This document shows, piece after piece, positions 1 through 64,000 of a stretch of DNA of 64,000 bases (positions within the stretch are counted from its first letter, which is position 1; each line of letters begins with the position of its first letter). Position numbers and translations under genes: made by a program. The notes beneath the pieces were generated by a model. That model was not told the origin of the DNA. It worked only from the letters and a program-made list of their open reading frames with translations, and made no database searches. Location: the IMG/VR virus record IMGVR_UViG_3300012931_000759, positions 276,393-340,392 of that record. One strand, 5' to 3'.

Positions 1-12
1 CGCAGAATCTTC

Positions 13-945
13 ATGGATTTTGTGGTAATGTTCGACAAGAAATTTATGGTCGAGGGTCTTGTCTGCGTGTCTTCGATACTTGAGTATGGGCCGGACGCAA
101 AGGTGTTCGTCCTATGCTTAGACCAGGAAGTGGACAAAATTGTCCAGCGGCATCTGTCGTCCGATCGCGTCGTTTGCATCCAACTCCTGGAGCTGGAGTA
201 CAAATACCCGGCCATAGCGGCCACCAAACCGTCAAGGCCGTGGGCTCCTTACACCCAGTCGCTGAAGCCCTTCCTGCCCGAGTACATCTTCAATACCCAC
301 GGAACCAAGGCGTTAACATACGTCGATTCGGACATGCTGTTCTGGGGCGATTGTAGTGAAATCGATCGCGAGATGGGTGACTGCTCCTTCATGGTGACCT
401 CTAGGGGGCAGGACCCCCCTCCGGACTACGGGTATTTCAACGGGGGTTGCTTCTCTTGCCGCGACGACCGGAACTGCCGCTTGTTCCTAACCTGGTGGCA
501 GGATCGGTGTGTGGAATGGTGCCTGTGGCAGACTGGCCCTAACGGAGCGTTTGGCGAGGAGGGGTACTTGAACATCATTGTTACTGAGCCGAATAGGTTT
601 GGTGGCATACACGTGTCGAGGCATCCCGGCATTAATCTTGCTCCTTGGAACGTAAAAATGCATAAGCTTGAGAGTTGGAACGGAGGTTTTGTGGTAGATG
701 GCCATTTCCCGCTAGTATGCTACCATTATCAGGGATTCGGCGGTATCAAATTTCCTTCCGCGATGCCGGTGGATATGATGTTCAAGAAACTCACTGCCCT
801 ATATGCCCCGTACCGCGACAAGCTGTCCGCTACAACCAAGGTGACGGCAGCCGTCCTGCCTCCGGAAAACATGGCACTCGATGGGCGGAAGATTTACCAG
901 GAAGGCGGTGTTTACAGGAAAAGGATGAGGGCCAACCTCCTGTAA
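13..945 (+). CDS. Putative GT-A fold nucleotide-diphospho-sugar transferase (paralog 1 of 3)
   Basis: DxD-type motif YVDSDMLFW; shares FLxWWxxxCxEWCxW, PGINL(A/G)PWN and LVCYHY blocks with 7549..8388 and 8391..9245. Confidence 0.7.
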   Translation: MDFVVMFDKKFMVEGLVCVSSILEYGPDAKVFVLCLDQEVDKIVQRHLSSDRVVCIQLLELEYKYPAIAATKPSRPWAPYTQSLKPFLPEYIFNTHGTKALTYVDSDMLFWGDCSEIDREMGDCSFMVTSRGQDPPPDYGYFNGGCFSCRDDRNCRLFLTWWQDRCVEWCLWQTGPNGAFGEEGYLNIIVTEPNRFGGIHVSRHPGINLAPWNVKMHKLESWNGGFVVDGHFPLVCYHYQGFGGIKFPSAMPVDMMFKKLTALYAPYRDKLSATTKVTAAVLPPENMALDGRKIYQEGGVYRKRMRANLL

Positions 946-990
946 AAATAGGGAAAACACAAAGACTTCCAAATACACAACCGACCGTTT

Positions 991-1025
991 AAAAAGGAGT
1001 AATCTTCCCTTTTTTCTTTGTTTCT
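991..1025 (+). terminator. Possible intrinsic terminator
   Basis: AAAAAGG(991-997)...CCTTTTT(1008-1014) imperfect hairpin followed by a T-rich tract, just after the first CDS. Confidence 0.3.
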
Positions 1026-1038
1026 GCTGTCAAAAATC

Positions 1039-1055
1039 TATCAATAGATTGGCAT
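1039..1055 (+). promoter_or_regulatory. Recurring intergenic motif, copy 1 (TATCAATA-GATTG-GCAT); candidate phage promoter
   Basis: Same spacing as copies at 43720, 45094 and 46469; overlaps the palindrome AATCTAT-CA-ATAGATT. Confidence 0.5.
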
Positions 1056-1065
1056 TAAGGGCAAG

Positions 1066-1251
1066 ATGCGACCTAGGATCAAACCACAGCTTGTAAACAA
1101 ATGTATCCATTGTACTTGCAAGGTTATCTCTTCGCGATGTGATGAATGCCTTAGATACCAGCAGTGCTGTAGTTTTTTTTTTGAGCGTTTGGGAGCGCAA
1201 CGGGACGTTACAAAGGGAACGTGGAGCAGGCAGTTGCCCTGTCCAAATTGA
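1066..1251 (+). CDS. Possible small Cys-rich protein
   Basis: 61 aa ORF with CIHC, CDEC and CC motifs, 10 nt downstream of motif copy 1; may be spurious. Confidence 0.25.
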   Translation: MRPRIKPQLVNKCIHCTCKVISSRCDECLRYQQCCSFFFERLGAQRDVTKGTWSRQLPCPN

Positions 1252-1391
1252 ATGATGTCTCGATTCCAAAGGCGATACAGTGGTGTCGAGAAAACCGTTT
1301 CAGGATCTACATTCCTAGGGAATCCTTGGAGATTTGGTATTTCATGGGTTTTCTTGTCTGTGAAATGCTATTGCTACAAATGGGGCCCACA

Positions 1392-1577
1392 ATGAGCGAA
1401 TTGTCTAAGTATGCGGAACGAAAGCAGATTAACATCCGGTTGGAATTAGAACTCCACGATTTTCTAGTAGAGTACGCCAGGCAGAACTACAAAACCGTCA
1501 CGGCCGTCGTGCGTGAGATGATAGCCGCCCTCTACCGACAGCACCAGGCGGCACAGAAGACTGCGGACGATGAATAG
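1392..1577 (+). CDS. Ribbon-helix-helix (Arc/CopG-like) DNA-binding protein
   Basis: KQINIRLELELHDFLVEYARQNYKTVTAVVREMI fits the RHH strand-helix-helix pattern; start placed at ATG 1392. Confidence 0.65.
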   Translation: MSELSKYAERKQINIRLELELHDFLVEYARQNYKTVTAVVREMIAALYRQHQAAQKTADDE

Positions 1578-1613
1578 GCGCATGGACGCGATGGCTATGC
1601 TGATGGGATTTCA

Positions 1614-1640
1614 TTGACGGTGCTTGCCGCCATGTACAAT
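1614..1640 (+). promoter_or_regulatory. Weak sigma70-like promoter candidate
   Basis: TTGACG(1614-1619)...TACAAT(1635-1640), but the spacer is only 15 nt. Confidence 0.25.
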
Positions 1641-1642
1641 TG

Positions 1643-1793
1643 CGATGCGGTTGCGGAGCAACCGTGGATCGAAATTTAAATGACGCGCGGAGAATTTATC
1701 TCCGTGCCTTGATGGCTATATCTGTTCCTGCGGATAGCAGGAATACAACCGTCTATCAGCTTTGCTCAACTATGGATAAATCCAGATAGGCGG
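1643..1793 (+). ncRNA. Candidate structured RNA or leader with four consecutive stems
   Basis: CGGTTGC-GGA-GCAACCG; GCGCGGAGA-ATTTA-TCTCCGTGC; TTCCTGC-GGATA-GCAGGAA; CCGTCTATC...GATAGGCGG enclosing TGGAT-AA-ATCCA; mismatches read as G-U pairs on the + strand. Confidence 0.4.
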
Positions 1794-1811
1794 AAAGGTA
1801 GCAGAAAGCAA

Positions 1812-4082
1812 ATGAAAGTAAGATGGCACACAATGGCCGGCACCAACCATTCGTGGGCGTTTGTAGCCCAGGCCTTGGCACGGGCGATGAAACAGAGTGG
1901 TCATTCTGTGTTCATCAAATCGACAAACGGTCTAGAGCATTTTCCCGAAGACCTGAAGCCTCTTCTTCTGCCGGGCTATCACAGCCACCCCTCGTTACCA
2001 GAGGTTGCCTTCCTTGGCGAAAAGGGCATCACCAACTCCTTGTCTGATATTCCCAGTTGTGACATAAGAGAGTCTCCAGACCAGAACAGGCCATACGACC
2101 TGGAACTCGCCTACACCATCCTCTACCAGATACCGCGTCGGTTCTATGCCGAATCGGCATGTAGAATGGTTATTTGGAACTTCGAGAGTTCAATCATGCC
2201 CCCTGGATGGCAGATGTATCATCGCGGCGTGGATTACATCCTACCATCCAGCCAGTACTCCTCAGATATTTTCCTCCAGAATGGTGTACCGGCCTCGAAA
2301 CTTGTAGTTGTGCCGCATGGCGTGTACCGTGAGATGTTCCACCCCGGCATTCCGCCGTTCAAACTTCACACACAGAAGCGGATCAAGTTCCTACACAACG
2401 CAATCCCACACCACCGCAAGCTCCATGAACGCGTCATCGGGGCGTATCTTGACGCATTCACCGGGGACGACGACGTGTGCCTGGTGCTGAAGACCAAGTT
2501 CCTCCAGCCTTCCAAGGACAAGCCCTTCGAGGTCGACGTGCGCGAAATCCTGGAACGGAAACTGAAAGGCTGCCCGAATCCGCCCGAGATCGAGGTGATC
2601 ACATCCTTCGTCCCCGATATCGGATCGCTCTACACTGCCTGCGATGCGGTCGTCAGTATGAGCTCGTGTGAGGGCTATTGTCTTCCTTTGCTTGAGGCCT
2701 TGGCTTGCGGAAGTGTAGTTATCGCGCCCCGGCATGGCGGCCAACTTGATTTCCTGGATGACAGGAATGCGCTACTCGTGGACACTGGCGAGATGAAGGC
2801 TCCCTTGAGTATGCAGTACTGGACGCATGCCCCGGAGGCCGTCGTGGGCGACCCTAGCGAGAGGCATTGCGCCGAACTCATGCGGCGCGTATACGCCGAT
2901 CCGGCGGGGGAAAAGGCGCGCGTCGCCGAGGCAGCTCGCGTGACAACCGAGCGGTTCACGTGGGAGGCGGCAGCCAAACAGATCGTCGACCTGGCCGAGA
3001 CTCGCATGACCGAAAAGGCAATTTCTCCGTCGCCCCGCAAGAGAAGCGTCCTGTACGTGGTGCCCTACGACATGGCCGGTGGCGGCGAAATGTGGGTACG
3101 CGAGACCATCAAACGCCTCGACAAGAGCCGGTACGAGCCGAGCGTTGTGTTTCCGCTGGGAGCGAGGCCCGAGCTGGTCGCCCTGTTCAGCGACCTCGGG
3201 GTGCCATGCGACGACCTGAGGAACCAAGGGACAGGCAATGCGCTGAAGTGTATGATCGAGTCCGGCAAACCTGACATCGTCCATTTCTACAACAGCCTAC
3301 AGGTCTACAGCCTCCTTATGCGCACGATCCAGGAGGGTGCGTGGGGAGGCAAGCTGGTCGAGACCGTACACAGCGAACTGATGTGGCCGGACTCGATGAT
3401 GAAGGTCGCCGCACGACGCGGCGTCTCCATGATCGTCGGCGTCTCCGAGACCATCTGCGCGCGACTTGCGCGCCTCGGCAATCCGAATGTCAGGCACCTT
3501 CCGCAGCAGGTCGCATGGGACCGCTTCTCCGTCCCGAGGGGCAAGGAGGTTCTCGGAGAGATGGGGTTACCCACCGACAGGTTTACTGTGGGTACGGTGG
3601 CGCGCCTCTCGCCCGAGAAGAACATCCCGATGGTCCTGGCCTGCGCCAGGGCGATGCCCGACGCGCTGTTCGTGGTCGTGGGTGAGGGCCCGCAGGCCAC
3701 AGTCCTGAATGGAATGGCTTCCGGCCTCGCAAACGTGGTGTTCGCCGGACGGCGATCCGACGTCGAACGGTTCTATGCCGCCTTCGACGTCCTGCTTCTA
3801 CCATCCACCATGGAGGGTCTGCCGCTCACGATACTCGAGGCGATGGCGGCCGGGACACCGGTCGTTGCCTCCAAGGTCGGTGCCATTCCCGAGGTGGTGT
3901 CCGACGGAACGAACGGTTTCCTGGCCTCCAAGGCGCAGGAGTACGTGGCGGCCTTGGAGAAGCTGCGCGACCCGGCATCCAGGGATAGCATGGGCAAAAA
4001 TGCCATGGCGCTGGCTGACATCCTGAGAATGCGCGGCAACACCCAGAACATTAATACATTGTACGACTCGCTATTCAGGTAA
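1812..4082 (+). CDS. Tandem two-domain GT4-like (GT-B) glycosyltransferase
   Basis: Two E-x7-E motifs (EGYCLPLLEALACG; EGLPLTILEAMAAGTPVV), plus ARLSPEKN and GGGEMW. Confidence 0.9.
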   Translation: MKVRWHTMAGTNHSWAFVAQALARAMKQSGHSVFIKSTNGLEHFPEDLKPLLLPGYHSHPSLPEVAFLGEKGITNSLSDIPSCDIRESPDQNRPYDLELAYTILYQIPRRFYAESACRMVIWNFESSIMPPGWQMYHRGVDYILPSSQYSSDIFLQNGVPASKLVVVPHGVYREMFHPGIPPFKLHTQKRIKFLHNAIPHHRKLHERVIGAYLDAFTGDDDVCLVLKTKFLQPSKDKPFEVDVREILERKLKGCPNPPEIEVITSFVPDIGSLYTACDAVVSMSSCEGYCLPLLEALACGSVVIAPRHGGQLDFLDDRNALLVDTGEMKAPLSMQYWTHAPEAVVGDPSERHCAELMRRVYADPAGEKARVAEAARVTTERFTWEAAAKQIVDLAETRMTEKAISPSPRKRSVLYVVPYDMAGGGEMWVRETIKRLDKSRYEPSVVFPLGARPELVALFSDLGVPCDDLRNQGTGNALKCMIESGKPDIVHFYNSLQVYSLLMRTIQEGAWGGKLVETVHSELMWPDSMMKVAARRGVSMIVGVSETICARLARLGNPNVRHLPQQVAWDRFSVPRGKEVLGEMGLPTDRFTVGTVARLSPEKNIPMVLACARAMPDALFVVVGEGPQATVLNGMASGLANVVFAGRRSDVERFYAAFDVLLLPSTMEGLPLTILEAMAAGTPVVASKVGAIPEVVSDGTNGFLASKAQEYVAALEKLRDPASRDSMGKNAMALADILRMRGNTQNINTLYDSLFR

Positions 4083-4096
4083 GGTGGCGCAGGGAC

Positions 4097-7000
4097 ATGG
4101 ATGAGATTAACCCTAAGTTGTGGGACGGCGACTTCGGGGAATTGCGCGAAGGTGAGGGCGAGGGCCGTCAAGGTTGCCGCTTGGAGGGGTCGAGCGCTTC
4201 CGCGAACGTGCCACTTATCGGCATTGAGCCCTGGTCGGTGTACCGCTTCCAAGTAACCTTAAGGAACGCGGGTGGAAGCGGTCGGCTGTGCTTTAATCTG
4301 CGCGTCAATGGCCAGGATTTTCCGCCCGCCATGCTCGACTGTCCAGCCGACCCGCTTTGGCGCGTGTTCGAGGTCGATGTGGCGACAGCCCGGTGCGTCA
4401 AGGGTACACCGGGCATCTTTAGGATCCATCGTCTTCCCGTGGATTCGGGAACGATGCTCGTAGGGCGTATCGCCGCAGAAAAGTTGCCGCATGGCGTCGG
4501 GCCCACACCTGAACCTAGGTTAGTGGCCACGGAAGGCAACATCGGCATCTGTGCGCCCGTCGCAAAATACGCTGTGTTGATGGAGGAAGGTATGGATGAG
4601 TTCGACCAGCAATTTTGGCGCGGTAAGAACCTTGTCGCCAAGAAGGACGATCGGGGCGCAAAATGTCTCTCCATGGAAGGCGACAGATCCATCATATTCG
4701 TGCCCGTCAAGGTAGAGCCGAACTCGGTGTACAGGTGCCAACTCGACCTAAGGCGCGAGACCGGGAATGGCAAAATCTACTGTAACCTCTACGCCAACCG
4801 AAGTTTTGATTTCCCACACATCTCCCTCGCGTGCGAGCTGGGCAGCTGGGGAACCTACGACATCCAGGTCAGGACCGGGACTTTTCCGCCCAACCTCCCC
4901 ATTGTGCTGAGGTTGTGGCGGTCGCCTGCGGGAACCGGATCCCTGCTCGTGAAGCGCATAGCGCTCGAGAAGCTGCCGCCGGACGCGCCTGCCGAGGAGC
5001 CGAAACTGGTGGTGTCCTCGTCTGTCGAACGGCTTATGGTGGTCCTTCCGCCGACGGTGGAAAAGACGATCCCTGCGCCCAAGGGGATACGCGTGCCGCG
5101 CGCAAACAAGCCGCCCCCGATCGAAGTACTTCCACACCGCAAAAGAGTGCCCGACCTGCCCAACAGGCTGTCCTACTCGCGTTTTGAGCGGGAACCCACA
5201 AAAGTCCTCGTTGTGTCAGAGATGGGGGACGAGACGGCTATGCGGGAGGCCTTCGAGGCCATAGGTATCTCATGCGAGGGCGCAGCCATGGCCGGAAATG
5301 TATCGCGGTTCCCCGACATGGCGCAGAGCGCCGCCGCGAACTGGATCCACTTTCACATCCGCAGAGGAACACTCTTAACTCCGGAGATTGTCGATGGGAT
5401 CAGAAACGCCAGGCCGGGCATCGCAGTCACTATGTGGGCGCAACCCGGATGGCCGCTTTTCGACGCGGCATTGCTCCGGGTTCTCCGCGCCGCCGATCTT
5501 GCGCTGGTTGGTGGTGACATCGAGCTAGCCACCTGGCGCGCTGCTGGATGCTTTAACGTCGAACTGTGGGATCCGGGTGCTACAAACTTGTCCCCTTCCG
5601 GCGAGGATTCTGGATACGATGTGGTAGCGGTGTCAGACGATCCGTCCGATCCACATTCAGATCTTGCTGCGGCGCTGGCCGGGAAGTTTGGCGCGCGTGC
5701 CGTCTTCGCGCCTAGGGAGGATGTTGGCAGGCGTGTTGCCCTGGGCGGAGTCGGTGTAGCAGTGTTCGCAGACCAATGGCCATCACGCAGCCTGTTCGGC
5801 CTCATGGCCACCGGAATCCCAGTGGTTGCTAGGCGGTCCCTTGGCACCATGGAGTGGTGTCGGAACGGAATCGACCTTCGCCTTTTCGACACCCCTGAGG
5901 AATGCGTAGCTATCGTTTCCCAGCTGCTAGACTGTCCCGAGGTCGCGCAGACTATTGGCGCGGAAGGGGCAGCCCTGGCTGCCACCCATTCGCGGATCGC
6001 ACGCGCCAAGGAGCTAGCCACACGGCTCGGGTGCTTTGAGACAACCATGACCTGCTTTCCCAAGGACCGGACATCCTACACGTTCGGACATGTGCTCTGT
6101 GCCATGAAAGCGGCACCCCCGGAGCTGATGGGCCGCAGTGGCAACGGGGAGGTGGATGTTTCAACCGCTTCGTTCGCCGAATGCCGCGATCTTGAAGCCA
6201 AGATCATCAGATCCAACCCGGATCTATTACATATCCATCTGGAGGACGAGGACGACGGTCTGCCTTGGCGCGACCTGCTGATAGATCTCCGCAGGCGCAT
6301 GCCGCATATGCTGGTTACAGTGTGGCATCATGGTGGCCAGGGGGTCGACAGGAGGATGATGGATCTGCGTTTCCTGGTTGACCACATGTTTGTCGGGGAT
6401 ACAGAATCGCTGGCACGCTACCGCGCGGAGTCTATCGTAGGCGTCGCGGAATGGAGTGCCGGGGTAGCCCCTTCGGAAAATCCTATAGCTTTCCGCGAGG
6501 CCTTGTACACCCTTGCCAAGAGTATGGGGACGAGAAGGGACACTTTCCTCAGGGGCGCAGACGGACAAATGGTTGACCTAACAGTGTTTATCGGCACCTG
6601 TAACCGGTACGACCAGCTACGGAGAGCGGTCGAGACAGCGCTTGCCTCGGCAGGCAATCGAACAATAGAAATCATCGTGAACGATGCCGGATCCACCGAT
6701 GGAACACAGGATTGGATGCGCAAGATGGCAGTCACCGACAAACGGATTGTTCCAATCTTCTCCGGTAAACGCACAAGTTTCACACAGGCCTTCAACGAGG
6801 CTCTACAGATTACAAAAGGTAAGTACATCTGCTGGCTCAGCGACGATATAGTATCAGAGGGTCAGTCCCTATCCGACATGTGCTCAATTATGGACGAGAT
6901 CGAACCCATGGACATGGGCGGGTTCTGCGTACGCAACTCCTGGGGCTACGAGTACACAGTCAGGAAGGACACCGGATTCTATTTCCCGCCAGTTGGGTGT

Positions 7001-7546
7001 GTATACACGGAAACCATGCGCAAACTCAACGGTTTCAACATGGACTATCCGTACTACTCCCAGGACACCGACCTCGCCATGAGGATGTTAAGGCTTGGCG
7101 GGAGGATCGTGGCTTGCGTAGGCTGCCGCCTCCTACACAACTGCCAGAACGACGAGCTGCGTCGGAGCAATTCGGCAAACCACACAAACGCGATGACGGA
7201 TGTCAAGTATAACCTCGCGGCCTGGCGGCCTGGGGAATACGCCAAACTTCCCTATCCCAGCGTGCTTTTGGTTCCGACCGGCGGCTGCGGGCCAGAGGAT
7301 ATCCTCCGGATGGCAAGGGCTATCAGGGCCCAGTATTCACATTCGCACATGTCCGTAGGCGGCGAAGCCTCGGAACGTCTGGATACGCGCGGATCGAACT
7401 CCTTCCTGCGTAAAATCCCGACAGCCAATTGTCGGACGCCCTTCCTGTTCGACCTTGTGGTCGAGGTTGTGCCGGGCGGCGGCAATCTTGTGCGCCCATC
7501 CGACAGGTTAGATATACCTTTTGTGCGCAAACTCTTACAGGGATAA
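4097..7546 (+). CDS. Multidomain glycosyltransferase: two beta-sandwich (CBM-like) repeats, CgeB-like GT-B region, C-terminal GT2
   Basis: Duplicated ~165 aa N-terminal units; SRSLFGLMATG...AATHSRIARAKE; GT2 motifs IIVNDAGSTDGT, WLSDDI and SQDTDL. Confidence 0.8.
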   Translation: MDEINPKLWDGDFGELREGEGEGRQGCRLEGSSASANVPLIGIEPWSVYRFQVTLRNAGGSGRLCFNLRVNGQDFPPAMLDCPADPLWRVFEVDVATARCVKGTPGIFRIHRLPVDSGTMLVGRIAAEKLPHGVGPTPEPRLVATEGNIGICAPVAKYAVLMEEGMDEFDQQFWRGKNLVAKKDDRGAKCLSMEGDRSIIFVPVKVEPNSVYRCQLDLRRETGNGKIYCNLYANRSFDFPHISLACELGSWGTYDIQVRTGTFPPNLPIVLRLWRSPAGTGSLLVKRIALEKLPPDAPAEEPKLVVSSSVERLMVVLPPTVEKTIPAPKGIRVPRANKPPPIEVLPHRKRVPDLPNRLSYSRFEREPTKVLVVSEMGDETAMREAFEAIGISCEGAAMAGNVSRFPDMAQSAAANWIHFHIRRGTLLTPEIVDGIRNARPGIAVTMWAQPGWPLFDAALLRVLRAADLALVGGDIELATWRAAGCFNVELWDPGATNLSPSGEDSGYDVVAVSDDPSDPHSDLAAALAGKFGARAVFAPREDVGRRVALGGVGVAVFADQWPSRSLFGLMATGIPVVARRSLGTMEWCRNGIDLRLFDTPEECVAIVSQLLDCPEVAQTIGAEGAALAATHSRIARAKELATRLGCFETTMTCFPKDRTSYTFGHVLCAMKAAPPELMGRSGNGEVDVSTASFAECRDLEAKIIRSNPDLLHIHLEDEDDGLPWRDLLIDLRRRMPHMLVTVWHHGGQGVDRRMMDLRFLVDHMFVGDTESLARYRAESIVGVAEWSAGVAPSENPIAFREALYTLAKSMGTRRDTFLRGADGQMVDLTVFIGTCNRYDQLRRAVETALASAGNRTIEIIVNDAGSTDGTQDWMRKMAVTDKRIVPIFSGKRTSFTQAFNEALQITKGKYICWLSDDIVSEGQSLSDMCSIMDEIEPMDMGGFCVRNSWGYEYTVRKDTGFYFPPVGCVYTETMRKLNGFNMDYPYYSQDTDLAMRMLRLGGRIVACVGCRLLHNCQNDELRRSNSANHTNAMTDVKYNLAAWRPGEYAKLPYPSVLLVPTGGCGPEDILRMARAIRAQYSHSHMSVGGEASERLDTRGSNSFLRKIPTANCRTPFLFDLVVEVVPGGGNLVRPSDRLDIPFVRKLLQG

Positions 7547-7548
7547 AT

Positions 7549-8388
7549 ATGGACTTCTGTACATACTTCGACTCCGCGTATCTGATCAAGGCCAAGGTGT
7601 GCCGACATACGCTGATATCTAGGACTCCAGTCAGACTTTTCGTGCTATGCCTCGACGACAAGGTGGCAGAGGTCGTGTCACATTGGCCGGAGACCGTGGC
7701 CATATCACTGTCTGATATCGAAACCTACCGCCCTGCCCTCTTAGGGGTAAAGAGCCGGAGGCAGTCCAAGGAATATTACGCAACGATTACGCCAATCCTG
7801 CCACAGTTCATCTTCGACCAGTTTGGCGTCCGAACACTGTTCTACACGGATGCAGACATGGCCTTCTGGTCACCAGCCGAGGAGATCGCCGAGGTCATGG
7901 GCGACAGGTCCCTGCTAGTGACGCCGCACGAAAACCCGATTGCTGTGGCTGGAGGGGCCGGCTTTTTTAATGTGGGCATCCTTGGATACCGAAACGACCA
8001 CAACTGTCGGGTATTCTTGGAATGGTGGGAAGCTAAGTGCCTGGAGTGGTGCGAGTGGCGCGCCCTGCCTGACGGAAGATGTGCTGATCAGGGATATTTA
8101 TCGATTCTCCATGCTCAACCGGACTGCTTCGCGGGTGTGGTAACCAATCCTTCTCCCGGAATCAACCTTGGTCCATGGAATCTAGCCCTCCACGGCACGG
8201 AAAAGAGGGATAGCATGATCATACTGGATTGTCGACATAACCTAGTATGTTACCATTACCATGGATATAAGAATATGGGGGGCACATGTGTAAATGACAC
8301 GGGGTGGGAAGTGTCCTCCTGGAATATGAATCACATCTACCTCCCATACCATGACCTAATCTTAAGGGCACAGGCGGGGACATTATAG
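7549..8388 (+). CDS. Putative nucleotide-diphospho-sugar transferase (paralog 2)
   Basis: MDFCTYFDSAY start at 7549; FYTDADMAFW; ADQGYL. Confidence 0.75.
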   Translation: MDFCTYFDSAYLIKAKVCRHTLISRTPVRLFVLCLDDKVAEVVSHWPETVAISLSDIETYRPALLGVKSRRQSKEYYATITPILPQFIFDQFGVRTLFYTDADMAFWSPAEEIAEVMGDRSLLVTPHENPIAVAGGAGFFNVGILGYRNDHNCRVFLEWWEAKCLEWCEWRALPDGRCADQGYLSILHAQPDCFAGVVTNPSPGINLGPWNLALHGTEKRDSMIILDCRHNLVCYHYHGYKNMGGTCVNDTGWEVSSWNMNHIYLPYHDLILRAQAGTL

Positions 8389-8390
8389 AC

Positions 8391-9245
8391 ATGGACTTCT
8401 GTACATATTTCGACAGCGCATATGCGACAAAGGGATGGGTCTGCCACAGGACACTGATCGACCGCAGCCCAGGATCCCGATTGTTTGTGCTCGCCTTGGA
8501 CGATAAGACTCTGGCGCAGGCCGAGGATCTTGTGGGCAGGAGGATTGTGCCGGTCAGGCTGGCGGACATCGAATCATACTGCCCAGCGCTATTGGCTATA
8601 AAGGAAACTAGGCAGCTCAAGGAGTACTACGCGACGATCTCTCCGGTGCTGCCCTTGTTCCTGTTCGACCGGTTCGGGATGGAGACCGTATTCTACACCG
8701 ATGCGGACATGGCCTTCTGGTCGGAACCGGAGGAGATCGCGGACGTGATGGGCGATAGTTCACTGATGGTCACCGACCACGGGTTCGAGCCGCCTAGGAC
8801 AGGAGTGCGCTTTAATGTGGGAATCCTCGGCTACAGGAACGACGCGTACTGCCGAGAGTTCCTGGAATGGTGGCGCGACCGCTGCCTGGAGTGGTGCGAG
8901 TGGCGAACCCTTCCGGATGGGAGGTGTGCAGATCAAGGATATCTAAACATCCTCCACGACCAGCCCGGAAGGTTCAAGGGCGTGCTGTCGTGCCCACAGC
9001 CAGGCATCAACCTTGGGCCATGGGGGATAGGCAGGCATACGATTGCGGCCGAGAGCGGGCACCTGAGAATCGACGGCAGGCACAATCTGGTCTGCTACCA
9101 CTACCACGAGTTCAGGATGACTGGACCAGACTCGTATTACCCGACTGGCTGGAAACACACGGCAAGCGACAGACGACTTGTGTATGAACCGTATTTCGCG
9201 CTGACTCGCCAAGCTATGTTCGGCACCATATGGAGCAGCAAATGA
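8391..9245 (+). CDS. Putative nucleotide-diphospho-sugar transferase (paralog 3, tandem duplicate)
   Basis: Motifs nearly identical to the previous gene (MDFCTYFDSAY, KEYYATI, FYTDADMAFWS, FNVGILGYRND, LPDGRCADQGYL). Confidence 0.75.
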   Translation: MDFCTYFDSAYATKGWVCHRTLIDRSPGSRLFVLALDDKTLAQAEDLVGRRIVPVRLADIESYCPALLAIKETRQLKEYYATISPVLPLFLFDRFGMETVFYTDADMAFWSEPEEIADVMGDSSLMVTDHGFEPPRTGVRFNVGILGYRNDAYCREFLEWWRDRCLEWCEWRTLPDGRCADQGYLNILHDQPGRFKGVLSCPQPGINLGPWGIGRHTIAAESGHLRIDGRHNLVCYHYHEFRMTGPDSYYPTGWKHTASDRRLVYEPYFALTRQAMFGTIWSSK

Positions 9246-9901
9246 GTAAAGAGAAAGATTATCTCTGGTGGACTCTGCCTGAAGTTGCCGTCGAGCACGA
9301 TAACATGAACCGGGCCTATTTCGAGAAGGGGGAAGCGGGCAAGTATCCGTATTTCGATATCCTACAGCAGGCAATGCGACTTGTTGACCAGCAGGATGCG
9401 AGAACGCATCCGCTGGCGTGCCTGGATGTCGGATGCGGCGCCGGGTGGCAGGCCGTATACCTGGCCAGCCTTGGCCTGGATGGTAGGTTTTTCTATGAGG
9501 GGATGGACATCTCGCAGCACATGTGCGAACGGGCGAAGCGGAACTATCCAGCTGGGACCTTCCACACGGCCGACATCATGGAGTTCGAGCCAAAACGCCA
9601 ATGGGATGTTGTGATGGCCTGCGGCTCCATCGAGCACTTCTCGGACTGGAGGGCGTTCCTCGGACGCCTGGCCGGACTGTCGTCCGAATGGATCATCGTC
9701 CACAAGGTGTTTTTCCAGGACGGGGCCGACAAACCCACGGAGAGGATCACCTGCCCGACATATGCCGGCAGGACGCAGACCAGGATGGTGATAGACTACA
9801 GCGAGTTTGCGTGCGCCCTTGATGCGCTTGGCTACGCGGTTGCGCACCGGTTCGACTGGGACATGAGGGCCGTGAGCTGCGTGGTAGCGAGGAGGAAGTA
9901 A
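9242..9901 (+). CDS. Class I SAM-dependent methyltransferase
   Basis: LDVGCGAG motif I, GMDIS, WDVV; ATGA overlap with the upstream gene. Confidence 0.85.
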   Translation: MSKEKDYLWWTLPEVAVEHDNMNRAYFEKGEAGKYPYFDILQQAMRLVDQQDARTHPLACLDVGCGAGWQAVYLASLGLDGRFFYEGMDISQHMCERAKRNYPAGTFHTADIMEFEPKRQWDVVMACGSIEHFSDWRAFLGRLAGLSSEWIIVHKVFFQDGADKPTERITCPTYAGRTQTRMVIDYSEFACALDALGYAVAHRFDWDMRAVSCVVARRK

Positions 9902-9906
9902 CCATC

Positions 9907-10329
9907 ATGGGCAGAAGTAGTCCCAAAAACAGGAGAGAATACAACAGGAAATACTGCCTTGAACACGGCGATGTGATCAGAGCGCAGAAAAAAGAGCATT
10001 ATCTGCTCAACAAAGACAAAATCAAACAAAGCAGAAAAACCGTGCAAGGTCGATACAGCAGTTACAAAGAGAACGCCAAACGGCGCAAAGTGAAGATGGA
10101 GCTTACGTTTGAGCAGTTCGACTGTTTGACCAGCCAGCCCTGTGTGTACTGTGGTGGATGGTCGGAACTTGAACCCGCGCCATACACAGGCCTGGATCGT
10201 ATCGCGAATGATCAAGGATACACCGTGGATAACTGTGTTCCATGTTGCGAGACCCATAATATGATGCGCAAACGGCTGCCCATCATGGCATTCCTGGATG
10301 CTGTCGTTGCCGTATCTGACCGAATGTAG
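9907..10329 (+). CDS. HNH-type (phage/NCLDV-like) endonuclease
   Basis: LTFEQF...PCVYCG...GLDRI...GY...NCVPCCETHN; paralogous to the C-terminus of 33753..34334. Confidence 0.7.
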   Translation: MGRSSPKNRREYNRKYCLEHGDVIRAQKKEHYLLNKDKIKQSRKTVQGRYSSYKENAKRRKVKMELTFEQFDCLTSQPCVYCGGWSELEPAPYTGLDRIANDQGYTVDNCVPCCETHNMMRKRLPIMAFLDAVVAVSDRM

Positions 10330-10340
10330 GAGTAGAGCCA

Positions 10341-11228
10341 ATGCCCAAAGTGGATTTTGCGATGATTGTTTTCAACAGTGATTATGTTCTGCGCGAAAAC
10401 CTTGAGACCATTTATCCATGGGCTAACAGGATCATCATCACCGAGGGTCCGGTCATCCACTACCAGCGGATGGGCTTCACGGGCTCCACGGACGGCACCA
10501 TCGCGACCATCCAGTCGTTCCCGGATCCCGAGAAGAAGATCGTCCTCATCCGAGGCCAATGGCCGGAGAAGGACGAGATGGTTAGCGCGCAGGATGCGCA
10601 CTACACGGGGGACTTCGTCTGGCACGTGGACTGCGACGAGATCTACTGCCCCGAGGACATCGCCAAGGTCTTCGCGTATTTGGATTCGCATCCCGAGTGC
10701 TACTCGATGGGATTCCGACTGCGCTCGTTTTTCGGCGGTTTCGACCGTTACATCAGCGGCTTTGAGGAAAGGTGGGATACCGTCAGGATCCAGCGCATCG
10801 TCCCGGGCGTGTCGCGGTGGAAGAACCACCGCCCGCCCACGATGGTCTGGCCGCCAACCGGCAGAACCTGTAAGGAGATGGGCCACGTCGACTTCATGGC
10901 CACGGATTCGTGGGGTATCCGAATCTACCACTACTGCTCGGTGTTCCCGAAGCAGGTCAAGGCGAAGTCGGACTACTACCGCGCCTGGGGTGGCGACGGC
11001 ATCATCGACCTCTGGGGCCTCTATGTGAATTGGATGCGCGCGCCGGATGACGCTGGTAGGATTGCCGCCGAGCAGCCAACCAAAGGGGTACAGGAGTGGA
11101 TTCCGTCCCGCCGAGGTCCGGCGTTCACCGCGCCGTTCGTCGGCAAACATCCGGAAGCGATCCGGAAGGCCATGGACGCACTGAAGATGCGCATCCGCAG
11201 GGAAGGGGAAGAACTCGGCATCTGGTAA
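10341..11228 (+). CDS. GT2-like glycosyltransferase
   Basis: IIITEG...STDGT, WHVDCDE DxD motif, IYHY. Confidence 0.75.
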   Translation: MPKVDFAMIVFNSDYVLRENLETIYPWANRIIITEGPVIHYQRMGFTGSTDGTIATIQSFPDPEKKIVLIRGQWPEKDEMVSAQDAHYTGDFVWHVDCDEIYCPEDIAKVFAYLDSHPECYSMGFRLRSFFGGFDRYISGFEERWDTVRIQRIVPGVSRWKNHRPPTMVWPPTGRTCKEMGHVDFMATDSWGIRIYHYCSVFPKQVKAKSDYYRAWGGDGIIDLWGLYVNWMRAPDDAGRIAAEQPTKGVQEWIPSRRGPAFTAPFVGKHPEAIRKAMDALKMRIRREGEELGIW

Positions 11229-11238
11229 AGAGGAAAAA

Positions 11239-11466
11239 ATGGACTACAATGACCTGAGAAGCAAGGTGATCTCCAAAGTGGGCAAGGGGAACGCGCAAGA
11301 CATTCTAGAGCAACTACAGCAGTTCGAGCAGCGTGGGCTGCTGGCAAATGGCGTTGACCAGTGTATCGACTCGGTCAAGTTGGCGCCCCCCGTGGCCGGA
11401 GGACGCCGACAAACTCGATCTCTGGGGCAAGGCCGCCTTGGCAGCCGAGATCCGAAAGAATCTTAA
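11239..11466 (+). CDS. Hypothetical protein
   Basis: 75 aa ORF filling the gap, GAGG-type RBS upstream. Confidence 0.45.
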   Translation: MDYNDLRSKVISKVGKGNAQDILEQLQQFEQRGLLANGVDQCIDSVKLAPPVAGGRRQTRSLGQGRLGSRDPKES

Positions 11467-11487
11467 TCGCGTGCTGGGGGTAACGGG

Positions 11488-12429
11488 ATGATCAGAGTCT
11501 TCTCCGACAAGCGGTTCCTGCCGCCGGGCTTCTGTTGCCATATTCTTCTGCCCTTCTGGGACCAACAGAAGGAGGTAGGCGATCCCGACGCCGACAGGTT
11601 CGACCAGTACATCTTGAAGGGCCAAGAGATTTTCCGGATGGAGTCACTGTTCGGGGCGGATCTTGCCGTCTACCCGGCTCCGCCCACGCGGGACCCGAGG
11701 GCCTTCCGGGAGTTCCAGGAGATGACATTCCCGAAACCGCTGGCCGTGTTTTTCAACGACGACTCCGACGAGATCCTGGAGTACCGCGAGGGGACGACAG
11801 TGTTCCGCACCTCGTTCTACCGCTCGACGCGGCGGCCTACGGAGTTCGCAGTGCCCGGCTGGAGCATGGACCATGGAAAATTCATCGAGCGCCCTTGGGC
11901 GCCGATCCCGACCGTCGGCTTCTGCGGCCAAGTGTACCCGCTCGATGTCCGTAAGGTGGCCCTTGATGTCCTGGAGGGTGACCAGAGGATTGCGAAGCGT
12001 TTCATTAGGCGCGGCCAATTCTGGGGTGGCTGGATAGCCAGTGGGCGGCGCAGCGAGGTCGGGAAGCAAGTGAGGAACGAATTCCGGGTAAACATGATGG
12101 ACAGCGACTACATCCTGTGCGCAAGGGGTGGAGGCAACTTCTCCTACAGGATTTACGAGACCATGATGAGCGGGCGGATTCCCCTTCTGGTGGACACGGA
12201 TTGCGTCCTGCCGTACGAGGCCGAGGTGGAGTGGCGCAAGCTATTCCCGACCGTGGACAAGGCGGACATCCCGCAGATCGGGGACGCGCTGCTTGATTAC
12301 CACAACGGCATTGGCCCAAGGCATTTCGAGGAGCGCCAGCGGGAAATGCGACGGCTCTGGGAGGAGTGGATTTCCCCGGTGGGGTTCTTCTCCAACTTCC
12401 ACAAGCACTTCAAAGGAGTATTGGTATGA
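11488..12429 (+). CDS. Exostosin-like (GT47-related) glycosyltransferase
   Basis: SDYILCARGGGNFSYRIYETMMSGRIPL matches the exostosin C-terminal pattern. Confidence 0.75.
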   Translation: MIRVFSDKRFLPPGFCCHILLPFWDQQKEVGDPDADRFDQYILKGQEIFRMESLFGADLAVYPAPPTRDPRAFREFQEMTFPKPLAVFFNDDSDEILEYREGTTVFRTSFYRSTRRPTEFAVPGWSMDHGKFIERPWAPIPTVGFCGQVYPLDVRKVALDVLEGDQRIAKRFIRRGQFWGGWIASGRRSEVGKQVRNEFRVNMMDSDYILCARGGGNFSYRIYETMMSGRIPLLVDTDCVLPYEAEVEWRKLFPTVDKADIPQIGDALLDYHNGIGPRHFEERQREMRRLWEEWISPVGFFSNFHKHFKGVLV

Positions 12430-13094
12430 CTGGCTTCCATGGCAACAAGGTCCTCCAGTGCCTGGTGGACACGGTGATCGTACAGGGCGGCGTCACATCT
12501 TTCGTCGAGACGGGCACGCACTACGCCGCCACGGCGCTACATATGGCTAAACGGCACCCTTCGCTGCCGATCTTCACCTGCGAGATCGACGAAAACTACC
12601 ACGCCGCCAGCCTGGCGACGCTACGGCCGCACGTGAACGCGCACCTTTCGAAAGAATCGTCGGAGAAGTTCATCGCGCGCCTGATCTCCGAGAAGGCGCT
12701 CGGGGACCTGCCGATGTTTTTCCTGGACGCGCACTGGTACGACTACTGGCCGCTGCCGGACGAGGTGGCCGCCATCGCGGCGCTGCCTCGCTTTGTCCTC
12801 CTGGTGGACGACTTCGCGGTGCCGGGGCAGTCGCACTTCGAGACATCCGCCGGCGGCGGCGGAACCATCGGCGAACACAGGACAAAACCGGACACCCGTC
12901 CCTGCGGGATGCCGCTGATCGAGTCGCTGCTTCCGCCGGATTGCGAGGTCGCCTATCCCGCATACGGGAAGCTAGAAGCCTACGGGACATCGAACACGCC
13001 GCACCTTGTGGGATACGTCGTAGTCGCAAGGGGGGTTTCCGGAATCGAAGCCGCCAAGGGCGACAAACTGCACACCTGGGGAGGCATCAGATGA
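12426..13094 (+). CDS. Putative SAM-dependent methyltransferase
   Basis: FVETGT, TCEID, FFLDAHW, LLVDDF; ATGA overlap. Confidence 0.65.
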   Translation: MTGFHGNKVLQCLVDTVIVQGGVTSFVETGTHYAATALHMAKRHPSLPIFTCEIDENYHAASLATLRPHVNAHLSKESSEKFIARLISEKALGDLPMFFLDAHWYDYWPLPDEVAAIAALPRFVLLVDDFAVPGQSHFETSAGGGGTIGEHRTKPDTRPCGMPLIESLLPPDCEVAYPAYGKLEAYGTSNTPHLVGYVVVARGVSGIEAAKGDKLHTWGGIR

Positions 13095-13828
13095 TGATCC
13101 CGGAGCACCTGCCGACCGACGAGGGCGATGAACGCCGCACAGCCGTGGTCGTGGCCAGCTGCTCGCGTTTCGCCCAAGTCTGGATGCCATTTTTCGCGCT
13201 GTTCAAGCGGTACTGGCCGGACTGCCCGTACCGCGTCCTCTTCGTGTCGGACGAAGAGAAGGCGGCGATGCCGGTGATAGAGGGTGTCGAGAACATCTCC
13301 TTTCCGAAGGACTGCGGATGGTGTACCAACATGATCCTCGCGCTTTCGCGGATACAGGACGTGGACCGGATCATCCTGTTCCAGGAGGATTTCCTGGTGA
13401 ACGCGCGAGTCGACACGCACGCTGTGCGCCAATTCGTAAGGTATGCGCACGACAGGGATGTGGGGTGCCTGCGCCTGTGCCCATGCCCAGGACCGAACAG
13501 TAGATGGGAGGTCCCATGGCTCGGTGAACTTGGCCGCGATGTCGAATACCGCGTCTCGCTCCAGCTCGCCATCTGGAAACGCCAGGTCTTCATCGGCCTA
13601 ATGAGGCTTGGCGAGATCCCATGGGCCATCGAGGCGAACGGGGCCGCGAGGTCGGCCGCCGTGGCGGAACCGTTCTTGAGCGTGTGGCGCGAGTCGGACG
13701 ACATGCCGGGCGGTCCGGTGCGGTACTTTATCACGGCCGTCACACGCGGCATGTGGGAACGCGGGGCGTTAGACCTCCTGGAGCGCGAGGGCATTCCCAT
13801 GGACGGAATAACGAGGGTGATTCCATGA
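13091..13828 (+). CDS. Putative glycosyltransferase-like protein
   Basis: VVASC...W.PFF..F.RYWPDCPY, ILFQEDF, SLQLAIW; cluster context. Confidence 0.55.
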   Translation: MMIPEHLPTDEGDERRTAVVVASCSRFAQVWMPFFALFKRYWPDCPYRVLFVSDEEKAAMPVIEGVENISFPKDCGWCTNMILALSRIQDVDRIILFQEDFLVNARVDTHAVRQFVRYAHDRDVGCLRLCPCPGPNSRWEVPWLGELGRDVEYRVSLQLAIWKRQVFIGLMRLGEIPWAIEANGAARSAAVAEPFLSVWRESDDMPGGPVRYFITAVTRGMWERGALDLLEREGIPMDGITRVIP

Positions 13829-14232
13829 TCGACATCGAAAAGATGGCCTGGAGCCTTCCGGGGATCTCGGACGAGCGCGGCAACCTGCGCTGGATCGAGG
13901 GTGGGGCCACAATCCCGTTCGAAATCAGGAGGGTTTTCTACATGGCCGACGTGCCCTACATGGCAATGCGCGGTGGTCATGCCCACATAGCCGCCCACCA
14001 GTTCATTGTGTCGCTAGTCGGCGGATTCGATGTTGTATTGGACGACGGGAGCAGCCAAAAACAGACGAGGCTTAATCATCTTGGGGTTGGACTCTATGTC
14101 CCACCGATGACCTGGTGCGAGATCACTCGTTTCGACCATGGCAGTATCTGCCTTGTGCTGACATCCGAGCACTATAACGAAGCGGATTACATCAGAGATC
14201 GCACCATGTTCCTGGAAAAGGTGAAGCAATGA
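13825..14232 (+). CDS. fdtA: FdtA/QdtA-family cupin dTDP-6-deoxy-3,4-keto-hexulose isomerase
   Basis: DERGNL, IPFEIRRVFY, RGGHAH, GLYVPPMTW, YNEADYIRD. Confidence 0.85.
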   Translation: MIDIEKMAWSLPGISDERGNLRWIEGGATIPFEIRRVFYMADVPYMAMRGGHAHIAAHQFIVSLVGGFDVVLDDGSSQKQTRLNHLGVGLYVPPMTWCEITRFDHGSICLVLTSEHYNEADYIRDRTMFLEKVKQ

Positions 14233-15317
14233 ACGTTCCGTTCCTGAACCTGGACCGCGAGGCCCAGATGCTCATCGGCCTCGGCCTAATGGCCGACATC
14301 GAGGAGGTCATCCGGTCCGGGCGGTTCCTGTTCGGTCCGAAAGCCGCCGAACTCGAGATCCGGCTGTCCGAGATGTTCGGGCGGGAGGTAGTGCTGGTGG
14401 GCAGTGGCACGGACGCCTTGGCCCTTTCCCTGAAGGCTGTCGGCGTGGGTCCGGGCGATCTGGTGGCCGTGCCGGCTATCTCCGCCATCCCCACGGCTGT
14501 CGCCATTCATATGGTCGGGGCCGAGCCGCTCTACATCGACGTGGATGGCGGATTCACCATGGATCCGCGCAAGCTGGAGAAGATGGCGAACCACCCGCGC
14601 CTGAAAGCCGTCGTTCCGGTCCACCTGTACGGGAATCCCGCCGACATCGGCAGGATCCGTGTAATCTGCTGTGCCAACCGCCTGATCCTGGTCGAAGATT
14701 GCGCCCAGAGCCTTGGGGCCTACAGCCATGATCTGCCCTTGGGGACGCTGGGTTCGGCCGGAGCGTTGAGTTTCTACCCGACCAAGAACCTCGGCTGCAT
14801 GGGTGACGGCGGCGCGGTGGTCGCGTGCGACGCCAACATGGCCAAGGCGATCCGGGAGCTGCGCTTCTACGGCCAGGAGACGAGCCACAAAATGGGGCGC
14901 TTCATCGGCATGAACAGCCGCATGGATGAGATCCAGTGCGCCATCCTGCTGAGGAAGCTCCAGCTTCTGCTGGCCCAGTTCGGCCGCAGGCGGGAGATGA
15001 AGGTAATGTACGACGCCGCCATGGCTGAGACCCGGTTCTGGACACCGGCATGGCGCGAGGGGGCGATGCCCCACCTGTACCCGATCATGGCCGAGGATCG
15101 CGCGAAAACGATCGCGGCCTTGGCCGAGAGGGGCGTCGGGACGGCGATCCACTACCCGTTCCACCTGATGGAGGCCGTGGAGGGGGCGCCCGGCGCGGGC
15201 GAGCTTTCGCAGGCCAAGATGTACGTGGGCAAGGTGATCTCGCTGCCATTCAACCCATGGATGACGGACGACGAGATAAAGCATGTCCTACAGTCGGTCA
15301 AGGAGGTGGGGGAGTGA
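14229..15317 (+). CDS. DegT/DnrJ/EryC1/StrS PLP-dependent sugar aminotransferase (FdtB-like)
   Basis: SGTDAL, PVHLYG, EDCAQS, SFYPTKNLGCMGDGG, GMNSRMDEIQ. Confidence 0.92.
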   Translation: MNVPFLNLDREAQMLIGLGLMADIEEVIRSGRFLFGPKAAELEIRLSEMFGREVVLVGSGTDALALSLKAVGVGPGDLVAVPAISAIPTAVAIHMVGAEPLYIDVDGGFTMDPRKLEKMANHPRLKAVVPVHLYGNPADIGRIRVICCANRLILVEDCAQSLGAYSHDLPLGTLGSAGALSFYPTKNLGCMGDGGAVVACDANMAKAIRELRFYGQETSHKMGRFIGMNSRMDEIQCAILLRKLQLLLAQFGRRREMKVMYDAAMAETRFWTPAWREGAMPHLYPIMAEDRAKTIAALAERGVGTAIHYPFHLMEAVEGAPGAGELSQAKMYVGKVISLPFNPWMTDDEIKHVLQSVKEVGE

Positions 15318-16030
15318 TGTACTATGTGTACGAACTTGTGGATCCCAGAAACGGCAAAGTGTTCTATGTAGGGAAAGGAAGCAAGAGTAGAGCAACTGAT
15401 CACCAGCGCTATGTGGTAACGGAGAACAAGGAATACAAAGAACAAAACCCAAAAAGATTCAATAAGATAGCAAGCATACTCCGCTGTGGCCTTTCCGTTG
15501 AAGTAAGAATAGTACAGCGCTTTGATAACGAGGATGAAGCATATACCTTTGAAGAACAAAGGGTAGAGCACTACGGTCTAGCGAACCTTTGTAATCTTAT
15601 GAAAGGTGGAAAAGCCGGTCCGGTCCTATTTGGCGAGAAAAATCCGATGTTTGGAAAGCAAAGACCGGATTACAGCAACATCCTAAAACAACGAAACTCG
15701 GAGAACAATCCAGCCAAACGACCGGAAGTGCGCGAGAAAATGAGAAATAGTTGGAACGCTGATAGACGAAAAAGATTCGGACACGAAGTCAGTGAAAGGA
15801 TGCGGGGGCAAAGTAACCCTGCTCATCAGTCTGGCGTGAGACAGAAGATGAGTGAGCGCATGCGTACGCATCATCCCAGTGCCAAAATCACGGCTGATCA
15901 GGTACGGGAAATTCGGCGCAAGCATCTGGAGGAAAATATCTCGCAGCAGGATTTGGCCGTTGAATATGGCCTAAGTAAATCGGCTGTTTGTAACATCATC
16001 AATCGCAAACGATGGGGACATGTCCAATGA
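15317..16030 (+). CDS. Free-standing GIY-YIG (LEM-3-like) homing endonuclease with C-terminal HTH
   Basis: YYVYELVDPR..FYVGKG..R, EAY..E, LCN..GG, NPMFGK; AT-richer than its neighbours. Confidence 0.8.
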   Translation: MYYVYELVDPRNGKVFYVGKGSKSRATDHQRYVVTENKEYKEQNPKRFNKIASILRCGLSVEVRIVQRFDNEDEAYTFEEQRVEHYGLANLCNLMKGGKAGPVLFGEKNPMFGKQRPDYSNILKQRNSENNPAKRPEVREKMRNSWNADRRKRFGHEVSERMRGQSNPAHQSGVRQKMSERMRTHHPSAKITADQVREIRRKHLEENISQQDLAVEYGLSKSAVCNIINRKRWGHVQ

Positions 16031-16965
16031 GACTCCTAGTGACTGGAAATTGTGGTTTCATCGGACAGAGTTTTGTCCGGATGTACAAGGACAAACACGA
16101 AATCGTGGGCATCGATGCGAAACTCTATGCCCACGATTGGCGGGCAGCTTTGCTTTGTCCAACTATGTTTGGGGATATAGCGGATCCTACCCATCTTGAT
16201 GATCTTTTTAAGTATTATGGCCATTTTGACGCCATTGTGAATTTTGGTGCTGAGAGCCATGTGGACAACAGCATCAAGTCACCAGAACCATTCATACATA
16301 GCAACTTCATGGGTGTGTTTCGCTTGCTTGAGTTTTCCAGGAAATACCGAGTTGGAAGGCTGGTACAGATATCTACGGACGAGGTGTACGGGGATCTGAT
16401 GCCAGGCGATCCGCCGTTCTCCAACCTCCATGAACTGAAACCTAGTTCTCCGTATTCGGCCTCCAAGGCGGCTGCCGACATGCTGGTTTTGTCGTATGGC
16501 AGGACTTACGGAATGGATGTAGTTATAACCCGTTCATCAAATTGTTTTGGTCCATACCAATACAAAGAAAAGTTTCTCCCAGTTGTGATTCTGAACGCCC
16601 TAAGGAACCACACAATACCAGTGTATGGAACTGGTACAAACCAACGAGAGTGGACCTATACGGATGACAACTGCCGCGGGATCATGGCCGCGCTGGAGCG
16701 CGGCAAGCCGATGGGCATCTACAACCTCGGCAGCGGGACGGAAGCCAGAAACATCGATATGGTTGGCAAGATCCTGGACATGATGGGTAAACCGCAGTCG
16801 CTTATCAAATTCATCGAGGATAGGAAAGGTCATGACTTCAGGTACTTCCTCGACTCATCATTGGCGGCAGCTGAACTTGGATGGCAAGCCTCGACACCGC
16901 TGGACTACGGTCTACAGCAAACGATCGACTGGTTCGCCGCGAATCCGACATATTGGGATGCCTAA
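16027..16965 (+). CDS. rmlB: dTDP-glucose 4,6-dehydratase
   Basis: VTGNCGFIG, AESHVDNSI, STDEVYG, PYSASKA, DRKGHDFRY. Confidence 0.95.
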   Translation: MRLLVTGNCGFIGQSFVRMYKDKHEIVGIDAKLYAHDWRAALLCPTMFGDIADPTHLDDLFKYYGHFDAIVNFGAESHVDNSIKSPEPFIHSNFMGVFRLLEFSRKYRVGRLVQISTDEVYGDLMPGDPPFSNLHELKPSSPYSASKAAADMLVLSYGRTYGMDVVITRSSNCFGPYQYKEKFLPVVILNALRNHTIPVYGTGTNQREWTYTDDNCRGIMAALERGKPMGIYNLGSGTEARNIDMVGKILDMMGKPQSLIKFIEDRKGHDFRYFLDSSLAAAELGWQASTPLDYGLQQTIDWFAANPTYWDA

Positions 16966-18089
16966 TGGAAAATACAGGCGCAAGATACTATGTGTACGAG
17001 CTTACCGATCCAAGGGATGGATCCATATTCTATGTCGGTAAAGGCAGCGGCAGGAGGATTCACATACATGCGCTCTCCGTGAAAAGACAGGACAGTAGGT
17101 ACAAAAGGCATAATCCAAAGCTATTCAATAAGATATCGTCGATACTCTCCGATGGGGAAACTGTTGTAGAGATGATTGTTAGACGCTTTCATGACGAGGA
17201 TGAAGCCTATGTCTTCGAGACTAGAAGGATATTAGATATTGGTCTCAACAATCTCTGTAATATCCTTCCTGGAGGCAAAGGTGGTCCTTCTGGAGATGAC
17301 AATCCCTCAAAAAGACCAGAATTTAGGGAATTTATGCGTTCACTATGGAAGAACGAAGCATATAGATGCCAAATTACCGAGGCTTTGAGCAGGTTTTGGA
17401 ATGATCCGGACAATAAAAAAATGATGTCCGAAAGGCTCAAAGCGATATGGACAGAGGAAATGAGATTGGCGTGGAGTGCGGCAATGTCAGCTATGTGGGA
17501 TCGTCTCCCGGAGAGAAGAGCTGAATTAGCCATCCGAATGAGAGAAAACAATCCCTCACAGACCGATGAGGTCCGGCGCAAATTAAGCATAGCATGGACG
17601 GACGACAGGCGTGAAAAGTTCAGGGCAAAGATATCCGGTCTACACCATCGCTCAAAGACGCCGGAGACCAGGGCAAAAATAAAAGCTTCCTGGACAGAGC
17701 AGAAGAGGCGCAACTTGTCGGAGAGGATCAGGGCAACATGGACAGAGGAGAGGCGGGCTGCGCTCGGTAACAGGTTTCGCGGAACAACTGGTCCTAAAAG
17801 GAAAATCTCTGTCAATGATTCCTTAAGAATAAAGGATATGTATGCCTCTGGTATAAGCAGGAAAATCCTAGCATCCACATTTGACGTTAGCGTAACCACA
17901 ATACATAAAGTCATACATGGCAATTTCACAGACAAACCCTCGCGGATTTCAATAGATGCGTCAAATATCGGCGCCATACAAGAGATGAGAGAAAATGGAG
18001 CCTCGTATAGGGAAATAGCCTTGGAATTCGGCACAAGTGTAGGAGCGGTAAGAAATTTCCTCAAACGTCATTTTGGAGGCATAATATGA
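16965..18089 (+). CDS. Free-standing GIY-YIG homing endonuclease with NUMOD3-like W-repeats and HTH domains
   Basis: YYVYELTDPRDGSIFYVGKG; repeated (A/S)WTEE.R units; ASYREIALEFG HTH. Confidence 0.8.
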   Translation: MENTGARYYVYELTDPRDGSIFYVGKGSGRRIHIHALSVKRQDSRYKRHNPKLFNKISSILSDGETVVEMIVRRFHDEDEAYVFETRRILDIGLNNLCNILPGGKGGPSGDDNPSKRPEFREFMRSLWKNEAYRCQITEALSRFWNDPDNKKMMSERLKAIWTEEMRLAWSAAMSAMWDRLPERRAELAIRMRENNPSQTDEVRRKLSIAWTDDRREKFRAKISGLHHRSKTPETRAKIKASWTEQKRRNLSERIRATWTEERRAALGNRFRGTTGPKRKISVNDSLRIKDMYASGISRKILASTFDVSVTTIHKVIHGNFTDKPSRISIDASNIGAIQEMRENGASYREIALEFGTSVGAVRNFLKRHFGGII

Positions 18090-18847
18090 AGGGAATAGTT
18101 CTTGCTGGGGGCACAGGTTTGCGTTTGGGACCCTTGTCAAAGGTGACAAATAAGCACCTCCTTCCTGTCGGACCGGTTCCAATGCTATTTCATCCAATCA
18201 GCCAATTCCTCGAAAATGGTATCGAGGAAATCTGTGTAGTTTCAGGACTGTTTCACCTAGGATCTGTTGTGGAACTTCTTGGAAGTGGCAGCCGATACAG
18301 ATGCCAATTCACATACAAGGTCCAGGACGAGGCTGGAGGCATTGCTGAAGCCTTGCTACTTTGCCAAGATTTTGCGGGCGACAGCGATATTGCGGTTATT
18401 CTCGGTGACAATATTTTCGGGGAATTGTTGGATTTCAATAGATCAGTTAAAGGAGGCGTCCTATACCTGAAAGAGGTTCCTGATCCTCACAGATTCGGCG
18501 TAGCGGAAGTCGACCACCTAAAGCGCCTGGTTGATATAGAGGAAAAGCCAGAGAATCCCAAAAGCAATCTTGCTATTACTGGAGCTTACCTATATTCGCC
18601 AGCTGTCTGGGAATTAGCTGGGCAAATTAGTAGGTCGGCGCGGGGCGAACTTGAAATTACGGATATCAATAAGGCATTGATTTGTAAAGGTATTGTCGAC
18701 ACATTTGAAATGGGAGGATGGTGGTCGGATGCTGGAACGCAAGAGTCGTTTCGCAAGGCCAACCAGGAGGTGTGGGACAACCTATGCCCACGGCTCATGG
18801 ACAGGATTTTGGGCATGTCGAAGGCATGTCGGGAGGAAAAGCGATGA
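18086..18847 (+). CDS. rmlA: Glucose-1-phosphate thymidylyltransferase (short SpsI-like form)
   Basis: GIVLAGGTGLRL, NKHLLPV, LGDNIF, EEKP, SARGELEITD, WSDAGT. Confidence 0.93.
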   Translation: MKGIVLAGGTGLRLGPLSKVTNKHLLPVGPVPMLFHPISQFLENGIEEICVVSGLFHLGSVVELLGSGSRYRCQFTYKVQDEAGGIAEALLLCQDFAGDSDIAVILGDNIFGELLDFNRSVKGGVLYLKEVPDPHRFGVAEVDHLKRLVDIEEKPENPKSNLAITGAYLYSPAVWELAGQISRSARGELEITDINKALICKGIVDTFEMGGWWSDAGTQESFRKANQEVWDNLCPRLMDRILGMSKACREEKR

Positions 18848-19719
18848 AAGTATCGGTGGTTATATCCGCATGCGACAACAGGGTCCACCTGTTTGAACGG
18901 GCTCTAGACACCTGGGCGTCCCAGACAATGCCCAAGGATGAGTTCGAACTGTTGGTTGTAGACGACGCAGAACGCGAAAGCCTCCGCCAGCTGTGCCAAA
19001 CTAAGGGTCCTGCCTGTGGGCTAAATATACGGTTCATTAGGATCGACAAGTCCAGGAGTGTGATCCCGGTAAAAAGCTTCATTCCGGTGCTGACGAACAA
19101 CGTGGGTTTCCGCAAGGCGGCTGGGGAAGTTGTAGTCGTGACCGGCCCGGAGACGCTACAAGCATCCACCAACATGGAGATGGCCTGGACTATGCGCGAT
19201 AGAACCGAATGTGCCTATGGCCTCGTTTTCCGGGCGAACGCGTCCGCGACAGACTATATCGCTAAGGGATGGGACCGACTGAGGCGCCTTCCGATAGAGC
19301 ACCTTCTCCAGATCCCCGGGGCGAAGGACAACTGCGTCACGATGTCACCTCACCCACCGGCCTATTGGTACTTTATGAGCGTTGCTAAAAAATATGTCGA
19401 GCAGATAGGTGGAGTTGATGAACGATTTCTTGGTGGCCTCTGTGCAGAGGACGACGACTTCTCCAATCGCATGAGGATGGCCGGAGTTGAGCCTGTGTTC
19501 GAGCACAGAATTGTGGGGATCCACCAGGATCACTCAAGAGAAGACCACAACGACGGCGTCCACATCAACCGGCGCGAAGGTCTAGGGTACAACCTCTGGG
19601 TTCATAATTTCAGTCTAATGCAGGACAACTTGGTCAAAGGGGATCCAGTTGCGAACCAAGGGTATGATTGGGGAAGCTCTGACTTGACCATCATCGACGA
19701 GACGTACGGAGGCCGATGA
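18844..19719 (+). CDS. GT2 glycosyltransferase
   Basis: VSVVI, FELLVVDD, IGGVDERF..AEDDDF. Confidence 0.85.
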   Translation: MKVSVVISACDNRVHLFERALDTWASQTMPKDEFELLVVDDAERESLRQLCQTKGPACGLNIRFIRIDKSRSVIPVKSFIPVLTNNVGFRKAAGEVVVVTGPETLQASTNMEMAWTMRDRTECAYGLVFRANASATDYIAKGWDRLRRLPIEHLLQIPGAKDNCVTMSPHPPAYWYFMSVAKKYVEQIGGVDERFLGGLCAEDDDFSNRMRMAGVEPVFEHRIVGIHQDHSREDHNDGVHINRREGLGYNLWVHNFSLMQDNLVKGDPVANQGYDWGSSDLTIIDETYGGR

Positions 19720-20294
19720 TGAAGCTACACATGGGATGTGGGACAGTGTACCTCAAGGGGTACATAAATATAGACGGCGCCCCTGACTATCTTTCCGACG
19801 AGTGCCCTACGGAACTTCTGACCCAGAATGCAACTGAGTTCGACCGGTACTATAAACAAGAGTTCTGTACACTTCCAGGGCATGTGGTTGCCGACCTGAA
19901 GCACAACCTGATGGAGCCACTGCCATTCCCCAATGGGTTCGTGGACGAGATCGTAATGTACCAGGTCTTGGAGCATATCCCAGTTTACGAGGTTGGGAAA
20001 CTCGTGGCTGACATCGCGCGTGTGCTCAGGATCGGGGGCGCATTTATCGTGAGCGTTCCGGACATCAAAGAAACCGCGAAGTTGTTGGCGGCTGCCCAAA
20101 CCGAGCAGGAAGAGGATTGGGCTATCAGACTCCTACACGGAACACAGAGAAACCAGTGGTCCCACCATTTCTGCGGATATGTAACTCGCACTCTCAAATC
20201 GCTCCTTGCGCAGCATGGCTTCTCGACCTTTGAGGATATGCCGAGCATCAACTTTTACCCAGTCATACACCTAAAGGCAATCAAGGGGGGATAA
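19716..20294 (+). CDS. Methyltransferase (Methyltransf_11-like)
   Basis: KLHMGCG..YLKGYINID, LPFP, VLEHIP, RVLRIGG..VSVPD. Confidence 0.8.
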   Translation: MMKLHMGCGTVYLKGYINIDGAPDYLSDECPTELLTQNATEFDRYYKQEFCTLPGHVVADLKHNLMEPLPFPNGFVDEIVMYQVLEHIPVYEVGKLVADIARVLRIGGAFIVSVPDIKETAKLLAAAQTEQEEDWAIRLLHGTQRNQWSHHFCGYVTRTLKSLLAQHGFSTFEDMPSINFYPVIHLKAIKGG

Positions 20295-21263
20295 ATGAGA
20301 GTCATGGTAACAGGTGGAACAGGCTTTCTCGGCACGCATGTCGTCGCCGAACTTGAAAATCGTGGACATATAGTTGATGCTTTGCCAACTCCTAGTGAAA
20401 ATTCCGGGTACGACCTTACAAATATGTGCGATGTCGTAGCTGCATTCTCGCTCCCGATACCGCCCGATGCCGTCATCCACCTGGCCGCCAAGTGCGGAGG
20501 CATTGGGGCAAACATGCGTCGGCCGGGGGAGTTCTTTAGGGACAACATCTTAATGGGTGTTAATACAATAGATGTTGCGAAAACCTGTGGCATCAGGAAG
20601 TTCGTGTGCGTGGGTACTATATGCGCTTATCCGGAGCACACACCGGTGCCGTTCAAGGAGACTGATCTTTGGAAAGGATATCCGGAGCCCACAAATGGAG
20701 CATACGGTATCGCCAAGAAGGCACTTATGGTCATGCTACAGTCATACCGGCAGCAGTATGGCTTTAACGGGATCTACCTCCTACCGGTCAATCTCTATGG
20801 GCCTGGAGATCATTTCTCCCTGGAGGACTCGCATGTCATCCCAGCAATGATCCGTAAATTCGACACGGCTAAGGACGAGGGAAGGCCCACCGTCTCCTTG
20901 TGGGGCACTGGCAGTGCCTCCAGGGAATTCCTGTACGTCAAGGACGCAGCTAAAGGGATCGTTGACGCACTGGAACGCTACGATGGGCCGGAGCCGGTAA
21001 ATCTCGGGAATGGGCACGAAATCTCGATCCGTAAACTGGCGGAGAAGATACAGGACACGGTCGGCTACAATGGGATCATCGAGTGGGATATCTCCAAGCC
21101 CGACGGCCAGCCGCGCCGGTGTCTCGACACGAGTCGCGCCAAGGAGCTGTTTGGTTTTGAGGCCAAGACGCCATTCCTGCTCGGGTTGATCGAGACATAC
21201 GAATGGTGGCTGGCCAATAAGGCCGTCATCCTGGCGCAAGAAAATATGTCGCATAAGGAATAA
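20295..21263 (+). CDS. fcl: GDP-L-fucose synthase
   Basis: VTGGTGFLG, HLAAKCGGIGAN, YGIAKK, SHVIPAMIRK, WGTGSASREFL, KPDGQPRR. Confidence 0.95.
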   Translation: MRVMVTGGTGFLGTHVVAELENRGHIVDALPTPSENSGYDLTNMCDVVAAFSLPIPPDAVIHLAAKCGGIGANMRRPGEFFRDNILMGVNTIDVAKTCGIRKFVCVGTICAYPEHTPVPFKETDLWKGYPEPTNGAYGIAKKALMVMLQSYRQQYGFNGIYLLPVNLYGPGDHFSLEDSHVIPAMIRKFDTAKDEGRPTVSLWGTGSASREFLYVKDAAKGIVDALERYDGPEPVNLGNGHEISIRKLAEKIQDTVGYNGIIEWDISKPDGQPRRCLDTSRAKELFGFEAKTPFLLGLIETYEWWLANKAVILAQENMSHKE

Positions 21264-21265
21264 TT

Positions 21266-22258
21266 ATGAAACATACAGCACTCATTACTGGAATAGGTGG
21301 ACAAGATGCTAGTTTTATGGCCGAATTCCTTTTGGAAAAAGGGTATCGCGTCATTGGTTTGATTCGCCGTAACGCCATGCGCAGTCTGGGAAACGCGGCT
21401 CATCTTGAGAACGACATCGACATCGAGGAGGGAGACATCACGGATGCCACCTCGATGATGCGTATCATTCAGCGCTCTAGACCGCATGAGATCTATAATC
21501 TGGCGGCCCAGTCCCATGTAGGGACCAGTTTTGAGCAACCGGTGGCCACGGTGAACATCGACACCCTCGGGGTGGTTAATATCCTTGAGGCGATTAAGAC
21601 CCTCGGGTTCTCAACCCGGATCTTCCAGGCCTCGACAAGCGAGTTGTGGGGTGACTCTCTTCCACCACAGAACGAAGAAACCGTCATGCGTCCGCGCAGT
21701 CCATATGCCATAGCAAAACTTGCGTCGCATTGGTTCATCAGGATGTATCGCGAGGCGTATAGGATGTACTGCTGCGCCGGTATTACCCATAACCATGAAT
21801 CTGAGCGGCGCGGTCCGCTTTTCGTGACCAGGAAGATTTCGCTTGGGGTGGCCAACGTTCTGAAAGATCCATCGTACAGGATCAAACTGGGCAACATTGA
21901 CGCCGCTAGGGACTGGGGCTACGCCCCGGATTTTGTAGAGGGGTTCTGGCTATCTCTACAGCAGCCAAAACCCGACGATTTTGTCTTCGCCACTGGCGAG
22001 ATGCACACAGTTGGGGAGTTTGTAGAGAAAGCCTTCGCTAGGGCTGGAATAGAGGACTGGGGCACGTACGTCGAGGTCGACCGTTTCATGATGCGCCCAT
22101 TGGAGGTTGAGAGCTTGTGCGGGGATCCATCCAAGGCCAAAGCGACACTTGGGTGGGAGCCGAAAGTCAAGTTCGAGCAGCTCGTCAAGATCATGGTTGA
22201 GTACGACTGTAAGCTGCTCGGTGTCGAAGATAAATTGCCGAAAATAGAGGGAAAGTAA
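21266..22258 (+). CDS. gmd: GDP-mannose 4,6-dehydratase
   Basis: ALITGIGGQD, YNLAAQSHV, QASTSE, SPYAIAK, NHESERRG, FVTRKI, RDWGYA. Confidence 0.95.
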   Translation: MKHTALITGIGGQDASFMAEFLLEKGYRVIGLIRRNAMRSLGNAAHLENDIDIEEGDITDATSMMRIIQRSRPHEIYNLAAQSHVGTSFEQPVATVNIDTLGVVNILEAIKTLGFSTRIFQASTSELWGDSLPPQNEETVMRPRSPYAIAKLASHWFIRMYREAYRMYCCAGITHNHESERRGPLFVTRKISLGVANVLKDPSYRIKLGNIDAARDWGYAPDFVEGFWLSLQQPKPDDFVFATGEMHTVGEFVEKAFARAGIEDWGTYVEVDRFMMRPLEVESLCGDPSKAKATLGWEPKVKFEQLVKIMVEYDCKLLGVEDKLPKIEGK

Positions 22259-23055
22259 TGAGCCAACGACACCATTCGACCGTCGGAGTGTATATGCCAG
22301 CGCACAACGTTGTAGCATACATAGGCGACGCCATCAAGAGCATTATCGCCCAAGATTTCAAGGACTGGGAACTTGTGGTGCTGGATGACGCCTCGGATGA
22401 CGGCACTTTCGAGGCGGCCATGAAGGTGGCAAACGACCATTGTTGTGTTCTGCGCAACGACACCCGTTGCGGCCTGATCGGAAAGCTGAAGAACGAGAGC
22501 ATTGACCGCCTTTACAAACCTGAGTTTATCTGTCACGTGGGAGCGGACGATACGATCCCACCCGACTGCCTGTCATCGTTTGTGTCATTTATGCGTGTTA
22601 ATCTAGACCTGGTGGCGGCCTGTGGTACATTCGACTGTTTCGATGACGCAGGGAATAAGTGGATGATGCCGCACGTCCTGGCAGACAAGGGCTTCAGCAG
22701 AGAGAGACTTTTGCGATACATGAATTTCTACCCACAAAGATTTTATAGGAAGGAAGCTGTTGAAATAGTTGGAGGATACTCTAACACCCTGTCGTCAGCG
22801 GTTGACTACGATTTAGCTCTTAGGCTCGACGAAAAGTTCCCGGGCAGACTGGGACGACTTGAGGGAAAAATCACCTATCACTACCGGCAGCACCCCTTAC
22901 AGATTTCGAGGGCAGCTAGGTTGGAGCAAGATCTGAATGCCAAGGTAGCGCTCCAAACGGCTCTTGATCGTCGCAAAACCGGACAGGAGGTAGTGAACGA
23001 CAAGCCGCCTTTCCAGCTTAGGGAGCAAGAGGGGCACTTCATATGGGGAAAGTGA
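22258..23055 (+). CDS. GT2 glycosyltransferase
   Basis: MPAHN..YI..AI.SI..Q, LDDASDDGT, GADD, AVDYDL. Confidence 0.88.
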   Translation: MSQRHHSTVGVYMPAHNVVAYIGDAIKSIIAQDFKDWELVVLDDASDDGTFEAAMKVANDHCCVLRNDTRCGLIGKLKNESIDRLYKPEFICHVGADDTIPPDCLSSFVSFMRVNLDLVAACGTFDCFDDAGNKWMMPHVLADKGFSRERLLRYMNFYPQRFYRKEAVEIVGGYSNTLSSAVDYDLALRLDEKFPGRLGRLEGKITYHYRQHPLQISRAARLEQDLNAKVALQTALDRRKTGQEVVNDKPPFQLREQEGHFIWGK

Positions 23056-23951
23056 TGAGGAAAATCCTTGTTTGCGGTTCAGCTGGATTTCTGATGTCGA
23101 ACATGATGCGGTACATGTTATATCGCACAAAGGATTACGAGTTCGCCAGCATCGACCCATTGCGGAACAAGGAGGACCAGCGCAATATCTACATGCACAA
23201 GAGGCATTCATTCCATGTGGGTGATGTCGGCAATCCCGAACTTCTGGATAGGGTAGTACGCATCGAGAATCCGGACATTGTGGTTATAGGTACCGGAACG
23301 CCGCAACCTATTTACTCTAATGGTGCGGCTGTCGAGGATATTGTTCTCCCGACAGCCTCTGTATGCGACCTTTCCAAGATCTACGGCTTCCGTGTTGTGC
23401 GGCTAGTACCAGATGTGGATATTACAGATATGGGTAGCAGATCCCTGTGGAATCATGTCGAGACCATGGTGTTTGATGTGAGGGGCACAGTTTTACGTAT
23501 GCCAGTATGTTTTGGAAGGAGGGGTCGTGGCTTGTTCGAACAGGCGTTGTGTACAATCCTCTCAGGGCATGCTTGTTCAGGATGGAAACTAGATACTAGG
23601 AAAAGATGGTACGCCTATGCAGAGGATGTGGCTTCTATGCTCTGGTTTATTATGGAGAATCCAACTGTGCGCATTCCTGGACCACCTCCGATCCCAAACA
23701 TAGTCAGGATGCCAGCCCTTGGATGCGCCAATACAGCGGATATGATTGCTATGGCGCATCCTGTGTTGGGGTGGGGACAACCCTTTACATATAATATATA
23801 TATGGGAAAGGAAGAGCCAATATTACCAGGCTGGATGCCAGACTCTAAAGATCTTATTGATGCTGTTTTAAAAACAGCAAAATGGTATACAATGAATAAG
23901 TGGATTTTTGATACAGAAGGCTACATATCCCCTCTATCCGGAGGACGTTAA
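23055..23951 (+). CDS. Divergent RmlB-like NAD-dependent epimerase/dehydratase, possibly non-catalytic
   Basis: ILVCGSAGF Rossmann start, R.WYAYAEDVA, KTAKWY..N; no recognisable STDE or YxxxK. Confidence 0.55.
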   Translation: MRKILVCGSAGFLMSNMMRYMLYRTKDYEFASIDPLRNKEDQRNIYMHKRHSFHVGDVGNPELLDRVVRIENPDIVVIGTGTPQPIYSNGAAVEDIVLPTASVCDLSKIYGFRVVRLVPDVDITDMGSRSLWNHVETMVFDVRGTVLRMPVCFGRRGRGLFEQALCTILSGHACSGWKLDTRKRWYAYAEDVASMLWFIMENPTVRIPGPPPIPNIVRMPALGCANTADMIAMAHPVLGWGQPFTYNIYMGKEEPILPGWMPDSKDLIDAVLKTAKWYTMNKWIFDTEGYISPLSGGR

Positions 23952-23988
23952 AGAAATATCCGCGTGCGCGAGCACTGTCAAGCGGAAA

Positions 23989-25398
23989 ATGGAGAATACC
24001 AAGATGACCGAGGAAAAAACGAATCACGTCGTTGTGGAGGAAAGCACACGACCCGGCGCCCAGGCCGATGATGAATTGGAGCGCCACCTTGCGGAGCCCC
24101 CGCTGGATCCGGCAGTCCTGGAGCGTCTTCGCGCCAAGCAAAACACAGCAAAGGAGGCTACTGTACCGGCACCTGTGGTGCCGACGAAAACGGACCGTAG
24201 CCTGAACTTTGGAGTCGTCGGCCTAGGACAGGCCGGCTCCAGGATTGCTGAGGCTTTCCATGATCTCGGATACGATGCCTGCGTTATCAACACAGCAACG
24301 CAGGACCTGGAATTCATCGGTATGCCCGAGAACAGGAAACTATTTCTGCCCTTCGCTCTTGGAGGTGCGGGTAAGGAACTCGACAACGGGCGGCAGGCCG
24401 TCGAGCAGAATGCCGAGGCTATCATGACCAAACTACACGCGATGTTTGGTGACAAGAATCAGATGATGCTGCTTGCCGTCAGTGGCGGCGGCGGCACTGG
24501 GAGCGGCGGTGCTGAGGCCATCATTGGGCTCATGAGTACGCTTGGTAAACCAGTTGGTGTGATCTACGTTCTACCCATGGACACCGAAGATTCACTAACA
24601 AAGCATAATGCCGTCACGACATTGGGTAGGCTGGCCAAAATGACTAGCGCCGACACAATCTCTACTTTGATCGTGGTCGACAATGCGAAGATCGAACTAC
24701 TGTACCCAGGATTGAGCAAGGCGGCCTTCTGGCCAGCAGCTAATCGGGCGATCGTTGAGCCACTTCATCTGTTCAACAGTCTGTCGGCTATGGCTACGCC
24801 GTACGATAGTCTAGATTCGATGGACTTCGGACGTATCTTCACGGCTGGCGACTGTCTGATCTACGGGATGATGGAGGTTCCAAACTACAGGGAGACAACC
24901 GCCATCGCCGAGGCTGTCATGAGCCAACTTGAAGGAAGTCTCTTGGCGGGGGATTTCAATTTGAAAGAGGCTAGATTCGGCGGACTTCTTGTAGTAGGAA
25001 GCCCGCAGTCAATGGCAAGTTTGCCAGCGGAAAACATCCATTACGCGGCCCATATGGTGAGTGAGGCCTGCGATTATGCGCAACTGACTCGTGGAGTGTA
25101 TGAAATCCCAGACATTGGGGATGATGTTGTGCGCGTCTACACAATGTTTAGTGGTCTCGGACTTCCGGCGGCCAGGATCGACATCCTCAAGCAGGAGGCT
25201 GAGGACCAAATGCGGCAGATCCACGAGAAGGAGAAGACACGCGCCTCGCGGATGGAGGTTGATTACGGGGCTGGGGGCGGAACTGTTGCGAAGGCTCAGG
25301 AAATCCGCCGACTTATACAGAAGGACAAGAGTAGTTTCGGCAAGCTGACATCGAACGCCAACAGGCGTCCCGACATCATTGATCGCCGGAGGCGCTAA
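23989..25398 (+). CDS. Tubulin/FtsZ-family GTPase (PhuZ/TubZ-like by context); alternative start at 24004
   Basis: GVVGLGQAGSRIA, INTA.QDL, GGAGK, tubulin signature SGGGGTGSG, VVDN, LDSMDF. Confidence 0.88.
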   Translation: MENTKMTEEKTNHVVVEESTRPGAQADDELERHLAEPPLDPAVLERLRAKQNTAKEATVPAPVVPTKTDRSLNFGVVGLGQAGSRIAEAFHDLGYDACVINTATQDLEFIGMPENRKLFLPFALGGAGKELDNGRQAVEQNAEAIMTKLHAMFGDKNQMMLLAVSGGGGTGSGGAEAIIGLMSTLGKPVGVIYVLPMDTEDSLTKHNAVTTLGRLAKMTSADTISTLIVVDNAKIELLYPGLSKAAFWPAANRAIVEPLHLFNSLSAMATPYDSLDSMDFGRIFTAGDCLIYGMMEVPNYRETTAIAEAVMSQLEGSLLAGDFNLKEARFGGLLVVGSPQSMASLPAENIHYAAHMVSEACDYAQLTRGVYEIPDIGDDVVRVYTMFSGLGLPAARIDILKQEAEDQMRQIHEKEKTRASRMEVDYGAGGGTVAKAQEIRRLIQKDKSSFGKLTSNANRRPDIIDRRRR

Positions 25399-25410
25399 GC
25401 AGGAGTTCCT

Positions 25411-26949
25411 GTGCCGGTTCGGATCATCATCAATAATATTTGGTCGCGTATTAGCGGTTTGTCCGAGGCTGGCATAGGGCTCGTCGACGATCTTGACCTA
25501 CAGCTGAGTTTCCATATTGAAGGCTATCAGTATATGCGGGCTTTCAAGCAGGGTTGGTATGACAAGGAGAGCGGCCAATGGCGACACTGGGATGGTCGCA
25601 GACATCTGCTCAACCAGAAGATGGTGTTCCCCACCGGGCTTCTGACTAGGGTCACGGCGTTCCTCGATCGGCGTAAGGTCGCGTACGAGTTGAGCGACCA
25701 GCGCGCGCCCGTCGTGGGTGGTGGGCGTTTCGATGTGGCCGGGCGCACCCCTTGGCCGCACCAGAAGGCCGCAGTCGAAGCGGCGCTGAAGGCCGAGCGT
25801 GGAATTATCCGCATTGGGACAGGTGGTGGTAAAACATACATGGCGGCAATGATGATTGCCGAGTACAATATACCGACGATGATATACGTCGTCGGTAAAG
25901 ACCTACTCCACCAGTTTCACCGCGAGATGAGCAAGGCCCTTGGACGCAATAGTGTCGGTATCGTGGGAGATGGATACTGCGATGTGCGCAGATTTACTGT
26001 GTGTTCTGTATGGACTGCCGCCACAGCATTTGGACTGAAGTCTCATGTTTCATTGGATGACGAGGACTGGGCACCAGATATTGTGTCCATAGGCCCCAAA
26101 AGCAAGCGGGCCATTCAGAGTGCTGTGGAGAACGCCAACCTGGCCATTTTCGACGAGGCGCATTTTCTGGCGTGCGAAACAATCCAGGAGATCTTCAAGG
26201 CAAGCAAATGTTGTCGGTACATGTTTGGCATGACCGGCACGGATTGGAGGGATGATGGGGCAGATCTACTCCTAGAGGCCTCGTGCGGCGGGCGCATCTT
26301 CAATATGCCTGCGTCTAAACTTATAGAAATGGGGTACTTGGTCACGCCCAAGATAGCGCTGGTGGAGATGCCGCCGCTCGATGAGCCCTGCCCGAACAGC
26401 TGGAGCGCGGTGTACAGCCGCTACGTGACGCACAACGAAGTCCGGAACCAGGCGATTATTGATGGGGCGCGAAGGCTCATCAACATGGGAAGAAAGGTTC
26501 TGATCCTCGTGCGTTATCTTCCACATGGCCAAAAACTTGTCGACATGCTACAGGATTTGCCCGTATTCTTCGTCAATGGGAGATTGGACGGCGAAACCCG
26601 GCAGGCGGTCAAGGAGCGGTTCGAAAGGGGTGAACTGCGCTGCCTAGTGGCGTCGTCGGTTTTCGACATCGGCGTCGACATTCCGAGCCTAGACGCGCTA
26701 GTACTGGCCGGGGCGGGAAAGTCGACAGTACGCGTCCTACAGCGCATTGGCCGCGTTATACGGGCGGCGGAAGGCAAGAAGGACGCCATTGTGATGGACT
26801 TTATCGACAATGCCAAATATCTCGATAAGCACTCCGCAATCCGTATCGCCGTCTACGAGGCAGAGCCAGGGTTCAGGCTCAAGTTTCCGAAGGGGTTTGA
26901 CCACGACTCGCTCAAACGGATCAAAAAGCTCAAGGCGAAAATCGGCTGA
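25411..26949 (+). CDS. Superfamily 2 DNA helicase (UvsW/XPB-like)
   Basis: GTGGGKT, DEAH, GMTGT, GVDIP, QRIGRVIR, MDFID. Confidence 0.9.
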   Translation: MPVRIIINNIWSRISGLSEAGIGLVDDLDLQLSFHIEGYQYMRAFKQGWYDKESGQWRHWDGRRHLLNQKMVFPTGLLTRVTAFLDRRKVAYELSDQRAPVVGGGRFDVAGRTPWPHQKAAVEAALKAERGIIRIGTGGGKTYMAAMMIAEYNIPTMIYVVGKDLLHQFHREMSKALGRNSVGIVGDGYCDVRRFTVCSVWTAATAFGLKSHVSLDDEDWAPDIVSIGPKSKRAIQSAVENANLAIFDEAHFLACETIQEIFKASKCCRYMFGMTGTDWRDDGADLLLEASCGGRIFNMPASKLIEMGYLVTPKIALVEMPPLDEPCPNSWSAVYSRYVTHNEVRNQAIIDGARRLINMGRKVLILVRYLPHGQKLVDMLQDLPVFFVNGRLDGETRQAVKERFERGELRCLVASSVFDIGVDIPSLDALVLAGAGKSTVRVLQRIGRVIRAAEGKKDAIVMDFIDNAKYLDKHSAIRIAVYEAEPGFRLKFPKGFDHDSLKRIKKLKAKIG

Positions 26950-27631
26950 GTGTACGTGCGGCGCACGCAAGCAGGTGTCGTATGCCGGAGACGGGGTTGA
27001 ATACCCTGTTTTCTTTTGTCCGTCGTGCGGCCCGGACAAGCGCAACGAGTGGGAGCTTTGGTGGAGTGAGTACAGACTCCTGTGGCAGGATAACAGTAAA
27101 TGGGAAGAACCCAAACATCGCCTTCCGTGTCTGCTTGGGTTCTTCTGCGCAAAATACGCGGATCTGTACGGAAATCCGTTCCGCTTTACCTACGCTAGTC
27201 CAAATCCATACACAAGCAAGGATTTCATCATGGGCCGCCGCCTGCTCGCTATGTTCGATGGCGACGCCAAGGCGGCCAGGACCTATCTCAAGTGGGTTTT
27301 TGCGTTCAAGATCCGGAATACAAACTATGTGGTGAGCAGCCTTGGCTTCTTCGTGTCACAGAAATTTGTGGCTGAGTATATGCACGCCAAGGCGCGGTCG
27401 CGGGTGCTGCGGAGATCGAGCCCGCTTCCGACGGATTTCGTGGAGTGGTGCCTGGCCAACGAGCCGGAAATATTCGACCGCCAGGAGTTGGAGACATGGA
27501 ATGACCTGAACGGCCTGGTAACGCACGTAAAGCACTACGGGAAGGATGACACCGAAAGCAGGGTGGTAACTGAGGCGGTCCGCAGGGGAATGCTGCCGCG
27601 CGGTCCAGATTATGTTAGGCTGGAGGACTGA
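26810..27631 (+). CDS. Hypothetical protein with N-terminal CxC...CxxC; start uncertain
   Basis: Fills 26950-27631; CTC...CPSC; the only upstream ATG overlaps the helicase by 140 nt. Confidence 0.55.
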   Translation: MPNISISTPQSVSPSTRQSQGSGSSFRRGLTTTRSNGSKSSRRKSAECTCGARKQVSYAGDGVEYPVFFCPSCGPDKRNEWELWWSEYRLLWQDNSKWEEPKHRLPCLLGFFCAKYADLYGNPFRFTYASPNPYTSKDFIMGRRLLAMFDGDAKAARTYLKWVFAFKIRNTNYVVSSLGFFVSQKFVAEYMHAKARSRVLRRSSPLPTDFVEWCLANEPEIFDRQELETWNDLNGLVTHVKHYGKDDTESRVVTEAVRRGMLPRGPDYVRLED

Positions 27632-27635
27632 GAAG

Positions 27636-28136
27636 ATGGACATGATCGAAACGATGCGGCGAAGTGAAGCCGTGGAGATTTCGTTGAGGAACGGCCATGT
27701 GGTGTATGGGCGTTTCCTTGGGGTTTCGGGCAAGAATCTCATCTTGTGTGATCCGGACGGGGCGGTATTATTTGTGCCGTTTGCCGAGGAGAACGTGGCC
27801 TATATTAAGGTAGTTTCGGCCGATCCCGAGATCAGCCGGATGCTCGACCGTCTGTACGGAGACCGCCCATCCCACCAGCCGGTCGAGCCGCCAGAGGCCC
27901 AACCTGGTCGGCGGCTCCAGGATGAGCTGTCGCTGCGCCGTGTAGATCCGCCCGATCCTGAGCCGGGGAGAGTTGACGTACAGCCGGTCATCCTTGGCGG
28001 ACTGCCTGCCAACCGGCACGCCGCGATCGAAGAGGTCAAGGAGAGGCATCGCCACTCCAATACATTCGGGTCGAGTCAGACTGCGCCCAGGCCCGCATAT
28101 AGGCCGCGCATCCAGAGGGAAGACAAGGAAGAATGA
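27636..28136 (+). CDS. Hypothetical protein (Sm/Hfq-like N-terminal beta region possible)
   Basis: GGAGG RBS at 27622; VEISLRNGHVVYGRFLG; ATGA overlap downstream. Confidence 0.6.
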   Translation: MDMIETMRRSEAVEISLRNGHVVYGRFLGVSGKNLILCDPDGAVLFVPFAEENVAYIKVVSADPEISRMLDRLYGDRPSHQPVEPPEAQPGRRLQDELSLRRVDPPDPEPGRVDVQPVILGGLPANRHAAIEEVKERHRHSNTFGSSQTAPRPAYRPRIQREDKEE

Positions 28137-28813
28137 TTTCACAACGCAAGACTGAGGCCGAGAAGGCCCGCATAGTGGCGAACTGCGGCAGGTGTGGAGG
28201 GGTCGGCTGCGCGTACTGTCAGAAGTACTGTTCCTTCATAGACCGTATGTCCGAGGCGGGGATCCCGGTTGATTACTGGTTCCGCGACATGGAAAAATGG
28301 TACGGCGACCCCGATTTCGCAGAAGAATTCAAGGTTTCCTACCTATCCAGGATAGAGGCGGCCTACGCAGATGGTCGGGTTCTCTGCCTCCTTGGGCATA
28401 GGGGCGTCGGCAAGACTATGGCGGCGTGCTCGGCACTAAAGAAGGCTATCCTCTCCGGGTATTCGGCGCATTACACGTCGCTTGTCGACGCCGTTGATTT
28501 CCTCGTCTCCGGAGACGCCCACGACTACCGGCAGCTCCTGAAGTCTGTAGATTTCCTGGTGATGGACGAGGTTGACCAGCGGTTCTTTGACCACGTCAAC
28601 AGCCGCGCGCTGTATGGGAACCAGTTCGAGTATATTCTTAGGACCAGGACGCAGAACCGGCTTCCGATGATTATGTGCTCGAACTCTGAACGGGTTGAGG
28701 ACATCTTTTTCAACGACCAGGCGCAGGCGTCTTTTGTGTCCCTTGGGACACAGTTCTTCGCAACAATGCGCGTGGGTGGCCGGGATGCCAGACCCAAGGA
28801 GGGTGGGCAATGA
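28133..28813 (+). CDS. DnaC/IstB-like AAA+ ATPase (helicase loader) with Zn motif
   Basis: CGRCGGVGCAYC, Walker A GHRGVGKT, Walker B LVMDE, R.R...LP.I.CSN. Confidence 0.82.
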   Translation: MISQRKTEAEKARIVANCGRCGGVGCAYCQKYCSFIDRMSEAGIPVDYWFRDMEKWYGDPDFAEEFKVSYLSRIEAAYADGRVLCLLGHRGVGKTMAACSALKKAILSGYSAHYTSLVDAVDFLVSGDAHDYRQLLKSVDFLVMDEVDQRFFDHVNSRALYGNQFEYILRTRTQNRLPMIMCSNSERVEDIFFNDQAQASFVSLGTQFFATMRVGGRDARPKEGGQ

Positions 28814-30216
28814 GCGAGATTTCGCTGGACCTGAGGATGCTGGCGTACGCTCTTTCTGACAAAAGGATCCTCCTTGCCATGGCGACCACTGTGCGTGGAG
28901 AGCACTTCAATCCGGAATTTCGGGTACTGTGGGAGTTGGTCTCCAGGTGCTTTGCGAAGTACAAGGACATCCCCACGGCCAACGTACTTGAACATGTTGC
29001 CGACCTGGCGTGGGAGCAGCTAGTCGAGACATACCGCCGGGTTCTTGAGGCTATTCCATTGATCGACAGGCGGGAATATCCGGTCGACCTGGAGAAACTC
29101 AAGGCAAGGGCAAACGACAATATTCTCCGTAGGATGGGACAGCACGTCTACCAGAAGAACTGGAATGGACACGGGTTCGATAACCTACATGAGGCGAACA
29201 AGGCGTTACGTGAAACGGTCTCTAAGCTGGATCAGCTGTACAAGACGGAATCCTACAAGGAAGGCTCTTTGGCAGGGACTGCCTCCGAGGCCTGGGGTAA
29301 GTACCAGCGCACGAAACGTGATCCGGCCTCTGCCGCCGGGATTCATCTTGGATTTGCCGAGTTCGATCGCATCACTAACGGGATCAGGGAAGGCGAGCTT
29401 CTGCTCATTGGCGGCGAGTCCGGCACGGGCAAGTCGGCGCTCTCGATGAACATGGCTGTCAACGCGTGGCTTGGGGCCAACAAGGTGCCGACCGATCCGG
29501 ACGCGGATCCTAAAAACTTCGCTCCCGGCCGTGCGGTGGTGTACTTCTCGATCGAGATGCCCTACGAAGCCCTTGAGAGGCGGCTCCACGCGTGCGTTGC
29601 AGGGGTGCCACTTTACGGCATACGTGACGGCACGCTAGATGTAGCAGAGGAGGCCCGCTACCTGGCCGCCCTTCGGTTTATACAAAAGTACCCGCACCAG
29701 TTCCACATCATCGACATACCGCGCGGCGCGACCATGCGGTACATCGAGACCAAGTACCTGGAGCTATGCCAAGACAATACCGATGATCCCATCCATCTGT
29801 CTGTGGTCGATTACCTGAACCTGATGTCCATGGACGGCGAGGATGAGGGCGGCCCTGATTGGCTAAAAATCGGGAAACTGGGCGAGCAAGCGCATGAGTT
29901 CACCCGCGTCCATGGTACGCCCATGATCTCTCCGGTTCAACTAAACCGCCCGCCCAAGGAGGAGGCAGCAAGGGCCGCGAGGCCGGATCAGGATCGGATA
30001 GCGCGCAGCCTGATGCTGGTCCAGAACGCTAATATGGTTCTAAACATCGAGAAGCGCAAGGATGAGCATTTGACAAAAGACATGAGAGTTCACATAGTGA
30101 AGATGCGCGACGGCGAACAGGGCCTTTTCACCCTACAGAAGAGGCTGGATGCCATGCGGCTGTTCGATGACCCCACGGACTGGACACCCGGATCGTATGA
30201 GGCTGGAAACAATTAG
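28810..30216 (+). CDS. dnaB: Replicative DNA helicase
   Basis: GGESGTGKS, YFSIEMP, VVDYL, QLNR, KMRDGE. Confidence 0.9.
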   Translation: MSEISLDLRMLAYALSDKRILLAMATTVRGEHFNPEFRVLWELVSRCFAKYKDIPTANVLEHVADLAWEQLVETYRRVLEAIPLIDRREYPVDLEKLKARANDNILRRMGQHVYQKNWNGHGFDNLHEANKALRETVSKLDQLYKTESYKEGSLAGTASEAWGKYQRTKRDPASAAGIHLGFAEFDRITNGIREGELLLIGGESGTGKSALSMNMAVNAWLGANKVPTDPDADPKNFAPGRAVVYFSIEMPYEALERRLHACVAGVPLYGIRDGTLDVAEEARYLAALRFIQKYPHQFHIIDIPRGATMRYIETKYLELCQDNTDDPIHLSVVDYLNLMSMDGEDEGGPDWLKIGKLGEQAHEFTRVHGTPMISPVQLNRPPKEEAARAARPDQDRIARSLMLVQNANMVLNIEKRKDEHLTKDMRVHIVKMRDGEQGLFTLQKRLDAMRLFDDPTDWTPGSYEAGNN

Positions 30217-30231
30217 GCGGGGAAAAAGGCC

Positions 30232-30519
30232 ATGCCGATATATGACTACATTTGCGAGGAATGCGGCCACGTCTTCGAGGAGTTTGCGCGTATCACGGAT
30301 CCTCCGATTAATAAATGTCCGGCCTGCGGCCTAACGGGACGCGTATGTCGCCTAATCTCGAGCGGCACAGTTGGCACAGTAGAGATGAACGGTCGGGAGT
30401 ACTTCAATCGTGTCTTAGAACCGGAGGCCAAGCGGATCGCCGAGAAGATTAAGCACGGGGATGATGCCGCAATCGCTGATGTTTTTGGCGAGGGCCCTCC
30501 TGCAAAAAAAGTCGGTTGA
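30232..30519 (+). CDS. FmdB-family zinc ribbon protein
   Basis: MPIYDYICEECG..FE...CPACG...RLIS. Confidence 0.85.
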   Translation: MPIYDYICEECGHVFEEFARITDPPINKCPACGLTGRVCRLISSGTVGTVEMNGREYFNRVLEPEAKRIAEKIKHGDDAAIADVFGEGPPAKKVG

Positions 30520-30544
30520 ATTCCGGCTGCCCTGTGCGTATAAT
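30516..30544 (+). promoter_or_regulatory. Sigma70-type promoter upstream of prkA
   Basis: TTGAAT(30516-30521)-17 nt-TATAAT(30539-30544). Confidence 0.6.
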
Positions 30545-30614
30545 CTCTTTAAACAGGGGAAGGATTGCGTCCCGCTCCGGCCAAAGGCCGGGAAAAACCG
30601 CGAAAGGATGGAGC

Positions 30615-33600
30615 ATGGAAGTGATCAACACCGGCAAAAAGGGCAAGAAGACCAAGGATCAGGAAGAGACGGCGGAGAACGGGGCGCTCGACCTTGTTGC
30701 CCTCATTGAGCAATGTGCGGCCGAAGAGGATCTTGAGCCATGGGAGGGCACGCTTCGCGATTATCTCCCGATGGTACAGGATGATTGTACACTGGCGGAC
30801 ACGGCCCACGCAAGGCTGTGGCGCATGATTGAGACAGTCGGCATCAAGTTCGACGACAAGGATGAGCGGAAAGAGCATCCCGAGTACAGCTTTTTCACCA
30901 ACGAGTTGTTCGGCATCAATGACACGCTGGCCAGCGTCATGGAATATCTCAGGGCTGCCGCAGCTGGATCCGACGTCGCCCGGCGAATCCTGCTCCTATA
31001 CGGGCCCACGAGTTCCGGTAAATCGCAGTTCGCAATCCTCCTTAAGGAGGGTCTGGAGAAGTTCTCGCGCACCAAGGCCGGGCGCATGTTTGCCCTCAAA
31101 GATTGCCCGATGCACGAGAACCCCTTGAACGCGGTGCCCAAGGCTGCGAGGGAGCAATTGAAGGCTAAGTATGGCCTCAATATTGAAGGTGACTTGTGTC
31201 CGCGCTGTGCCTACAGGCTCAAGACCGAGTTCAACGGCGACTTCATGGCTCTGCCGGTCGAGCGCGTGCTCCTGTCCGAGGCCAACCGAGTGGGTATCGG
31301 CACGTTCCAGCCGGCCGATCCCAAGTCGCAGAACCAGTCCGAGCTGACGGGCTCCGTCAACTTCGCCAAGCTGGCCGAGCTGGGCTCGGAGTCGCACCCG
31401 CTGGCTTTCGACTTCAACGGCGAGCTGAACAAGGCCAACCGCGGCATGATGGAGTTCATCGAGCTCCTGAAGGTGGACCGCAAGTTCAGGCACATCCTCC
31501 TGACGCTGGCGCAGGAGAAGCGCATCAAGGCACAGAATTTTCCGCTCATTTTCGCGGACCTAGTAGTAATCAGCCATAGCGTGTCTGGCGATATGCCTGT
31601 TCCCTATAGAGAGAATGGGTTGGTTCGATTTACCACAATGAGGCAACTGTGTGATGCCAACAACACCAACATCGAGGTTCTTGCTGCCGATGCCAATGGC
31701 AAGCCCGCATGGACGAAAGTGAAAGGATTCTATCGTCACCAGTTCTCTGGCAAAATGGTGAAGACCGTACAGGTTGATGGTGTTGTCAACACTACTTGGC
31801 ATCATTCTTTGATTGGCAAGGCGGACAATGCGCCTTTTCTGCCCGAAACGCTTCAAGATGTCCTGGCATTCAGGAATGTTCCTGAACAAACCGAACTTGG
31901 GACATTCGATGTTCCGGTTCCCGATTCGTTGTCCTATTTACCCGTTAATACCCCAGGTATCTTGTCCACGGATTGCTGTGTTCCCGAGCAATCCTTTGCT
32001 CGTGTTAAACCAACTGGCAACAAGAAAAGTGATGGAGAATACGGCAAATATTGGATCAAAACTCGCTACGATTCTTGTTCCGAGGAAGCGAAAGACATTG
32101 TTGCTCTTCTGTGTTGGTATGCTACAGAGGGTCATGTCTCGAATGAGCATGCGATCATTTCCCAAGCCAACCTGGAAACTCTATTTTCCCTGAAGAAGAG
32201 AGCGGAGAGGGTTTCTTCAGCCATAGGGTCTGTGTTTGATCGATCGGATGAGGAGGATCACACTAGCCGCCTTCACCTTTCGGCAAGGGTGTGGCGGGAA
32301 ATTCTTGAGCACAATTGCGGAAGATATAGCGAAAACAAGCGTTTGCCAGATTTTGTGTTCAATTTGCCTCGTGAGTTGCGTGAATTCGCTTTACGAGAAC
32401 TCATAAAGGGAGATGGTCAGACTATGCCATCGTTCGCATCCTGCGAGGAATATGCCAAAAAGTACTTTGCCTTCAAAACGACAAGCATTATTCTGGCAGC
32501 CCAATTCTGCTATTTGGCAAGTTCGCTTGGGTACGATTTTGGCGTACATCATGGATATACGAAAAAGGGAAAGGATTTCTTTGGCATCAATTATCGGGAA
32601 CGAACGAAGCCCATACTAAGGAAAAACAGGATCGAGACCGTTGAGGTGTCCGACAGCGAAGTATTCGATATCGAATGCGTGGACAATCATTCTTTTGTGG
32701 CTGGCGTTGGCAACCTTGTTTGCCACAATACGAATGAGACCGAGTACCTCAAGTTCCTCGCCCAGAAGGAGGAGGAAGCGCTCCACGACCGCCTGTGGGT
32801 CATCAAGTTCCCCTACAACCTGCGCCTCGAGGACGAGATCAAGATCTACGAGAAGCTCATTTCCAGGGCGGCCGGGTTCCAAGGTATCCACATCGCGCCA
32901 CACACCCTGCGCGTGGCGGCGATGTTCGCCATCCTGAGCAGGCTGGAGGAGTCCAAGGACCAGAAGTTCACCCTGCTGACCAAGATGCGCCTGTACAACG
33001 GCGAGAAGGTCGACGGGGCCGGCAAGGAGGACGAGAAGAGGCTGCGCGAGGCTGCCGAGCGCGAGGGCATGGACGGCATCAGCCCCCGCTACATCGTGAA
33101 CCGCATCTCGGCCTGCTTCACCAAGCACGGTCGGACCTACATCACCCCGATGGACATCGTCCGCAGCATCAAGGAGGGGTTCTCCACCAACGCCAAGCTG
33201 TCGAAAGAGGACATCTCGCGGTTCGAGAACATTATCACGACGGTGATGGAGGAGTACAACAAGATCGCAACAAACGAGGTTCAGAAGGCTTTCTTCCTGA
33301 ATTTCGAGCACGAGATCAAGGATCTGCTCAATAACTACATCGACAACGTTGGTGCCTATCTGGACGATGACAAGATCCAAAACCACTGGGGCGAAATGGA
33401 GGAGCCGAACCACCGCCTCATGAGGAGTGTCGAGGAGAAAATTGGCATCACCGACGGCGGCAAGGATGCTTTCCGCCAAGAGGTGTACCGCAAGATGATC
33501 AAGAGCAAGAGCGAGACGGGCGACTACGACTACCAGAACCATCCGCGCCTGAAGGAGGCGCTACAGAAGCAGTTGTTCGAGGAGCGCAGCGACATCATCA

Positions 33601-33752
33601 GGCTGACGGTGTCCGTGCGGAATCCTGATGCCGATGCGCTCAAGCGGCTGAACGAGGTCATCAAGACCTTGAGCGAAAAATGCGGTTACACTCCGGAGAG
33701 CGCCAATGATTTGCTGCGTTATGTCAGCAGCATATTGGCGAAAAACAGCTAG
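30615..33752 (+). CDS. prkA: PrkA/YeaG AAA+ protein kinase, intein-containing
   Basis: LLLYGPTSSGKS, CPMHENPL, GIGTFQP.D, GELNKANRGMMEFIE, H|TNETEY, HIAPHTL, EGMDGISPRY. Confidence 0.92.
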   Translation: MEVINTGKKGKKTKDQEETAENGALDLVALIEQCAAEEDLEPWEGTLRDYLPMVQDDCTLADTAHARLWRMIETVGIKFDDKDERKEHPEYSFFTNELFGINDTLASVMEYLRAAAAGSDVARRILLLYGPTSSGKSQFAILLKEGLEKFSRTKAGRMFALKDCPMHENPLNAVPKAAREQLKAKYGLNIEGDLCPRCAYRLKTEFNGDFMALPVERVLLSEANRVGIGTFQPADPKSQNQSELTGSVNFAKLAELGSESHPLAFDFNGELNKANRGMMEFIELLKVDRKFRHILLTLAQEKRIKAQNFPLIFADLVVISHSVSGDMPVPYRENGLVRFTTMRQLCDANNTNIEVLAADANGKPAWTKVKGFYRHQFSGKMVKTVQVDGVVNTTWHHSLIGKADNAPFLPETLQDVLAFRNVPEQTELGTFDVPVPDSLSYLPVNTPGILSTDCCVPEQSFARVKPTGNKKSDGEYGKYWIKTRYDSCSEEAKDIVALLCWYATEGHVSNEHAIISQANLETLFSLKKRAERVSSAIGSVFDRSDEEDHTSRLHLSARVWREILEHNCGRYSENKRLPDFVFNLPRELREFALRELIKGDGQTMPSFASCEEYAKKYFAFKTTSIILAAQFCYLASSLGYDFGVHHGYTKKGKDFFGINYRERTKPILRKNRIETVEVSDSEVFDIECVDNHSFVAGVGNLVCHNTNETEYLKFLAQKEEEALHDRLWVIKFPYNLRLEDEIKIYEKLISRAAGFQGIHIAPHTLRVAAMFAILSRLEESKDQKFTLLTKMRLYNGEKVDGAGKEDEKRLREAAEREGMDGISPRYIVNRISACFTKHGRTYITPMDIVRSIKEGFSTNAKLSKEDISRFENIITTVMEEYNKIATNEVQKAFFLNFEHEIKDLLNNYIDNVGAYLDDDKIQNHWGEMEEPNHRLMRSVEEKIGITDGGKDAFRQEVYRKMIKSKSETGDYDYQNHPRLKEALQKQLFEERSDIIRLTVSVRNPDADALKRLNEVIKTLSEKCGYTPESANDLLRYVSSILAKNS
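31578..32729 (+). mobile_element. Intein (Ser1...His-Asn, +1 Thr) with LAGLIDADG endonuclease in prkA
   Basis: SVSGD start, TTWHHS block B, WYATEG and LIKGDG motifs, VFDIEC..NHSF...CHN end; removal restores VISH-TNETEY; lower GC. Confidence 0.9.
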
Positions 33753-34334
33753 ATGGCCAATGAGATTTGTGCCAGATGCGGCAGACCGAGAAAAGTGGCC
33801 GAAAGAACGCCAGATGGTCCAATTTGCCACAACTGCTACAAAAAAGAGCACATTGAGCCATGCCGGTTCTGTGGGAAACAGAAAGCAGTTGCTGCCCGAG
33901 ATGATAACGGCGCGGCCATCTGCGACAACTGTAACAAAGAACACAACAAATGTTCGTGTTACGTGTGCCATGAAGTTAGACAAGTTCGTGCGCGTGCGGA
34001 AAACGGACAGCCACTGTGTCTTGCTTGTCATCGTTTGACTAATCTTGGACAGTTTTTCGCATCGTACAAGAGAGGAGCCAGCCTGCGCGGTCATATATTC
34101 GAACTCACGTTGGATGAGTTTGAACAATTGGTGCGCAGGCCATGCTGGTACTGTGGACGCTACAACCGGGGAGAAATTTTCAGCGGCGTGGACAGAATCG
34201 ACAGTTCATGCGGCTATGTTCGAACCAATGTGCTACCGTGCTGCGGCGAGTGTAACCTGATGAAAGGTTCCTTGTCCAAGGACGCGTTCCTTGCTAGCAT
34301 TGTGCGCATAGCCAGACATTTGGAAAACAAATGA
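33753..34334 (+). CDS. HNH endonuclease with three tandem N-terminal zinc-ribbon repeats
   Basis: CARC..CHNC, CRFC..CDNC, CYVC..CLAC; then FELTLDEF..PCWYCG..GVDRIDS..GY..NVLPCCGECNLMK. Confidence 0.75.
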   Translation: MANEICARCGRPRKVAERTPDGPICHNCYKKEHIEPCRFCGKQKAVAARDDNGAAICDNCNKEHNKCSCYVCHEVRQVRARAENGQPLCLACHRLTNLGQFFASYKRGASLRGHIFELTLDEFEQLVRRPCWYCGRYNRGEIFSGVDRIDSSCGYVRTNVLPCCGECNLMKGSLSKDAFLASIVRIARHLENK

Positions 34335-35500
34335 ACGACTCCTACAAGGACATCTGGGAACTCCGACAGCCCGGTCGACGCGACTCAGAACGCCATAAGG
34401 TGCGTATCAGAAAGGCTATCAAGGAGAACCTACGGGAGCTGATCGCGGAGGAGAATATCATCTCCTCCGACGGCAAACGCAAGGTCAAGGTTCCGGTGCG
34501 CTACCTTGATATGTGGCGATTTAAATTCGGTCCTAATTCTAAGTCCAAGGATGTTGGTCATGGCGAAGGTGATCCTGGCGACATCATTGCCAAGGAAGGC
34601 AAGGGGAAAGGTAATAAGGCAGGTGACCAGCCGGGTGAGGAGTTGTACGACGAGGAGGTCGAACTAGCCGAAATCGTGGACATGATGCTGGAAGACCTCG
34701 GCCTCCCATGGTTAAAGCGGAAAGAGAATCAGGTCGAGATCGAGACAGAAGAGATGGTTTTCCACGACATCGCCGAGAAGGGTCTTCCCCCGAACGTCGA
34801 CCTGAAGCGGACACTCATCGAGAACCTGAAGCGGAACTCTATCGCCGGGAAGCCCTCGTTCGGCAAGATTGTGCCGGACGATCTGCGGTACAGGGTGTGG
34901 GAGAATGTGGTAGAGAAGCACTCTAACGCATCTGTAATCCTAATCATGGACCGCTCCGGGAGCATGACGGACGATAAAAAGTATATCGTGAAGTCTTTCT
35001 TCTTCTGGATGGTTAGTTTCCTGCGCATGAAATACGGGAATGTGGAGGTCGTCTTCATCGCGCACGACACCGAGGCCAGGGAGGTGGGGGAGGAGAACTT
35101 CTTTGCCATCTCTGATGGGGGAGGCACGCGCATCAGTTCCGGGCTGGAGCTGGCCAAGACGATCATCGAGACTAGGTTCCCCACAAACATCTGGAATAAC
35201 TACGTCTTCTCGTTCTCGGACGGCGAGAATTGGGATACGGACAACGAGCGCTGTATAGCCATGTTCAGAGAGTTACTTGGGATGTGCCAGGCGGTTGGAT
35301 ATGGGGAGGTGTCGTATACCGATCAGTTCTACAGCTGGTCCTCGTGGCGCGGCCACTGGTCGACCCTCCACGATGCCATTAAGGAGGCGGACGACCTAGT
35401 TGGGGAACCGAGATTCCTACAGGCGGCAATCGTGAAGCGCGAGGACCTATACGACTGCCTGCGTCAGTTTCTGGATGTCGACGGGAAGGAGAAGCCATGA
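34331..35500 (+). CDS. yeaH: YeaH/YhbH (DUF444) vWA-domain protein
   Basis: D.ERHK.RI..AI.ENL, DLRYR, MDRSGSM, FIAHDTEA, GGTRISS, FSDGENW. Confidence 0.92.
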   Translation: MNDSYKDIWELRQPGRRDSERHKVRIRKAIKENLRELIAEENIISSDGKRKVKVPVRYLDMWRFKFGPNSKSKDVGHGEGDPGDIIAKEGKGKGNKAGDQPGEELYDEEVELAEIVDMMLEDLGLPWLKRKENQVEIETEEMVFHDIAEKGLPPNVDLKRTLIENLKRNSIAGKPSFGKIVPDDLRYRVWENVVEKHSNASVILIMDRSGSMTDDKKYIVKSFFFWMVSFLRMKYGNVEVVFIAHDTEAREVGEENFFAISDGGGTRISSGLELAKTIIETRFPTNIWNNYVFSFSDGENWDTDNERCIAMFRELLGMCQAVGYGEVSYTDQFYSWSSWRGHWSTLHDAIKEADDLVGEPRFLQAAIVKREDLYDCLRQFLDVDGKEKP

Positions 35501-36966
35501 GGGACAGTCGCATCGTTGACTTGGAGCAGCTGGCGCGCAAGAACGGGCTCGATTTTTTCCCGGTGGTATTCGAGGTCGTAAGCGAGAATACGATGAACAA
35601 CGTGTGCGCCTACGGCCTGCCCACCAGGGCCAGGCACTGGAGTTACGGTCGTTCGTACGACCACCAGCGGATCTATGGGGAGATGGGGTTTTCGAAGGTG
35701 TTCGAGATGATCACCAACAACGATCCCTCGTACGCATTCGTCCTGGATAGCAACACGGAGGCCCAGAACCTCCTGATCGTGGCCCACTGTTTCGGGCACA
35801 GCGACTTCTTCAAAAACAATATAACATTCCAGGGCAGTGACCGCAACATGGCGCGGCATGCCGCGGAGCACGCCAACAGGATCGATGAGTACATCGAACA
35901 ATACGGCCTAGATGCGGTCGAACGCCTGATGGATATCGGTTTCAGCCTCGATTCCCATATCGATGTCCACAAGGGGCTGTATCGTAAAAAGTACCCAAGG
36001 AGGCACATCGAGGAGCGCCGGGTGAAAGCGAACGAGTTCGACGACCTGGATCCAGCCAAGGCTAGGCGGCCCTCCATGATCCGCGAGGTGGTAAACGCCA
36101 CCATGCCTCCTCACCCAGAGAGGGACTTGTTGTGGTTTTTCATCCAATATGCGCCATTGGAGGACTGGGAGCGCGACATTCTCGACATCGTGCGTGAGGA
36201 GTCGTTCTATTTCTATCCACAACGCCTAACCAAAATCATGAATGAAGGCTGGGCCGTTTACTGGCATGCTGAACTTTTACACCAATACAAGAATATCACG
36301 CCCGAGGAGATGATCGATTTTGCGCGTACCCACGAACGGGTTGTTCAGCCGGGAAACCCGTTCGACATTAATCCGTACTATCTCGGTTATAGAATCTACA
36401 AAGACATAGAGAAGCGCTGGGATAGGATGTATGCCGAGGGCGAATCGTCCATCACGGGCCGCCAGAAAATTTTCGAGGTTCGGCGTGACGAGGACGACGT
36501 GTCATTCCTGCGCAACTACCTGACGGCCGACTTGGTCCAAGAGCTGAAGCTATTCACCTTTGGGCGCGAGAACGAGGAGCCGGATCAGGACGAGGATGAG
36601 GAGGTCCTGTACGAGATCAAGAGCCGTATGCGCGAAGAAGTTGTCGAGGCCTTGGTGAAACCCCGGTACAATAACTGGGCACCCAAGATCGTGATCACGG
36701 ACGCAAGCTCCGAGAAGATCTGCCTGCGGCACGAAAGTGAGGAACTGGGCACGCTCAATTTCCGGTACGCCGAGCATATGCTTGAGTACGTTTGGGAGCT
36801 TTGGGCTGCGCCCGTGGAGTTGCGGACCAAGGACGACAATGGCAGGGAGGTTGTGCTCCTGTTCGACGAGGCTGGATTTTCGCAGCGAACACTTGAGGAG
36901 GAGTTTGACCTCGATGATGATGGAGACGAGGAAAAGGACGAGGGTCCGTTCAAGAAGACCCCTTAG
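35497..36966 (+). CDS. spoVR: SpoVR/YcgB family protein
   Basis: HWSYG, AHCFGHSDFFKNN, LEDWERDIL..VREE..YFYPQ..TKIMNEGWA..WH, NPYYLG. Confidence 0.93.
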   Translation: MRDSRIVDLEQLARKNGLDFFPVVFEVVSENTMNNVCAYGLPTRARHWSYGRSYDHQRIYGEMGFSKVFEMITNNDPSYAFVLDSNTEAQNLLIVAHCFGHSDFFKNNITFQGSDRNMARHAAEHANRIDEYIEQYGLDAVERLMDIGFSLDSHIDVHKGLYRKKYPRRHIEERRVKANEFDDLDPAKARRPSMIREVVNATMPPHPERDLLWFFIQYAPLEDWERDILDIVREESFYFYPQRLTKIMNEGWAVYWHAELLHQYKNITPEEMIDFARTHERVVQPGNPFDINPYYLGYRIYKDIEKRWDRMYAEGESSITGRQKIFEVRRDEDDVSFLRNYLTADLVQELKLFTFGRENEEPDQDEDEEVLYEIKSRMREEVVEALVKPRYNNWAPKIVITDASSEKICLRHESEELGTLNFRYAEHMLEYVWELWAAPVELRTKDDNGREVVLLFDEAGFSQRTLEEEFDLDDDGDEEKDEGPFKKTP

Positions 36967-36977
36967 CGGAGGAAAGT

Positions 36978-37538
36978 ATGGCAAGGGTTTGTATCACCGG
37001 GCACCGCCCGGATCCTTTTCTGGTGTCGCATTACCAACTTGAGGCTGTGGAACGTCTCGCTGGCAATGTTACCTGCGCGCTCAAGCGCGAGTACGGCGAC
37101 GAGCTGATGTTCAACTTAGGTGGAGCTGTGGGCGCTGACCAATGGATGGGCGCTGCCGCCATTGAACATGGCGTGAAGTACAGCCTATTCCTGCCGTTCT
37201 TGCCACAGATCCAGGCCCGTTACTGGGACGAGCAGCAGCGCGACGAACTTGACCGCCAGATGAAGGGCGCCGCTAAAATCGTGATCGTAGATCCATCGGG
37301 CCAATACGACGTTGCCAAATACTACGAGCGCGACCGCCTGATGGTGGACGAGGCCGATTTTGTCGTGGCGTTCTGGGTCGGCCGTCGACGCGGAGGCACC
37401 TTTGAGACGATGAAGTATGCTCTATCCAAGTCGAAATTTGTACTCAACGCCATGGATCACCTGCGTCCTGTGTTCAAGCAGGACTTGGAGAGCGGATGGA
37501 CTCCGCCACACTTGAGAGGGGAAACCGAAGATGAATAA
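36978..37538 (+). CDS. YspA/DUF1273-like SLOG-fold protein
   Basis: CITGHRP, GGAVGADQW, LPF..Q...W, RDRLMVD, GGTFET..YA. Confidence 0.8.
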   Translation: MARVCITGHRPDPFLVSHYQLEAVERLAGNVTCALKREYGDELMFNLGGAVGADQWMGAAAIEHGVKYSLFLPFLPQIQARYWDEQQRDELDRQMKGAAKIVIVDPSGQYDVAKYYERDRLMVDEADFVVAFWVGRRRGGTFETMKYALSKSKFVLNAMDHLRPVFKQDLESGWTPPHLRGETEDE

Positions 37539-38175
37539 TGGGGTCAAGACCCGTCGCTACCTTGTGAACAACGAGGAAATCCTTGTGCTGATTGAATCCT
37601 GGCGGAATGCTAACCAGCACGAGAAAACCAAGCTTGCGAACCAGGTAGTTTCTCGTCTCGCCTTCCTTGTTCACTCCAAGATTAGGCTCCACAAGGGGTC
37701 CCCACTGTACGACGATCTCCTCCAGGAGGGGCGGCTAGGTATCATGAAGGCCCTTCAGGATTTCGAGCCTGAACGTGGCCGTAATTTTTTCATGTTCGCC
37801 ACTTGGCATATTCAAACTAGGGTGCGCCGACTACTTCTGCGCGAGGTGCGTCGTTGCGAGTCCCCGGCTGGAGATATGCTGCTGGTGGCCAAAAGTGTCT
37901 CCGAGACCCGCGAGCACCTCCTAGCGCAGGAGACCGGCACTGCCCTTGAGAGTCGGGAGAGCTGCGGTGCTATTATGAAAGTGCTGAGTTTCCTGTCGGA
38001 CAGCGACCGCAAAGTGCTAGTTATGCGTTTCGGCTTCGACGGCGAAGAGCCTCGTACATTCCAGCAAATCGGGAACGAACTTGGAATTTCCAAGCAGCGC
38101 GCACAGCAAATCGAAGCCGGTGTTTTGCGCCGTCTGCGCAGGAATAATGAGCTTATGGACCTAATTGGTGGGTAG
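37531..38175 (+). CDS. Sigma70-family RNA polymerase sigma factor (regions 2 and 4)
   Basis: DDLLQEGRLGIMKALQDFEPERG..F..FATWHI; MRFGFDGEEPRTFQQIGNELGISKQRAQQIE. Confidence 0.9.
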   Translation: MNNGVKTRRYLVNNEEILVLIESWRNANQHEKTKLANQVVSRLAFLVHSKIRLHKGSPLYDDLLQEGRLGIMKALQDFEPERGRNFFMFATWHIQTRVRRLLLREVRRCESPAGDMLLVAKSVSETREHLLAQETGTALESRESCGAIMKVLSFLSDSDRKVLVMRFGFDGEEPRTFQQIGNELGISKQRAQQIEAGVLRRLRRNNELMDLIGG

Positions 38176-38184
38176 GAGAGTGGT

Positions 38185-41100
38185 ATGCCGATGATCTACT
38201 TGGTGGATGACATCGAATCCACTATCAAGAGAATGTTATCTGACGAGGAGCTGAGGGGTCTTGGTCTCAACAAGATCAAAGTGCGCCGAACCCTATCCTC
38301 GTTTAGGGGTGACGAGATTGCCGCTTCCGTTTTTCTCAAGAAATACGCCCTGCGTGATGCTGATGACGAGGTAGCCGAGCTGACCTTGGAGGAGGCCAAG
38401 GATCGGTGGGCGGTTGCCATCGCCAAGGGGGAGGAGCTGTTCTCTGGCGAGCGCAAGGAGGCTCCGTACTTCCGTGAACTGTATGAGCATTTCCTACCGG
38501 CTGGCCGCCAGATGTTTGCTTTGGGTAACAGCCAGATGAGAAACGTAACGTTCACGAATTGTCTGTCTGGCAGCACATTTGTGCCAACGGACGCAGGTTT
38601 ACGGAAATTGGATGCGCTGTCCAAGACAAAGGTGCGCCTGAACGGCAAAAGCTATATGGCCAAGGTTTGGCGCACGGGATCCAAGCTCGTTAGACGGTTG
38701 GATACTGTTGAAGGGTATTTTGCCCTGCCGACTGGCGACCATCGGTTCCAATTAGTCGATGGATCTTGGCGTTCTGTGGACAAACTCCAGCCCGGTGACC
38801 GCATTGTGTTGGGACATGATAGTAGGCCTTTTGGTCCTTCTAATGAACATGAAGAATTGAGAGGTTTTGCGGCTGGCCTATTTGTTGGAGTTGGTACATT
38901 TGCCGGTGAAGGTTTCCAGGTCGCAAATGTGCGTCTGTTCGGGAAGAATTCAAGATTCTTGGTGGAAAAGATTGCCAGTTTGTATGGTGGCAGTCCTCTC
39001 TCTCATGCTGAACATATATCCTATAACAGTACAGCATGGGCGCGCGATATGTTCGAAAGTACAGGCATCCAGCACGGCAATAAAACGATCACTGATCGTC
39101 TCATGTCCCAATCATGGTCGTTCCTGCGTGGTTTTTTGCGAGGACTGTTTGATGCCAATGGATGTGTTATTGATAGCCAAAAAAACCACCAGCGGCAGAT
39201 CGTGCTGGTCCAATCGGATCGCGACATGCTATGTCGGGTACAGATCCTCTTGTTGGCGTTTGGTATTCGTTCGGTCATATACAAGGGAGAATTTCCCAAG
39301 GGTGTTTTTCAGTGTCGACAAGGATGGTCTTTACACATTAGTAGACGTTCGTTCGAGACATTTGCCGAGTTCATAGGATTTGCGCATCCAAGCAAGGCGG
39401 CAAAGATGCGCACTGCGTTGAACCGTGCGCCTTTTAAGCCGGACATTTGGTATGCTCGTGTCAAAAGCGTAACGAATTTTCAACGCATGGATGTGTACGA
39501 TATGAGTGTTTTTGGTATACATGCGTTTCCGGCAAACGGTTTGGTTGCCCATAACTGCTATGTTACCCAGATCGAGGATGACAGTATTGAGGGCATCTAT
39601 GGCGCGGCCCAGAAACTGGCCAAAACATACTCGTACGGCGGCGGCATCGGACTGTGCGTGGGTGAATTGCGCCCTGCGGGCGCGCGTGTGTCGAACAGTG
39701 CGCGCCAGTCGACCGGCTCCGTCAGCTTCATGGAGCTGTTCTCGCTGACGACGGGCCTGATTGGCCAAGCGGGGCGCCGTGGCGCCCTAATGATTACCAT
39801 GCCAGTATCCCATCCAGACGCAGAAGAGTTCATCGAGGTCAAACACGGGAACACTGACAAGGTTAAGTACGCGAACATTAGTCTGAAACTGACCGACGAG
39901 TTCATGCAGGCCGTCGTCGAGGACAGGATGTTCCGGCAGACCTACACCACGAAGCATGAGACGGTGTGGCGCGAAGTGCGCGCCCGTGACCTATGGCAGA
40001 AAATCATCCAGAGCGCCCGTGACTCGGCAGAGCCCGGCCTGATGTTCTGGGATCGCATGGTGACCATGTCGCCCTCGGAAATTTACCCGAGATTACAAGT
40101 CCATAGTACTAATCCTTGTGTGACGGGAGATACTTTAGTTGCGACGCCTTCTGGCTGGAAAAGGGCCGATTTATTCCAAAAAGGCGATCATATTTCTACT
40201 GTGTGTGGTTTCGGTTTGGTCGAAAGAGTAGAAACACATCATAATGTACCGGTCTACAAAGTAGAATTTTCAGACGGAACGATATTGAAAGTAACTGCTG
40301 CCCATCAGTTCCATGTGGCAAAAAAGGATACAAAAACAGAAAAATATCCAAGGAAATATACTCCTACCAGGCTAGATCAAATGGAAGTTGGGGATTTTGT
40401 AAGGGCTTCTGGTTTCGAATGTCCAGATCTGCCAGAAGGCCAATTAAAAGATTTTTGTGACGCTTTTTTGGCTGGTGTGTTGTTGGGAGACGGATGTTAC
40501 ACTCCAAAAATGACAGCTAGTAAAGTGGTAAAGATTGCATCTGATATCAGAGACAATAAATGGAACGAGCTACTAAAGAGCAAATTTGGAGAACGTGGTG
40601 TGATATTATCTTGCTACGGGGCGACAGATGGGTCATGTTCTTGTAGTCTTACCTCGCAGAATGGCGACTTGGTGAGCTTGGTGGACGAATTTGGTCTGGT
40701 TCACACATATTCTTATCATAAGCGTATTCCTGATCATTTGTGTTTTGGAAACAAAGAACAAATGCGAGGTGTTCTAGATGGTCTTTTCTCCACTGATGGA
40801 AATGTGAATCTTAGCGGAGACTCTCCACAGATAAGGTTGAAATCCACATCACGGTTTATGTTGGCCCAAGTTAAGAGAATGCTTCTGATGTTTGGCATAT
40901 TCTCGTCATTGGGGAATGTCGGTAAAACTTCAATAATACTTGGGCGAAAAGTAAAATCACGAGACCGATACGAATTGGTTGTGAGCGGGCAAAGTGTCGA
41001 TTTTTTCATCAGACGTATAGGGATCTCTCATCCAGCAAAGAAGGCGTTATGCCAAGATTTGCTTTTGAATTGGGCTTTGACTGGTAACACTTGGAGAGTA

Positions 41101-42591
41101 AAACTGAAATCGGTTGAGTTCATGGGATGCGAAACGGTCTATGATATCTATGAACCATCCACCGATACATGGATTACGGATGGAATTGTTTCGCGCGGTT
41201 GTGGAGAGCAGATCCTGGAGAAAGGCGGCGCCTGCGTGCTGGGCTCGCTGTTGCTCCACACCTTCGTGGTCGACCCGTTCACGCCACAGGCGCGATTTGA
41301 CTTCGACTGCTTCAAGCAGATGACCAGGCGAGCCGTCAGGCACCTGGATAACGTGGTCGAGCTGAACTTTGGTCGGCATGCCCTCGAAGAGCAGGAGGAG
41401 GCGGCCCAGCTCGGACGCCGAATTGGCCTTGGAGTGACTGGCCTCGCCGATACACTTGCGGCCCTTGGCATCAAGTACGACTCTGAAGAGGCACTTAAGG
41501 CGGTCGACCAGGTTATGTCGGCCAAAAAAGACGCCGAATACCGTGCTTCAATCGACCTGGCTATGGTACGCGGGCCTTTCAGGATGTTTGATCCCAAGGC
41601 ACACTATGAGCAGGGTTTCTGCGCCACGTTGCCGGAGGAGATCAAGGCGTTGGGACGCGAGCGTGGCCAGAGGAACGTTGCCATCTCGACCGTCGCTCCG
41701 GCCGGTAGTCTGAGTGTGATAGCCCAATGCTCAAGCGGTATCGAGCCCGTTTTCGCGCTTCGCTACAAACGATATGTCGAACTGGGCTCGGAACGAAAGG
41801 AGTTCTCCATCCGCCACCAAGGTTTGTCGCGCATGGCTGCAGTTCTGGGTAGCGAGACGGCACCGTGGTGCTGGGTCACGGCCCATAGTATCGACCACCG
41901 ATTCAGGGTGGCTATGCAGGGCGTCATCCAGAGGCATACTGATGCCTCGATCTCGAGTACCATCAACCTACCTAAGGATGCCATGGCCGAGACCGTCGGC
42001 GAAATCTACATGGACGCCTGGAAGGCGGGACTGAAGGGAATTACGGTGTACCGTGAGGGCGCGCGAGAGGGTATACTTGTAACAGAGGAGTTTGCCCGGC
42101 AGGCTGGATCCCCGATGGACACCATTATCTACGAGGCGAGAGCGGAGGCGGGGGACAAGTTCTATATTCCGATCTCCTACACTGGAGGTGATGTAAGGAA
42201 GCCTTACCAGGTGTTCCTGATCAACTACAAAACCTCTGAGAATGACCGGTTTGCCAAAATGGGCAACGATTTGGTGCGTATGCTGCGCGAGAAAGGCGTA
42301 GAGGACGCTGACCCGAAGCGTTTCCAGAAGTACCTGGATCGGAGCACGACACAGCTGGGGAAGATTACAAGATTCCTGTCCCTCTCCATGAAAACGGGCC
42401 ATTTTGAGGAGGCAGTCGAGATTCTTGGCGAGCATGGCACGGTTGGAACGCTAGCTGCCGAGCTATACAAGATTCTTCGCATAAGTCTCGCAAACGCGAA
42501 GGTTTTGTGCCCCAACTGCGGTAGCTCGAACGTCAGGATGGAGGAGGGATGTCGGCATTGCCTGGATTGTAGTTGGTCGGGTTGCGGATAG
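38185..42591 (+). CDS. nrdJ: Class II (adenosylcobalamin-dependent) ribonucleotide reductase with two inteins
   Basis: FLPAGR, N|CYV, GGGIG, GRRGALM, AEPG, TNP|CGEQ, RRIGLGVTG, VAPAGS, GLKGITVYREG, C-terminal CPNC...EEGC..C..C. Confidence 0.93.
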   Translation: MPMIYLVDDIESTIKRMLSDEELRGLGLNKIKVRRTLSSFRGDEIAASVFLKKYALRDADDEVAELTLEEAKDRWAVAIAKGEELFSGERKEAPYFRELYEHFLPAGRQMFALGNSQMRNVTFTNCLSGSTFVPTDAGLRKLDALSKTKVRLNGKSYMAKVWRTGSKLVRRLDTVEGYFALPTGDHRFQLVDGSWRSVDKLQPGDRIVLGHDSRPFGPSNEHEELRGFAAGLFVGVGTFAGEGFQVANVRLFGKNSRFLVEKIASLYGGSPLSHAEHISYNSTAWARDMFESTGIQHGNKTITDRLMSQSWSFLRGFLRGLFDANGCVIDSQKNHQRQIVLVQSDRDMLCRVQILLLAFGIRSVIYKGEFPKGVFQCRQGWSLHISRRSFETFAEFIGFAHPSKAAKMRTALNRAPFKPDIWYARVKSVTNFQRMDVYDMSVFGIHAFPANGLVAHNCYVTQIEDDSIEGIYGAAQKLAKTYSYGGGIGLCVGELRPAGARVSNSARQSTGSVSFMELFSLTTGLIGQAGRRGALMITMPVSHPDAEEFIEVKHGNTDKVKYANISLKLTDEFMQAVVEDRMFRQTYTTKHETVWREVRARDLWQKIIQSARDSAEPGLMFWDRMVTMSPSEIYPRLQVHSTNPCVTGDTLVATPSGWKRADLFQKGDHISTVCGFGLVERVETHHNVPVYKVEFSDGTILKVTAAHQFHVAKKDTKTEKYPRKYTPTRLDQMEVGDFVRASGFECPDLPEGQLKDFCDAFLAGVLLGDGCYTPKMTASKVVKIASDIRDNKWNELLKSKFGERGVILSCYGATDGSCSCSLTSQNGDLVSLVDEFGLVHTYSYHKRIPDHLCFGNKEQMRGVLDGLFSTDGNVNLSGDSPQIRLKSTSRFMLAQVKRMLLMFGIFSSLGNVGKTSIILGRKVKSRDRYELVVSGQSVDFFIRRIGISHPAKKALCQDLLLNWALTGNTWRVKLKSVEFMGCETVYDIYEPSTDTWITDGIVSRGCGEQILEKGGACVLGSLLLHTFVVDPFTPQARFDFDCFKQMTRRAVRHLDNVVELNFGRHALEEQEEAAQLGRRIGLGVTGLADTLAALGIKYDSEEALKAVDQVMSAKKDAEYRASIDLAMVRGPFRMFDPKAHYEQGFCATLPEEIKALGRERGQRNVAISTVAPAGSLSVIAQCSSGIEPVFALRYKRYVELGSERKEFSIRHQGLSRMAAVLGSETAPWCWVTAHSIDHRFRVAMQGVIQRHTDASISSTINLPKDAMAETVGEIYMDAWKAGLKGITVYREGAREGILVTEEFARQAGSPMDTIIYEARAEAGDKFYIPISYTGGDVRKPYQVFLINYKTSENDRFAKMGNDLVRMLREKGVEDADPKRFQKYLDRSTTQLGKITRFLSLSMKTGHFEEAVEILGEHGTVGTLAAELYKILRISLANAKVLCPNCGSSNVRMEEGCRHCLDCSWSGCG
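38560..39555 (+). mobile_element. Intein 1 in nrdJ (Cys1...His-Asn, +1 Cys) with degenerate LAGLIDADG
   Basis: CLSGST, TGDHRF, GLFVGVG and GLFDANG, VYDMSV..HAFPANGLVAHN. Confidence 0.92.
40117..41199 (+). mobile_element. Intein 2 in nrdJ with non-canonical C-terminus (...IVSRG|C) and intact-looking LAGLIDADG
   Basis: CVTGDTLV, VTAAHQF, GVLLGDG, GLFSTDG, VYDIYEPSTDTWITDGIVSRG; removal restores STNP-CGEQ; AT-rich. Confidence 0.88.
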
Positions 42592-42602
42592 CAGGTTCTC
42601 TC

Positions 42603-42869
42603 ATGAATATTCCCGTGATCGAACTCTTGGCACACATCTGTCTCAACAGGGAGGAAGCGGACTCCGAGCTTCCGCGCGCCTTCCGGAAAGTGGTGAAGCA
42701 GGGCCTCCGCAGGATGTTTGAGCCTATCCTTGGTTCGCAGGTCGGATATGCCATCGAGCATCTAATTGTGGCCGCAAAGGCCTTTGATCTGGTCAGAGAG
42801 GACGGCGAATATCTGATTGCCGTCATCAAACCGAAAGAGAGCCACATATGTCCGACGGAGCGAAACTGA
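42603..42869 (+). CDS. Hypothetical protein
   Basis: ORF fills the gap after nrdJ. Confidence 0.5.
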   Translation: MNIPVIELLAHICLNREEADSELPRAFRKVVKQGLRRMFEPILGSQVGYAIEHLIVAAKAFDLVREDGEYLIAVIKPKESHICPTERN

Positions 42870-42870
42870 A

Positions 42871-43239
42871 ATGACCACCATCCTGGCGGATGTCGGCGAC
42901 GAGCGGCAGGCCATCGACGAGGAGCGGCAGGCCTGGTTGCGGCGCGTGCTGGTTGCCCTCGGAGCCGACGAGGCGACCATTTCCGAGAACACGCTGGAGG
43001 CCAAGCGCCACGTCTCCAGCCTTGGCCTGGATGTAGAGGGGCATCCTGACGGATCCATCGATATTGCTCGCCTGGAGATCTCAGTTATTGCCAGCGAGGA
43101 CAAAGAGGTTCCGATCGAGACGGGACGCCAGCTGGTGGCCCAATGGCTGCCGCCGAAGCTGCTGCGCGTCAAGGACAGGCCGAGGGATTATTACCGGATC
43201 ACACTGTGTGAATGGGCTCTGCCTTTCCAGATGAAATAG
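42871..43239 (+). CDS. Hypothetical protein
   Basis: Abuts the previous stop; typical codon usage. Confidence 0.6.
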   Translation: MTTILADVGDERQAIDEERQAWLRRVLVALGADEATISENTLEAKRHVSSLGLDVEGHPDGSIDIARLEISVIASEDKEVPIETGRQLVAQWLPPKLLRVKDRPRDYYRITLCEWALPFQMK

Positions 43240-43249
43240 GAGGAGAAAG

Positions 43250-43708
43250 GTGTCTTTTTACGTCAAGAACAAGAAAGGTGATTTTGTTCCCGTAAAGGTT
43301 GAGCAGGTCCTGTCAAAAGATTGGGCTGGCAAGTTGATCATGGTCCGGATCGGCAGCGACGAGCACCCAGCGGATGAGCAGGAGCTGATCGATGTGAATG
43401 ACAGCCTCGACACGGCCACCGTGATCGAAATGCTGCCGGATACCAGCTTCCTCATCACTTCATTCGCCATTCAGTTCGACGTCGTCGGCAGTCTGGAGGA
43501 GCTGAGAAAACAGTACGTGGCCGTGCGGGTTACTGGTGATGACGATCTGTCCAAACTTGGGGGTCTCCAAAAGCACGCTAGGGAGAAACTGAAGGGAAAG
43601 GCCAAGAAAGTCGCCGTACTTCCGACGCCCTTGACCGTGGATGACTATCATGAAGTGATGAAAATCAAAGAACGATGCGATTTGCGCAGATCGCGCCGGG
43701 GGAGATGA
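43250..43708 (+). CDS. Hypothetical protein
   Basis: AGGAGGAG RBS before a GTG start. Confidence 0.65.
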   Translation: MSFYVKNKKGDFVPVKVEQVLSKDWAGKLIMVRIGSDEHPADEQELIDVNDSLDTATVIEMLPDTSFLITSFAIQFDVVGSLEELRKQYVAVRVTGDDDLSKLGGLQKHAREKLKGKAKKVAVLPTPLTVDDYHEVMKIKERCDLRRSRRGR

Positions 43709-43719
43709 TCGGCAAAACC

Positions 43720-43736
43720 TACCAATATCGAAGCAT
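43720..43736 (+). promoter_or_regulatory. Recurring motif, copy 2 (TACCAATA-TCGAA-GCAT)
   Basis: Intergenic, upstream of phoH. Confidence 0.5.
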
Positions 43737-43793
43737 TACATTGAAAGCAACCGCACCAGCGCTCGGCATCGGCCGAAGGAGGGTTTCGCCACC

Positions 43794-45080
43794 TTGACGA
43801 AACGATTCCTGATAGACACCAATGTTATTCTACATGACCCGAAAAGTATTGAAGTTTTCGCAGACAATGAAGTAATCATCCCCATTCCGGTGTTGGATGA
43901 ACTCGACCAGATCAAGGTCCGCCCTGATGAAAAGGGGCGGAATGCCCGGTCGGTCATCCGTCGTCTGGACGAGCTGCGCTCCCTCGGCTCCTTGAATGCC
44001 GGAGTGCGGCTCCCGTCCGGTTCCCTTATTCGCGTGGAGTTAAACCACCGCGCGCTTCCGCAGCCCCTCATCGACAGTGTTGACAACCGCCTGATTGGTA
44101 CAGCTCTAGGCCTGATACAAGAGAAGCCCGACGTGCCCCTTATCGTGGTGACCAAGGATATCAACCTGCGGGTAAAATGCGACGCTCTCGGCATCATTGC
44201 CCAGGACTATGAGCGCGACAAACTCGCCAAGATGCCGGATGCCCTTTACACCGGGTTCCGGACCCTCGATGTCCCCTCGTCTATCATCGACGAGCTGTAT
44301 GTCAAGAAAGTTGTGAATATCGAACTGCCCGACGCGCACATCAACGAGTTTGTGCTTCTACAGTCCGTTGACCGCGAGAAACACAGCGGCATTGGGCGCG
44401 TGGTCGTCCCCAACTGCCTGGTTCTCGTCACGCCGCCCAACGAGGCGTGGGGCATTAAGCCCCGCAACCTTGAGCAGAAGCTGGCGCTCTCGCTTCTCAT
44501 GGATCCCGAGATAAAGCTGGTAACCCTCGTGGGCCGCGCGGGATCAGGAAAGACCCTCATGGCTGTCGCTGCTGCGCTCCACCAGACCGTGGAGCGGAAG
44601 CTATTCCAGCGGGCGCTGCTGTCCCGACCAGTTCAGCCGCTTGGACGCGATATTGGATTCCTGCCCGGTACGGTCGAGGAAAAGCTCGCCCCCTGGCTGG
44701 CCGCCCTAAACGACAGCCTCGAACTCCTGTTTGCCAAGGATATGGAGATGCTGGAAATATACAAGCGACAGGGTATCCTACAGGTTGAGCCTCTCACATA
44801 CATCAGGGGACGCAGCATCCCCAACTCCTTTATGATCGTGGATGAAGCCCAGAATCTCACCCTCCATGAACTCAAGACTATCGTTACCCGCATCGGTGAG
44901 GGAAGCAAAATCATCCTGACGGGGGACCTTGAACAAATCGATAATCCTTTCGTGGACTTCGCCAGCAACGGACTCACCAACGCCATCGAGCGTCTCAAGG
45001 ACAAGGCCATCACAGGTCATGTCACTCTCCGCAAGTGTGAACGTTCCGAACTCGCCGAACTCGCCGCCGAAGTGCTCTGA
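43794..45080 (+). CDS. phoH: PhoH-family ATPase with N-terminal PIN domain (PhoH2/YlaK-like)
   Basis: IDTNVILHDP, VTKDINLRVK, GRAGSGKT, GFLPG..EKL.PW, YIRGRS, DEAQN, GDLEQID; GGAGG RBS and TTG start. Confidence 0.93.
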   Translation: MTKRFLIDTNVILHDPKSIEVFADNEVIIPIPVLDELDQIKVRPDEKGRNARSVIRRLDELRSLGSLNAGVRLPSGSLIRVELNHRALPQPLIDSVDNRLIGTALGLIQEKPDVPLIVVTKDINLRVKCDALGIIAQDYERDKLAKMPDALYTGFRTLDVPSSIIDELYVKKVVNIELPDAHINEFVLLQSVDREKHSGIGRVVVPNCLVLVTPPNEAWGIKPRNLEQKLALSLLMDPEIKLVTLVGRAGSGKTLMAVAAALHQTVERKLFQRALLSRPVQPLGRDIGFLPGTVEEKLAPWLAALNDSLELLFAKDMEMLEIYKRQGILQVEPLTYIRGRSIPNSFMIVDEAQNLTLHELKTIVTRIGEGSKIILTGDLEQIDNPFVDFASNGLTNAIERLKDKAITGHVTLRKCERSELAELAAEVL

Positions 45081-45093
45081 TTTCATTCTGATA

Positions 45094-45110
45094 TATCAAT
45101 AATCTCACAT
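45094..45110 (+). promoter_or_regulatory. Recurring motif, copy 3 (TATCAATA-ATCTC-ACAT)
   Basis: Intergenic, at the start of the structural-gene block. Confidence 0.5.
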
Positions 45111-45187
45111 TTGTATGGGTTGTGCGGAAGTCTTCTAGGCCTCCGCGTAACCCGTCGCCATATGGCACGATTGGAATCGGAGACGCG

Positions 45188-46456
45188 ATGGCTACCCCCC
45201 CTTTCCTACGGAATGCGTATCCAGCCGATCTTGCAGCAGGCGTGGACACGTCCACATTGGTTTCTGCCGATGTGCTAGACGTAGACCAGGATCTTGTTCC
45301 CTCGAGCATCCTCGTTTACATCGATGGCGCGTTGGCATATGATGGTGCCTCCGGATTTGTCGCGCCGTTTTCCGGGACGGTATCCACAACAACCGTGGAT
45401 GGGTACGATGGCTACCATCTCTCTGTGGCCCGGTCAGTATCCTATTCCAATTCTTCGTGGATCATGGTGCGCGTGGTTGCCAGGGACACGGATGATCTTG
45501 TCCTGGATGAAATCTGGCAATTCTACACAGTTACGGTTCTTGCGGCCTTGCGACAAGGTCCGTACGAGATCTCGTTGGATGCGGAGTTCAGCGGTCCGAT
45601 GATGTTGTCGACCCTACAGGACGCATCGTACTTCTCCCTTGACAGGGCTTATGTACGGGCCTTGGATCCCTTGCCGCCCGGTAGCGCCGCACCCATGGGC
45701 GTGCGGCTTTGGGTGGAGGGTTTTCGTGGCGAACAGCCTTTTACGCTCACCATATCTCCTCTGGTTCGGGATGTTGCGGGCAATGTTCTTCCACCAAGTG
45801 GTCGCGTAGCCACCATTCTTCCGTTTCAGTCCTCGGCTTTCCTCTCCAACACGGATGGGTTTGTGCGTTCTTGGCACGAAAGCCGCCTTATCCTGAAGGA
45901 CGGCCTCCGGGCCTATCTTGCCGACACCCGTGGGATGGATGTGTTCGATATCGAGCACGGCCTCGGCAGGTCGGTGAAGTGGGCGCAGATATTGGACTCG
46001 TACGGGACAAGGGCGGCCTGTATCCTCGGGACGGCCAACTATGCTTTCGAAGATATGGAGCCCCCCTTCCTGGCCAACCGTTCTCCTACTCCAGGGGCCA
46101 CGGGCGTTCCACTAGGGACGAACATTCTGCTTTCAGTGGCCGATCTTGTGACGGCGGTCGAGGTGACGGCTGTGGCTGTCTATGTGAACGGACGGTTGGC
46201 ATTCGGTGGTGCGAGTGACGGTGGATGGGCGAACGGCTACGGCGGGCAGGTTTCAGTCGGCCACCAGATCATCGACATTCGGCTGTATCCTCCTGCGGGA
46301 GGGATTGTGGTTGGCACAAATACAGTGTCGGTCCTGGCCGCCGACCTTGTTGGGAATCTGCTGGATACCAGTTATACATTCACAGTGGGCGCCCCTCCGC
46401 CGACGGCTGGTGGATTCGGCACTGGCGGCTTTGGCACTGCGCCGTTCGGTGAGTAG
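45188..46456 (+). CDS. Putative virion protein with Ig-like repeats; paralog of 54505..56520
   Basis: PPFL.N..P repeats, DGYDGY, C-terminal GGFGTGGFGTAPFG. Confidence 0.6.
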   Translation: MATPPFLRNAYPADLAAGVDTSTLVSADVLDVDQDLVPSSILVYIDGALAYDGASGFVAPFSGTVSTTTVDGYDGYHLSVARSVSYSNSSWIMVRVVARDTDDLVLDEIWQFYTVTVLAALRQGPYEISLDAEFSGPMMLSTLQDASYFSLDRAYVRALDPLPPGSAAPMGVRLWVEGFRGEQPFTLTISPLVRDVAGNVLPPSGRVATILPFQSSAFLSNTDGFVRSWHESRLILKDGLRAYLADTRGMDVFDIEHGLGRSVKWAQILDSYGTRAACILGTANYAFEDMEPPFLANRSPTPGATGVPLGTNILLSVADLVTAVEVTAVAVYVNGRLAFGGASDGGWANGYGGQVSVGHQIIDIRLYPPAGGIVVGTNTVSVLAADLVGNLLDTSYTFTVGAPPPTAGGFGTGGFGTAPFGE

Positions 46457-46468
46457 GTAGCAAAAATC

Positions 46469-46485
46469 TGTCAATAATTCCGCAT
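46469..46485 (+). promoter_or_regulatory. Recurring motif, copy 4 (TGTCAATA-ATTCC-GCAT)
   Basis: Intergenic; CAAAAATCTGTCAATA matches the copy at 1031 in 15 of 16 nt. Confidence 0.55.
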
Positions 46486-46541
46486 CAGATGGGGATATAC
46501 GGTTCCGGATCGACCGGAAACGATTCCGTCAGGAGGCATAG

Positions 46542-48734
46542 ATGAGGGATAAGGGTTCCATGGGATTGACCCAAAGTTTCCGCCTGATCCGGTTCAAGGA
46601 CGTAGAGGGACTAGATGCGGAGGATCTTCTGGAGTATACTCCGGACGGCATTCAAGTCCGTTCAGAGATGCTCGGAAAAGTGGTCGAGGATGCTGTCCAT
46701 CGTAACAAATGGACCAGGCGGGGGCTGACCAGGATCCTTTATGAGTGTTTCAAAGGCCACAGCGGTAGTACCAGTCTATATCCGGCCGAGGTGACGTACG
46801 GGCAGCAGAATAACTGCTTCGCCGCGCTTTTTGTGGCGGCAGACGACGCTGGCACGGCGGCTAGCCGCTCCATATCTGGAAACGCCTTGGACACGATCAC
46901 GAAATCCAGCAACCAGATTTACCTAGTCAATGGAAATTTTACGGGTGCCGATGTAGGCAAACTGATCCAGATCACTGGTGGCACCCGGGAAGGCAATAAG
47001 GGTTTTCGGCTCATCACCCAGGTGCTGGGCGCAACCACTGTTGTGGTTACGGGATACGGCTCCTCCGGAGGTTTTGCCTCCAACGCCACGGAGAATTTTG
47101 GTGGCGTCGCCCTGTGGACCATTGTTCGTCCGGCGGATGCGCGTGTTGAATGGAATGAGTCGGACGGTCAGTTCAATACCAAGATTCCGCAGGGAAACGC
47201 TTCCGGCGCGGCTCTTTCTGAACGTGGAAGTAGGGCTTGTCTTATTTCTGATACGGCCGCAAGTACCTTTAGGCGAATGTCGATCGGATATGTTACAACT
47301 AATCCTTTCCGTGAAATTGAGTATGTTTTCTATGCCTTGGGTTCTTCTATCAGTAGGAACGTCACAGGCTCGCCCCTTGATAGTATTTTTGCTCAAACCA
47401 ATACAATTACATTGACCAATGCGAATTTTTCGCCGAGCGATGTTGGTAAGATTTTAAAAATTTCTGGCGCATCAAACTCTATAAATAATGGGCAGAGGCG
47501 TATTACTGTCTATGTAGATAATACACATGTTAAGACAGATGGACAGTATGCTATAGATGCCTATGAGAATTTTATGAGCGCGCAAGCGCAAGATGGTTTG
47601 TATTCTGCCTCGGCAGAAACCGGATATAAGGGTCTTGATTATTTGCCACTAAAGACCATAGGTCTTTCCGAGGGCATAGCCTGTGGATCAAGTGAGACCT
47701 CGAATCGCACTGGAATTCACTCTGTGCTCGGAATACAGCCAACATTACAAGGTGTGTGTGACCGCATCTATGTTCATGAGGGTACAGGCCTCCATAAATA
47801 TACTGGAGCTGAGACTCTTGGAACATTTGGTGATGGATACGTTCAGGACTCTTCTGTAGGTAATTTCACTGGTGATAAAATCTGTGATGGCTATGTACAG
47901 GGTGAAGGTTTAGATGGTTATGTAAACCTTGGAAGTAGGTGGATGTCTACGGCCGGTAGTAACCATATAATTGGACGTGTTTGGTCAACTACGACTGCGA
48001 AAAAACTCACAGGTATCCGCATAATTTTTCCGCTAGGTGAGAATAAGAATAATTGTCCGGATAGTTTCTTTATTCAGTATTTAGATGCCTCAACGGTTGG
48101 AGATATTCCTGGTAATTTACAGCCAGCAAATAATAGTTGCTGGACTACTATAGGAAGTCTTTATAGTAACCAGGGTGACACCATATTTTCCAATAGAGAG
48201 TATGGTGTAGAGTATACGTTTACCATTCCTGGCGGGGCCGATGCATATGGCATTAGATTATATAATCTGAATGCCTATTCCAATACTGCGGCTGTAGAAG
48301 TTGCGGAATTATATGCTTTTACAGCCGTACCTACTATTTTGATGACAGCGGATACGACGGACCAACTGCGCCTTGCGATTAAGGCTTCACCGTTGTCTGC
48401 TGATTTTCGGAACTTCTATCTTGGGTCATTATCTACAACTAGTGTCGCAACTTTGGTGAACACATTAAATGCACAACTTCGCGGCTATCAGATTGAGGCT
48501 GTGCGGTCCAATTTTGGATATTTATGGATTCGCGGTACTGTACAAGGCAATAATAGCTATTTGACATTAGATTCCATAGATAATGGATCTTCTGCAAACA
48601 CATTATTAGGTATGCCAGTATCAACTATCCGTCGGGCCAAGCAGGGTGCGACGCAGGTTATCATGAAATTGCCTTGTGACGCATTAGCTATCATCTACAG
48701 ATTTGCTATTTCGGGCGATTTACCCATGCCCTGA
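46542..48734 (+). CDS. Putative virion (tail/fiber) protein
   Basis: G/S/T/N-rich; internal repeat NF(T/S)..DVGK...I(T/S)G; three DGY; discoidin-like beta segment; AGGAGG RBS. Confidence 0.55.
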   Translation: MRDKGSMGLTQSFRLIRFKDVEGLDAEDLLEYTPDGIQVRSEMLGKVVEDAVHRNKWTRRGLTRILYECFKGHSGSTSLYPAEVTYGQQNNCFAALFVAADDAGTAASRSISGNALDTITKSSNQIYLVNGNFTGADVGKLIQITGGTREGNKGFRLITQVLGATTVVVTGYGSSGGFASNATENFGGVALWTIVRPADARVEWNESDGQFNTKIPQGNASGAALSERGSRACLISDTAASTFRRMSIGYVTTNPFREIEYVFYALGSSISRNVTGSPLDSIFAQTNTITLTNANFSPSDVGKILKISGASNSINNGQRRITVYVDNTHVKTDGQYAIDAYENFMSAQAQDGLYSASAETGYKGLDYLPLKTIGLSEGIACGSSETSNRTGIHSVLGIQPTLQGVCDRIYVHEGTGLHKYTGAETLGTFGDGYVQDSSVGNFTGDKICDGYVQGEGLDGYVNLGSRWMSTAGSNHIIGRVWSTTTAKKLTGIRIIFPLGENKNNCPDSFFIQYLDASTVGDIPGNLQPANNSCWTTIGSLYSNQGDTIFSNREYGVEYTFTIPGGADAYGIRLYNLNAYSNTAAVEVAELYAFTAVPTILMTADTTDQLRLAIKASPLSADFRNFYLGSLSTTSVATLVNTLNAQLRGYQIEAVRSNFGYLWIRGTVQGNNSYLTLDSIDNGSSANTLLGMPVSTIRRAKQGATQVIMKLPCDALAIIYRFAISGDLPMP

Positions 48735-48743
48735 GGTGAAATT

Positions 48744-49409
48744 ATGATAACCGGACATTTCGACCTTGTGCTTAAAAATGCCAAGGGACTCGTAGACGAG
48801 GATTTCCATGAAGCACATCAATATGGGCGACTACCTTATATGTTGGATAGTTTAAATACAGAACTTGAAGCCCATACCGACAATCTAGTAATGGACGGTG
48901 TTGTGCTATATCTGGGATATAATTTATTCCAGGTAACTGATACTGCAGGATCACAAATAAGTGTTTTGGCTACTAGTACTTCAGCATGGTTTAGTTGTAT
49001 TTGTTTGCTGACAACTGATAGTGAGCCGAATTACACATCTGAATGGAATAGAACCTCATTTACTTTTCAGACTCCAAGTAATGTTCCGGAATCAGCTAAC
49101 ACCTCGAGTGGCGGTAAGCGTTTTAAAGAAGATGCCTCAGAGGTACCGGATGTAAGGTCGGATCAAGGCGGCAGGGAGGCGATTTTTTACCGTGACCGGT
49201 GGTTATACCTTCCATCGCAGGGAATATCATCCAACATCCGAAGTATACAGGCACATATGGCAAACAATCAGGATGGTGGCAATAACTATTATTTTGGACG
49301 TTCTGCTAGGATTCGCATTAAAGATGCCGGCGGAAATCCTATCATCATCAGTAAGACTTCAAGCCAAGTATTGCTTGTTGAGTATCGACTGTCGTTTGTA
49401 AGTATCTGA
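48744..49409 (+). CDS. Hypothetical structural-type protein
   Basis: GAGG RBS; S/T/N-rich; cluster context. Confidence 0.55.
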   Translation: MITGHFDLVLKNAKGLVDEDFHEAHQYGRLPYMLDSLNTELEAHTDNLVMDGVVLYLGYNLFQVTDTAGSQISVLATSTSAWFSCICLLTTDSEPNYTSEWNRTSFTFQTPSNVPESANTSSGGKRFKEDASEVPDVRSDQGGREAIFYRDRWLYLPSQGISSNIRSIQAHMANNQDGGNNYYFGRSARIRIKDAGGNPIIISKTSSQVLLVEYRLSFVSI

Positions 49410-49454
49410 TCACGTAGATTTGTACGGAATCGTTTTGACGCGAAGGTACCCTAG

Positions 49455-51596
49455 ATGACAAGTCGCATTTCGATTTTTGTGAATGATTTCAATGACGATA
49501 TACAGGATCTTCCGGTTATGTCGGGGAATGGAGTTGTGTCTGAAACCGGTGGGGCGTTGGTTGTATCTTCGGATGGCAACCATAACATGAACTGGAATTC
49601 ATCAGGGCGCAACGGAAAATTACCTTATGTAACTGTCCCAATTATCTCAGAATTTACCAAGGTTTATTATGAGTTTACGGTAAAATCATGGACGACGACC
49701 AATCCAACTTATAGCCATTTTGTGGCAGCCTTGTTTCAGAGTGATGCCATTCTTTGGATTCTTGGATCCTCGGATGGTCTGAATTTTTGGGTGATGAAAA
49801 ATTGGGGAACCGCAAGCGCAAGTATTGCGACCACATTACCCCGAAAATTTCGTTTTGTGTGGGATAGATCTAATCCAATCTCGAGTACGTTGACTGTTCA
49901 ATACCAAGTTAGTGCCGACCCTTACATCTGGGCGGATATCGTCTCCAACCAGGCCATAAGTATGACGCCGATCGGGCTCGGTTTTGGTATCAAGAATACG
50001 AATACGTTTCCTGACTGTACAGTTCAATATGAGAATACCGAGATTTATGCCGAGAATGATCAATTCTCACTCTTGGATCAATGCGGTATTGAGGACTCTG
50101 TAGGAACTGGTACCGAAATTATTGGTACTGGCATTTTGTCGGTCGATAAACTACGCAATATTGACAATACTAATAGTGTTGAAGATGAGGGTTTTGCTCG
50201 TCTCGGCTTTGTACCAGCATACTGCCCATCAACCAATGATTTAGAGGGTCATCCATTTTTTTTGGATACGTTTGGTGCACCACGTCTACGAAGTGCCTTT
50301 TTATACGATGCGACACATGATCCTTGGAACAATCCATTTATTTACAATTTAGATGGCTATGGACGCGACGGTCACCATTATATTGGTGGTATACAACAAG
50401 TTACGATGGCTCCATGGGCCACGGAGGTCGTAAGTGCTGATCGCAGTTCGAGGTCTGACTTTCCCGTTCGCTCGCTTATTGTCATTTCTCAGAACGAACT
50501 AGTGATATTCGATCTGGACAATTGGCCGACATCAATTATGATGTGGATGCGTTTTAGGCTGGGCGACGCCTCCAATCAGTATCTGGTCAACAGGATCGTC
50601 GATTCGCTGCGTGCGGTCAGGATGCTCAATGGAACCCTGATGGTTGGATCCCAGGATAATGGTACAGAAAGGGGCGGGCTCTTCTGCGTGGATTTTAAGC
50701 GAACCGGAACGGACTTTTTTCTTCTTGTCCGTTCTGATGGATGGTGGAATGGAACCCTCGGGCGTAACATTACGCACCGCAACCAGACAGGTAACTGGGT
50801 CAGCCAAGGTACAGGCTTCAAGCTGGATAGCGAATACGTCCATTACATCGGTGCTGCCATCGACAACAGTCTGGCTAATCGCGAAAGGACGTGGGTAGTC
50901 GCTGGCTCAGAGGGTCTTATCAGGATTGTAGAAATCCTGGCTAATCAGCCGCAGTTTGACTACAAACCGGTTGGTACTTTGACTGGGCCTCTCAACGATC
51001 TCATCACAGGTTTGAAGTGTTCATTCTTCGACAGTGCCGGTTGGCTATGGCTTGGATGGGGATCCTATGTGTTTCGCGCGATAGCCGATTTCCGGGGAGG
51101 CGTAATAGTGATGGGCGACAATCTCGGCGGCTCCCCGGAGGGACGGCACCGTTATGTTCAACTCCTCCACCCATCGGAATTAGTTGTAGTCAAGTCTTTA
51201 ACGCAAGTTAACGAGAGCATTTACGCGGCCACAAATGTAGGTGTGTACAGAATCAACAGGTTTACCATGGAGGCCTATCTCTGCTATACGATTTCCGGAG
51301 GTTTAGGGGGTGGAATGCTGAATCGGCCACCTGCCGGTGAGTTGCTCGGCGGAGAAGCTAAATACACAGAATGGGCTAAGGGCTTTGTGGTCAACCATTC
51401 TGGAAAACCCATCGGATATCTTGCAGTGGCCTCGGCGCAGACTACATTCTCCTCATCCTTACCTACGCATGGTAGCGGTGCTGTGACCCTAATCCGAACA
51501 TATGACGATAGTGTGATAGACCGGCGGATACACACCGGGGTATCCTCTGGATTGACCGAAGACGGTGCCTGGTTCTTTATGCCTTTTGGCACATAA
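49455..51596 (+). CDS. Putative virion protein (lectin-like N-terminus plus propeller-like C-terminus); paralog of the next gene
   Basis: N-terminal ~200 aa aligns with 51604..54501 (NDF.D..QDLPV.SG.G.VSETGGALVVS...RNGKLPY...TTLPRKFRFVWD). Confidence 0.55.
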   Translation: MTSRISIFVNDFNDDIQDLPVMSGNGVVSETGGALVVSSDGNHNMNWNSSGRNGKLPYVTVPIISEFTKVYYEFTVKSWTTTNPTYSHFVAALFQSDAILWILGSSDGLNFWVMKNWGTASASIATTLPRKFRFVWDRSNPISSTLTVQYQVSADPYIWADIVSNQAISMTPIGLGFGIKNTNTFPDCTVQYENTEIYAENDQFSLLDQCGIEDSVGTGTEIIGTGILSVDKLRNIDNTNSVEDEGFARLGFVPAYCPSTNDLEGHPFFLDTFGAPRLRSAFLYDATHDPWNNPFIYNLDGYGRDGHHYIGGIQQVTMAPWATEVVSADRSSRSDFPVRSLIVISQNELVIFDLDNWPTSIMMWMRFRLGDASNQYLVNRIVDSLRAVRMLNGTLMVGSQDNGTERGGLFCVDFKRTGTDFFLLVRSDGWWNGTLGRNITHRNQTGNWVSQGTGFKLDSEYVHYIGAAIDNSLANRERTWVVAGSEGLIRIVEILANQPQFDYKPVGTLTGPLNDLITGLKCSFFDSAGWLWLGWGSYVFRAIADFRGGVIVMGDNLGGSPEGRHRYVQLLHPSELVVVKSLTQVNESIYAATNVGVYRINRFTMEAYLCYTISGGLGGGMLNRPPAGELLGGEAKYTEWAKGFVVNHSGKPIGYLAVASAQTTFSSSLPTHGSGAVTLIRTYDDSVIDRRIHTGVSSGLTEDGAWFFMPFGT

Positions 51597-51603
51597 GGCA
51601 ACA

Positions 51604-54501
51604 ATGACTGTCCAGCGCATTCCAATCTACATCAATGATTTCAGTGATGGCGTACAGGACCTTCCTGTTCTATCGGGAGCTGGTTCAGTTTCTGAAACGG
51701 GTGGCGCGCTGGTCGTGTCGGCTTCCACTAGTCAGAATCTGGATTGGTGGTCGACATATCGCAACGGGAAATTGCCCTATATACCTATCTCGCTCTCGGA
51801 CAACTACACTAGAATCTACTACGAATTCACCATTAGATCCTGGACGACAGCTAATACATCGGTAAGTGCGCTTGTTGTTGCTCTTTTCCAGAATGACATG
51901 ACCCTTCTCTGGTTCCTCTATAGCCAGGATGGTTTAACATTCAACGTCTATAAGAACTGGAACACCAGTTCCCTTGGCAGCATTGTAACAACGCTGCCCA
52001 GAAAGTTTCGATTTGTGTGGGATCCGTACGATTTTAAAGTGACCGTACAATGTCTGACCACCGAAAGCCCGCCTACATGGACAACTGTCATGGCAGCGCA
52101 GACCATAGGCATGACACCTATTGGCCTCGGATTCAGCATTAAGAACTGGAATACTTTTCCGGCGTGTACAGCCCAGTACGAGGACACCGAGATCTACGCC
52201 GAAAATTTCCAGATGCTCGACACTGATCCCTTTGGCGGTATTGAGGACTCGCTTGTGTTTCCATCCCCCGGACCATCCGTTGGTAGCGGAGGCGGTGGTA
52301 TCGGCCTAAATGGAGCGGGGCCAACCCAGGATGGATGGCAGAATAACGAGCCACTCCTTGGTTTCGAGGATGCTGGGAGGTTACTATCCGCAGGAGGCTC
52401 TCCGGATCCAATGTCGGGAATTCCGGACGGGGTGTTTATTCCGGAGCCAAGCGGGCTTGAGGACACGGTGTTCCTACCGAATGTCGGCGGGACGCCGGAT
52501 TGGGTGACGGGGATACCCGAGGGTTCGATTCCGTCGAATCCGAAAGGCGGCGCGGAGGATAGTAGTTATATCGAGGCAACGGCGCCAACATATGCGAAGG
52601 AAGTTAATGACGTAGATGGGCGTGAGACACTTAGTGGGAGTAGCGTCCGCCAGGTTTATTTGTACGACGCCTCGCAGGACCCATGGTATACGCATGGAGC
52701 AGACTACTACGGGGCCGCACAGAATGGGAAGTGTTATTACAACGGGGTAGAGTGCGGTCCCGGCGCGTTCAGTGTGTCCGGCATTTTCAACGATACGGCC
52801 TGGTCAAGGCCGGGAGGCTATCTGGATGCGATCTCGACTGCGAAGGATAGCGAAATCAGCGTCCCATTATCTGGCACGGTACGTTTCACCAGTTCGGCAG
52901 CAGGTGGGTTTTCGTATACGCAGATCCGGAGCACTCTACGATGGTTCTTGACCGGCGATTTCGATATCCAGCTCGACTATAACATCGTATCGGTCGGCTT
53001 TGGCCCCGGCGACGGCGGCATCATCTTCGAGGCTTACATCGATCCAAATAACTACTTCTACGTCCGCAGGAAAATATTCGGAGGTGGCCGGTACGATAAG
53101 GATGTGAGGAATAATGGTGGTTGGACCTCATATGCTTTTGTATCTACTAGCGACACAAGTGGCAGTATGCGGCTCACCCGTACCGGCTCTGTCGTGAGGT
53201 CATATTACTGGAACGGCGCATCGTGGACACAGATTGGCAGTGACTTCACCATGACCTACAACAGGCCAATGTGGGTGAATGTTGGATACTCATTCAACCT
53301 GATCCCGACAGTGACGGTGCTTGAGGTGAGCAGATTCATAATCAATTCCGGAGCCACTACAAATCTGATCGGCTGGGCACGGGAGGTGGCCGGAACCTAC
53401 CGGGGCACCTTGGCCGCTTTTCCCCCGCGTGCCCTTCTAGCCTCGTCCGGAAACGGGTTCGACATTCTTGACGCGGACACACAGAAGCTCTGGATGAGCT
53501 TTCGCAGTGCGACAAGTAATCTTGTGGGCGGAGATGCCAACTTCTACATCCGGCAGATTGTGGCCAAGGACGGTGTGCTGTTTGTGGCCTACCGCAACTT
53601 TGACTCACTGGGAACGGCCAATGGATGGGTGGCCTGGATCGATTTTACGGTGGACTCGGTACGCCTTGTGCGCGGACCGACCCAAGGTGACGGCGGGTTG
53701 ATCTACAATGTCGAATTGTCAACGGGCATTTGGCCGAAAGACGCCTCCAACGGATGTATCGCTTTCAGGAATTCTGCGCGGGGTTATATGGCCTCGTTCA
53801 ACGCCGACTGGGCTATGCAGCATTCGCGCGGCAATTGGTGCGACCTATTACACGATTCTGGGTTTCAGTACCGCGCGCTGGCGAACAACGGCGGCGCGAT
53901 GATACAGAAATGGAAGAGATGGCGATTCGAGGGATTTGGTAATCAGAACTGGAGCACTCCGGACAAGGGTATCTCGACCAAGACCACTGCGATGAAATGG
54001 TTACTGTTTAATCCGACTACCAAGGCTCTCTATTACCATGATCGGAGCCAGCTCCATGTTGCCAATTTCGCGACTTGGAGCGCTGTTCTAAGCGGTGCTG
54101 GTGGTACTTGGATCGAAGACAATAGCTATAATCTGTCAGGAAGCGTCGATTCCAACACTGCAGTTGGCGAGGCCCAGGATAAAATGATGCTATACGATGG
54201 ATATCTATGGTATCCGCGCGTAAATGGGGTATACAGGATTGATCCAGGAATCGGCATCTCCATGCTGTATTATGGCATGGTCGGATCAGGCGCCGTACAG
54301 GAAATCCTACCTGACTATACTACGGTGGCTTCGATCCACCAGTCAAGTGACGGGACAACAGCTTTTCTAGCTATAGGGATCCAGTTCATCCGTGACAAGC
54401 AATCGTGTGACCAGGTTGTGCTTGTGGATATTTCGACAGACACAATATATGGTGTAGGGGCCATTACTAAGGGCCGTACAACCTATGCGATGGCGGTGTG
54501 A
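51604..54501 (+). CDS. Putative virion/receptor-binding protein
   Basis: Paralogous N-terminus; Gx-ED linker repeats; LTGDFDIQ...MRLTRTGSVVRSYY concanavalin-like insert. Confidence 0.55.
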   Translation: MTVQRIPIYINDFSDGVQDLPVLSGAGSVSETGGALVVSASTSQNLDWWSTYRNGKLPYIPISLSDNYTRIYYEFTIRSWTTANTSVSALVVALFQNDMTLLWFLYSQDGLTFNVYKNWNTSSLGSIVTTLPRKFRFVWDPYDFKVTVQCLTTESPPTWTTVMAAQTIGMTPIGLGFSIKNWNTFPACTAQYEDTEIYAENFQMLDTDPFGGIEDSLVFPSPGPSVGSGGGGIGLNGAGPTQDGWQNNEPLLGFEDAGRLLSAGGSPDPMSGIPDGVFIPEPSGLEDTVFLPNVGGTPDWVTGIPEGSIPSNPKGGAEDSSYIEATAPTYAKEVNDVDGRETLSGSSVRQVYLYDASQDPWYTHGADYYGAAQNGKCYYNGVECGPGAFSVSGIFNDTAWSRPGGYLDAISTAKDSEISVPLSGTVRFTSSAAGGFSYTQIRSTLRWFLTGDFDIQLDYNIVSVGFGPGDGGIIFEAYIDPNNYFYVRRKIFGGGRYDKDVRNNGGWTSYAFVSTSDTSGSMRLTRTGSVVRSYYWNGASWTQIGSDFTMTYNRPMWVNVGYSFNLIPTVTVLEVSRFIINSGATTNLIGWAREVAGTYRGTLAAFPPRALLASSGNGFDILDADTQKLWMSFRSATSNLVGGDANFYIRQIVAKDGVLFVAYRNFDSLGTANGWVAWIDFTVDSVRLVRGPTQGDGGLIYNVELSTGIWPKDASNGCIAFRNSARGYMASFNADWAMQHSRGNWCDLLHDSGFQYRALANNGGAMIQKWKRWRFEGFGNQNWSTPDKGISTKTTAMKWLLFNPTTKALYYHDRSQLHVANFATWSAVLSGAGGTWIEDNSYNLSGSVDSNTAVGEAQDKMMLYDGYLWYPRVNGVYRIDPGIGISMLYYGMVGSGAVQEILPDYTTVASIHQSSDGTTAFLAIGIQFIRDKQSCDQVVLVDISTDTIYGVGAITKGRTTYAMAV

Positions 54502-54504
54502 TAT

Positions 54505-56520
54505 ATGGGACGGGCGACCATCGCGGCATCATATTTCTGGGGCATCGTCAATCATACCATCATACAAGGAGATGGGATGGTTAGTCCCTCTCTGTCCTCT
54601 GTGACGGTGGGGGATCCTAATACGGTTCGTGTGGTATTTGATCGCACTATGTTACAGGACGGATATCTGTTACGCCTTGACAACTACGCCATCACAAAGA
54701 CGGCCGATCCGACAATCGCCTTGGCGGTTTTCCGCGTGCTGTCCGTCGCCAACCGACCGGACGCAGTCGATTTGATTACACAGGACCAGGAGGCGGTCGC
54801 CTACAACTTAGTTGTGGGAATGGCTCCAGTCAGCGAACCTATCAGGGACGCTTACGGAAACCCCTTTACGCCTAGTTACATGGGTTTTACTGGCCAGGCG
54901 CCCCCGGCGACATCCTACAGTAGCCTCTATATGTTCTCAGGGTTTGAGGCCGGAATGGATGCCAAGACGGAAGAGAGTTGGGACCCCGATCTGGATCCCC
55001 CGTATCTTGCACACCTAGATCCAGCCGACGGATATATCAATGTCGACGCGAATCCGCAGATACATCTGGATATCCTGGATGCGATTAGCGGGGTTAACGA
55101 ACTGTCGGTGTGGATCAAGATAAATGGGATCTATGCTTGGCTGCTCGGCATGGAGCAGCCCGGATTCACCGTGATGCGATCCACAGTCCCCATGGGCTAC
55201 CGATACGAGATCAAACGCTCGCTTACGTTCGGCCCACATCAGTTGGTGTTGATCGAGGTGTATGCCGAAGATCTGGTCGGCATCCCCAACATTCTTTCGA
55301 CAAGTTACTCATTTACCACAATTGGGAGCAGCCATACCCCATTCCTACGTAATTTCGATCCCACTCCTGAAATCGGCGGTGTGCCACCGTCGTACAGCTA
55401 TTCGTTCGATCTGCTCGACGACTACGACGATGTAAACCCTGCCACGATCCTATTCTATGTCAATGGTGCCCAGGTTTACAGCGGAGCCACGGGACTTTGG
55501 ACGGCGCCATATGACGGATACATAGGGCGCGTGGAGAATATCGATGGATATGACGGATACCATGTGCGGATCGACCATCCATCCTTCCCCAATTCTTCAA
55601 GAGTCAACATCCGAGTTGTAGCTTTCGATTTCCATGCCACAATGTTAGACCAGACCTACGGGATCTGGATTGCGCCGATGGCTTTTGCGCCGACCATTGA
55701 TCCGTACGAGATTACCCTTCGCCTGTCTTTCAGTGGTGCGATGGATTCCACAGTTGTTCTTGATGCTTCGCTGTTCCGCCTTTCGGGCGGCGCTTATGTG
55801 CGGAAGGTGGATGCTCTTTCGCAATCGGAGCTACAACTTTGGGTTGAGCGCATGCTGGGACCTGGACCGTTCACCCTGACGGTGTCCAGCCTTGTTGCTG
55901 ATAGTCATGGGGGACATCCAGTTGGGGACATTGTTCTGGCGGTTCCCGTATTCCATTCGGATGCCCTGTTCTCCAACAACGACGGGTTGCTGCGGTCGTG
56001 GCATGAGAATCGGCTTGTTCTAAGGGATGGACAGCGGGTGTATTTTGCTGGCCTGCGTGGAATTGATGTTCTGGACATTAGACTCGGAATGACGGCCGCC
56101 AACCGTTGGGCTCAGGTACTCGATGCGTACGGCGTGAATGCGATGTGCCTATTGGGCTCAATGGACGGATATGATTTTGCTACTGGGGCGCCCCCTGCTC
56201 TAGTAAACCCCGATCCTGCCCCGGACGTTGTCGGTGTTCCGACGGACACGGATATCCTATTCTCGGTCACCGAGACGATTATCGCAGTCGAGACGACATC
56301 GTTGGCGATCTATGTCGGAACCGCCCTCGTGTTCAGTGGCATAGGTGGCTGGGCCGGACACTGGGGTGGGCAGATCACAGTTCGCTCACGGGCGCTCGAT
56401 GTCGAATTGTTCCCGCCAGAGCCGTTCGAGCCGGATTCGAGGATTCAAGTGAGGGTCATCGCCAGCGACCTGCTCGGCAACTTGTTAGACAGATCCTACA
56501 CTTTTACGACAGCTGTATAG
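54505..56520 (+). CDS. Putative virion protein with Ig-like repeats
   Basis: C-terminal ~400 aa aligns with 45188..46456 (PYEI.L..FSG.M, RSWHE.RL, WAQ.LD.YG, DL.GNLLD.SYTFT); six DGY. Confidence 0.6.
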   Translation: MGRATIAASYFWGIVNHTIIQGDGMVSPSLSSVTVGDPNTVRVVFDRTMLQDGYLLRLDNYAITKTADPTIALAVFRVLSVANRPDAVDLITQDQEAVAYNLVVGMAPVSEPIRDAYGNPFTPSYMGFTGQAPPATSYSSLYMFSGFEAGMDAKTEESWDPDLDPPYLAHLDPADGYINVDANPQIHLDILDAISGVNELSVWIKINGIYAWLLGMEQPGFTVMRSTVPMGYRYEIKRSLTFGPHQLVLIEVYAEDLVGIPNILSTSYSFTTIGSSHTPFLRNFDPTPEIGGVPPSYSYSFDLLDDYDDVNPATILFYVNGAQVYSGATGLWTAPYDGYIGRVENIDGYDGYHVRIDHPSFPNSSRVNIRVVAFDFHATMLDQTYGIWIAPMAFAPTIDPYEITLRLSFSGAMDSTVVLDASLFRLSGGAYVRKVDALSQSELQLWVERMLGPGPFTLTVSSLVADSHGGHPVGDIVLAVPVFHSDALFSNNDGLLRSWHENRLVLRDGQRVYFAGLRGIDVLDIRLGMTAANRWAQVLDAYGVNAMCLLGSMDGYDFATGAPPALVNPDPAPDVVGVPTDTDILFSVTETIIAVETTSLAIYVGTALVFSGIGGWAGHWGGQITVRSRALDVELFPPEPFEPDSRIQVRVIASDLLGNLLDRSYTFTTAV

Positions 56521-56530
56521 GGGACCAATA

Positions 56531-57727
56531 ATGCCGATCACGATTCAGAACCAGAGCCCAGCCAGCGGCGCCTCGGGCGTTTCCACGACCGTCGATGTCC
56601 AGATCGACGTCGTGAGGGCGGCGCCCGTATTACTTTTGGCCGAGATCCAGATATACATCGAGGGCGATTGGGCTTTCGATGGCGGGAGCGCGACGCCTTT
56701 TCATGGTCAATACGCCGGGCCCGGCTCATTAGTGTCCCCTGTGGCGGACGGATACCGCATCATCCTGGATCGTCTTACCCCGTATCGCGAGGAGTTCGTC
56801 AACGTACAGGTGAGGCAGACCGGACAGGGTCCAGTCGGCGGCTGGTCATTTCGCGTGGGCAACAGCCCGGTTAGCGATTTCTACTTCTCCGACGGCTACG
56901 GAATCCGCAGGCTACACATGAGGCAGCTGGTGGGCGAATGGAAACCGTACGAGAACGCAAACACCGACGGCTACGCTATGCCGATCATCCTATCTGCGGC
57001 GGTCACTCCGGGCTGGCCGAGCGACAATGTGCGCACAATGACCGGGGCTCGCCCCGACGGATACCTTTTTCTCGTGTCCAGCACGGAAGATGGCGTGGCT
57101 GTCACGCAGAACGAGACGGGCGGTCTGCGAATTTATTCAGATGGCTATGACACGCTGTCTGCGCACATGACCGCGCAGGGAACTTTGTACCTGATCAACA
57201 GGACATTGAATAGGCTGGAGGTGTACTATGGAGCCGATTACAGGACACCAAACCGCCCGCCTGATTTCTTCTACGACACATCTTCCACGCCAACGCTGCT
57301 CGATGGAAATTTGTCGGCCCTCCATATTGCTGAGGGAAGGTCGACCGTTCTCGTGGGAGGGACGCGATTGTACGTCGGCTGCTCGCGATATCCCGACGGA
57401 AGCGGGGGCGGCATCACGAAGATCGAGACGTACGACGCCCAGATCGACGGCTATTCGGAAGGCCATGACGGCTACGGTCGTTCGTATACATATGGTATCG
57501 CTGGCAGCCCGACGGATTTTCCGATCCTCGGGGGCAGTGTGCCGGATGTAGTGGCGGTCGATTCCAACGAAACTGAGGGAATCCTGTTTGTTGCGACCAA
57601 CGACGGCACAGAGGTCGGCGGAGGTCTTTCGCAGATGTCGATCTCCCGAAATGTCCTGCTCCTGTTCATGACCAAGGAAACCGGCCAACTACCCTCCAAT
57701 GTGATCAAGGATATTGCAGCTCCATAA
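56531..57727 (+). CDS. Putative virion protein, DGY-rich
   Basis: NQSPA Ig-like start, propeller-like repeats (PSDNVR, LPSNVI); seven DGY. Confidence 0.55.
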   Translation: MPITIQNQSPASGASGVSTTVDVQIDVVRAAPVLLLAEIQIYIEGDWAFDGGSATPFHGQYAGPGSLVSPVADGYRIILDRLTPYREEFVNVQVRQTGQGPVGGWSFRVGNSPVSDFYFSDGYGIRRLHMRQLVGEWKPYENANTDGYAMPIILSAAVTPGWPSDNVRTMTGARPDGYLFLVSSTEDGVAVTQNETGGLRIYSDGYDTLSAHMTAQGTLYLINRTLNRLEVYYGADYRTPNRPPDFFYDTSSTPTLLDGNLSALHIAEGRSTVLVGGTRLYVGCSRYPDGSGGGITKIETYDAQIDGYSEGHDGYGRSYTYGIAGSPTDFPILGGSVPDVVAVDSNETEGILFVATNDGTEVGGGLSQMSISRNVLLLFMTKETGQLPSNVIKDIAAP

Positions 57728-57824
57728 AAACAAATGGATGCGCCGGTGTGCGGGATGCCAGCCATGGCAATGTCGACCATTTCCGCCCCGGATGATTATC
57801 CGAGGATAGCAGAGGGGAAAACAG

Positions 57825-58112
57825 ATGGACAATGGCGAGGCGGCCAAGCTGGCCGAGTCGGTGCTGACTCGGAAGATGGAACTAGAAAGGCAGGGGCTCA
57901 AACCGCGCCTCGTCCTGCTTGGCAACAAGGCCTTCAAACTCCTGGAGGCGGATTGGCTGGAGGCTGCCGAGGCGCTCCCTTGGGGCGATTCACTCGCCTA
58001 CGAGCTGCGCATGCGCCGCGCTCAGCGTGGTACGATTTTTCTCGGCGACGGCAGCATATTCGGCCTGTGGGTGGTGAAAGTCGAAACGATCGAAGGGTTC
58101 CAGGTGTTCTGA
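57825..58112 (+). CDS. Hypothetical protein
   Basis: GAGG RBS; TGATG coupling with map. Confidence 0.6.
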   Translation: MDNGEAAKLAESVLTRKMELERQGLKPRLVLLGNKAFKLLEADWLEAAEALPWGDSLAYELRMRRAQRGTIFLGDGSIFGLWVVKVETIEGFQVF

Positions 58113-58870
58113 TGCTGATTCGTCTGAAAACACAGGAGGAGATCGAGGGATTCGCGAAAGCGGGTCGATTGGCGGCCAGAATTCTCGGCCAGCTGGCCGA
58201 GGAGGCCAAGCCTGGCGTTACGACAGGGTGGCTCGATAGGCTGGCCAGAGAGGCCTGCGTTGTGAGCGAGGCGGTGCCGGTGTTCCTCGGTTACCACGGT
58301 TTTCCTGCAGCCATATGCACCTCTATTGGAGAGGAACTGGTACACGGCATTCCGGGCGACCGGATCCTCCAGGAGGGCGATCTGCTGAAGATCGACATTG
58401 GCGTGGATCTGGACGGCTTCATCGGTGATACCGCTAATACTATCAGGGTCGGAAGGGCGCAGTCAGACGATCTGGACAGGATGTGCCTCGACTGCCACAC
58501 GGCGCTGCTGCGTGGTATTGCGGCCGCTAGATCGGGGTGCGATTTAGGCGATATTGGCGAGGAGATCAGTTGTGTCGCACGGCAAGGAGGCTGGAAGGTT
58601 GTTGTCAACTACGGCGGCCACGGCTTGGATCGCGGGGTGCTCCACGCGGATCCATTCGTGGACAACGTCAGGGCACGCACACTCCGGCTTCGTCCTGGCA
58701 TGGTGCTTGCTATCGAGCCAATGTTCGTTGCGGGACTCAATGCTGATACCAAGTTGGCTGCGGACGGGTGGACGGTGCTTGCAAGTGGTCCAACGGCACA
58801 TTTTGAATACAGTATTGTGGTCTCCGAATTTGGGGAACCACGTATCCTTACGAAGATGGGGGAAGAATGA
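58112..58870 (+). CDS. map: Methionine aminopeptidase type I
   Basis: FLGYHGFPAAICTS, VHGIP, GDLLKIDIG..GDTA, GGHG, LHADP, AIEPM, AHFE. Confidence 0.95.
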   Translation: MLIRLKTQEEIEGFAKAGRLAARILGQLAEEAKPGVTTGWLDRLAREACVVSEAVPVFLGYHGFPAAICTSIGEELVHGIPGDRILQEGDLLKIDIGVDLDGFIGDTANTIRVGRAQSDDLDRMCLDCHTALLRGIAAARSGCDLGDIGEEISCVARQGGWKVVVNYGGHGLDRGVLHADPFVDNVRARTLRLRPGMVLAIEPMFVAGLNADTKLAADGWTVLASGPTAHFEYSIVVSEFGEPRILTKMGEE

Positions 58871-59547
58871 GTAGACCATTGTTTGTCACGTTCGAGGGAG
58901 GGGAGGGTTCGGGGAAAACCACACAGTTGGGGCTGCTGTCTGCCTGGATGGCCAAGCTCAATATTCAGCACGTGGCGACGAAGGAACCAGGATCGCCGCA
59001 ATTGGGGGAGTGCGCGAAAATACGACAGTTACTGCTCGATCCTTCGAACGATCTCACGTCGTCGGCGGAGCTCATGCTTTTCCTCGCTGATCGCTCTCAG
59101 CATGTGGAAAAGCTGATCCGTCCCAGCCTGGCCATGGGACTTCATGTGATCTGCGACCGGTATGTCGATTCGACAAGAGTCTACCAAGGAGTCAGTCGGG
59201 GGATCGGCAGAAGTAGGCTCGACCCTATGCTCGAGTTTGTCACCGGTGGCCTGATGCCGGACCTGACATTTGTTTTCGATGTGCCGCCCGAGGTCGGCCT
59301 GGAGCGCGCCAAGGCCAAAGGGGCTGGCGGGGACCGTATAGAGCGAGAGGCGATCGAGTTCCACATGAAAGTCAGACAGGGGTTCCTAAAGCTGGCCGGT
59401 ACCTTGTCCGAACAGGGCAGGATCGTTCTCATCAACGCCGCGCCGCCCAAGACGGTGGAAGCCATTCACGCGGAGGTGGTTGCCCACATGTCCAGGAAAC
59501 TCTGGGTCGACGAGCCGACCGAGCAGGAGACGGACAAGGATGAGTAA
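58867..59547 (+). CDS. tmk: Thymidylate kinase
   Basis: TFEGGEGSGKTTQ, KEPG, ADRSQH, ICDRYVDST..YQG, PDLT. Confidence 0.96.
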   Translation: MSRPLFVTFEGGEGSGKTTQLGLLSAWMAKLNIQHVATKEPGSPQLGECAKIRQLLLDPSNDLTSSAELMLFLADRSQHVEKLIRPSLAMGLHVICDRYVDSTRVYQGVSRGIGRSRLDPMLEFVTGGLMPDLTFVFDVPPEVGLERAKAKGAGGDRIEREAIEFHMKVRQGFLKLAGTLSEQGRIVLINAAPPKTVEAIHAEVVAHMSRKLWVDEPTEQETDKDE

Positions 59548-60565
59548 TACCTGTATCGTGGTGTGCGACAAAAAGTACGATATCGGGACGCGTGTCGTCC
59601 TTTGGGGTGAGCCGGGCGGTCTGTGCGCCTACGACACCAAGGCGTACGAAACCCAGGATCGCAAAACTGGGGAGATCGTGGTGGTTAAGGGGAAGCGGTA
59701 CAAGTCGAGGCTCGCGCTCGGCGGAACGCCGAACCTGGAAAAGCTGAAGAAGATCGTGTGGCAGTTTGCTCTTCACCACTCCGGCCTGTACAGGTCGCGG
59801 GACACCTACGACACCCTCCAAGAACGTGGATTGTCCGTCCATTTTATACTGGACGACGATGGTACCCTCTACCAGTGCCTCGATGTGCGCGAGCGCGCCT
59901 ACCACATCGGGGGCAACAACGCCATGTCGATCGGCATCGAGATCGACTCTCGCGCTGCTGCCGGAAAATACCCTGACGCCTATGACGAGGTCCACCAGAA
60001 GAAGTACAAGGTCGGCCCGCGTAGAGTCAAAAGCGACACTATCCACGGCATGAAGATGAAGGGGTTCGAATACACCGACGGCCAGTATGCCACGCTGGCC
60101 AAGCTGGCTAAGAAACTGTTGGAGATCTTCCCTCTCATCCGGCCGGATTTTCCACGCGGCGCCGACGGAAGTGTCATTAAGATGGAGCTGAAGGATCCCA
60201 AGGCGTTCAAAGGTATCATCTGCCATTACCAGGTAACCAGTACCAAGATTGATCCTATCGCGTTCGACTACGACCGGTTCCTGATAGGCATCGGTACCAA
60301 CAAACTTGCCGTATCCGGCGGCGGCGGGGAGGAGCCGGAGGTCGAGACAGAGGAAGCGGTTCTGCCGCCAGCGGACCTGTCCACTTGGCTCGCGAGGCAG
60401 AAGGCTCTTAAGGCACTCGGCTACGATCCCGGAACTGTGGACGGCGTATTTGGGCCACACACGAAGGCCGCACTTCAGGCGTTCCAATCGGATCAAAGTC
60501 TCGATCCTGACGGAATCTGGGGCCCGAAGACCGAAGCCGTCATGCTAGCCACTATGGGGGAATAA
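59540..60565 (+). CDS. N-acetylmuramoyl-L-alanine amidase (Amidase_2) with C-terminal peptidoglycan-binding domain; candidate endolysin
   Basis: LHHS, SVHFILDDDGTLYQ, AYH.G..N..SIGIEI, ICHY..KIDP; LGYDPGTVDGVFGPHT..A...FQ...DGIWGPKT. Confidence 0.9.
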   Translation: MSNTCIVVCDKKYDIGTRVVLWGEPGGLCAYDTKAYETQDRKTGEIVVVKGKRYKSRLALGGTPNLEKLKKIVWQFALHHSGLYRSRDTYDTLQERGLSVHFILDDDGTLYQCLDVRERAYHIGGNNAMSIGIEIDSRAAAGKYPDAYDEVHQKKYKVGPRRVKSDTIHGMKMKGFEYTDGQYATLAKLAKKLLEIFPLIRPDFPRGADGSVIKMELKDPKAFKGIICHYQVTSTKIDPIAFDYDRFLIGIGTNKLAVSGGGGEEPEVETEEAVLPPADLSTWLARQKALKALGYDPGTVDGVFGPHTKAALQAFQSDQSLDPDGIWGPKTEAVMLATMGE

Positions 60566-62031
60566 TGCGGATTAAACTGGCCGGATTCAACATGGACATC
60601 GAGTTGGTCGGCAAGTTGGCTAACCTTACATCCGATGTCCTGACCCCCGAGACCATCTCGGCCGCCTATGCAAGGATCAGCCGTGATCCGAGGCCGGTTG
60701 ATGAGCTGCGCCAGGCGGCCATCGATGATGTTATCAAGGCGCGCGCCTCTAATGAGCAGATCGTTTTTGGCCTTGGCCACGCCTCGGTCGCCGAGCATGC
60801 GGTTTTCAATTTTGACATCATGGGTGTGTCCCGTTTGGCCATAGAGGCTGTTGAGCATGCTAGGTTGGTTAGTTTTACAGAAAAATCACAGCGCTACGTC
60901 AAGCTTGGCGAGGAGTTCGTAATGCCGCAGGAGGTTGTGGAGGCTGGTCTGGCGGAGCGTTTCCGGACCCTCGTAGCCGAACAGCACATGGCCTATATCG
61001 AGATCTTCAAGGCGATCTGCGACTATCTCCTGTCCAAGGCGCCAGGCGCCACAAAAGAGGAACAGAAAGCCATCGAGGGGAGAGCCAAGGAAGACGCGAG
61101 ATATGTCACATCGCTGGCAATCGAGGGACAGCTCGGGATGACCTGTAACGCTCGGAACCTAGAGCATATGATCCGCCGCCTCCTGTGCCATCCGCTCCAC
61201 GAGGCCAAAACTATAGGCGCGCTTCTCTACAGCGAAGCTCACATGGTGGCGCCATCGCTTCTCCGGTACCTGGAACCCACGCGGGAGAATCTTCAGGCGA
61301 TGCTCGATCTTCGCAAATTGGCGCAGGAGGTCTCAGCACCTGTGAAGGAGGCGGGATGGCCGGAGAACGGCGATTCGCCGGTGAGACTGCTGTCCTGGGA
61401 CGATGATGCTGACGTCAGGGTGATGGCGGCGCTAATTCATACCCATACAGGACTGGACATCGACAAGTGCGAACAGTGCGTCTGCTGCCTGGAACCGGAG
61501 CAGGAAGGCCGACTTCTCCAGGCTGTGTTCGGATCACTTCAGTCGTGGGATGCGGTTCCGCGAGCTTTCGAACTCGCGGATTTCCAGTACGAGCTGGCCG
61601 TATCCGCGTCCTGTTTTGCCCAGCTGAAGCGGCACCGGATGGCTACGCTGTTACCACAGGGATACGATCCTTTCCTAGGTTACACGGTTCCCTCCTCTGT
61701 GCTGGATTCCGGTATGGAGGATAGGTTCAAGGAGATTATGGACGCGAGTGCGGCCATGTGTGGCGAGTTGAGACGCCGAGGATTTCCATCTGCCGCTCCC
61801 TACGCACTCACACAGGCGCACAGGCGACGCGTTGTCGTCAAAATGAACGCTAGGGAGCTGTACCATTTCAGCAGGCTGCGCCAGGATCGCCATGCGCAGT
61901 GGGACATCCGCGCGGTGGCTGACTTGATGGTTACCGCAGCCAAGAAGGCCTGCCCGCTGACGATGTCCCTTGCTTGCGGCAAGGACGAGTTCGAATCCCA
62001 GAAGGCGGCGGCCTTGGCAGAGGAAACATGA
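60565..62031 (+). CDS. thyX: FAD-dependent thymidylate synthase (long two-domain form)
   Basis: GHASVAEHA, SFTEKSQRYV, EDARY, NARNL, QLKRHRM, MNARELYH..RLR...HAQWDIR. Confidence 0.92.
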   Translation: MRIKLAGFNMDIELVGKLANLTSDVLTPETISAAYARISRDPRPVDELRQAAIDDVIKARASNEQIVFGLGHASVAEHAVFNFDIMGVSRLAIEAVEHARLVSFTEKSQRYVKLGEEFVMPQEVVEAGLAERFRTLVAEQHMAYIEIFKAICDYLLSKAPGATKEEQKAIEGRAKEDARYVTSLAIEGQLGMTCNARNLEHMIRRLLCHPLHEAKTIGALLYSEAHMVAPSLLRYLEPTRENLQAMLDLRKLAQEVSAPVKEAGWPENGDSPVRLLSWDDDADVRVMAALIHTHTGLDIDKCEQCVCCLEPEQEGRLLQAVFGSLQSWDAVPRAFELADFQYELAVSASCFAQLKRHRMATLLPQGYDPFLGYTVPSSVLDSGMEDRFKEIMDASAAMCGELRRRGFPSAAPYALTQAHRRRVVVKMNARELYHFSRLRQDRHAQWDIRAVADLMVTAAKKACPLTMSLACGKDEFESQKAAALAEET

Positions 62032-62164
62032 GTATTTTGGCGAAAATCCTAGAAATGGCGGGGAGATACGAGTCCATAGTGTTGTGGTTGCTTGGGAATT
62101 TTCCGCCAATTGTCGACCAACTCTCTGTTTTGTCGATATTCTTTTCATAGCGCGGGAGGAAACC

Positions 62165-62362
62165 ATGGGCAAAGTCCTGGAGTTCGAGTTCGATGGCGGG
62201 GGAATGTTGCGCTTCGAGCTTTTGGTGGACGGCAGGCTGATCATCCGTCTTCAGGCCGCGCATCCAGGCGAAGGGTTGAAGATCACCTCCACCTCGGTCG
62301 CGGTGGACCCAGGAAAGGTCGAGGTGATCCAAGCTTGGCTCGCCCGAGGAGGTGCCGAATGA
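62165..62362 (+). CDS. Hypothetical protein
   Basis: GGAGG RBS; ATGA overlap downstream. Confidence 0.55.
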   Translation: MGKVLEFEFDGGGMLRFELLVDGRLIIRLQAAHPGEGLKITSTSVAVDPGKVEVIQAWLARGGAE

Positions 62363-62931
62363 GCTGGACTGCCGACAGGGAACGGCTCCAAGCTGAGGTG
62401 CGCAAGCTGGACCCGGCCATCCGTCTCACGACGAAGAATTCGTGGTTTTGGAAGGTGTTGGCCTGGATCCTGTTCATCATGAGTTTCGGTAAGTTTAAGT
62501 ACAAGGATTTCCTTACCCGTTTCGCTACCACACTGGGCCATGTCCAGGCCTATCCGAAGGAGTGGAATACGGCATCAGTCGAAAGGGTGATGATCCACGA
62601 GAGTCGCCATAGCTGGCAGGCCAGGATTTGTGGATTTGGCATCCATCCCATAGTCGGTCTGCCAATCATGGCCATCCTTTACGGTTTCCTTCTTTTCCCT
62701 GTGTTGCTGGCGGTCTTCAGGGTCTGGTTTGAACTCGACGCCGACAGGGCGTATTGGCGTTACGGCCTGGCGAACAGAACCATGAGTGCGGACGGGGTGC
62801 GTTGGCGCGCGCAATCGTTCGCTGAGACGATCTCCAGTCCGGCATACATGTGGTCCATTTGGCGCAGATTCGCAGTATGGTGGTTCGGGCGCACAGCAGA
62901 GAAGGTGATCGCGGAGCGATCGAACATATGA
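62359..62931 (+). CDS. Membrane-associated HExxH (zincin-like) protein
   Basis: MIHESRH...FELDA; two hydrophobic segments. Confidence 0.55.
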   Translation: MSWTADRERLQAEVRKLDPAIRLTTKNSWFWKVLAWILFIMSFGKFKYKDFLTRFATTLGHVQAYPKEWNTASVERVMIHESRHSWQARICGFGIHPIVGLPIMAILYGFLLFPVLLAVFRVWFELDADRAYWRYGLANRTMSADGVRWRAQSFAETISSPAYMWSIWRRFAVWWFGRTAEKVIAERSNI

Positions 62932-64000
62932 AGACATACGACCTGGCGGTTGTCGGAGCCGGGCTTGCCGGTACCATGGCTGCGGTTGCCGCAGTCGAAG
63001 CCGGTCTGGACACCGTGGTGCTCGAAAAGGGGCATGGTCCGGGTGATCGCCGCAATTTGGTCAACGGATGGCTAGGACGGGCGCTGTACACAATGACCCG
63101 TCTCGATGTCGGAAACATCTGCCTCGAACCAAGAAGTGTGGCTGCGTTCAATACGGTGTTTGAGCTTTGCCGTGACGCCAACGGTGGAAAGCTGGAGAGG
63201 CACTTGGGCGGCAGTCACATCCTATCCGAGGATCTTCCCCTACAGGCGCTTGCGAGGTTGTATTACTCTGCCGACGCCGAGTGTGGCCGAGAACTGGCAC
63301 AGCGCCTCCACAAGCGGCTGCTTGTGCCGGGGAAGACCGATCTCCTGTTTGGAGCCGAGGTAGAACGCGCGGAATGGGATGGGAGCCGTTTTTTGCTCCA
63401 CACTAGGCGCGGCAGGTTGGCGGCCGCGCGATGTATGGTGGCAACAGGTGGACATTCGGCCGAATGGATTCGTCTCCTTTGCGCGTCGGTTGGCATTGAA
63501 CCTGCCGCCGCCCATGCCAGGCTCGGGGTTCGGGTTGAGGTGCCCGAGAGACTGCTCCGCACGTTCCTCAGGGTGGCAGGCGATCTCTGCTTGTCCAACG
63601 GCGACGTTGTGATGGACGACATGAGAGTCGGCTCCATGGTCGGCGATCGCGAGGATGAGGGGCTCTTGTCGGCGTTTGCCCACACGCTGTCGGGTCACCG
63701 AGCTGAGCGGATAAGTTTTATGGTCAGCCTGGATTTCGGGACGGATCTCTCCGAATTGGCTAGGATCGTCAGGATTGTGAACATCCTCTCGAACGACAAG
63801 GTAAAGCGCGAGAGGGCGGCGGATTTCGTGGACGGCCACAGTGCCCTGAAGCATGTAGAGCAGTTCGACCCCGTGCGCGCAGCGCTGCGGGATCTTGATC
63901 GAATGGTGCCCTCCCTCCTTGGATACGCTACTGTCTATATCCCGGAGATGAGGATCGGCGGGGTTCTTCCGGTCGATGAGAAGATGAGAACAGCTTTCTC
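62928..64000 (+). CDS. FAD-dependent oxidoreductase (truncated at window end; absent from the ORF track)
   Basis: ATG 62928 translates to MKTYDLAVVGAGLAGTMAA...VLEKG (GxGxxG), later VATGG; appears open to the window end. Confidence 0.8.
   Translation, partial: MKTYDLAVVGAGLAGTMAAVAAVEAGLDTVVLEKGHGPGDRRNLVNGWLGRALYTMTRLDVGNICLEPRSVAAFNTVFELCRDANGGKLERHLGGSHILSEDLPLQALARLYYSADAECGRELAQRLHKRLLVPGKTDLLFGAEVERAEWDGSRFLLHTRRGRLAAARCMVATGGHSAEWIRLLCASVGIEPAAAHARLGVRVEVPERLLRTFLRVAGDLCLSNGDVVMDDMRVGSMVGDREDEGLLSAFAHTLSGHRAERISFMVSLDFGTDLSELARIVRIVNILSNDKVKRERAADFVDGHSALKHVEQFDPVRAALRDLDRMVPSLLGYATVYIPEMRIGGVLPVDEKMRTAF

What the first reader, a model, noticed from the sequence alone, without database searches (positions are those of the whole stretch)
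1031..46485. Recurring intergenic motif TRYCAATA-N5-RCAT: candidate phage-specific promoter
Seen: four copies with identical spacing, all + strand and intergenic: 1039 TATCAATA-GATTG-GCAT, 43720 TACCAATA-TCGAA-GCAT, 45094 TATCAATA-ATCTC-ACAT, 46469 TGTCAATA-ATTCC-GCAT. Three have CAAAA just upstream, and the 1031 and 46461 copies match in 15 of 16 nt. They precede the RHH/glycan region, phoH and the first two structural genes. Inference: a late or middle promoter for a phage sigma factor (possibly 37531..38175), which would co-regulate glycan and virion genes.
Basis: partly seen in the sequence, partly recalled or inferred. Interest (0 to 1): 0.7.

Follow-up and report, generated by a model that had tools for sequence, protein, structure and literature searches.

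The report
Late-type promoter motif of a huge phage
The recurring TATCAATA-N5-RCAT sequence is a real, conserved signal that sits in front of genes in a 340-kb uncultured wetland phage, and it most likely acts as the phage's own late-type promoter; this is a sound but fairly ordinary kind of phage regulation.

Summary
All four window copies exist as described. The pattern, defined from the window alone, finds six more exact copies in the rest of the 340-kb genome. All ten are intergenic and point the same way as the gene downstream, including one minus-strand copy in front of a minus-strand gene. Unbiased k-mer enrichment returns TCTATCAATA as the top intergenic word. A position matrix finds about 23-24 sites, none of them inside a gene.

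The conserved block is about 22 nt: AAT-C-TATCAATA-(at)-N-g-CAT. There is no -35 element. Three of the four window sites are conserved at orthologous positions in a 442-kb relative whose flanking spacers have diverged. Relatives with 31-55% GC keep T[AG][TC][CT]AATA-N6-YAT upstream of the capsid operon.

Downstream genes include the capsid operon, the tail sheath, a fibre-like gene, many free-standing homing endonucleases, PIN-PhoH and an RHH/glycosyltransferase block. This resembles T4 late and phiEco32 single-element promoters.

No phage RNA polymerase was found. ORF 37531-38175 is a sigma-70-family protein with altered DNA-contact residues, but its link to this motif is unproven, and an HTH-only protein and a second sigma-like ORF are equally open candidates. 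No transcript 5' ends could be obtained.

Verdict: a real feature, a new member of a known kind, of moderate interest.

The parts
1033..1056 (+). Motif copy 1: AAAATC-TATCAATA-GATTG-GCAT-T. The core is at 1039-1046 and the predicted +1 is the A at 1054. It lies upstream of a small Cys-rich ORF (1066-1251), an RHH-type gene (probable start about 1392, end 1577) and the glycosyltransferase block.
   Evidence: PWM score 33.9. The orthologous site CAGAAATCTATCAATAGTTGAGCATT lies about 75 nt upstream of the RHH gene in relative G001. The RHH domain was located.
43714..43737 (+). Motif copy 2: AAAACC-TACCAATA-TCGAA-GCAT-T. The core is at 43720-43727 and the predicted +1 is the A at 43735, 58 nt upstream of the PIN-PhoH gene.
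   Evidence: score 28.6. The orthologous site AAAACCTATCAATATCGGAGCATT is conserved upstream of phoH in G001, with an unalignable spacer around it.
45088..45111 (+). Motif copy 3: CTGATA-TATCAATA-ATCTC-ACAT-T. The core is at 45094-45101 and the predicted +1 is the A at 45109. It is followed by a strong leader hairpin and the 422-aa Ig-like-domain gene.
   Evidence: score 28.5. The orthologous site TCGACATATCAATAATCTCGCATT is present in G001. The leader hairpin has an energy of -24.3 kcal/mol and z = -4.95.
46463..46486 (+). Motif copy 4: AAAATC-TGTCAATA-ATTCC-GCAT-C. The core is at 46469-46476 and the predicted +1 is the A at 46484, 57 nt upstream of the 730-aa gene.
   Evidence: score 29.1. 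No syntenic orthologue was found in G001, which has paralogues of the 422-aa gene at that position instead.
37531..38175 (+). Phage sigma-70-family protein (214 aa, regions 2 and 4; RpoD/RpoS-like). It is one candidate reader of the motif, but this is unproven.
   Evidence: Pfam PF04542 and PF04545, NCBIfam, and PDB alignments to RpoS and SigA. Homologues are present in G001 to G004. There is weak N-terminal similarity to T4 gp55.
43794..45080 (+). PIN-PhoH fusion gene, downstream of copy 2.
   Evidence: Pfam PF13638 and PF02562.
45188..46456 (+). 422-aa protein with a weak Ig-like (Big_5) signal, downstream of copy 3. A virion-surface role is plausible but unverified.
46542..48734 (+). 730-aa protein of unknown function, downstream of copy 4. 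The only lead is a resemblance to viral carbohydrate-binding proteins.
1392..1577 (+). RHH-type (CopG/Arc-like) small DNA-binding protein. It is the first conserved gene downstream of copy 1.
   Evidence: phrog_876, the translation, and the conserved orthologue in G001.

Best explanation
The motif is the core of a phage-specific, late-type promoter class of an uncultured ~340-440-kb myovirus distantly related to Bacillus phage G.

The 8-bp box T[A/G][T/C][C/T]AATA (TATCAATA in this genome), usually preceded by AAAT-C, plays the part of a -10 element. There is no -35 element. Transcription most likely starts at the invariant A of the (C/T)-A-T triplet, which lies 7 nt after the box.

Inferred mechanism: the host RNA polymerase core is redirected to these sites by a phage-encoded specificity factor. 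Candidates are the RpoD-like sigma at window 37531-38175, the sigma-like ORF at genome 133785-134354, or the conserved HTH-only protein at genome 148283-148840 acting as a co-factor.

The regulon has about 23-24 sites in this genome. It covers virion genes, many self-contained homing-endonuclease and transposase genes on either strand, and a few auxiliary operons (PIN-PhoH, RHH plus glycosyltransferases, dNMP kinase).

Shown: the motif's existence, its distribution, orientation, architecture, conservation and gene associations.
For: - The window-defined pattern finds 10 exact copies genome-wide. All are intergenic and co-oriented with the downstream gene.
- About 23-24 PWM hits with score >=14 are all intergenic. 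The five on the minus strand each sit upstream of a minus-strand gene.
- Unbiased 7- and 8-mer enrichment ranks TATCAAT, TCTATCAA, CTATCAAT and TATCAATA first (p about 1e-15 to 1e-16).
- The dinucleotide-shuffle null gives 0.45 against 14 observed, and there are no copies on the coding sense strand.
- Information content is confined to 22 nt. A(+1) is present in 23 of 23 sites and T(+2) in 21 of 23. There is no upstream element and no enriched upstream word.
- No site overlaps a start codon. Distances from the end of the 24-nt site to the start codon run from 6 to 414 nt.
- In relatives with 31-55% GC, the motif is kept about 800-1000 nt upstream of the capsid gene, in front of the decoration-like gene, while the flanks diverge.
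- In 20 close loci, 50 of 59 sense-strand cores lie in the 13% of sequence that is ORF-free, against 4 of 19 antisense cores.
- G001 has 19 matches against 0 for the reversed control, and G002 shows a 9:1 strand bias.
- Three of the four window sites are conserved at orthologous positions in G001.
- Downstream genes include the major head protein operon, the tail sheath, a tail-fibre-like gene and HNH, GIY-YIG, EndoVII and IS200/605 genes.
- No sigma70-type promoter or terminator signal above chance lies near the window sites.
- No T7-like, beta or beta' polymerase was detected, while sigma-family genes are present.
- Precedents exist: the T4 late 8-bp box without a -35 (PMC2988020), and the phiEco32 gp36 single element with starts 6-8 bp downstream (PMC8948821).
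Against: - No transcript 5' end was observed. No RNA run was listed for the window. Metatranscriptome run X3 holds only three short exact fragments inside the capsid operon and nothing over the window promoters.
- Late timing is inferred only from gene content. Some downstream genes (dNMP kinase, PhoH, glycosyltransferases) are not classic late genes.
- The best-annotated sigma has a region 4, although the motif lacks a -35.
- The genome record is estimated at only 84% complete, and several large ORFs remain unannotated, so an unrecognised polymerase is not excluded.
- Gene calls come from my own simple ORF caller.
- In relatives with about 75% capsid identity the pattern is not enriched, so it is limited to a subclade.
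Confidence: 0.72

Rival explanations
1. The element is a promoter, but it is read by an unrecognised phage-encoded RNA polymerase (single-subunit or highly diverged multisubunit) rather than by host core plus a phage sigma. The compact contiguous element that includes the start site would then be a polymerase recognition sequence.
For: All the information lies in one block of about 22 nt that extends through an invariant A-T at the presumed start. That is more reminiscent of phage-polymerase promoters than of most sigma promoters. Several large ORFs have no annotation, and the record is about 84% complete.
Against: No hit was found to T7-type RNAP, beta or beta' domains. The PF00940 control did not ring, so that negative is weak. 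The large ORFs that could be annotated are gyrase, ligases, DNA polymerase, and tail or baseplate proteins. The stretch between the box and the start is not conserved, unlike T7-type promoters. Sigma-family genes are present and conserved in close relatives.
Confidence: 0.08
2. The motif is an operator or activator site for a phage DNA-binding protein (for example the RHH protein at window 1392-1577 or the HTH protein at genome 148283-148840). The true core promoter elements lie elsewhere and are too weak to detect.
For: The genome encodes an RHH protein directly downstream of copy 1 and a conserved HTH-only protein. TATCAATA is a near-palindrome (TAT..ATA).
Against: The sites are strictly co-oriented with the downstream gene on both strands. 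Each gap usually has a single copy, not dyads or arrays. A second conserved element (YAT) sits at a fixed 6-nt distance on one side only. No other promoter-like signal accompanies the sites.
Confidence: 0.1
3. The motif is a binding site for host IHF or another nucleoid protein, because the core resembles the IHF consensus WATCAANNNNTTR with an upstream A-tract.
For: TATCAA matches WATCAA, and an A-rich tract precedes it. Copy 1 (TATCAATAGATTG) fits the full consensus.
Against: The TTR half is not conserved: positions +11 to +13 carry almost no information. Variants common in relatives (TACTAATA, TGCTAATA) break the ATCAA core yet occupy the orthologous sites. Conservation instead falls on ..AATA and on YAT. 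Strict co-orientation with genes is not expected for an architectural site.
Confidence: 0.02
4. The motif acts at the RNA level, as a processing (RNase) site or 5'-UTR element in transcripts that start further upstream, rather than as a DNA promoter.
For: Most genes lie on one strand in long arrays, so read-through transcripts would contain the motif. Strong hairpins follow some copies.
Against: The minus-strand copies sit upstream of isolated minus-strand genes that have no upstream co-directional transcription unit. The hairpins are not general: only 4 of 23 sites have z < -1.5. The AT-rich octamer with a purine start at about one helical turn is the canonical geometry of a -10 element.
Confidence: 0.05
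5. The motif is a chance or compositional artefact of AT-rich intergenic DNA.
For: Intergenic DNA has 49% GC against 56% genome-wide.
Against: Dinucleotide-preserving shuffles of the intergenic regions give 0.02 to 0.45 occurrences against 9 to 18 observed. The out-of-window copies validate the pattern, and the motif is conserved in relatives of very different GC content.
Confidence: 0.01

Closest known systems
Bacteriophage T4 late promoters (TATAAATA, read by gp55 with gp33 and the gp45 clamp)
   Same: Both have an 8-bp AT-rich box about one helical turn upstream of the start, no -35 element, and tens of copies per genome on either strand (PMC2988020). Both are found in front of virion genes and of free-standing homing-endonuclease genes, including ones among tRNA genes; the T4 endonuclease association is from my own knowledge. 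The box here differs from TATAAATA at one position.
   Different: Position 4 is an invariant C in this genome (C or T in relatives), never A. A conserved YAT start triplet and an AAATC upstream extension are present here. No significant gp55 or gp45 homologue was found, only a weak N-terminal resemblance between gp55 and the window's sigma. The phage is unrelated to T4-like phages; its nearest cultured relative by capsid protein is phage G.
phiEco32 middle/late promoters (single element tAATGTAtA, read by phage sigma gp36)
   Same: Both have a single, highly conserved -10-like element with no -35. Starts in phiEco32 lie 6-8 bp downstream, and a phage-encoded sigma redirects the host core polymerase (PMC8948821). 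The predicted start here lies 7-8 nt downstream of the box.
   Different: The sequence is different. gp36 lacks region 4, which the authors use to explain the missing -35, whereas the best sigma candidate here has a clear region 4. The host and phage lineage are different, and nothing here has been validated experimentally.
Extended -10 (TGn-TATAAT) sigma70 promoters
   Same: Recognition is independent of a -35 and concentrates around -15 to -7. The T-R-Y triplet sits where TGn would lie if +1 is the A of YAT.
   Different: The hexamer would read (C/T)AATA(A/T) rather than TATAAT, and R is mostly A rather than G. The same genome has a separate sigma70-like class, TTGACA-N15-GATAAGNT.
Bacillus phage G (nearest cultured relative by capsid protein, 52% identity)
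   Same: It has a related major capsid protein and a decoration gene directly upstream of it.
   Different: Phage G's virion-gene spacers show terminators followed by TATAAT-like boxes, not this motif. It has no detectable homologue of the window's sigma or of the HTH protein, and it is described as lacking sigma factors (PMC7824862).

Membership tests
T4-type late promoter system (gp55/gp33/gp45) | 8-bp TATAAATA box at about -10 | tested here: not met
   The box is TATCAATA. C is present at position 4 in 23 of 23 sites, and relatives use C or T there, never A. It matches the T4 box at 7 of 8 positions.
T4-type late promoter system (gp55/gp33/gp45) | No -35 or upstream sequence element | tested here: met
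   Information content is about 0 from -50 to -5 relative to the box, and no 5-mer is enriched there.
T4-type late promoter system (gp55/gp33/gp45) | gp55-family late sigma encoded by the phage | tested here: inconclusive
   A phmmer search with T4 gp55 against all 400 predicted proteins gave the window's sigma as best hit, at a non-significant E of 0.44. BLASTP of the N-terminal 36 aa gave E = 0.005, and hhalign probability was 2.8%.
T4-type late promoter system (gp55/gp33/gp45) | gp45-type sliding clamp as activator, and a gp33 co-activator | tested here: inconclusive
   gp45 had no significant hit (best E 0.25). gp33 was not searched. Sequence searches at this evolutionary distance are weak.
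phiEco32-type single-element sigma promoters | One conserved -10-like element, with transcription starting 6-8 bp downstream | tested here: inconclusive
   The single element with an invariant A 7-8 nt downstream is shown. Actual start sites could not be mapped.
phiEco32-type single-element sigma promoters | Phage sigma lacking region 4 | tested here: inconclusive
   The window's sigma has region 4 (PF04545, 48 bits). The second sigma-like ORF (genome 133785-134354) shows only region 2 in Pfam. Which factor reads the motif is unknown.
Sigma-70 family protein (ORF 37531-38175) | Regions 2 and 4 above curated cut-offs | tested here: met
   PF04542 scores 34.5 bits (cut-off 24) and PF04545 scores 48.4 bits (cut-off 24.1). 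It aligns to RpoS, SigA and RpoD chains in the PDB.
IHF binding site (WATCAANNNNTTR) | Both half-elements conserved | tested here: not met
   The TTR positions carry no information. CTAATA variants occupy orthologous sites.
Phage-RNAP promoters (T7-like, or phiKZ/AR9 nvRNAP) | Cognate phage RNA polymerase encoded in the genome | tested here: not met
   PF00940, PF00562 and PF00623 gave no hits, and the large ORFs are otherwise annotated. Caveats: the PF00940 control did not ring, the record is about 84% complete, and a few ORFs remain unannotated.

The most novel reading that the evidence does not exclude
The TATCAATA-N6-YAT promoters are not read by a region-4-less gp55- or gp36-like sigma. 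Instead they are read by a new arrangement: an RpoD-like phage sigma with rewired -12 and -35 contact residues that works without a -35, together with the clade-conserved HTH-only 'minimal sigma / gp33-like' protein, or else by a polymerase of unrecognised fold. This would be a late-transcription apparatus shared by a subclade of the 331 related metagenomic loci found here (contigs up to 448 kb), in a lineage whose only cultured relative, phage G, is thought to lack sigma factors altogether.
Probability: 0.2. Interest if true: 0.6.

Novelty: new member of a known kind. Interest (0 to 1): 0.4.

Why it matters
The motif gives a usable regulatory map for an uncultured clade of huge phages. It marks the boundaries of transcription units, flags likely late or virion genes among proteins that have no detectable homologues, and shows that the many homing endonucleases carry their own copies of the phage's promoter, as in T4. 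It also defines a simple experiment (core polymerase, three candidate factors and a 30-bp template) that could show how these phages redirect host transcription. It does not reveal a new principle.

Tried and rejected
1. Megablast and tblastn against cultured phages found no close relative. Only the capsid protein links to phage G, and the 422-aa and 730-aa proteins have no matches.
2. RNA evidence: no RNA run was listed for the window. Run X3 gave three exact short contigs in the capsid operon and none over window 43500-49400. There is no 5'-end information.
It is not evidence either way.
4. RNAalifold on a MAFFT alignment of the capsid-operon leaders found no structure, because the hairpins are not aligned in register. 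Per-sequence folds show hairpins in most of them. Across all 23 sites, though, leader structure is not general, so I do not use it as evidence for the start site.
5. The hairpin with a U-tract after the copy at genome 49340 looked like a promoter-plus-terminator mini-unit. It may simply be the upstream gene's terminator.
6. The CTATGGATAAATCCAGAT element at window ~1765 looked like a variant motif. It is part of a separate two-copy repeat of about 70 nt and has no Rfam match.
7. Presence/absence of the sigma and HTH homologues against motif presence across G001-G005 does not discriminate between the candidates.
8. Searching phage G for the motif gave nothing.
9. The IHF-site reading was rejected.

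Full report
CONTEXT. The window is the last 64 kb (276393-340392) of a single 340,392-bp contig with 55.7% GC. The contig is an IMG/VR virus record, linear and about 84% complete by CheckV. An identical contig is present in wetland metagenome runs. My own ORF caller finds about 400 genes, 373 of them on the + strand, and about 92% of the genome is coding. The closest cultured relative by major capsid protein is Bacillus phage G at 52% identity. IMG/VR holds 331 related loci with 74-97% capsid identity, on contigs up to 448 kb.

THE OBSERVATION. The pattern was chosen after looking at the data, so I tested it outside the window.
- The remaining 276 kb contain six more exact matches. All ten copies are intergenic and co-oriented with the next gene. 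The single minus-strand copy (87440) lies 40 nt upstream of one of the few minus-strand genes.
- A 24-nt position matrix finds about 23-24 sites scoring >=14. None is in a gene, and the five on the minus strand each precede a minus-strand gene.
- Dinucleotide-preserving shuffles of the intergenic regions give 0.45 TATCAATA against 14 observed. The 313 kb of coding sense strand contain none.

ANATOMY. Information content across 23 sites is confined to about 22 nt: A-A-T-C-T-A-T-C-A-A-T-A-(a)-(t)-N3-(g)-C-A-T. T1, C4, A5 and T7 of the box and the A of CAT are invariant. Positions -50 to -5 carry no information, and no 5-mer is enriched there, so there is no -35 element.

A pyrimidine followed by an A, 7-8 nt after an AT-rich octamer, is the geometry of a -10 element plus a start site. 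That reading is an inference from established knowledge of bacterial promoters. No site overlaps a start codon; distances from the end of the 24-nt site to the start codon range from 6 to 414 nt. Near the window copies there is no sigma70-type promoter or intrinsic terminator above chance.

CONSERVATION.
- In relatives with 31% to 55% GC, the best matrix hit within 2 kb upstream of the capsid gene is the same element: TATCAATA, TACTAATA, TGCTAATA, TGTCAATA or TATTAATA. It usually lies 800-1000 nt upstream, in front of the gene that corresponds to phage G's capsid decoration gene. The flanks differ between relatives.
- Across 20 close loci (292 kb), 50 of 59 sense-strand cores lie in the 13% of sequence free of long ORFs, against 4 of 19 antisense cores.
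- The complete 442-kb relative G001 has 19 matches to CTRYYAATA-N6-YAT, against 0 for the reversed control. G002 has a 9:1 strand bias and prefers CTRCTAATA. Relatives at about 75% capsid identity (G003-G005) show no enrichment, so the motif belongs to a subclade.
- Three of the four window sites are conserved at orthologous positions in G001: upstream of phoH, upstream of the 422-aa homologue (each 22/24 identical in otherwise unalignable spacer, with local GC of 41% against 55%), and upstream of the RHH gene. The fourth site, upstream of the 730-aa gene, has no syntenic counterpart there.
- Phage G itself lacks the motif.

WHAT IT PRECEDES.
- Virion genes: the decoration-like gene plus the major head protein, the tail sheath, a tail-fibre-like gene, and a gene cluster that includes a protein with a head-maturation-protease-like domain. 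In the window, the 422-aa protein has only a weak Ig-like lead and the 730-aa protein only a weak carbohydrate-binding lead.
- Selfish genes: four HNH endonucleases, an EndoVII/HNH gene, a GIY-YIG endonuclease and an IS200/605 TnpA-TnpB pair. Several are on the minus strand or sit between tRNA genes.
- Others: PIN-PhoH, the RHH gene followed by the glycosyltransferase block, dNMP kinase, and several small unknown genes.
This mixture, on both strands, parallels T4, where late promoters occur in either polarity (PMC2988020). That T4 late promoters also serve free-standing endonuclease genes is from my own knowledge. A separate small sigma70-like class, TTGACA-N15-GATAAGNT, occurs at 43-142 kb. 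A perfect TATAAT sits in the gap at window 30520-30614, upstream of the array that contains the sigma gene. The phage therefore appears to have host-type promoters as well.

WHO READS IT. No T7-like, beta or beta' polymerase domain was found, and the large ORFs that can be annotated have other functions. The caveats are the incomplete record, a few unannotated ORFs, and a PF00940 control that did not ring. There are three candidate factors.
(a) Window 37531-38175 is a 214-aa sigma-70-family protein with regions 2 and 4, most similar to RpoS, RpoD and SigA. In the alignments the aromatic 'wedge' tryptophan is kept (FATWH against YATWW). The positions that, from my knowledge of E. coli sigma70, set -12 and -35 specificity are replaced (Q437->T, T440->R, R584->K, E585->Q, R588->Q). 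It probably does not read TTGACA/TATAAT promoters. Its N-terminus weakly resembles that of T4 gp55 (a lead only). Homologues are found in G001 (61%), G002 (33%), G003 (29%) and G004 (28%).
(b) Genome 133785-134354 is a weak region-2-only sigma-like ORF, found otherwise only in G001.
(c) Genome 148283-148840 is an HTH-only protein (GerE / region-4-like). It is well conserved (36-70% identity with many invariant columns) in G001 and G003-G005, and belongs to a family known only from metagenomes.
phiEco32's authors explain the lack of a -35 by gp36 lacking region 4 (PMC8948821). By that logic candidate (a) is not the obvious reader. However, presence/absence across relatives does not discriminate between the candidates.

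DIRECT EVIDENCE SOUGHT. No RNA run was listed for the window. A wetland metatranscriptome (X3) holds three exact 151-202-nt contigs inside the decoration and capsid genes and none over window 43500-49400. That is compatible with expression of the capsid operon but says nothing about 5' ends. Strong leader hairpins follow the predicted start at the capsid-operon site, with different stems in most relatives examined. They also follow window copy 3, whose G001 orthologue folds as well despite a different sequence. They are not general, with only 4 of 23 sites at z < -1.5, so I treat them as gene-specific leaders and not as proof of the start site.

RIVALS. An operator or activator site is disfavoured by the strict co-orientation, the single copies, and the one-sided YAT at a fixed distance. 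An IHF site (WATCAANNNNTTR) fails because TTR is not conserved and CTAATA variants occupy orthologous sites. An RNA processing site is disfavoured by the isolated minus-strand units. Chance or composition is excluded. An unrecognised phage polymerase remains a minor possibility.

VERDICT. The motif is real, is the dominant intergenic signal of this genome, and is conserved in a subclade of huge phages. It is best explained as a single-element, -35-less, late-type phage promoter. That makes it a new member of a known kind (T4 late, phiEco32 gp36). The assignment to the sigma at 37531-38175, and the 'structural' label for the two window genes, remain open.

Noticed in passing
window 1736-1804 and genome 123597-123665 (L007:3597-3665): A two-copy repeat of about 70 nt (…CTATGGRTAAATCYAGATAGGCGGAAAGGTAGCAG) lies immediately upstream of the glycosyltransferase gene at window 1812 and of another gene at 123.7 kb. 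It has no Rfam match. It could be a shared leader RNA or regulatory element.
   Followed up: partly
L003:9340-9412 (genome 49340-49412): One motif copy lies between the stop codon of a small gene and a strong hairpin with a U8 tract (-28.4 kcal/mol, z = -3.7), upstream of a thioredoxin-like gene. It is either a transcription unit of about 50 nt (a small RNA) or a promoter overlapping the upstream gene's terminator.
   Followed up: partly
window 38185-42591; genome 109146-113243, 148998-151799, 164195-168451: Inteins with LAGLIDADG endonuclease domains interrupt the ribonucleotide reductase large subunit, GyrB, a UDP-glucose dehydrogenase and a fourth large protein. Together with at least seven free-standing homing endonucleases, the genome is unusually rich in selfish elements.
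   Followed up: no
L006:14993-16608 (genome 114993-116608): An IS200/IS605-type TnpA plus a TnpB-like gene pair sits directly behind a copy of the phage promoter motif.
   Followed up: no
genome 55850-78217 (L003, L004): A cluster of 14 tRNA genes has HNH endonuclease genes inserted between them, each with its own motif copy. One further tRNA-like call lies at 234.2 kb.
   Followed up: no
genome 43094, 57851, 89375, 101192, 123184, 142290; window 30520-30614: A second, sigma70-like promoter class (TTGACA-N15-GATAAGNT) occurs in the 43-142 kb region. A perfect TATAAT lies in the gap upstream of the gene array that contains the window's sigma gene.
   Followed up: partly
L011:2276-2330 and the orthologous sites in L022-L041: Downstream of the capsid-operon promoter, most relatives examined have a 5-8-bp hairpin 12-14 nt after the predicted start. 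The stem sequences are unrelated between relatives, and the hairpin is followed by a conserved GATCAAAGAC. This is probably a conserved leader structure.
   Followed up: partly
window 43794-45080: The 'phoH' gene is a fusion of an N-terminal PIN domain and PhoH. In G001 the homologous ORF is about twice as long (806 aa).
   Followed up: no
window 36978-37538: A SLOG/YpsA-like protein (below the Pfam cut-off) is encoded immediately upstream of the sigma gene and overlaps it by 8 nt.
   Followed up: no
window 1066-1251: A 61-aa Cys-rich ORF starts 12 nt after the predicted start of promoter copy 1. It occupies a leader that is about 260 nt longer than in relative G001. Whether it is a real gene is unknown.
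   Followed up: no

What the first reader, a model, noticed from the sequence alone, without database searches (positions are those of the whole stretch)
23989..30216. Tubulin/FtsZ-family gene heading a DNA replication block
Seen: tubulin signature GGGTGSG with N- and C-terminal extensions, followed by an SF2 helicase, two unknowns, a DnaC-like ATPase and DnaB. No dcw genes (ftsA, ftsQ, mur) are nearby. Established: PhuZ/TubZ position phage DNA or the phage nucleus. Inference: a spindle-like positioning system, with 26810..27631 or 27636..28136 as candidate adaptor or initiator. No shell protein is recognisable in this window.
Basis: partly seen in the sequence, partly recalled or inferred. 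Interest (0 to 1): 0.6.

Follow-up and report, generated by a model that had tools for sequence, protein, structure and literature searches.

The report
TubZ-like tubulin in a huge phage
A 340-kb wetland phage carries a tubulin gene of the plasmid-partition (TubZ/RepX) type, not the phage-nucleus (PhuZ) type or cell-division FtsZ; it is conserved at the head of the replication genes in a large clade of uncultivated huge phages, but it lacks the usual DNA-binding partner and its cargo is unknown.

Summary
Window 23989/24004..25398 (+) encodes a 464-469-aa tubulin/FtsZ-superfamily GTPase with an intact G-box (GGGTGSG) and T7-loop aspartates. It has a ~65-aa N-terminal extension and a conserved basic C-terminal tail. 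Downstream lie a UvsW-like SF2 helicase, two unknown genes, a DnaC-like loader and DnaB.

The window is the last 64 kb of a 340-kb viral record from a wetland metagenome. Sequence profiles and the predicted fold both put the protein nearest to TubZ/RepX of Bacillus plasmids. FtsZ scores lower, and PhuZ is remote.

The record has no chimallin shell protein, no phiKZ-type RNA polymerase, no integrase and no ParA/ParB. It does encode a sigma-70-family factor. A phage-nucleus spindle is therefore not supported.

More than 800 homologues exist, on phage-like contigs of up to about 330 kb for the tubulin and 452 kb for its neighbour unk1. All nine related contigs examined keep the order sugar cluster, tubulin, helicase, unk1, unk2, DnaC-like, DnaB.

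Characterised TubZ systems, phage G and three related plasmids have a small TubR-like gene just upstream. This family has none, and no centromere-like repeats were found.

My best reading is a GTP-driven filament, made with the replication genes, that positions replicating phage DNA. The filament part rests on homology; the cargo is inferred. No adaptor was identified.

The parts
23043..23951 (+). Epimerase-like gene (302 aa), the last gene of a ~22-kb glycan-biosynthesis cluster. Homologues sit directly upstream of the tubulin gene in several relatives.
   Evidence: Pfam Epimerase 1e-12, N-terminal Rossmann part only. tblastn finds homologues next to the tubulin gene in L002, L003 and L011. 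The same architecture is seen in L021 and the P0164 contig.
23989..25398 (+). Tubulin/FtsZ-superfamily GTPase of TubZ/RepX type (469 aa from ATG 23989; likely start ATG 24004, 464 aa).
   Evidence: PF00091 scores 50.7 bits. The family profile matches TubZ-Bc/RepX 4ei7 at 4.7e-27 over the full length. The AF2 model has pLDDT 87.8. Foldseek and VIA both rank TubZ first.
23989..24183 (+). Family-specific N-terminal extension (about residues 1-65), predicted as two helices (23-34, 41-56). It is shorter in one subclade and replaced by a GT1 domain in the fusion relative P0117.
   Evidence: Structural alignments to TubZ begin at model residue 64-66.
24487..24507 (+). G-box / tubulin signature GGGTGSG (residues 167-173).
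   Evidence: Read directly from the sequence. G168, G169 and G171 are invariant, and G167, T170, S172 and G173 are at least 90% conserved in 116 homologues.
24802..24834 (+). T7 (synergy) loop YDSLDSMDFGR, with D276 and D279 invariant.
   Evidence: It aligns with RepX 'FDASEF' and M. jannaschii FtsZ 'NVDFAD'.
25168..25395 (+). Long C-terminal helix (H11-like, residues 394-422) followed by a flexible tail. The tail carries the conserved motif KS.FGKLT.NA and a basic end, DRRKR/DRRRR.
   Evidence: Secondary structure from AF2. The profile alignment to TubZ-Bt runs to about residue 437, and VIA aligns to residue 433. The last 12 residues have a mean net charge of +4.6 across 116 homologues.
25411..26949 (+). 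UvsW-like SF2 DNA helicase (512 aa), 12 nt downstream of the tubulin stop codon.
   Evidence: Helicase_C 1e-13, ResIII 2e-12, UvsW_N 4e-5 (below cut-off). PHROG_16 DNA helicase 2e-74.
26897..27631 (+). Unknown 1 (about 244 aa; the ORF is open from 26810). It has an N-terminal CxC...CxxC zinc ribbon and a ~190-aa all-helical domain. It is clade-specific and always lies between the helicase and the DnaC-like gene.
   Evidence: Orthologues are found in all loci examined. AF2 pLDDT 91.5. No fold relative: Foldseek E > 1, VIA Z <= 5.2 to AAA+ lid-like bundles, atlas TM <= 0.33.
27636..28136 (+). Unknown 2 (166 aa): a small beta-rich N-terminal domain, possibly Sm/Hfq-like, plus a Pro/Arg-rich disordered tail. 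It is poorly conserved.
   Evidence: Alignment A2 shows 21-68% identity. tblastn finds only the closest relative. Atlas leads to Hfq-like and DUF6897 clusters are weak (feature score 0.80; TM 0.67-0.73 by target).
28133..28813 (+). DnaC/IstB-like AAA+ helicase loader (226 aa).
   Evidence: IstB_IS21 9.5e-7. PHROG_50 DnaC-like helicase loader 3e-14.
28810..30216 (+). DnaB-type replicative helicase (468 aa).
   Evidence: DnaB_C 4.8e-29. PHROG_19 7.6e-52.
30232..30519 (+). Small FmdB-type zinc-ribbon protein (95 aa) that closes the conserved block before PrkA.
   Evidence: Zn_ribbon_8 2.7e-15. It is present in all relatives.

Best explanation
Identity (shown or strongly supported). The gene encodes a TubZ/RepX-like member of the tubulin/FtsZ superfamily. 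It is carried by an uncultivated virus record of 340 kb or more from a wetland. It belongs to a family of more than 800 proteins found essentially only on phage-like contigs. In every contig of this clade examined, the gene lies at the junction between a variable glycan-biosynthesis cluster and a conserved replication block (helicase, unk1, unk2, DnaC-like, DnaB).

Mechanism, inferred from homology. The protein binds GTP through the G-box. It polymerises head to tail, so the T7-loop aspartates (D276, D279) of one subunit complete the GTPase site of the next. This gives dynamic, treadmilling filaments like those of TubZ. As in TubZ, the long C-terminal helix and the flexible, conserved, strongly basic tail should take part in filament contacts and carry the cargo-binding site.

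Function, inferred. The gene is packed tightly against the replication genes (12-nt gap to the helicase; overlapping genes further downstream), so it is probably made together with them. Its most likely role is to move, spread or position replicating phage DNA, or the replication factory, in the host cell. It would do this without a chimallin nucleus and without a TubR/tubC-type centromere module. The tail would bind either DNA directly or an adaptor that has not been recognised.

My confidence is about 0.9 for the TubZ-like identity, about 0.75 for filament formation, and about 0.4 for DNA or replication-factory positioning as the cargo function. The single figure given for this explanation (0.5) is for the whole statement taken together.
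For: Superfamily and catalytic motifs:
- PF00091 is above cut-off.
- The G-box and T7 aspartates are invariant in 116 homologues.

TubZ affinity:
- As a single sequence against PDB, TubZ-Bc/RepX 4ei7 scores 7e-14 over residues 68-404, and FtsZ about 5e-8.
- As a family profile, 4ei7 scores 4.7e-27 and TubZ-Bt 3-8e-16, both over the full length including the C-terminal helix. FtsZ scores 5e-17 or weaker and matches chiefly the N-terminal part of the fold. PhuZ is not among the 60 best matches shown.
- Relatives at 47-50% identity pass Pfam TubZ-like_C (29-32 bits against a cut-off of 26).
- For the AF2 model (pLDDT 87.8), Foldseek ranks 4ei7 first (E 2e-24) and TubZ-Bt has the highest TMq, 0.65.
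- VIA Z-scores are TubZ-Bc 38.3, TubZ-Bt 38.1, CetZ 35-37 and FtsZ 32 or less.
- The only phage and plasmid hits are phage G gp138 and Bacillota 'plasmid replication protein' (RepX-like) genes.

Viral, non-cellular setting:
- The window is part of a virus record.
- A pattern scan of one genome for each of 185,579 species found only two loci.
- Two wetland metagenome studies hold the sequence.

Synteny:
- The gene order is conserved in L002, L003, L005, L007, L008, L009 and L011, and in two contigs reached independently through unk1.

Not a nucleus system:
- There is no chimallin and no phiKZ-type RNAP, and a sigma factor is present.

From the literature:
Against: - The defining TubZ partners are missing. 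No small wHTH gene lies upstream, although pBtoxis, three RepX-like plasmids and phage G all have one. No iteron array lies near the gene or elsewhere in the record.
- The window's own protein does not reach Pfam TubZ-like_C on its own.
- CetZ is structurally almost as close as TubZ.
- The synteny is shared by related phages, so it may be inherited gene order rather than independent evidence of a functional link.
- The gene also borders the sugar cluster, and in one lineage it is fused to a glycosyltransferase.
- Nothing here shows expression, polymerisation or DNA binding.
- The record is only 84% complete.
Confidence: 0.5

Rival explanations
1. PhuZ-like spindle. The filaments centre or rotate a proteinaceous phage nucleus and deliver capsids to it, as in Chimalliviridae.
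For: It is a tubulin in a jumbo phage. PHROG 'tubulin PhuZ' gives a weak N-terminal hit (9e-8). Tubulin homologues in huge phages have been labelled PhuZ in the literature (PMC7162821).
Against: - A chimallin HMM (phrog_4795) finds nothing in 340 kb at E <= 1, whereas phiKZ scores 1.8e-232.
- A phiKZ RNAP subunit HMM finds nothing, although it does detect cellular RNAPs.
- The phage encodes a sigma-70-family factor, which implies use of host RNAP.
- Solved PhuZ matches at E 0.5 only. Predicted PhuZ models give TMq 0.44-0.52, against 0.63-0.65 for TubZ.
- The C-terminal tail is basic. From my own knowledge (Kraemer 2012), the PhuZ tail is acidic.
Confidence: 0.04
2. Classical type III partition. 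The phage persists as a low-copy episome (carrier state or pseudolysogeny), and the tubulin segregates it to daughter cells, as TubZ does for Clostridium phage c-st and for Bacillus plasmids.
For: The closest characterised relatives are partition/replication tubulins. c-st TubZ aligns at Z 32. A review proposes this role for some jumbo-phage tubulins (PMC7824862).
Against: - There is no TubR-like gene upstream and no centromere repeats.
- No integrase, ParA or ParB was found.
- The gene is embedded in a replication module together with RNR, ThyX, PhoH and an amidase (lysis-type) gene, the make-up of a virulent phage.
- A pattern scan of 185,579 species genomes found almost no copies in cellular assemblies.
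Confidence: 0.15
3. Host cell-biology takeover. The protein acts on the host rather than on phage DNA. It might interfere with or replace host FtsZ to stop division and enlarge the cell, or remodel cell shape like CetZ, possibly tethered to the membrane by its amphipathic, basic tail.
For: FtsZ and CetZ are close structural relatives (Z 30-37). The family is annotated 'FtsZ' by its sources. The tail (a hydrophobic motif followed by a basic end) resembles in form the FtsZ C-terminal peptide plus basic variable region; this comparison comes from my own knowledge.
Against: It scores far below the FtsZ equivalog cut-off (40.5 against 295 bits). It is separated from FtsZ in the tree. Profile and fold both prefer TubZ, including the TubZ-specific long C-terminal helix. 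There is no FtsA or ZipA-like partner nearby.
Confidence: 0.12
4. Scaffold for glycan or virion assembly. The filament organises the phage's large glycosylation machinery, or traffics particles, rather than DNA.
For: In every relative the gene directly follows the sugar cluster. The epimerase-like gene upstream is conserved even in the most distant relative, L011. One lineage carries a GT1-tubulin fusion protein on 9 contigs.
Against: The fusion is confined to one lineage and could be a neutral merger of neighbouring genes. The gene directly upstream differs among relatives (formyltransferase, GT2, metallo-beta-lactamase-fold), whereas the downstream replication block is constant. No tubulin is known to scaffold glycosyltransferases.
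Confidence: 0.1

Closest known systems
TubZ / RepX of Bacillus cereus-group plasmids (pBtoxis TubZ-Bt; B. cereus TubZ, chain titled RepX in PDB 4ei7) - type III plasmid partition
   Same: It is the best sequence and fold match over the whole protein: 4ei7 at 4.7e-27 and Z 38.3; TubZ-Bt at Z 38.1 with alignment to residue 433. The shared features are the G-box, a T7 loop with a D..D/E pattern, a long C-terminal helix and a flexible basic tail.
   Different: Identity is only about 22-26%. It has an extra ~65-aa N-terminal extension. There is no TubR gene upstream and there are no tubC-like repeats. It is on a huge phage with no sign of lysogeny, not a low-copy Firmicute plasmid. Its own protein misses the Pfam TubZ-like_C model, although relatives pass it.
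TubZ of Clostridium botulinum phage c-st (TubZRC plus TubY)
   Same: It is a phage-borne TubZ-type tubulin, with profile E 4e-14 and Z 32.1.
   Different: c-st is a plasmid prophage with TubR, tubC and TubY. None of these were recognised here, and the genome shows no integrase or ParA/ParB.
Bacillus phage G gp138 (annotated 'FtsZ-like')
   Same: It is the only cultured-phage homologue found (25% identity, E 1e-11 to 7e-22). It is also a tubulin on a jumbo or mega phage without chimallin.
   Different: Phage G has a 98-aa weakly wHTH-like gene immediately upstream, in a TubR-like position. Its tubulin is not next to the replication helicases (DnaB is about 80 kb away), and it lacks the N- and C-terminal extensions (376 aa).
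PhuZ of Chimalliviridae (phiKZ gp39, 201phi2-1 gp59)
   Same: It is a phage tubulin presumed to organise phage replication in space.
   Different: The sequence and fold relation is remote. There is no chimallin and no multisubunit phage RNAP. The tail is basic rather than acidic.
FtsZ and archaeal CetZ
   Same: They share the superfamily fold (Z 30-37). The T4 loop has an FtsZ-like GGAGxxxxxG pattern.
   Different: It fails the FtsZ equivalog model. There is no dcw context. It is separated from FtsZ in the tree. It has the TubZ-type C-terminal helix and is borne by a virus.

Membership tests
Tubulin/FtsZ superfamily | GTPase domain matching PF00091 above the gathering score | tested here: met
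   50.7 bits against a cut-off of 33, E 3.4e-13. The genome-wide six-frame search finds this single copy.
Tubulin/FtsZ superfamily | G-box signature GGGTG(S/T)G and acidic T7-loop residues that complete the neighbour's active site | tested here: met
   GGGTGSG is at residues 167-173. D276 and D279 are invariant in 116 homologues.
Tubulin/FtsZ superfamily | GTP-dependent head-to-tail polymerisation | not testable with these tools
   This is inferred from conserved motifs and the fold only. It needs biochemistry.
TubZ (type III partition tubulin) | Closest sequence and structure relation to solved TubZ over both domains and the long C-terminal helix H11 | tested here: met
   The profile matches 4ei7 at 4.7e-27 (positions 69-410) and TubZ-Bt at about 4e-16 (63-437). 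Foldseek ranks 4ei7 first. VIA Z is 38.3 and 38.1, ahead of CetZ (36.7) and FtsZ (32.2 or less).
TubZ (type III partition tubulin) | Pfam TubZ-like_C (PF22453) C-terminal domain | tested here: inconclusive
   The window protein gives no hit even at E <= 5. Three relatives at 47-50% identity pass (30.3, 29.0 and 32.1 bits against a cut-off of 26) and one is sub-threshold.
TubZ (type III partition tubulin) | Flexible C-terminal tail that binds the partner (TubR-DNA, TubY) | tested here: inconclusive
   A tail is present, conserved and basic (mean +4.6 over the last 12 residues). Its binding partner is unknown.
TubZ (type III partition tubulin) | Small DNA-binding adaptor gene (tubR) immediately upstream in the same operon | tested here: not met
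   The upstream gene is a 302-aa epimerase-like enzyme. pBtoxis, three RepX-like plasmids and phage G all have a 98-119-aa ORF there. No relative of the phage G upstream ORF family is in the genome.
TubZ (type III partition tubulin) | Centromere-like iterons (tubC) near the operon | tested here: not met
   No tandem or clustered repeats above chance lie in 20-32 kb. TRF over the whole record finds only a coding 30-bp repeat at the contig edge.
PhuZ (phage-nucleus tubulin) | Membership of the PhuZ sequence family | tested here: not met
   phrog_4733 scores 9.3e-8 on the N-terminal 150 residues only, against 4.6e-118 for phiKZ PhuZ. Solved phiKZ PhuZ matches at E 0.5. BFVD PhuZ models give TMq 0.44-0.52.
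PhuZ (phage-nucleus tubulin) | Co-occurrence with chimallin and phage multisubunit RNA polymerases | tested here: not met
   phrog_4795 and phrog_3015 find nothing in G000 at E <= 1, and both find phiKZ. Caveat: the record is estimated 84% complete.
FtsZ (cell division) | Meets the FtsZ equivalog model, lies in a dcw gene neighbourhood and is chromosomal | tested here: not met
   TIGR00065 scores 40.5 bits against a cut-off of 295.2. The record is viral. The neighbours are sugar and replication genes. The protein is separated from E. coli and MAG FtsZ by a 99/100 branch.
CetZ (archaeal cell-shape tubulin) | Groups with archaeal CetZ | tested here: inconclusive
   Structural Z of 35-37 is close to TubZ, but profile E-values of 1.8e-15 and weaker are well behind RepX. 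No CetZ sequences could be put in the tree.

The most novel reading that the evidence does not exclude
This is a third kind of phage tubulin system. It would be a TubZ-derived cytomotive filament that has shed the TubR/tubC centromere module. It would have become a fixed component of the replication module of a large clade of 300-450-kb environmental phages. There it would organise a shell-less replication factory, or act in replication itself as was first claimed for RepX. It would reach its cargo through its conserved basic tail or through an unrecognised clade-specific adaptor such as the zinc-ribbon protein at 26897..27631.
Probability: 0.3. Interest if true: 0.7.

Novelty: new variant of a known kind. 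Interest (0 to 1): 0.45.

Why it matters
Phage tubulins are so far understood through two models. PhuZ works with the chimallin nucleus. TubZRC partitions plasmid prophages. This gene stands for a large, purely environmental family: more than 800 proteins, on phage-like contigs of up to about 330 kb for the tubulin and 452 kb for its neighbour unk1. It fits neither model cleanly. It is TubZ-like in sequence and fold, but it has no TubR, no centromere repeats and no shell protein, and it always sits beside the replication genes.

If it does organise replicating DNA in huge phages that have no nucleus, then spatial organisation by a cytoskeleton would be a wider feature of large-genome phages than Chimalliviridae alone. 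It would also offer a simpler system for asking how a tubulin engages DNA without a dedicated centromere adaptor. In practical terms, the current database labels for this family ('cell division GTPase FtsZ', 'PhuZ') are imprecise.

Tried and rejected
- **Co-fold of the tubulin (alignment A3) with unknown 1 (alignment A4)**. The verdict was 'no answer' (score 0.00 against a mark of 0.32; controls not run). This is neither for nor against binding.
- **Fold searches for unknown 1.** Foldseek against PDB gave nothing below E 1. VIA wide gave only Z <= 5.2 to AAA+ lid-like helical bundles such as Hda, clamp-loader delta and ClpA, which is below the level that means more than a common helical arrangement. 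ESM Atlas by shape gave TM <= 0.33. Atlas by features gave only phage hypotheticals and a zinc-ribbon (NrdR) lead.
- **Unknown 2.** There are no Pfam, PHROG or NCBIfam hits. Only weak Hfq/Sm-like leads appeared.
- **Centromere hunt.** TRF and repeat finders around the gene and over the genome found nothing. The 30-bp x 5.5 array at the start of the record is a coding 10-aa repeat at the contig edge.
- **Promoter and terminator scan of 14-34 kb.** Counts equal the shuffled expectation, so no operon boundary can be called.
- **Tree**. The family is clearly outside FtsZ. Its relations to TubZ, RepX, phage G and PhuZ are unresolved because of very long branches (PhuZ 8.3).
- **Genes inserted between the tubulin and the helicase in some relatives.** They are not homologous to one another and so are not a hidden conserved partner.
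- **Sequencing runs.** Only wetland DNA runs hold the locus and there are no RNA runs, so read laying was not used and expression is untested.
- **The large HMMER library search.** I did not run it, because the word search and family scans had already placed the protein.

Full report
**Setting**

The window is bases 276393-340392 of a single 340,392-bp virus record. The record is linear, and CheckV estimates it at 84% complete. Two wetland-metagenome studies hold the locus. Almost all genes in the window lie on the + strand and are tightly packed.

The gene order along the window is as follows.
- Bases ~1.8-24 kb hold a glycan-biosynthesis cluster: GT1/GT4, GT2, a DegT aminotransferase, a nucleotidyltransferase, a methyltransferase, a GDP-mannose dehydratase and several epimerases. 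A GIY-YIG homing endonuclease interrupts it.
- Next comes the tubulin gene, then the replication block.
- After the block come PrkA, HNH, DUF444 and SpoVR; a SLOG protein; a sigma-70-family factor; a ribonucleotide reductase with an intein; PIN-PhoH; large unknown proteins; an M24 peptidase; an amidase; and ThyX.

**The observation**

ORF 23908..25398 contains in-frame ATGs at 23989 and 24004. ATG 24004 is the likelier start: GGAG at 23991-23994 lies 9 nt upstream, and the equivalent Met is the start in at least 90% of homologues. Numbering below is from 23989.

The protein matches Pfam Tubulin above threshold. It carries GGGTGSG at residues 167-173 and a T7 loop, YDSLDSMDFGR, whose D276 and D279 are invariant in 116 homologues.

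The AlphaFold model was built on a 116-sequence alignment and is confident (mean pLDDT 87.8, pTM 0.79). Its parts are:
- a two-helix N-terminal extension (residues 23-56, lower confidence);
- the two-domain tubulin core (about 66-390);
- a 29-residue C-terminal helix (394-422);
- a tail with two short helices and a basic terminus.

- a UvsW-like SF2 helicase (25411..26949);
- two unknown genes;
- a DnaC/IstB-like AAA+ protein (28133..28813);
- DnaB (28810..30216).

The spacing is tight. There are 12 nt between the tubulin and the helicase. Unknown 1 starts inside the helicase 3' end. Most of the following junctions overlap by 4 nt.

**Which tubulin?**

Four lines of evidence agree.

1. Single sequence against PDB:
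   - B. cereus TubZ (chain titled 'RepX') scores 7e-14 over residues 68-404;
   - archaeal FtsZ and CetZ score about 5e-8;
   - c-st TubZ scores 1.5e-7;
   - phiKZ PhuZ scores 0.5.
2. Family profile against PDB:
   - 4ei7 scores 4.7e-27;
   - TubZ-Bt scores 3-8e-16, aligned over the full length to about residue 437;
   - FtsZ scores 5e-17 or weaker and matches chiefly the N-terminal part of the fold;
   - PhuZ is absent from the 60 best matches shown.
3. Fold:
   - Foldseek ranks 4ei7 first (E 2e-24), and TubZ-Bt has the highest query-normalised TM, 0.65.
   - VIA-align Z-scores are 38.3 for TubZ-Bc (344 residues aligned, rmsd 3.1) and 38.1 for TubZ-Bt (361 residues aligned, rmsd 5.0). They are 36.7 and 35.3 for CetZ2 and CetZ1, 32.2 or less for FtsZ, and 32.1 for c-st TubZ.
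   - In the viral structure library, the only close hit is an 'FtsZ' of an uncultured Caudovirales phage (41% identity), which is a family member. PhuZ models follow at E about 1e-12 and TMq 0.44-0.52.
4. Family models:
   - Relatives at 47-50% identity pass Pfam TubZ-like_C, although the window's own protein does not.
   - The NCBIfam FtsZ equivalog scores 40.5 bits against a cut-off of 295.

A 27-taxon maximum-likelihood tree separates the family from two FtsZ sequences by a 99/100 branch. In that tree the TubZ-Bt/RepX-like/phage G group is the nearest outgroup. The deep nodes are weak, and PhuZ sits on an 8.3-substitution branch. No CetZ or eukaryotic tubulins could be included.

That criterion is not met.

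**Distribution and synteny**

A word-based search found 863 homologues at E <= 1e-3 among the 8,000 candidates scored. The 120 best are 46-87% identical. Sources call them 'cell division GTPase FtsZ' or leave them unnamed, and many lie on contigs of 100-330 kb. tblastn against cultured phages finds only Bacillus phage G gp138 (25% identity). Against plasmids it finds only Bacillota 'plasmid replication protein' genes, which are RepX-like. A pattern scan of one genome for each of 185,579 species found two loci. One is a 145-kb contig in a Gammaproteobacteria MAG (41% identity, with the same synteny). The other is a 27%-identical TubZ-like gene in a Bacillota MAG.

I examined nine related contigs, with tubulin identity from 83% down to 41%. 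Two of them were reached independently through unknown 1. All nine show the same order:
- a variable sugar cluster;
- the tubulin;
- lineage-specific insertions in some relatives (none to several genes);
- the helicase;
- unknown 1;
- unknown 2 (seen in eight of the nine; the L011 locus ends before it);
- the DnaC-like gene;
- DnaB;
- the zinc-ribbon protein;
- PrkA in most relatives, but not in L007 or L008.

The inserted genes are unrelated to one another. The tubulin is therefore a fixed gene at the upstream edge of the conserved replication block in this clade. Because these phages are related, I treat the synteny as inherited order, not as independent proof of a functional link. One lineage has a GT1 glycosyltransferase-tubulin fusion (813 aa, seen on 9 contigs). 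In it the GT domain takes the place of the N-terminal extension.

**What is missing**

Canonical TubZ systems have a small winged-helix adaptor gene directly upstream, plus centromere iterons. pBtoxis shows this (TubR, 104 aa, MarR-like; a MerR-family gene lies beyond it). Three RepX-like plasmids each have a 105-119-aa ORF just upstream. Phage G gp137 (98 aa, weak wHTH hits) abuts gp138.

Here the upstream gene is a 302-aa epimerase-like protein. No relative of the phage G upstream ORF family is in the genome. No repeat arrays lie near the gene or elsewhere in the record, apart from a coding repeat at the contig edge.

The record also lacks chimallin and a phiKZ-type RNAP subunit. The positive controls worked: phiKZ scored 1.8e-232 and 1.5e-252, and the RNAP model also detects bacterial RNAPs. 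The record lacks tyrosine integrase, ParB and ParA. It encodes a sigma-70-family factor. All these absences carry the caveat that the record is 84% complete.

**The two unknown genes**

*Unknown 1.* The ORF is open from 26810. The likely start is TTG 26897, which gives 244 aa, against 243-245 aa in relatives whose genes overlap the helicase by 47-53 nt. It has a CxC...CxxC zinc ribbon, which the more distant orthologues lack. The ribbon is followed by a conserved, Trp-rich, all-helical domain. Forty-eight homologues were found by word search. All are hypothetical proteins with no Pfam domain.

The model is confident (pLDDT 91.5) but has no convincing structural relative. Foldseek gives E > 1. 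VIA gives Z <= 5.2, mostly to AAA+ lid-type bundles of replication proteins, which is too weak to interpret. The atlas search gives TM <= 0.33.

*Unknown 2.* This gene evolves fast. Its N-terminal ~65 residues look Sm/Hfq-like both by eye and by weak atlas leads. The rest is Pro/Arg-rich and disordered.

Neither protein resembles a known centromere-binding adaptor. Their fixed place between the helicase and the loader suggests primosome or initiator accessory roles, but that is inference from position only.

**Mechanism**

Shown or strongly supported:
- a TubZ-like fold;
- intact nucleotide-binding and catalytic motifs under strong conservation;
- a TubZ-type C-terminal helix and tail;
- a viral setting, and a fixed position beside the replication genes;
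- no nucleus hallmarks.

Inferred from homology to TubZ (PMC5322520; PMC2875224):
- GTP-dependent head-to-tail assembly into dynamic filaments;
- a tail that contributes to filament contacts and carries the partner-binding site.

Inferred from context: the protein is expressed together with the replication genes, and it positions or spreads replicating phage DNA, or a shell-less replication factory. The conserved tail motif (KS.FGKLT.NA ... DRRKR; mean net charge +4.6 over the last 12 residues) could bind DNA directly, bind an unrecognised adaptor, or bind membrane. I cannot tell these apart here. RepX was first described as a replication protein of pXO1 (as cited in PMC2875224). That makes the replication-block position suggestive, but it proves nothing.

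**Rivals**

- A PhuZ-type nucleus spindle is close to excluded.
- Classical episome partition is possible, but it lacks TubR and tubC, and the genome shows no sign of lysogeny or a carrier state.
- Manipulation of host division or cell shape is not excluded, given the structural closeness to CetZ and FtsZ.
- A link to the glycan cluster is hinted at by the fusion protein and by the conserved epimerase-like neighbour.

**Comparison and novelty**

Tubulin homologues in huge phages have been noted before, usually labelled PhuZ or FtsZ (PMC7162821; PMC7824862; phage G in PMC12484599). I found no description of this family or of its particular features in the literature searched.

It is best filed as a new variant of the TubZ kind. 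It works like TubZ at the level of the polymer, but it fails the system-level membership features (TubR, tubC, plasmid setting).

Interest is moderate. The identity is unsurprising. The TubR-less, shell-less arrangement, built into the replication module and widespread among uncultivated huge phages, is a testable lead.

**Limits**

- There are no expression data: no RNA runs hold the locus.
- There is no biochemistry.
- The tree has limited taxon sampling.
- The record is incomplete.
- The only co-fold job gave no answer (see the tried-and-rejected field).

Noticed in passing
window 1812-23951: A ~22-kb glycan-biosynthesis cluster ends exactly at the tubulin gene here and in every relative. 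It contains GT1/GT4, two GT2s, a DegT aminotransferase, a nucleotidyltransferase, a methyltransferase, a GDP-mannose 4,6-dehydratase and several epimerases. Its gene content varies between relatives, and its target (virion, DNA or host surface) is unknown.
   Followed up: partly
locus L009 8001-10442 (protein P0117): In one marine or freshwater lineage the tubulin is fused to an N-terminal GT1 glycosyltransferase domain (813 aa). The identical protein is seen on 9 contigs. The GT domain replaces the usual N-terminal extension.
   Followed up: partly
window 30516-33752: PrkA is 1078 aa here, against 646-653 aa in relatives. An insert of about 378 aa (residues ~356-733) splits the AAA and C-terminal domains. 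It gives only a sub-threshold intein hit (E 0.047), but a relative (L003) has an annotated intein plus LAGLIDADG in its PrkA. The PrkA-DUF444(YeaH)-SpoVR trio is conserved in the clade.
   Followed up: partly
window 33753-34334: An HNH/EndoVII-like endonuclease gene sits between PrkA and DUF444. Relatives L021 and the P0164 contig have PrkA directly followed by DUF444, so this is probably a mobile insertion.
   Followed up: no
window 38185-42591: The ribonucleotide reductase large subunit (1468 aa) is interrupted by an intein with a LAGLIDADG homing endonuclease.
   Followed up: no
window 16881-18089: A GIY-YIG plus HTH homing-endonuclease-like gene lies inside the sugar cluster, in a low-GC patch (0.475 against about 0.55).
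   Followed up: no
window 26897-27631: Unknown 1 has a confidently predicted fold (pLDDT 91.5) with no detectable relative in PDB or the ESM Atlas. Its start lies inside the 3' end of the helicase gene, an overlap conserved in relatives. The source's own gene call (218 aa, starting at 26975) cuts the zinc ribbon in half.
   Followed up: yes
G000 bases 1-165 (outside the window): A 30-bp tandem repeat (5.5 copies, 94% match) lies at the very start of the viral record. It reads through as a 10-aa protein repeat (SQPHVEAWGS-like) in an ORF that runs off the contig, and it may be why the assembly stopped there.
   Followed up: partly
window 36978-38175 and 43794-45080: Three regulatory-type genes follow the replication block: a YspA-type SLOG protein, a sigma-70-family factor, and a PIN-PhoH fusion. 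The sigma factor argues that the phage uses the host RNA polymerase.
   Followed up: no
locus L006 6686-8113 (Bacillus phage G gp137-gp138): The tubulin of phage G is abutted upstream by a 98-aa ORF with weak winged-helix hits. This is a TubR-like arrangement that the phage G papers consulted here do not appear to mention.
   Followed up: partly

What the first reader, a model, noticed from the sequence alone, without database searches (positions are those of the whole stretch)
31578..32729. Ser1/Thr+1 intein in a PrkA/YeaG kinase
Seen: a 384 aa intein inserted at H|TNETEY, downstream of Walker B in the AAA domain, with Ser as first residue and Thr as +1 nucleophile. Established: inteins cluster in replication and nucleotide-metabolism proteins. 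I do not recall PrkA as a described host, though I cannot verify this. Inference: homing implies prkA is conserved among co-infecting relatives, and splicing could gate kinase activity.
Basis: partly seen in the sequence, partly recalled or inferred. Interest (0 to 1): 0.6.

Follow-up and report, generated by a model that had tools for sequence, protein, structure and literature searches.

The report
Mobile intein in huge-phage PrkA
A self-splicing, self-spreading protein insert (an intein with its own DNA-cutting enzyme) really does interrupt the ATPase core of the PrkA gene of a 340-kb wetland phage. The same insert at the same site is common in related phages and in several bacterial phyla, so it is an ordinary member of a little-described intein family.

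Summary
Window 31578-32729 is an in-frame 1152-nt (384-aa) insertion in prkA (30615-33752). It is flanked by ...VVISH|S...CHN|TNETEY and is exactly absent from two syntenic huge-phage alleles. It carries every class-1 splicing residue: Ser1, block B T-x-x-H, block F Asp and the terminal His-Asn, with Thr+1. It also has the [R/K]-H "NX" motif of oxyester (Ser1) inteins and two LAGLIDADG motifs with their acidic residues. An AlphaFold model matches PI-PkoII, VMA inteins and PI-SceI. The site is the C-terminal end of strand beta4 of the AAA+ core, two residues before the sensor-1-type Asn.

It is not rare. The same allele ("PrkA-b") was found in at least 50 PrkA proteins. These come from huge-phage contigs and from about 30 bacterial species genomes (Chloroflexota including cultured Oscillochloris trichoides DG6, Planctomycetota, Acidobacteriota, Latescibacterota, Pseudomonadota). 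Related PrkAs have two further intein sites.

Three results point to recent horizontal homing. GC3 is 0.49 in the intein against 0.79/0.87 in the exteins. The distribution on the extein tree is patchy. The intein and extein trees disagree (p-AU 1.5e-32).

No searchable paper names PrkA as an intein host. I found no evidence of regulatory gating. Verdict: a real, canonical, probably active selfish intein, and a new member of a known kind.

The parts
30615..33752 (+). prkA precursor gene (1045 aa + stop): N-extein, intein, C-extein
   Evidence: Pfam AAA_PrkA E=3.9e-101 and PrkA_C E=5.5e-68. ATG 30615 is preceded by AAAGGATGGAGC. The protein is 92% identical over the exteins to the intein-less P0008.
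30615..31577 (+). N-extein (321 aa), ends ...ADLVVISH
31002..31025 (+). Walker A / P-loop GPTSSGKS
   Evidence: In the model of the empty allele, strand E124-129 precedes it and helix 137-149 follows it. The Walker A Lys is needed for ATP binding in B. subtilis PrkA (PMC9512850).
31440..31472 (+). Walker B region RGMMEFIELLK (beta3)
   Evidence: It is strand E278-281 in the P0008 model, and E279/I281/E282 are invariant in 26 homologues.
31554..31577 (+). Last N-extein residues ADLVVISH (strand beta4), with A/T-ending codons: candidate co-conversion tract
   Evidence: P0008 model strand E314-322. The window reads CTA GTA GTA ATC AGC CAT where the empty alleles read CTG GTG GTG CTC AGC CAC.
31578..32729 (+). 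PrkA-b intein, 384 aa, Ser1 ... His-Asn, bifunctional (Hint splicing domain + LAGLIDADG endonuclease)
31578..31607 (+). Intein block A SVSGDMPVPY (Ser1 nucleophile)
   Evidence: S1 is present in 50/50 site-b inteins. S1, V2, G4, P7, P9 and Y10 are invariant in A1.
31731..31754 (+). NX motif YRHQFSGK (Arg53-His54), the signature of Ser1 oxyester inteins
   Evidence: H54 is present in 50/50 and is preceded by R/K in 40/50. It aligns to IRHDYSGK of PI-PkoII. The motif is defined in PMC10189870.
31788..31817 (+). Intein block B NTTWHHSLIG (Thr73-x-x-His76)
   Evidence: T73 and H76 are present in 50/50.
32106..32135 (+). LAGLIDADG motif 1 LLCWYATEGH (catalytic Glu184)
   Evidence: Glu in 47/50 and Gly185 in 49/50. 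The fold matches PI-PkoII, PI-SceI and I-DmoI.
32391..32420 (+). LAGLIDADG motif 2 LRELIKGDGQ (catalytic Asp279)
   Evidence: Asp in 49/50 and Gly280 in 49/50. phmmer aligns this stretch to PI-PkoII residues 340-440.
32658..32705 (+). Intein block F EVFDIECVDNHSFVAG (Asp364; conserved Cys367)
   Evidence: D364 and C367 are present in 50/50.
32709..32729 (+). Intein block G GNLVCHN (penultimate His383, terminal Asn384)
   Evidence: N384 in 50/50, H383 in 48/50 and C382 in 43/50. TIGR01443 intein_Cterm scores 18.3 bits on the protein and 23.5 bits in the genome scan; the cut-off is 15.6.
32730..33752 (+). C-extein, starts Thr+1-Asn-Glu (TNETEY). The Asn is at the sensor-1 position at the end of beta4.
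   Evidence: N322, E323 and E325 are invariant in 26 homologues. In the model, beta4 (E314-322) is followed by helix 323-331.
33753..34334 (+). Neighbour, independent of the intein: free-standing Cys-rich HNH/EndoVII-like endonuclease gene between prkA and yeaH
   Evidence: PHROG 1035 E=2.4e-12 and PHROG 3118 E=6.8e-11. It is present in L016, L020 and L023 and absent in L018, L019 and L021.
34331..36966 (+). Operon partners yeaH (DUF444/VWA, 34331-35500) and spoVR (35497-36966)
   Evidence: Pfam DUF444 E=2.5e-91 and SpoVR E=6.1e-111. The same order is found in all related loci.

Best explanation
Window 31578-32729 encodes a canonical class-1 intein of the oxyester (Ser1/Thr+1) subgroup that carries a LAGLIDADG homing endonuclease. 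It sits in the AAA+ ATPase core of the PrkA protein of an uncultured ~340-kb wetland phage.

Inferred mechanism, from the conserved residues and the established chemistry of class-1 inteins:
- The 1045-aa precursor undergoes an N-O acyl shift at Ser1, helped by the block B Thr-x-x-His and the NX-motif His54.
- Thr+1 performs a trans-esterification.
- Asn384 cyclises, helped by His383 and the block F Asp364.
- An O-N shift then yields a 661-aa PrkA with an intact ...SH-TNE... sensor-1 strand and a free 384-aa endonuclease.

During co-infection the endonuclease would cut intein-less prkA alleles at the conserved H|TNE-coding site. Repair from the intein-bearing allele would copy the intein in (homing). 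This phage lineage acquired the intein recently from a lower-GC donor. The element is most likely selfish. Its only effect on the host protein is that PrkA is inactive until splicing has happened.
For: Shown:
- The 1152-nt in-frame insertion is exact relative to two syntenic phage alleles of 86% and 84% nt identity.
- All splicing residues are present, and S1, T73, H76, D364, N384 and the NX His54 are conserved in 50/50 homologous inteins.
- The LAGLIDADG acidic residues are kept in 47/50 and 49/50.
- intein_Cterm scores above its cut-off. PI-PkoII is found by sequence at E=3e-9.
- An AF2 model (pLDDT 75, pTM 0.81) matches PI-PkoII at E=1.7e-14, TliVMA/PhoVMA inteins, PI-SceI, PI-PfuI and I-DmoI.
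- GC3 is 0.49 in the intein against 0.79/0.87 in the exteins, and the codons beside the junction end in A/T.
- The window's PrkA sits in a 12-member clade (support 100) in which it is the only site-b carrier. At least 14 changes of state are needed on the extein tree.
- The intein's sister is P0026 (support 99), but the exteins reject that pairing (delta lnL 132, p-AU 1.5e-32).
- A 38-kb contig from a public wetland run spans the locus with 0 differences.

Inferred: the splicing chemistry, endonuclease activity and homing themselves.
Against: There are no expression, protein or cleavage data, so splicing competence and endonuclease activity are inferred from residue conservation only. The nearest intein relative is only 58% identical, so the donor lineage was not sampled and 'recent' rests on composition alone. 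The AF2 model has low confidence at residues 70-96 and 124-137, which include block B and a window-specific 16-aa insertion. The co-conversion tract was noticed post hoc. The sample of homologues is biased, because intein carriers rank higher in a search that used an intein-containing query.
Confidence: 0.85

Rival explanations
1. The intein has been domesticated as a conditional switch. Splicing would respond to a signal such as redox state, pH, temperature or nucleotide state, and so would time activation of the phage PrkA-YeaH-SpoVR module during infection.
For: The insert splits beta4 two residues before the sensor-1 Asn, so the precursor should lack ATPase activity. The allele is old and is retained in several bacterial phyla and in a phage clade. 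Two cysteines next to the C-terminal active site are conserved in an otherwise oxyester intein: C367 in 50/50 and C382 in 43/50. Conditional splicing is documented for other inteins (discussion in PMC4760082).
Against: The distribution is patchy, and close relatives that lack the intein keep the same operon, so the intein is dispensable. The endonuclease catalytic residues are under purifying selection and composition is foreign; both fit an actively mobile selfish element. Insertion in a conserved active-site motif is the general rule for inteins and needs no regulatory explanation.
Confidence: 0.1
2. The insert is a decayed, non-splicing intein, so this phage's prkA is effectively a pseudogene or is expressed only as an endonuclease carrier.
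For: There is no direct evidence of splicing. The window's intein has a private 16-aa insertion (about residues 124-140) with low model confidence. Some relatives show decay: P0027 has a 251-aa version, and some bacterial copies end in Ser-Asn or Ala-Asn.
Against: Every catalytic residue is intact in the window's copy. The reading frame is open through 1045 codons. The exteins remain 92% identical to intein-less homologues with GC3 of 0.79-0.87, as expected for a gene under selection. The private insertion lies in the linker/DNA-recognition region, not in a splicing block.
Confidence: 0.04
3. The junctions are an assembly chimera between a phage prkA and an unrelated intein-containing gene.
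For: The GC content changes abruptly at both junctions, and the record comes from a metagenome.
Against: The insertion is in frame and exact to the codon. It is homologous to inteins at the identical site in at least 50 independent assemblies. A Logan contig of 38,227 nt from a public run spans 29800-34600 with no differences, although that run may be the source sample.
Confidence: 0.01

Closest known systems
PI-PkoII / PI-TkoII (Thermococcus kodakarensis DNA polymerase Pol-2 intein, PDB 2cw7)
   Same: It is the best sequence match (E=3e-9) and the best structural match (E=1.7e-14, TMq 0.62). Both are bifunctional, with a Hint domain and a two-motif LAGLIDADG endonuclease. Both have the R-H NX motif, block B T-x-x-H and a C-terminal His-Asn. 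PMC10189870 cites it as a characterised Ser1/Ser+1(Thr+1) oxyester intein.
   Different: The host protein is different (family B DNA polymerase against the PrkA AAA+ ATPase). It comes from an archaeal hyperthermophile. It is 537 aa, with an extra domain. Identity in the structural alignment is only about 15%.
Cysteine-independent (Ser1/Ser+1 or Thr+1) class-1 inteins with the NX motif (Pasch et al. 2023, PMC10189870), for example PolB16, Psp Pol-1 and Mja/Mvu TFIIB inteins
   Same: It has Ser1 and Thr+1. The NX His is invariant and preceded by Arg/Lys, and the block B His is invariant. The TFIIB mini-intein 5o9i is the second PDB sequence hit.
   Different: PrkA was not mentioned in the passages of that paper that I read; the paper counts 16 alleles, which I did not see listed. 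The PrkA-b inteins are not cysteine-free: C247, C367 and C382 are conserved.
Inteins in P-loop/AAA+ ATPase motifs (DnaB, RecA, RFC-S, PolIII gamma, MCM; Novikova et al. 2015, PMC4760082), and archaeal LonB inteins (the latter from memory)
   Same: The insertion is inside a conserved nucleotide-binding motif of an ATPase core. The distribution is sporadic and the intein carries a homing endonuclease.
   Different: The host is a stress and starvation-response protein, not a replisome protein. The site is the sensor-1 strand, not the P-loop or Walker B. PrkA is absent from that paper's main text and from its table of the top 15 bacterial intein hosts.
PrkA/YeaG family (PDB 9xip 'serine protein kinase'; B. 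subtilis PrkA; E. coli YeaG)
   Same: The exteins match 9xip through the natural empty allele (E=8.7e-127), with ...IVLGH|TNEPEY at the site. The prkA-yeaH-spoVR gene order is kept.
   Different: The phage-encoded copy is interrupted by an intein. NCBIfam PRK15455 scores only 233.8 bits against a cut-off of 576. PrkA genes of isolated phages (Thermus phiYS40/TMA, Ralstonia RsoM2USA) have no intein.

Membership tests
Class-1 intein | Nucleophile (Cys/Ser) as the first intein residue (block A) | tested here: met
   Ser1 starts SVSGDMPV. It follows the extein His directly, at exactly the boundary of the 1152-nt insertion. Ser is found in 50/50 homologues.
Class-1 intein | Block B Thr-x-x-His | tested here: met
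   T73-W-H-H76. Both residues are present in 50/50.
Class-1 intein | Block F Asp and block G penultimate His + terminal Asn, followed by a Cys/Ser/Thr +1 extein residue | tested here: met
   D364 in 50/50, H383 in 48/50, N384 in 50/50, and Thr+1 in all. TIGR01443 scores above its cut-off.
Class-1 intein | Hint (horseshoe beta) fold | tested here: met
   The AF2 model matches solved inteins: 2cw7, 7qsu/7qss/7qst, 1vde, 1dq3, 5o9i. Model confidence is moderate (pLDDT 75) and low around block B.
Class-1 intein | Demonstrated protein splicing | not testable with these tools
   It needs expression and SDS-PAGE or mass spectrometry.
Ser1 oxyester ('cysteine-independent') intein subgroup | Ser1 with Ser/Thr+1, and the NX motif His preceded by Arg/Lys (PMC10189870) | tested here: met
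   R53-H54. His is found in 50/50 and R/K in 40/50. It aligns with R-H of PI-PkoII.
Class-3 intein | No N-terminal nucleophile; Trp(B:12)-Cys(F:4)-Thr(G:5) triplet | tested here: not met
   Ser1 is present. The block F position that would hold the nucleophile is Asp364, and G:5 is Cys, not Thr.
LAGLIDADG homing endonuclease (two-motif, monomeric) | Two LAGLIDADG helices, each ending in an acidic residue | tested here: met
   CWYATE184GH and LIKGD279GQ. Conservation is 47/50 and 49/50.
LAGLIDADG homing endonuclease (two-motif, monomeric) | alpha-beta-beta-alpha-beta-beta-alpha fold, duplicated | tested here: met
   The model's residues 169-340 alternate helices and strands. Foldseek hits include I-DmoI, I-Tsp061I and WhiA LAGLIDADG domains, and the endonuclease domains of PI-SceI and PI-PkoII.
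LAGLIDADG homing endonuclease (two-motif, monomeric) | Site-specific cleavage of the intein-less allele | not testable with these tools
   It needs an in vitro cleavage assay on DNA of the empty site (L016 or L018 type).
PrkA/YeaG family | N-terminal AAA_PrkA ATPase domain plus PrkA C-terminal domain | tested here: met
   PF08298 E=3.9e-101 and PF06798 E=5.5e-68. The empty allele matches PDB 9xip at E=8.7e-127. Its model has an AAA+ fold that matches FtsH, Lon, BchI and ClpB.
PrkA/YeaG family | Operon with YeaH (DUF444) and SpoVR/YcgB | tested here: met
   yeaH lies at 34331-35500 and spoVR at 35497-36966.
PrkA/YeaG family | NCBIfam equivalog PRK15455 above its cut-off | tested here: not met
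   It scores 233.8 bits against a cut-off of 576. The intein splits the match, and the phage clade is divergent from the enterobacterial YeaG type.

The most novel reading that the evidence does not exclude
The prkA-yeaH-spoVR starvation module is an unrecognised intein hot spot shared by bacteria and huge phages, with three sites in PrkA and one in SpoVR. On this reading, the sensor-1 intein (PrkA-b) is retained because its slow oxyester chemistry delays or conditions activation of the PrkA AAA+ protease/ATPase. The conserved Cys367/Cys382 pair beside the C-terminal junction might also contribute. In the phage this would time a host-proteome-degrading function during infection.
Probability: 0.07. 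Interest if true: 0.7.

Novelty: new member of a known kind. Interest (0 to 1): 0.3.

Why it matters
The finding adds PrkA/YeaG to the list of intein hosts. PrkA/YeaG is an AAA+ protein that has recently been tied to starvation-induced global proteolysis in E. coli (PMC13684143) and to sporulation control in B. subtilis (PMC9512850).

The intein family behind this one copy is sizeable. It has at least 50 members at the sensor-1 strand. Related genes have a second site (Cys1/Ser+1) and a third, and SpoVR carries its own inteins.

For intein biology it gives a new, well-populated allele of the rare Ser1/Thr+1 oxyester subgroup, and that allele carries the NX motif. This subgroup is the one sought for cysteine-independent protein ligation tools.

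For phage biology it documents an intein-rich huge phage with at least 7 inteins. It also gives a clean case of intein exchange among phage lineages, with sister intein clades in phages and in bacteria.

It does not reveal a new mechanism.

Tried and rejected
- Pfam and PHROGs on the intein alone gave nothing. Only NCBIfam intein_Cterm and weak hits to intein-containing equivalogs appeared. This explains why most site-b carriers lack intein Pfam labels.
- The search for related loci with the single intein found no relative in IMG/VR. It worked only with the six-sequence alignment A1.
- tblastn against GenBank phages found PrkA in 17 records, none with an intein.
- Paper searches for PrkA + intein, 'serine protein kinase' + intein and jumbo phage + intein found nothing relevant. 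Novikova 2015 does not mention PrkA in its main text, and its supplements are not held. InBase could not be consulted.
- Reads: only Logan contigs were available. No intein-less variant of the same strain was seen. The three 'joints' skipping about 1.3 kb have sides under 30 nt at 85% likeness and come from unrelated prkA genes, so I discard them.
- A class-3 intein was considered and rejected (see the membership test).
- An assembly chimera was considered and rejected.
- Seven sequences whose alignment to the reference split the intein were left out of the trees. They were L028, L037, L040, L045, P0127, P0130 and P0135, mostly copies ending in Ser-Asn.
- P0027 (251-aa intein) was left out of the intein tree.
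- The big representative search, complex prediction and the atlas searches were not used, because no claim depended on them.
- I did not send a joined (spliced) extein sequence to any search or fold tool. The mature product was represented by the natural intein-less homologue P0008. Inside scripts, intein columns were removed only to compute extein identities and trees.
Full report
**Setting**

The window is the last 64 kb (276393-340392) of a 340,392-bp linear IMG/VR virus record, which CheckV estimates to be 84% complete. All long ORFs lie on the + strand. They include a PhuZ-like tubulin, helicases, a DnaB-like helicase, a sigma factor, ribonucleotide reductase, ThyX and PhoH. The only public runs that hold the gene in full are wetland metagenomes.

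**Observation**

The ORF 30516-33752 most plausibly starts at ATG 30615, behind a Shine-Dalgarno-like AAAGGATGGAGC. Its 1045-aa product matches Pfam AAA_PrkA (E=3.9e-101, split into two stretches) and the PrkA C-terminal domain (E=5.5e-68).

Translating 31578-32729 gives 384 residues, SVSGDMPV...GNLVCHN. They are preceded by ...ADLVVISH and followed by TNETEYLKF.

The closest homologue without an insert is P0008, which is 660 aa and 92% identical over the exteins. It reads LVVLSH|TNETEYLKF.

At the DNA level I compared two syntenic huge-phage contigs:
- L016, a Logan contig, 86% nt identity.
- L018, NCBI CACVFB010000001.1, 305,730 bp, 84% nt identity.

Both align to the window's gene with a single gap of exactly 1152 nt at this place.

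**It is an intein**

Sequence evidence:
- NCBIfam intein_Cterm (TIGR01443) scores 18.3 bits on the protein and 23.5 bits in the genome scan, against a cut-off of 15.6.
- phmmer against the PDB finds PI-PkoII (2cw7) at E=3e-9. The match covers the second LAGLIDADG half and the C-terminal splicing block. The TFIIB mini-intein is the second hit.

I collected DNA loci for five homologous inserts and aligned them as A1. With further proteins I then aligned 50 site-b inserts. The residues conserved in that set are:

| Element | Residue | Present in |
|---|---|---|
| Block A | Ser1 | 50/50 |
| Block B | Thr73-x-x-His76 | 50/50 |
| Block F | Asp364 | 50/50 |
| Block G | Asn384 | 50/50 |
| Block G | His383 | 48/50 |
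| LAGLIDADG helix 1 (CWYATEGH) | Glu184 | 47/50 |
| LAGLIDADG helix 2 (LIKGDGQ) | Asp279 | 49/50 |

Structural evidence: an AlphaFold2 model built on A1 has pLDDT 75 and pTM 0.81. By Foldseek it matches PI-PkoII (E=1.7e-14), the TliVMA and PhoVMA inteins, PI-SceI, PI-PfuI and free LAGLIDADG enzymes such as I-DmoI. Confidence is low for residues 70-96 and 124-137. The second stretch is a 16-residue insertion private to the window's copy.

**Chemistry**

Ser1 with Thr+1 puts the element in the minority 'oxyester' subgroup of class-1 inteins. Pasch et al. 2023 (PMC10189870) counted 58 such inteins of 16 alleles in InBase. They defined a signature for the subgroup, the NX motif: a His preceded by Arg or Lys, upstream of block B.

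The window's intein has R53-H54 in YRHQFSGK. The His is present in 50/50 homologues and the preceding R/K in 40/50. The motif aligns with IRHDYSGK of PI-PkoII. That paper names PI-TkoII and the Mja TFIIB intein as the characterised Ser1 inteins, and these are the two PDB hits found here.

A class-3 mechanism is excluded. Ser1 is present, and the block F position that would hold the class-3 nucleophile is Asp.

The four-step splicing pathway I give under the best explanation is inferred from these residues and from established intein chemistry. It was not shown here.

**Where it sits in PrkA**

The natural empty allele P0008 stood in for the spliced product.
- P0008 matches the solved 'serine protein kinase' 9xip at E=8.7e-127, with ...IVLGH|TNEPEY at the site.
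- An AF2 model of P0008 (26-sequence alignment, pLDDT 79) has the AAA+ order of elements: strand 124-129, the P-loop GPTSSGKS, the Walker B strand 278-281 (MEFIE), helix 288-300, strand 314-322 (DLVVLSHTN) and helix 323-331.
- The model's fold neighbours are FtsH, Lon, BchI and ClpB.

The insertion therefore lies between His320 and Thr321, at the C-terminal end of beta4. That is two residues before the invariant Asn322, which occupies the position of the AAA+ sensor-1 residue. The sensor-1 assignment rests on established AAA+ topology (as in the 'ATN' motif of classical AAA proteins). His320, Asn322, Glu323 and Glu325 are invariant in 26 homologues.

An unspliced precursor should lack a functional ATPase site; this is an inference.

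**How common it is**

A full-length search listed its best 120 PrkA relatives. Pairwise alignment to P0008 showed two insertion sites in this clade:
- Site a: ...GD(T)K|C...SHN|SQSQSEL. It uses Cys1/Ser+1, is 405-421 aa long and is recognised by Pfam.
- Site b: the present one.
- Three proteins carry both.

A search restricted to the intein returned 31 proteins. All but one weak hit were PrkA, and some are annotated as coming from Latescibacteria and Ardenticatenales MAGs. One protein has a third site.

A scan of one genome per prokaryotic species, using the intein alignment, found 32 loci. Of these, 30 are PrkA site-b inteins with ...GH|SV.G...N|TNEPEY. They come from:
- Chloroflexota: Oscillochloris trichoides DG6, which is cultured; Ca. 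O. fontis; Roseiflexaceae.
- Planctomycetota: Gemmatales, Fimbriiglobus.
- Acidobacteriota.
- Latescibacterota.
- Pseudomonadota.

One carrier, L022, lies on a 110-kb contig beside enolase, gyrB and gyrA, so it is chromosomal. IMG/VR added three more phage carriers. PrkA genes of isolated phages (Thermus phiYS40/TMA, Ralstonia RsoM2USA) and of four published huge-phage genomes have no intein.

**Mobility**

- Composition: the intein's GC is 0.47 and its GC3 is 0.49. The exteins have GC3 of 0.79 and 0.87, and the genome's GC is 0.557.
- Junction codons: the six codons before the junction read CTA GTA GTA ATC AGC CAT in the window, where the empty alleles read CTG GTG GTG CTC AGC CAC. Asn+2 is AAT instead of AAC. 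This looks like a short co-conversion tract from a lower-GC donor, but I noticed it post hoc.
- Intein tree (49 rows): the inteins split into a phage clade and a bacterial clade, each with support 100. The window's intein pairs with that of P0026 (support 99, 58-60% identity).
- Extein tree (126 rows): the window's PrkA sits in a clade of 12 (support 100), in which ten members have no intein and one has only the site-a intein. P0026 branches near the base. Site b needs at least 14 changes of state and site a at least 15.
- An AU test on the exteins rejects a window+P0026 clade (delta lnL 132, p-AU 1.5e-32).

Together with the conserved endonuclease residues, this is the classical signature of a homing intein that cycles through gain, spread and loss. 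P0027 has a truncated 251-aa version, and some bacterial copies end in Ser-Asn or Ala-Asn, which suggests decay in some lineages. One caveat applies: the homologue sample is enriched for intein carriers, because the query contained the intein.

**Function of the host gene**

The 'kinase' label is doubtful. B. subtilis PrkA showed ATPase and ATP-dependent protease activity but no kinase activity (PMC9512850). E. coli YeaG is required for starvation-induced global proteolysis (PMC13684143). A phage copy of the prkA-yeaH-spoVR module might drive host proteome turnover during infection. That is speculation and lies outside this finding.

**Regulation**

Nothing here indicates conditional splicing. 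The only hints are the active-site location and two conserved cysteines beside the C-terminal junction, Cys367 (50/50) and Cys382 (43/50). Close relatives keep the same operon without the intein, so the intein is dispensable.

**Literature**

No searchable paper links PrkA or YeaG with inteins. The survey of prokaryotic inteins (PMC4760082) does not mention PrkA in its text or in its top-15 table, and its supplements are not held. InBase was not available. Public annotation is inconsistent for these proteins: 'serine/threonine protein kinase', 'LAGLIDADG family homing endonuclease', or JGI's 'Ser/Thr protein kinase/intein/homing endonuclease'.

**Reads**

Only assembled contigs were available. 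One 38-kb contig, possibly from the source sample, spans the locus with no differences. A freshwater run holds a 97%-identical contig that ends exactly at 32730, the first C-extein base; this may reflect polymorphism at the junction. The reported joints are short matches from unrelated prkA genes.

**Verdict**

The finding is real and accurately described. It is a canonical, probably active, horizontally acquired Ser1/Thr+1 LAGLIDADG intein at the sensor-1 strand of a huge-phage PrkA. It belongs to a widespread intein allele that appears not to have been described in the literature. It is a new member of a known kind and of modest interest.

Noticed in passing
G000:C1:109143-113240, 148932-151796, 164186-168448; window 38185-42591: The phage genome is intein-rich. 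A GyrB-like ORF holds two inteins, one ending ILCHN|T-DSDVDG, which is another Thr+1 junction. A UDP-glucose dehydrogenase holds one, and an unannotated 1421-aa ORF holds one. The 1468-aa RNR large subunit in the window holds at least one, at about residues 155-457, with signs of a second.
   Followed up: partly
window 33753-34334 (+): A 193-aa ORF lies between prkA and yeaH. It has repeated CxxC zinc-ribbon units and an HNH/EndoVII-like C-terminus (PHROG 1035 E=2.4e-12; PHROG 3118 E=6.8e-11; no Pfam hit). Homologues of 40-50% identity occupy the same slot in L016, L020 and L023, and the slot is empty in L018, L019 and L021. It looks like a free-standing mobile endonuclease gene and is independent of the intein, because L016 has it without the intein.
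   Followed up: partly
L020:10908-13565; L022:12496-15189: SpoVR, the third gene of the module, carries its own LAGLIDADG intein in a related phage contig (885 aa) and in a bacterial chromosome contig (897 aa). The window's SpoVR (489 aa) has none.
   Followed up: no
relatives P0016, P0057, P0069 etc.; P0006/P0007/P0028 (both sites); P0136: PrkA has a second, Pfam-recognised intein site (GD.K|C...SHN|SQSQSEL, Cys1/Ser+1) in the loop before the SELxGS motif. One protein has a third site near reference position 263. Site a is as patchy as site b, needing at least 15 changes on the extein tree.
   Followed up: partly
window 32730-33900 (run X3, record 18): A 1263-nt contig from a freshwater metagenome is 97% identical to the C-extein and ends exactly at 32730, the intein/C-extein junction. 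This may reflect an assembly break at a polymorphic insertion site.
   Followed up: no
window 31560-31577 and 32733-32735: The codons beside the intein end in A/T (CTA GTA GTA ATC AGC CAT ... AAT) in a gene with GC3 of about 0.8. Empty alleles have G/C-ending synonymous codons there. All sampled phage site-b alleles use CAT for His-1, while the empty alleles use CAC. This is a candidate co-conversion tract.
   Followed up: partly
L021:1-1793; L023:1-1998: The UvsW/ResIII-type helicase upstream of the DnaB-like gene carries an intein (Hom_end_hint/LAGLIDADG_3) in two related phage contigs. The window's copy (25411-26949, 512 aa) does not.
   Followed up: no
window 23908-25398; 37531-38175; 43794-45080; 60565-62031: Other genes in the window are a tubulin/PhuZ-like protein, a sigma-70-type factor next to a YpsA/GTP-binding-like ORF, a PIN-PhoH fusion and a long ThyX. 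ARAGORN finds no tRNA genes in the window.
   Followed up: no
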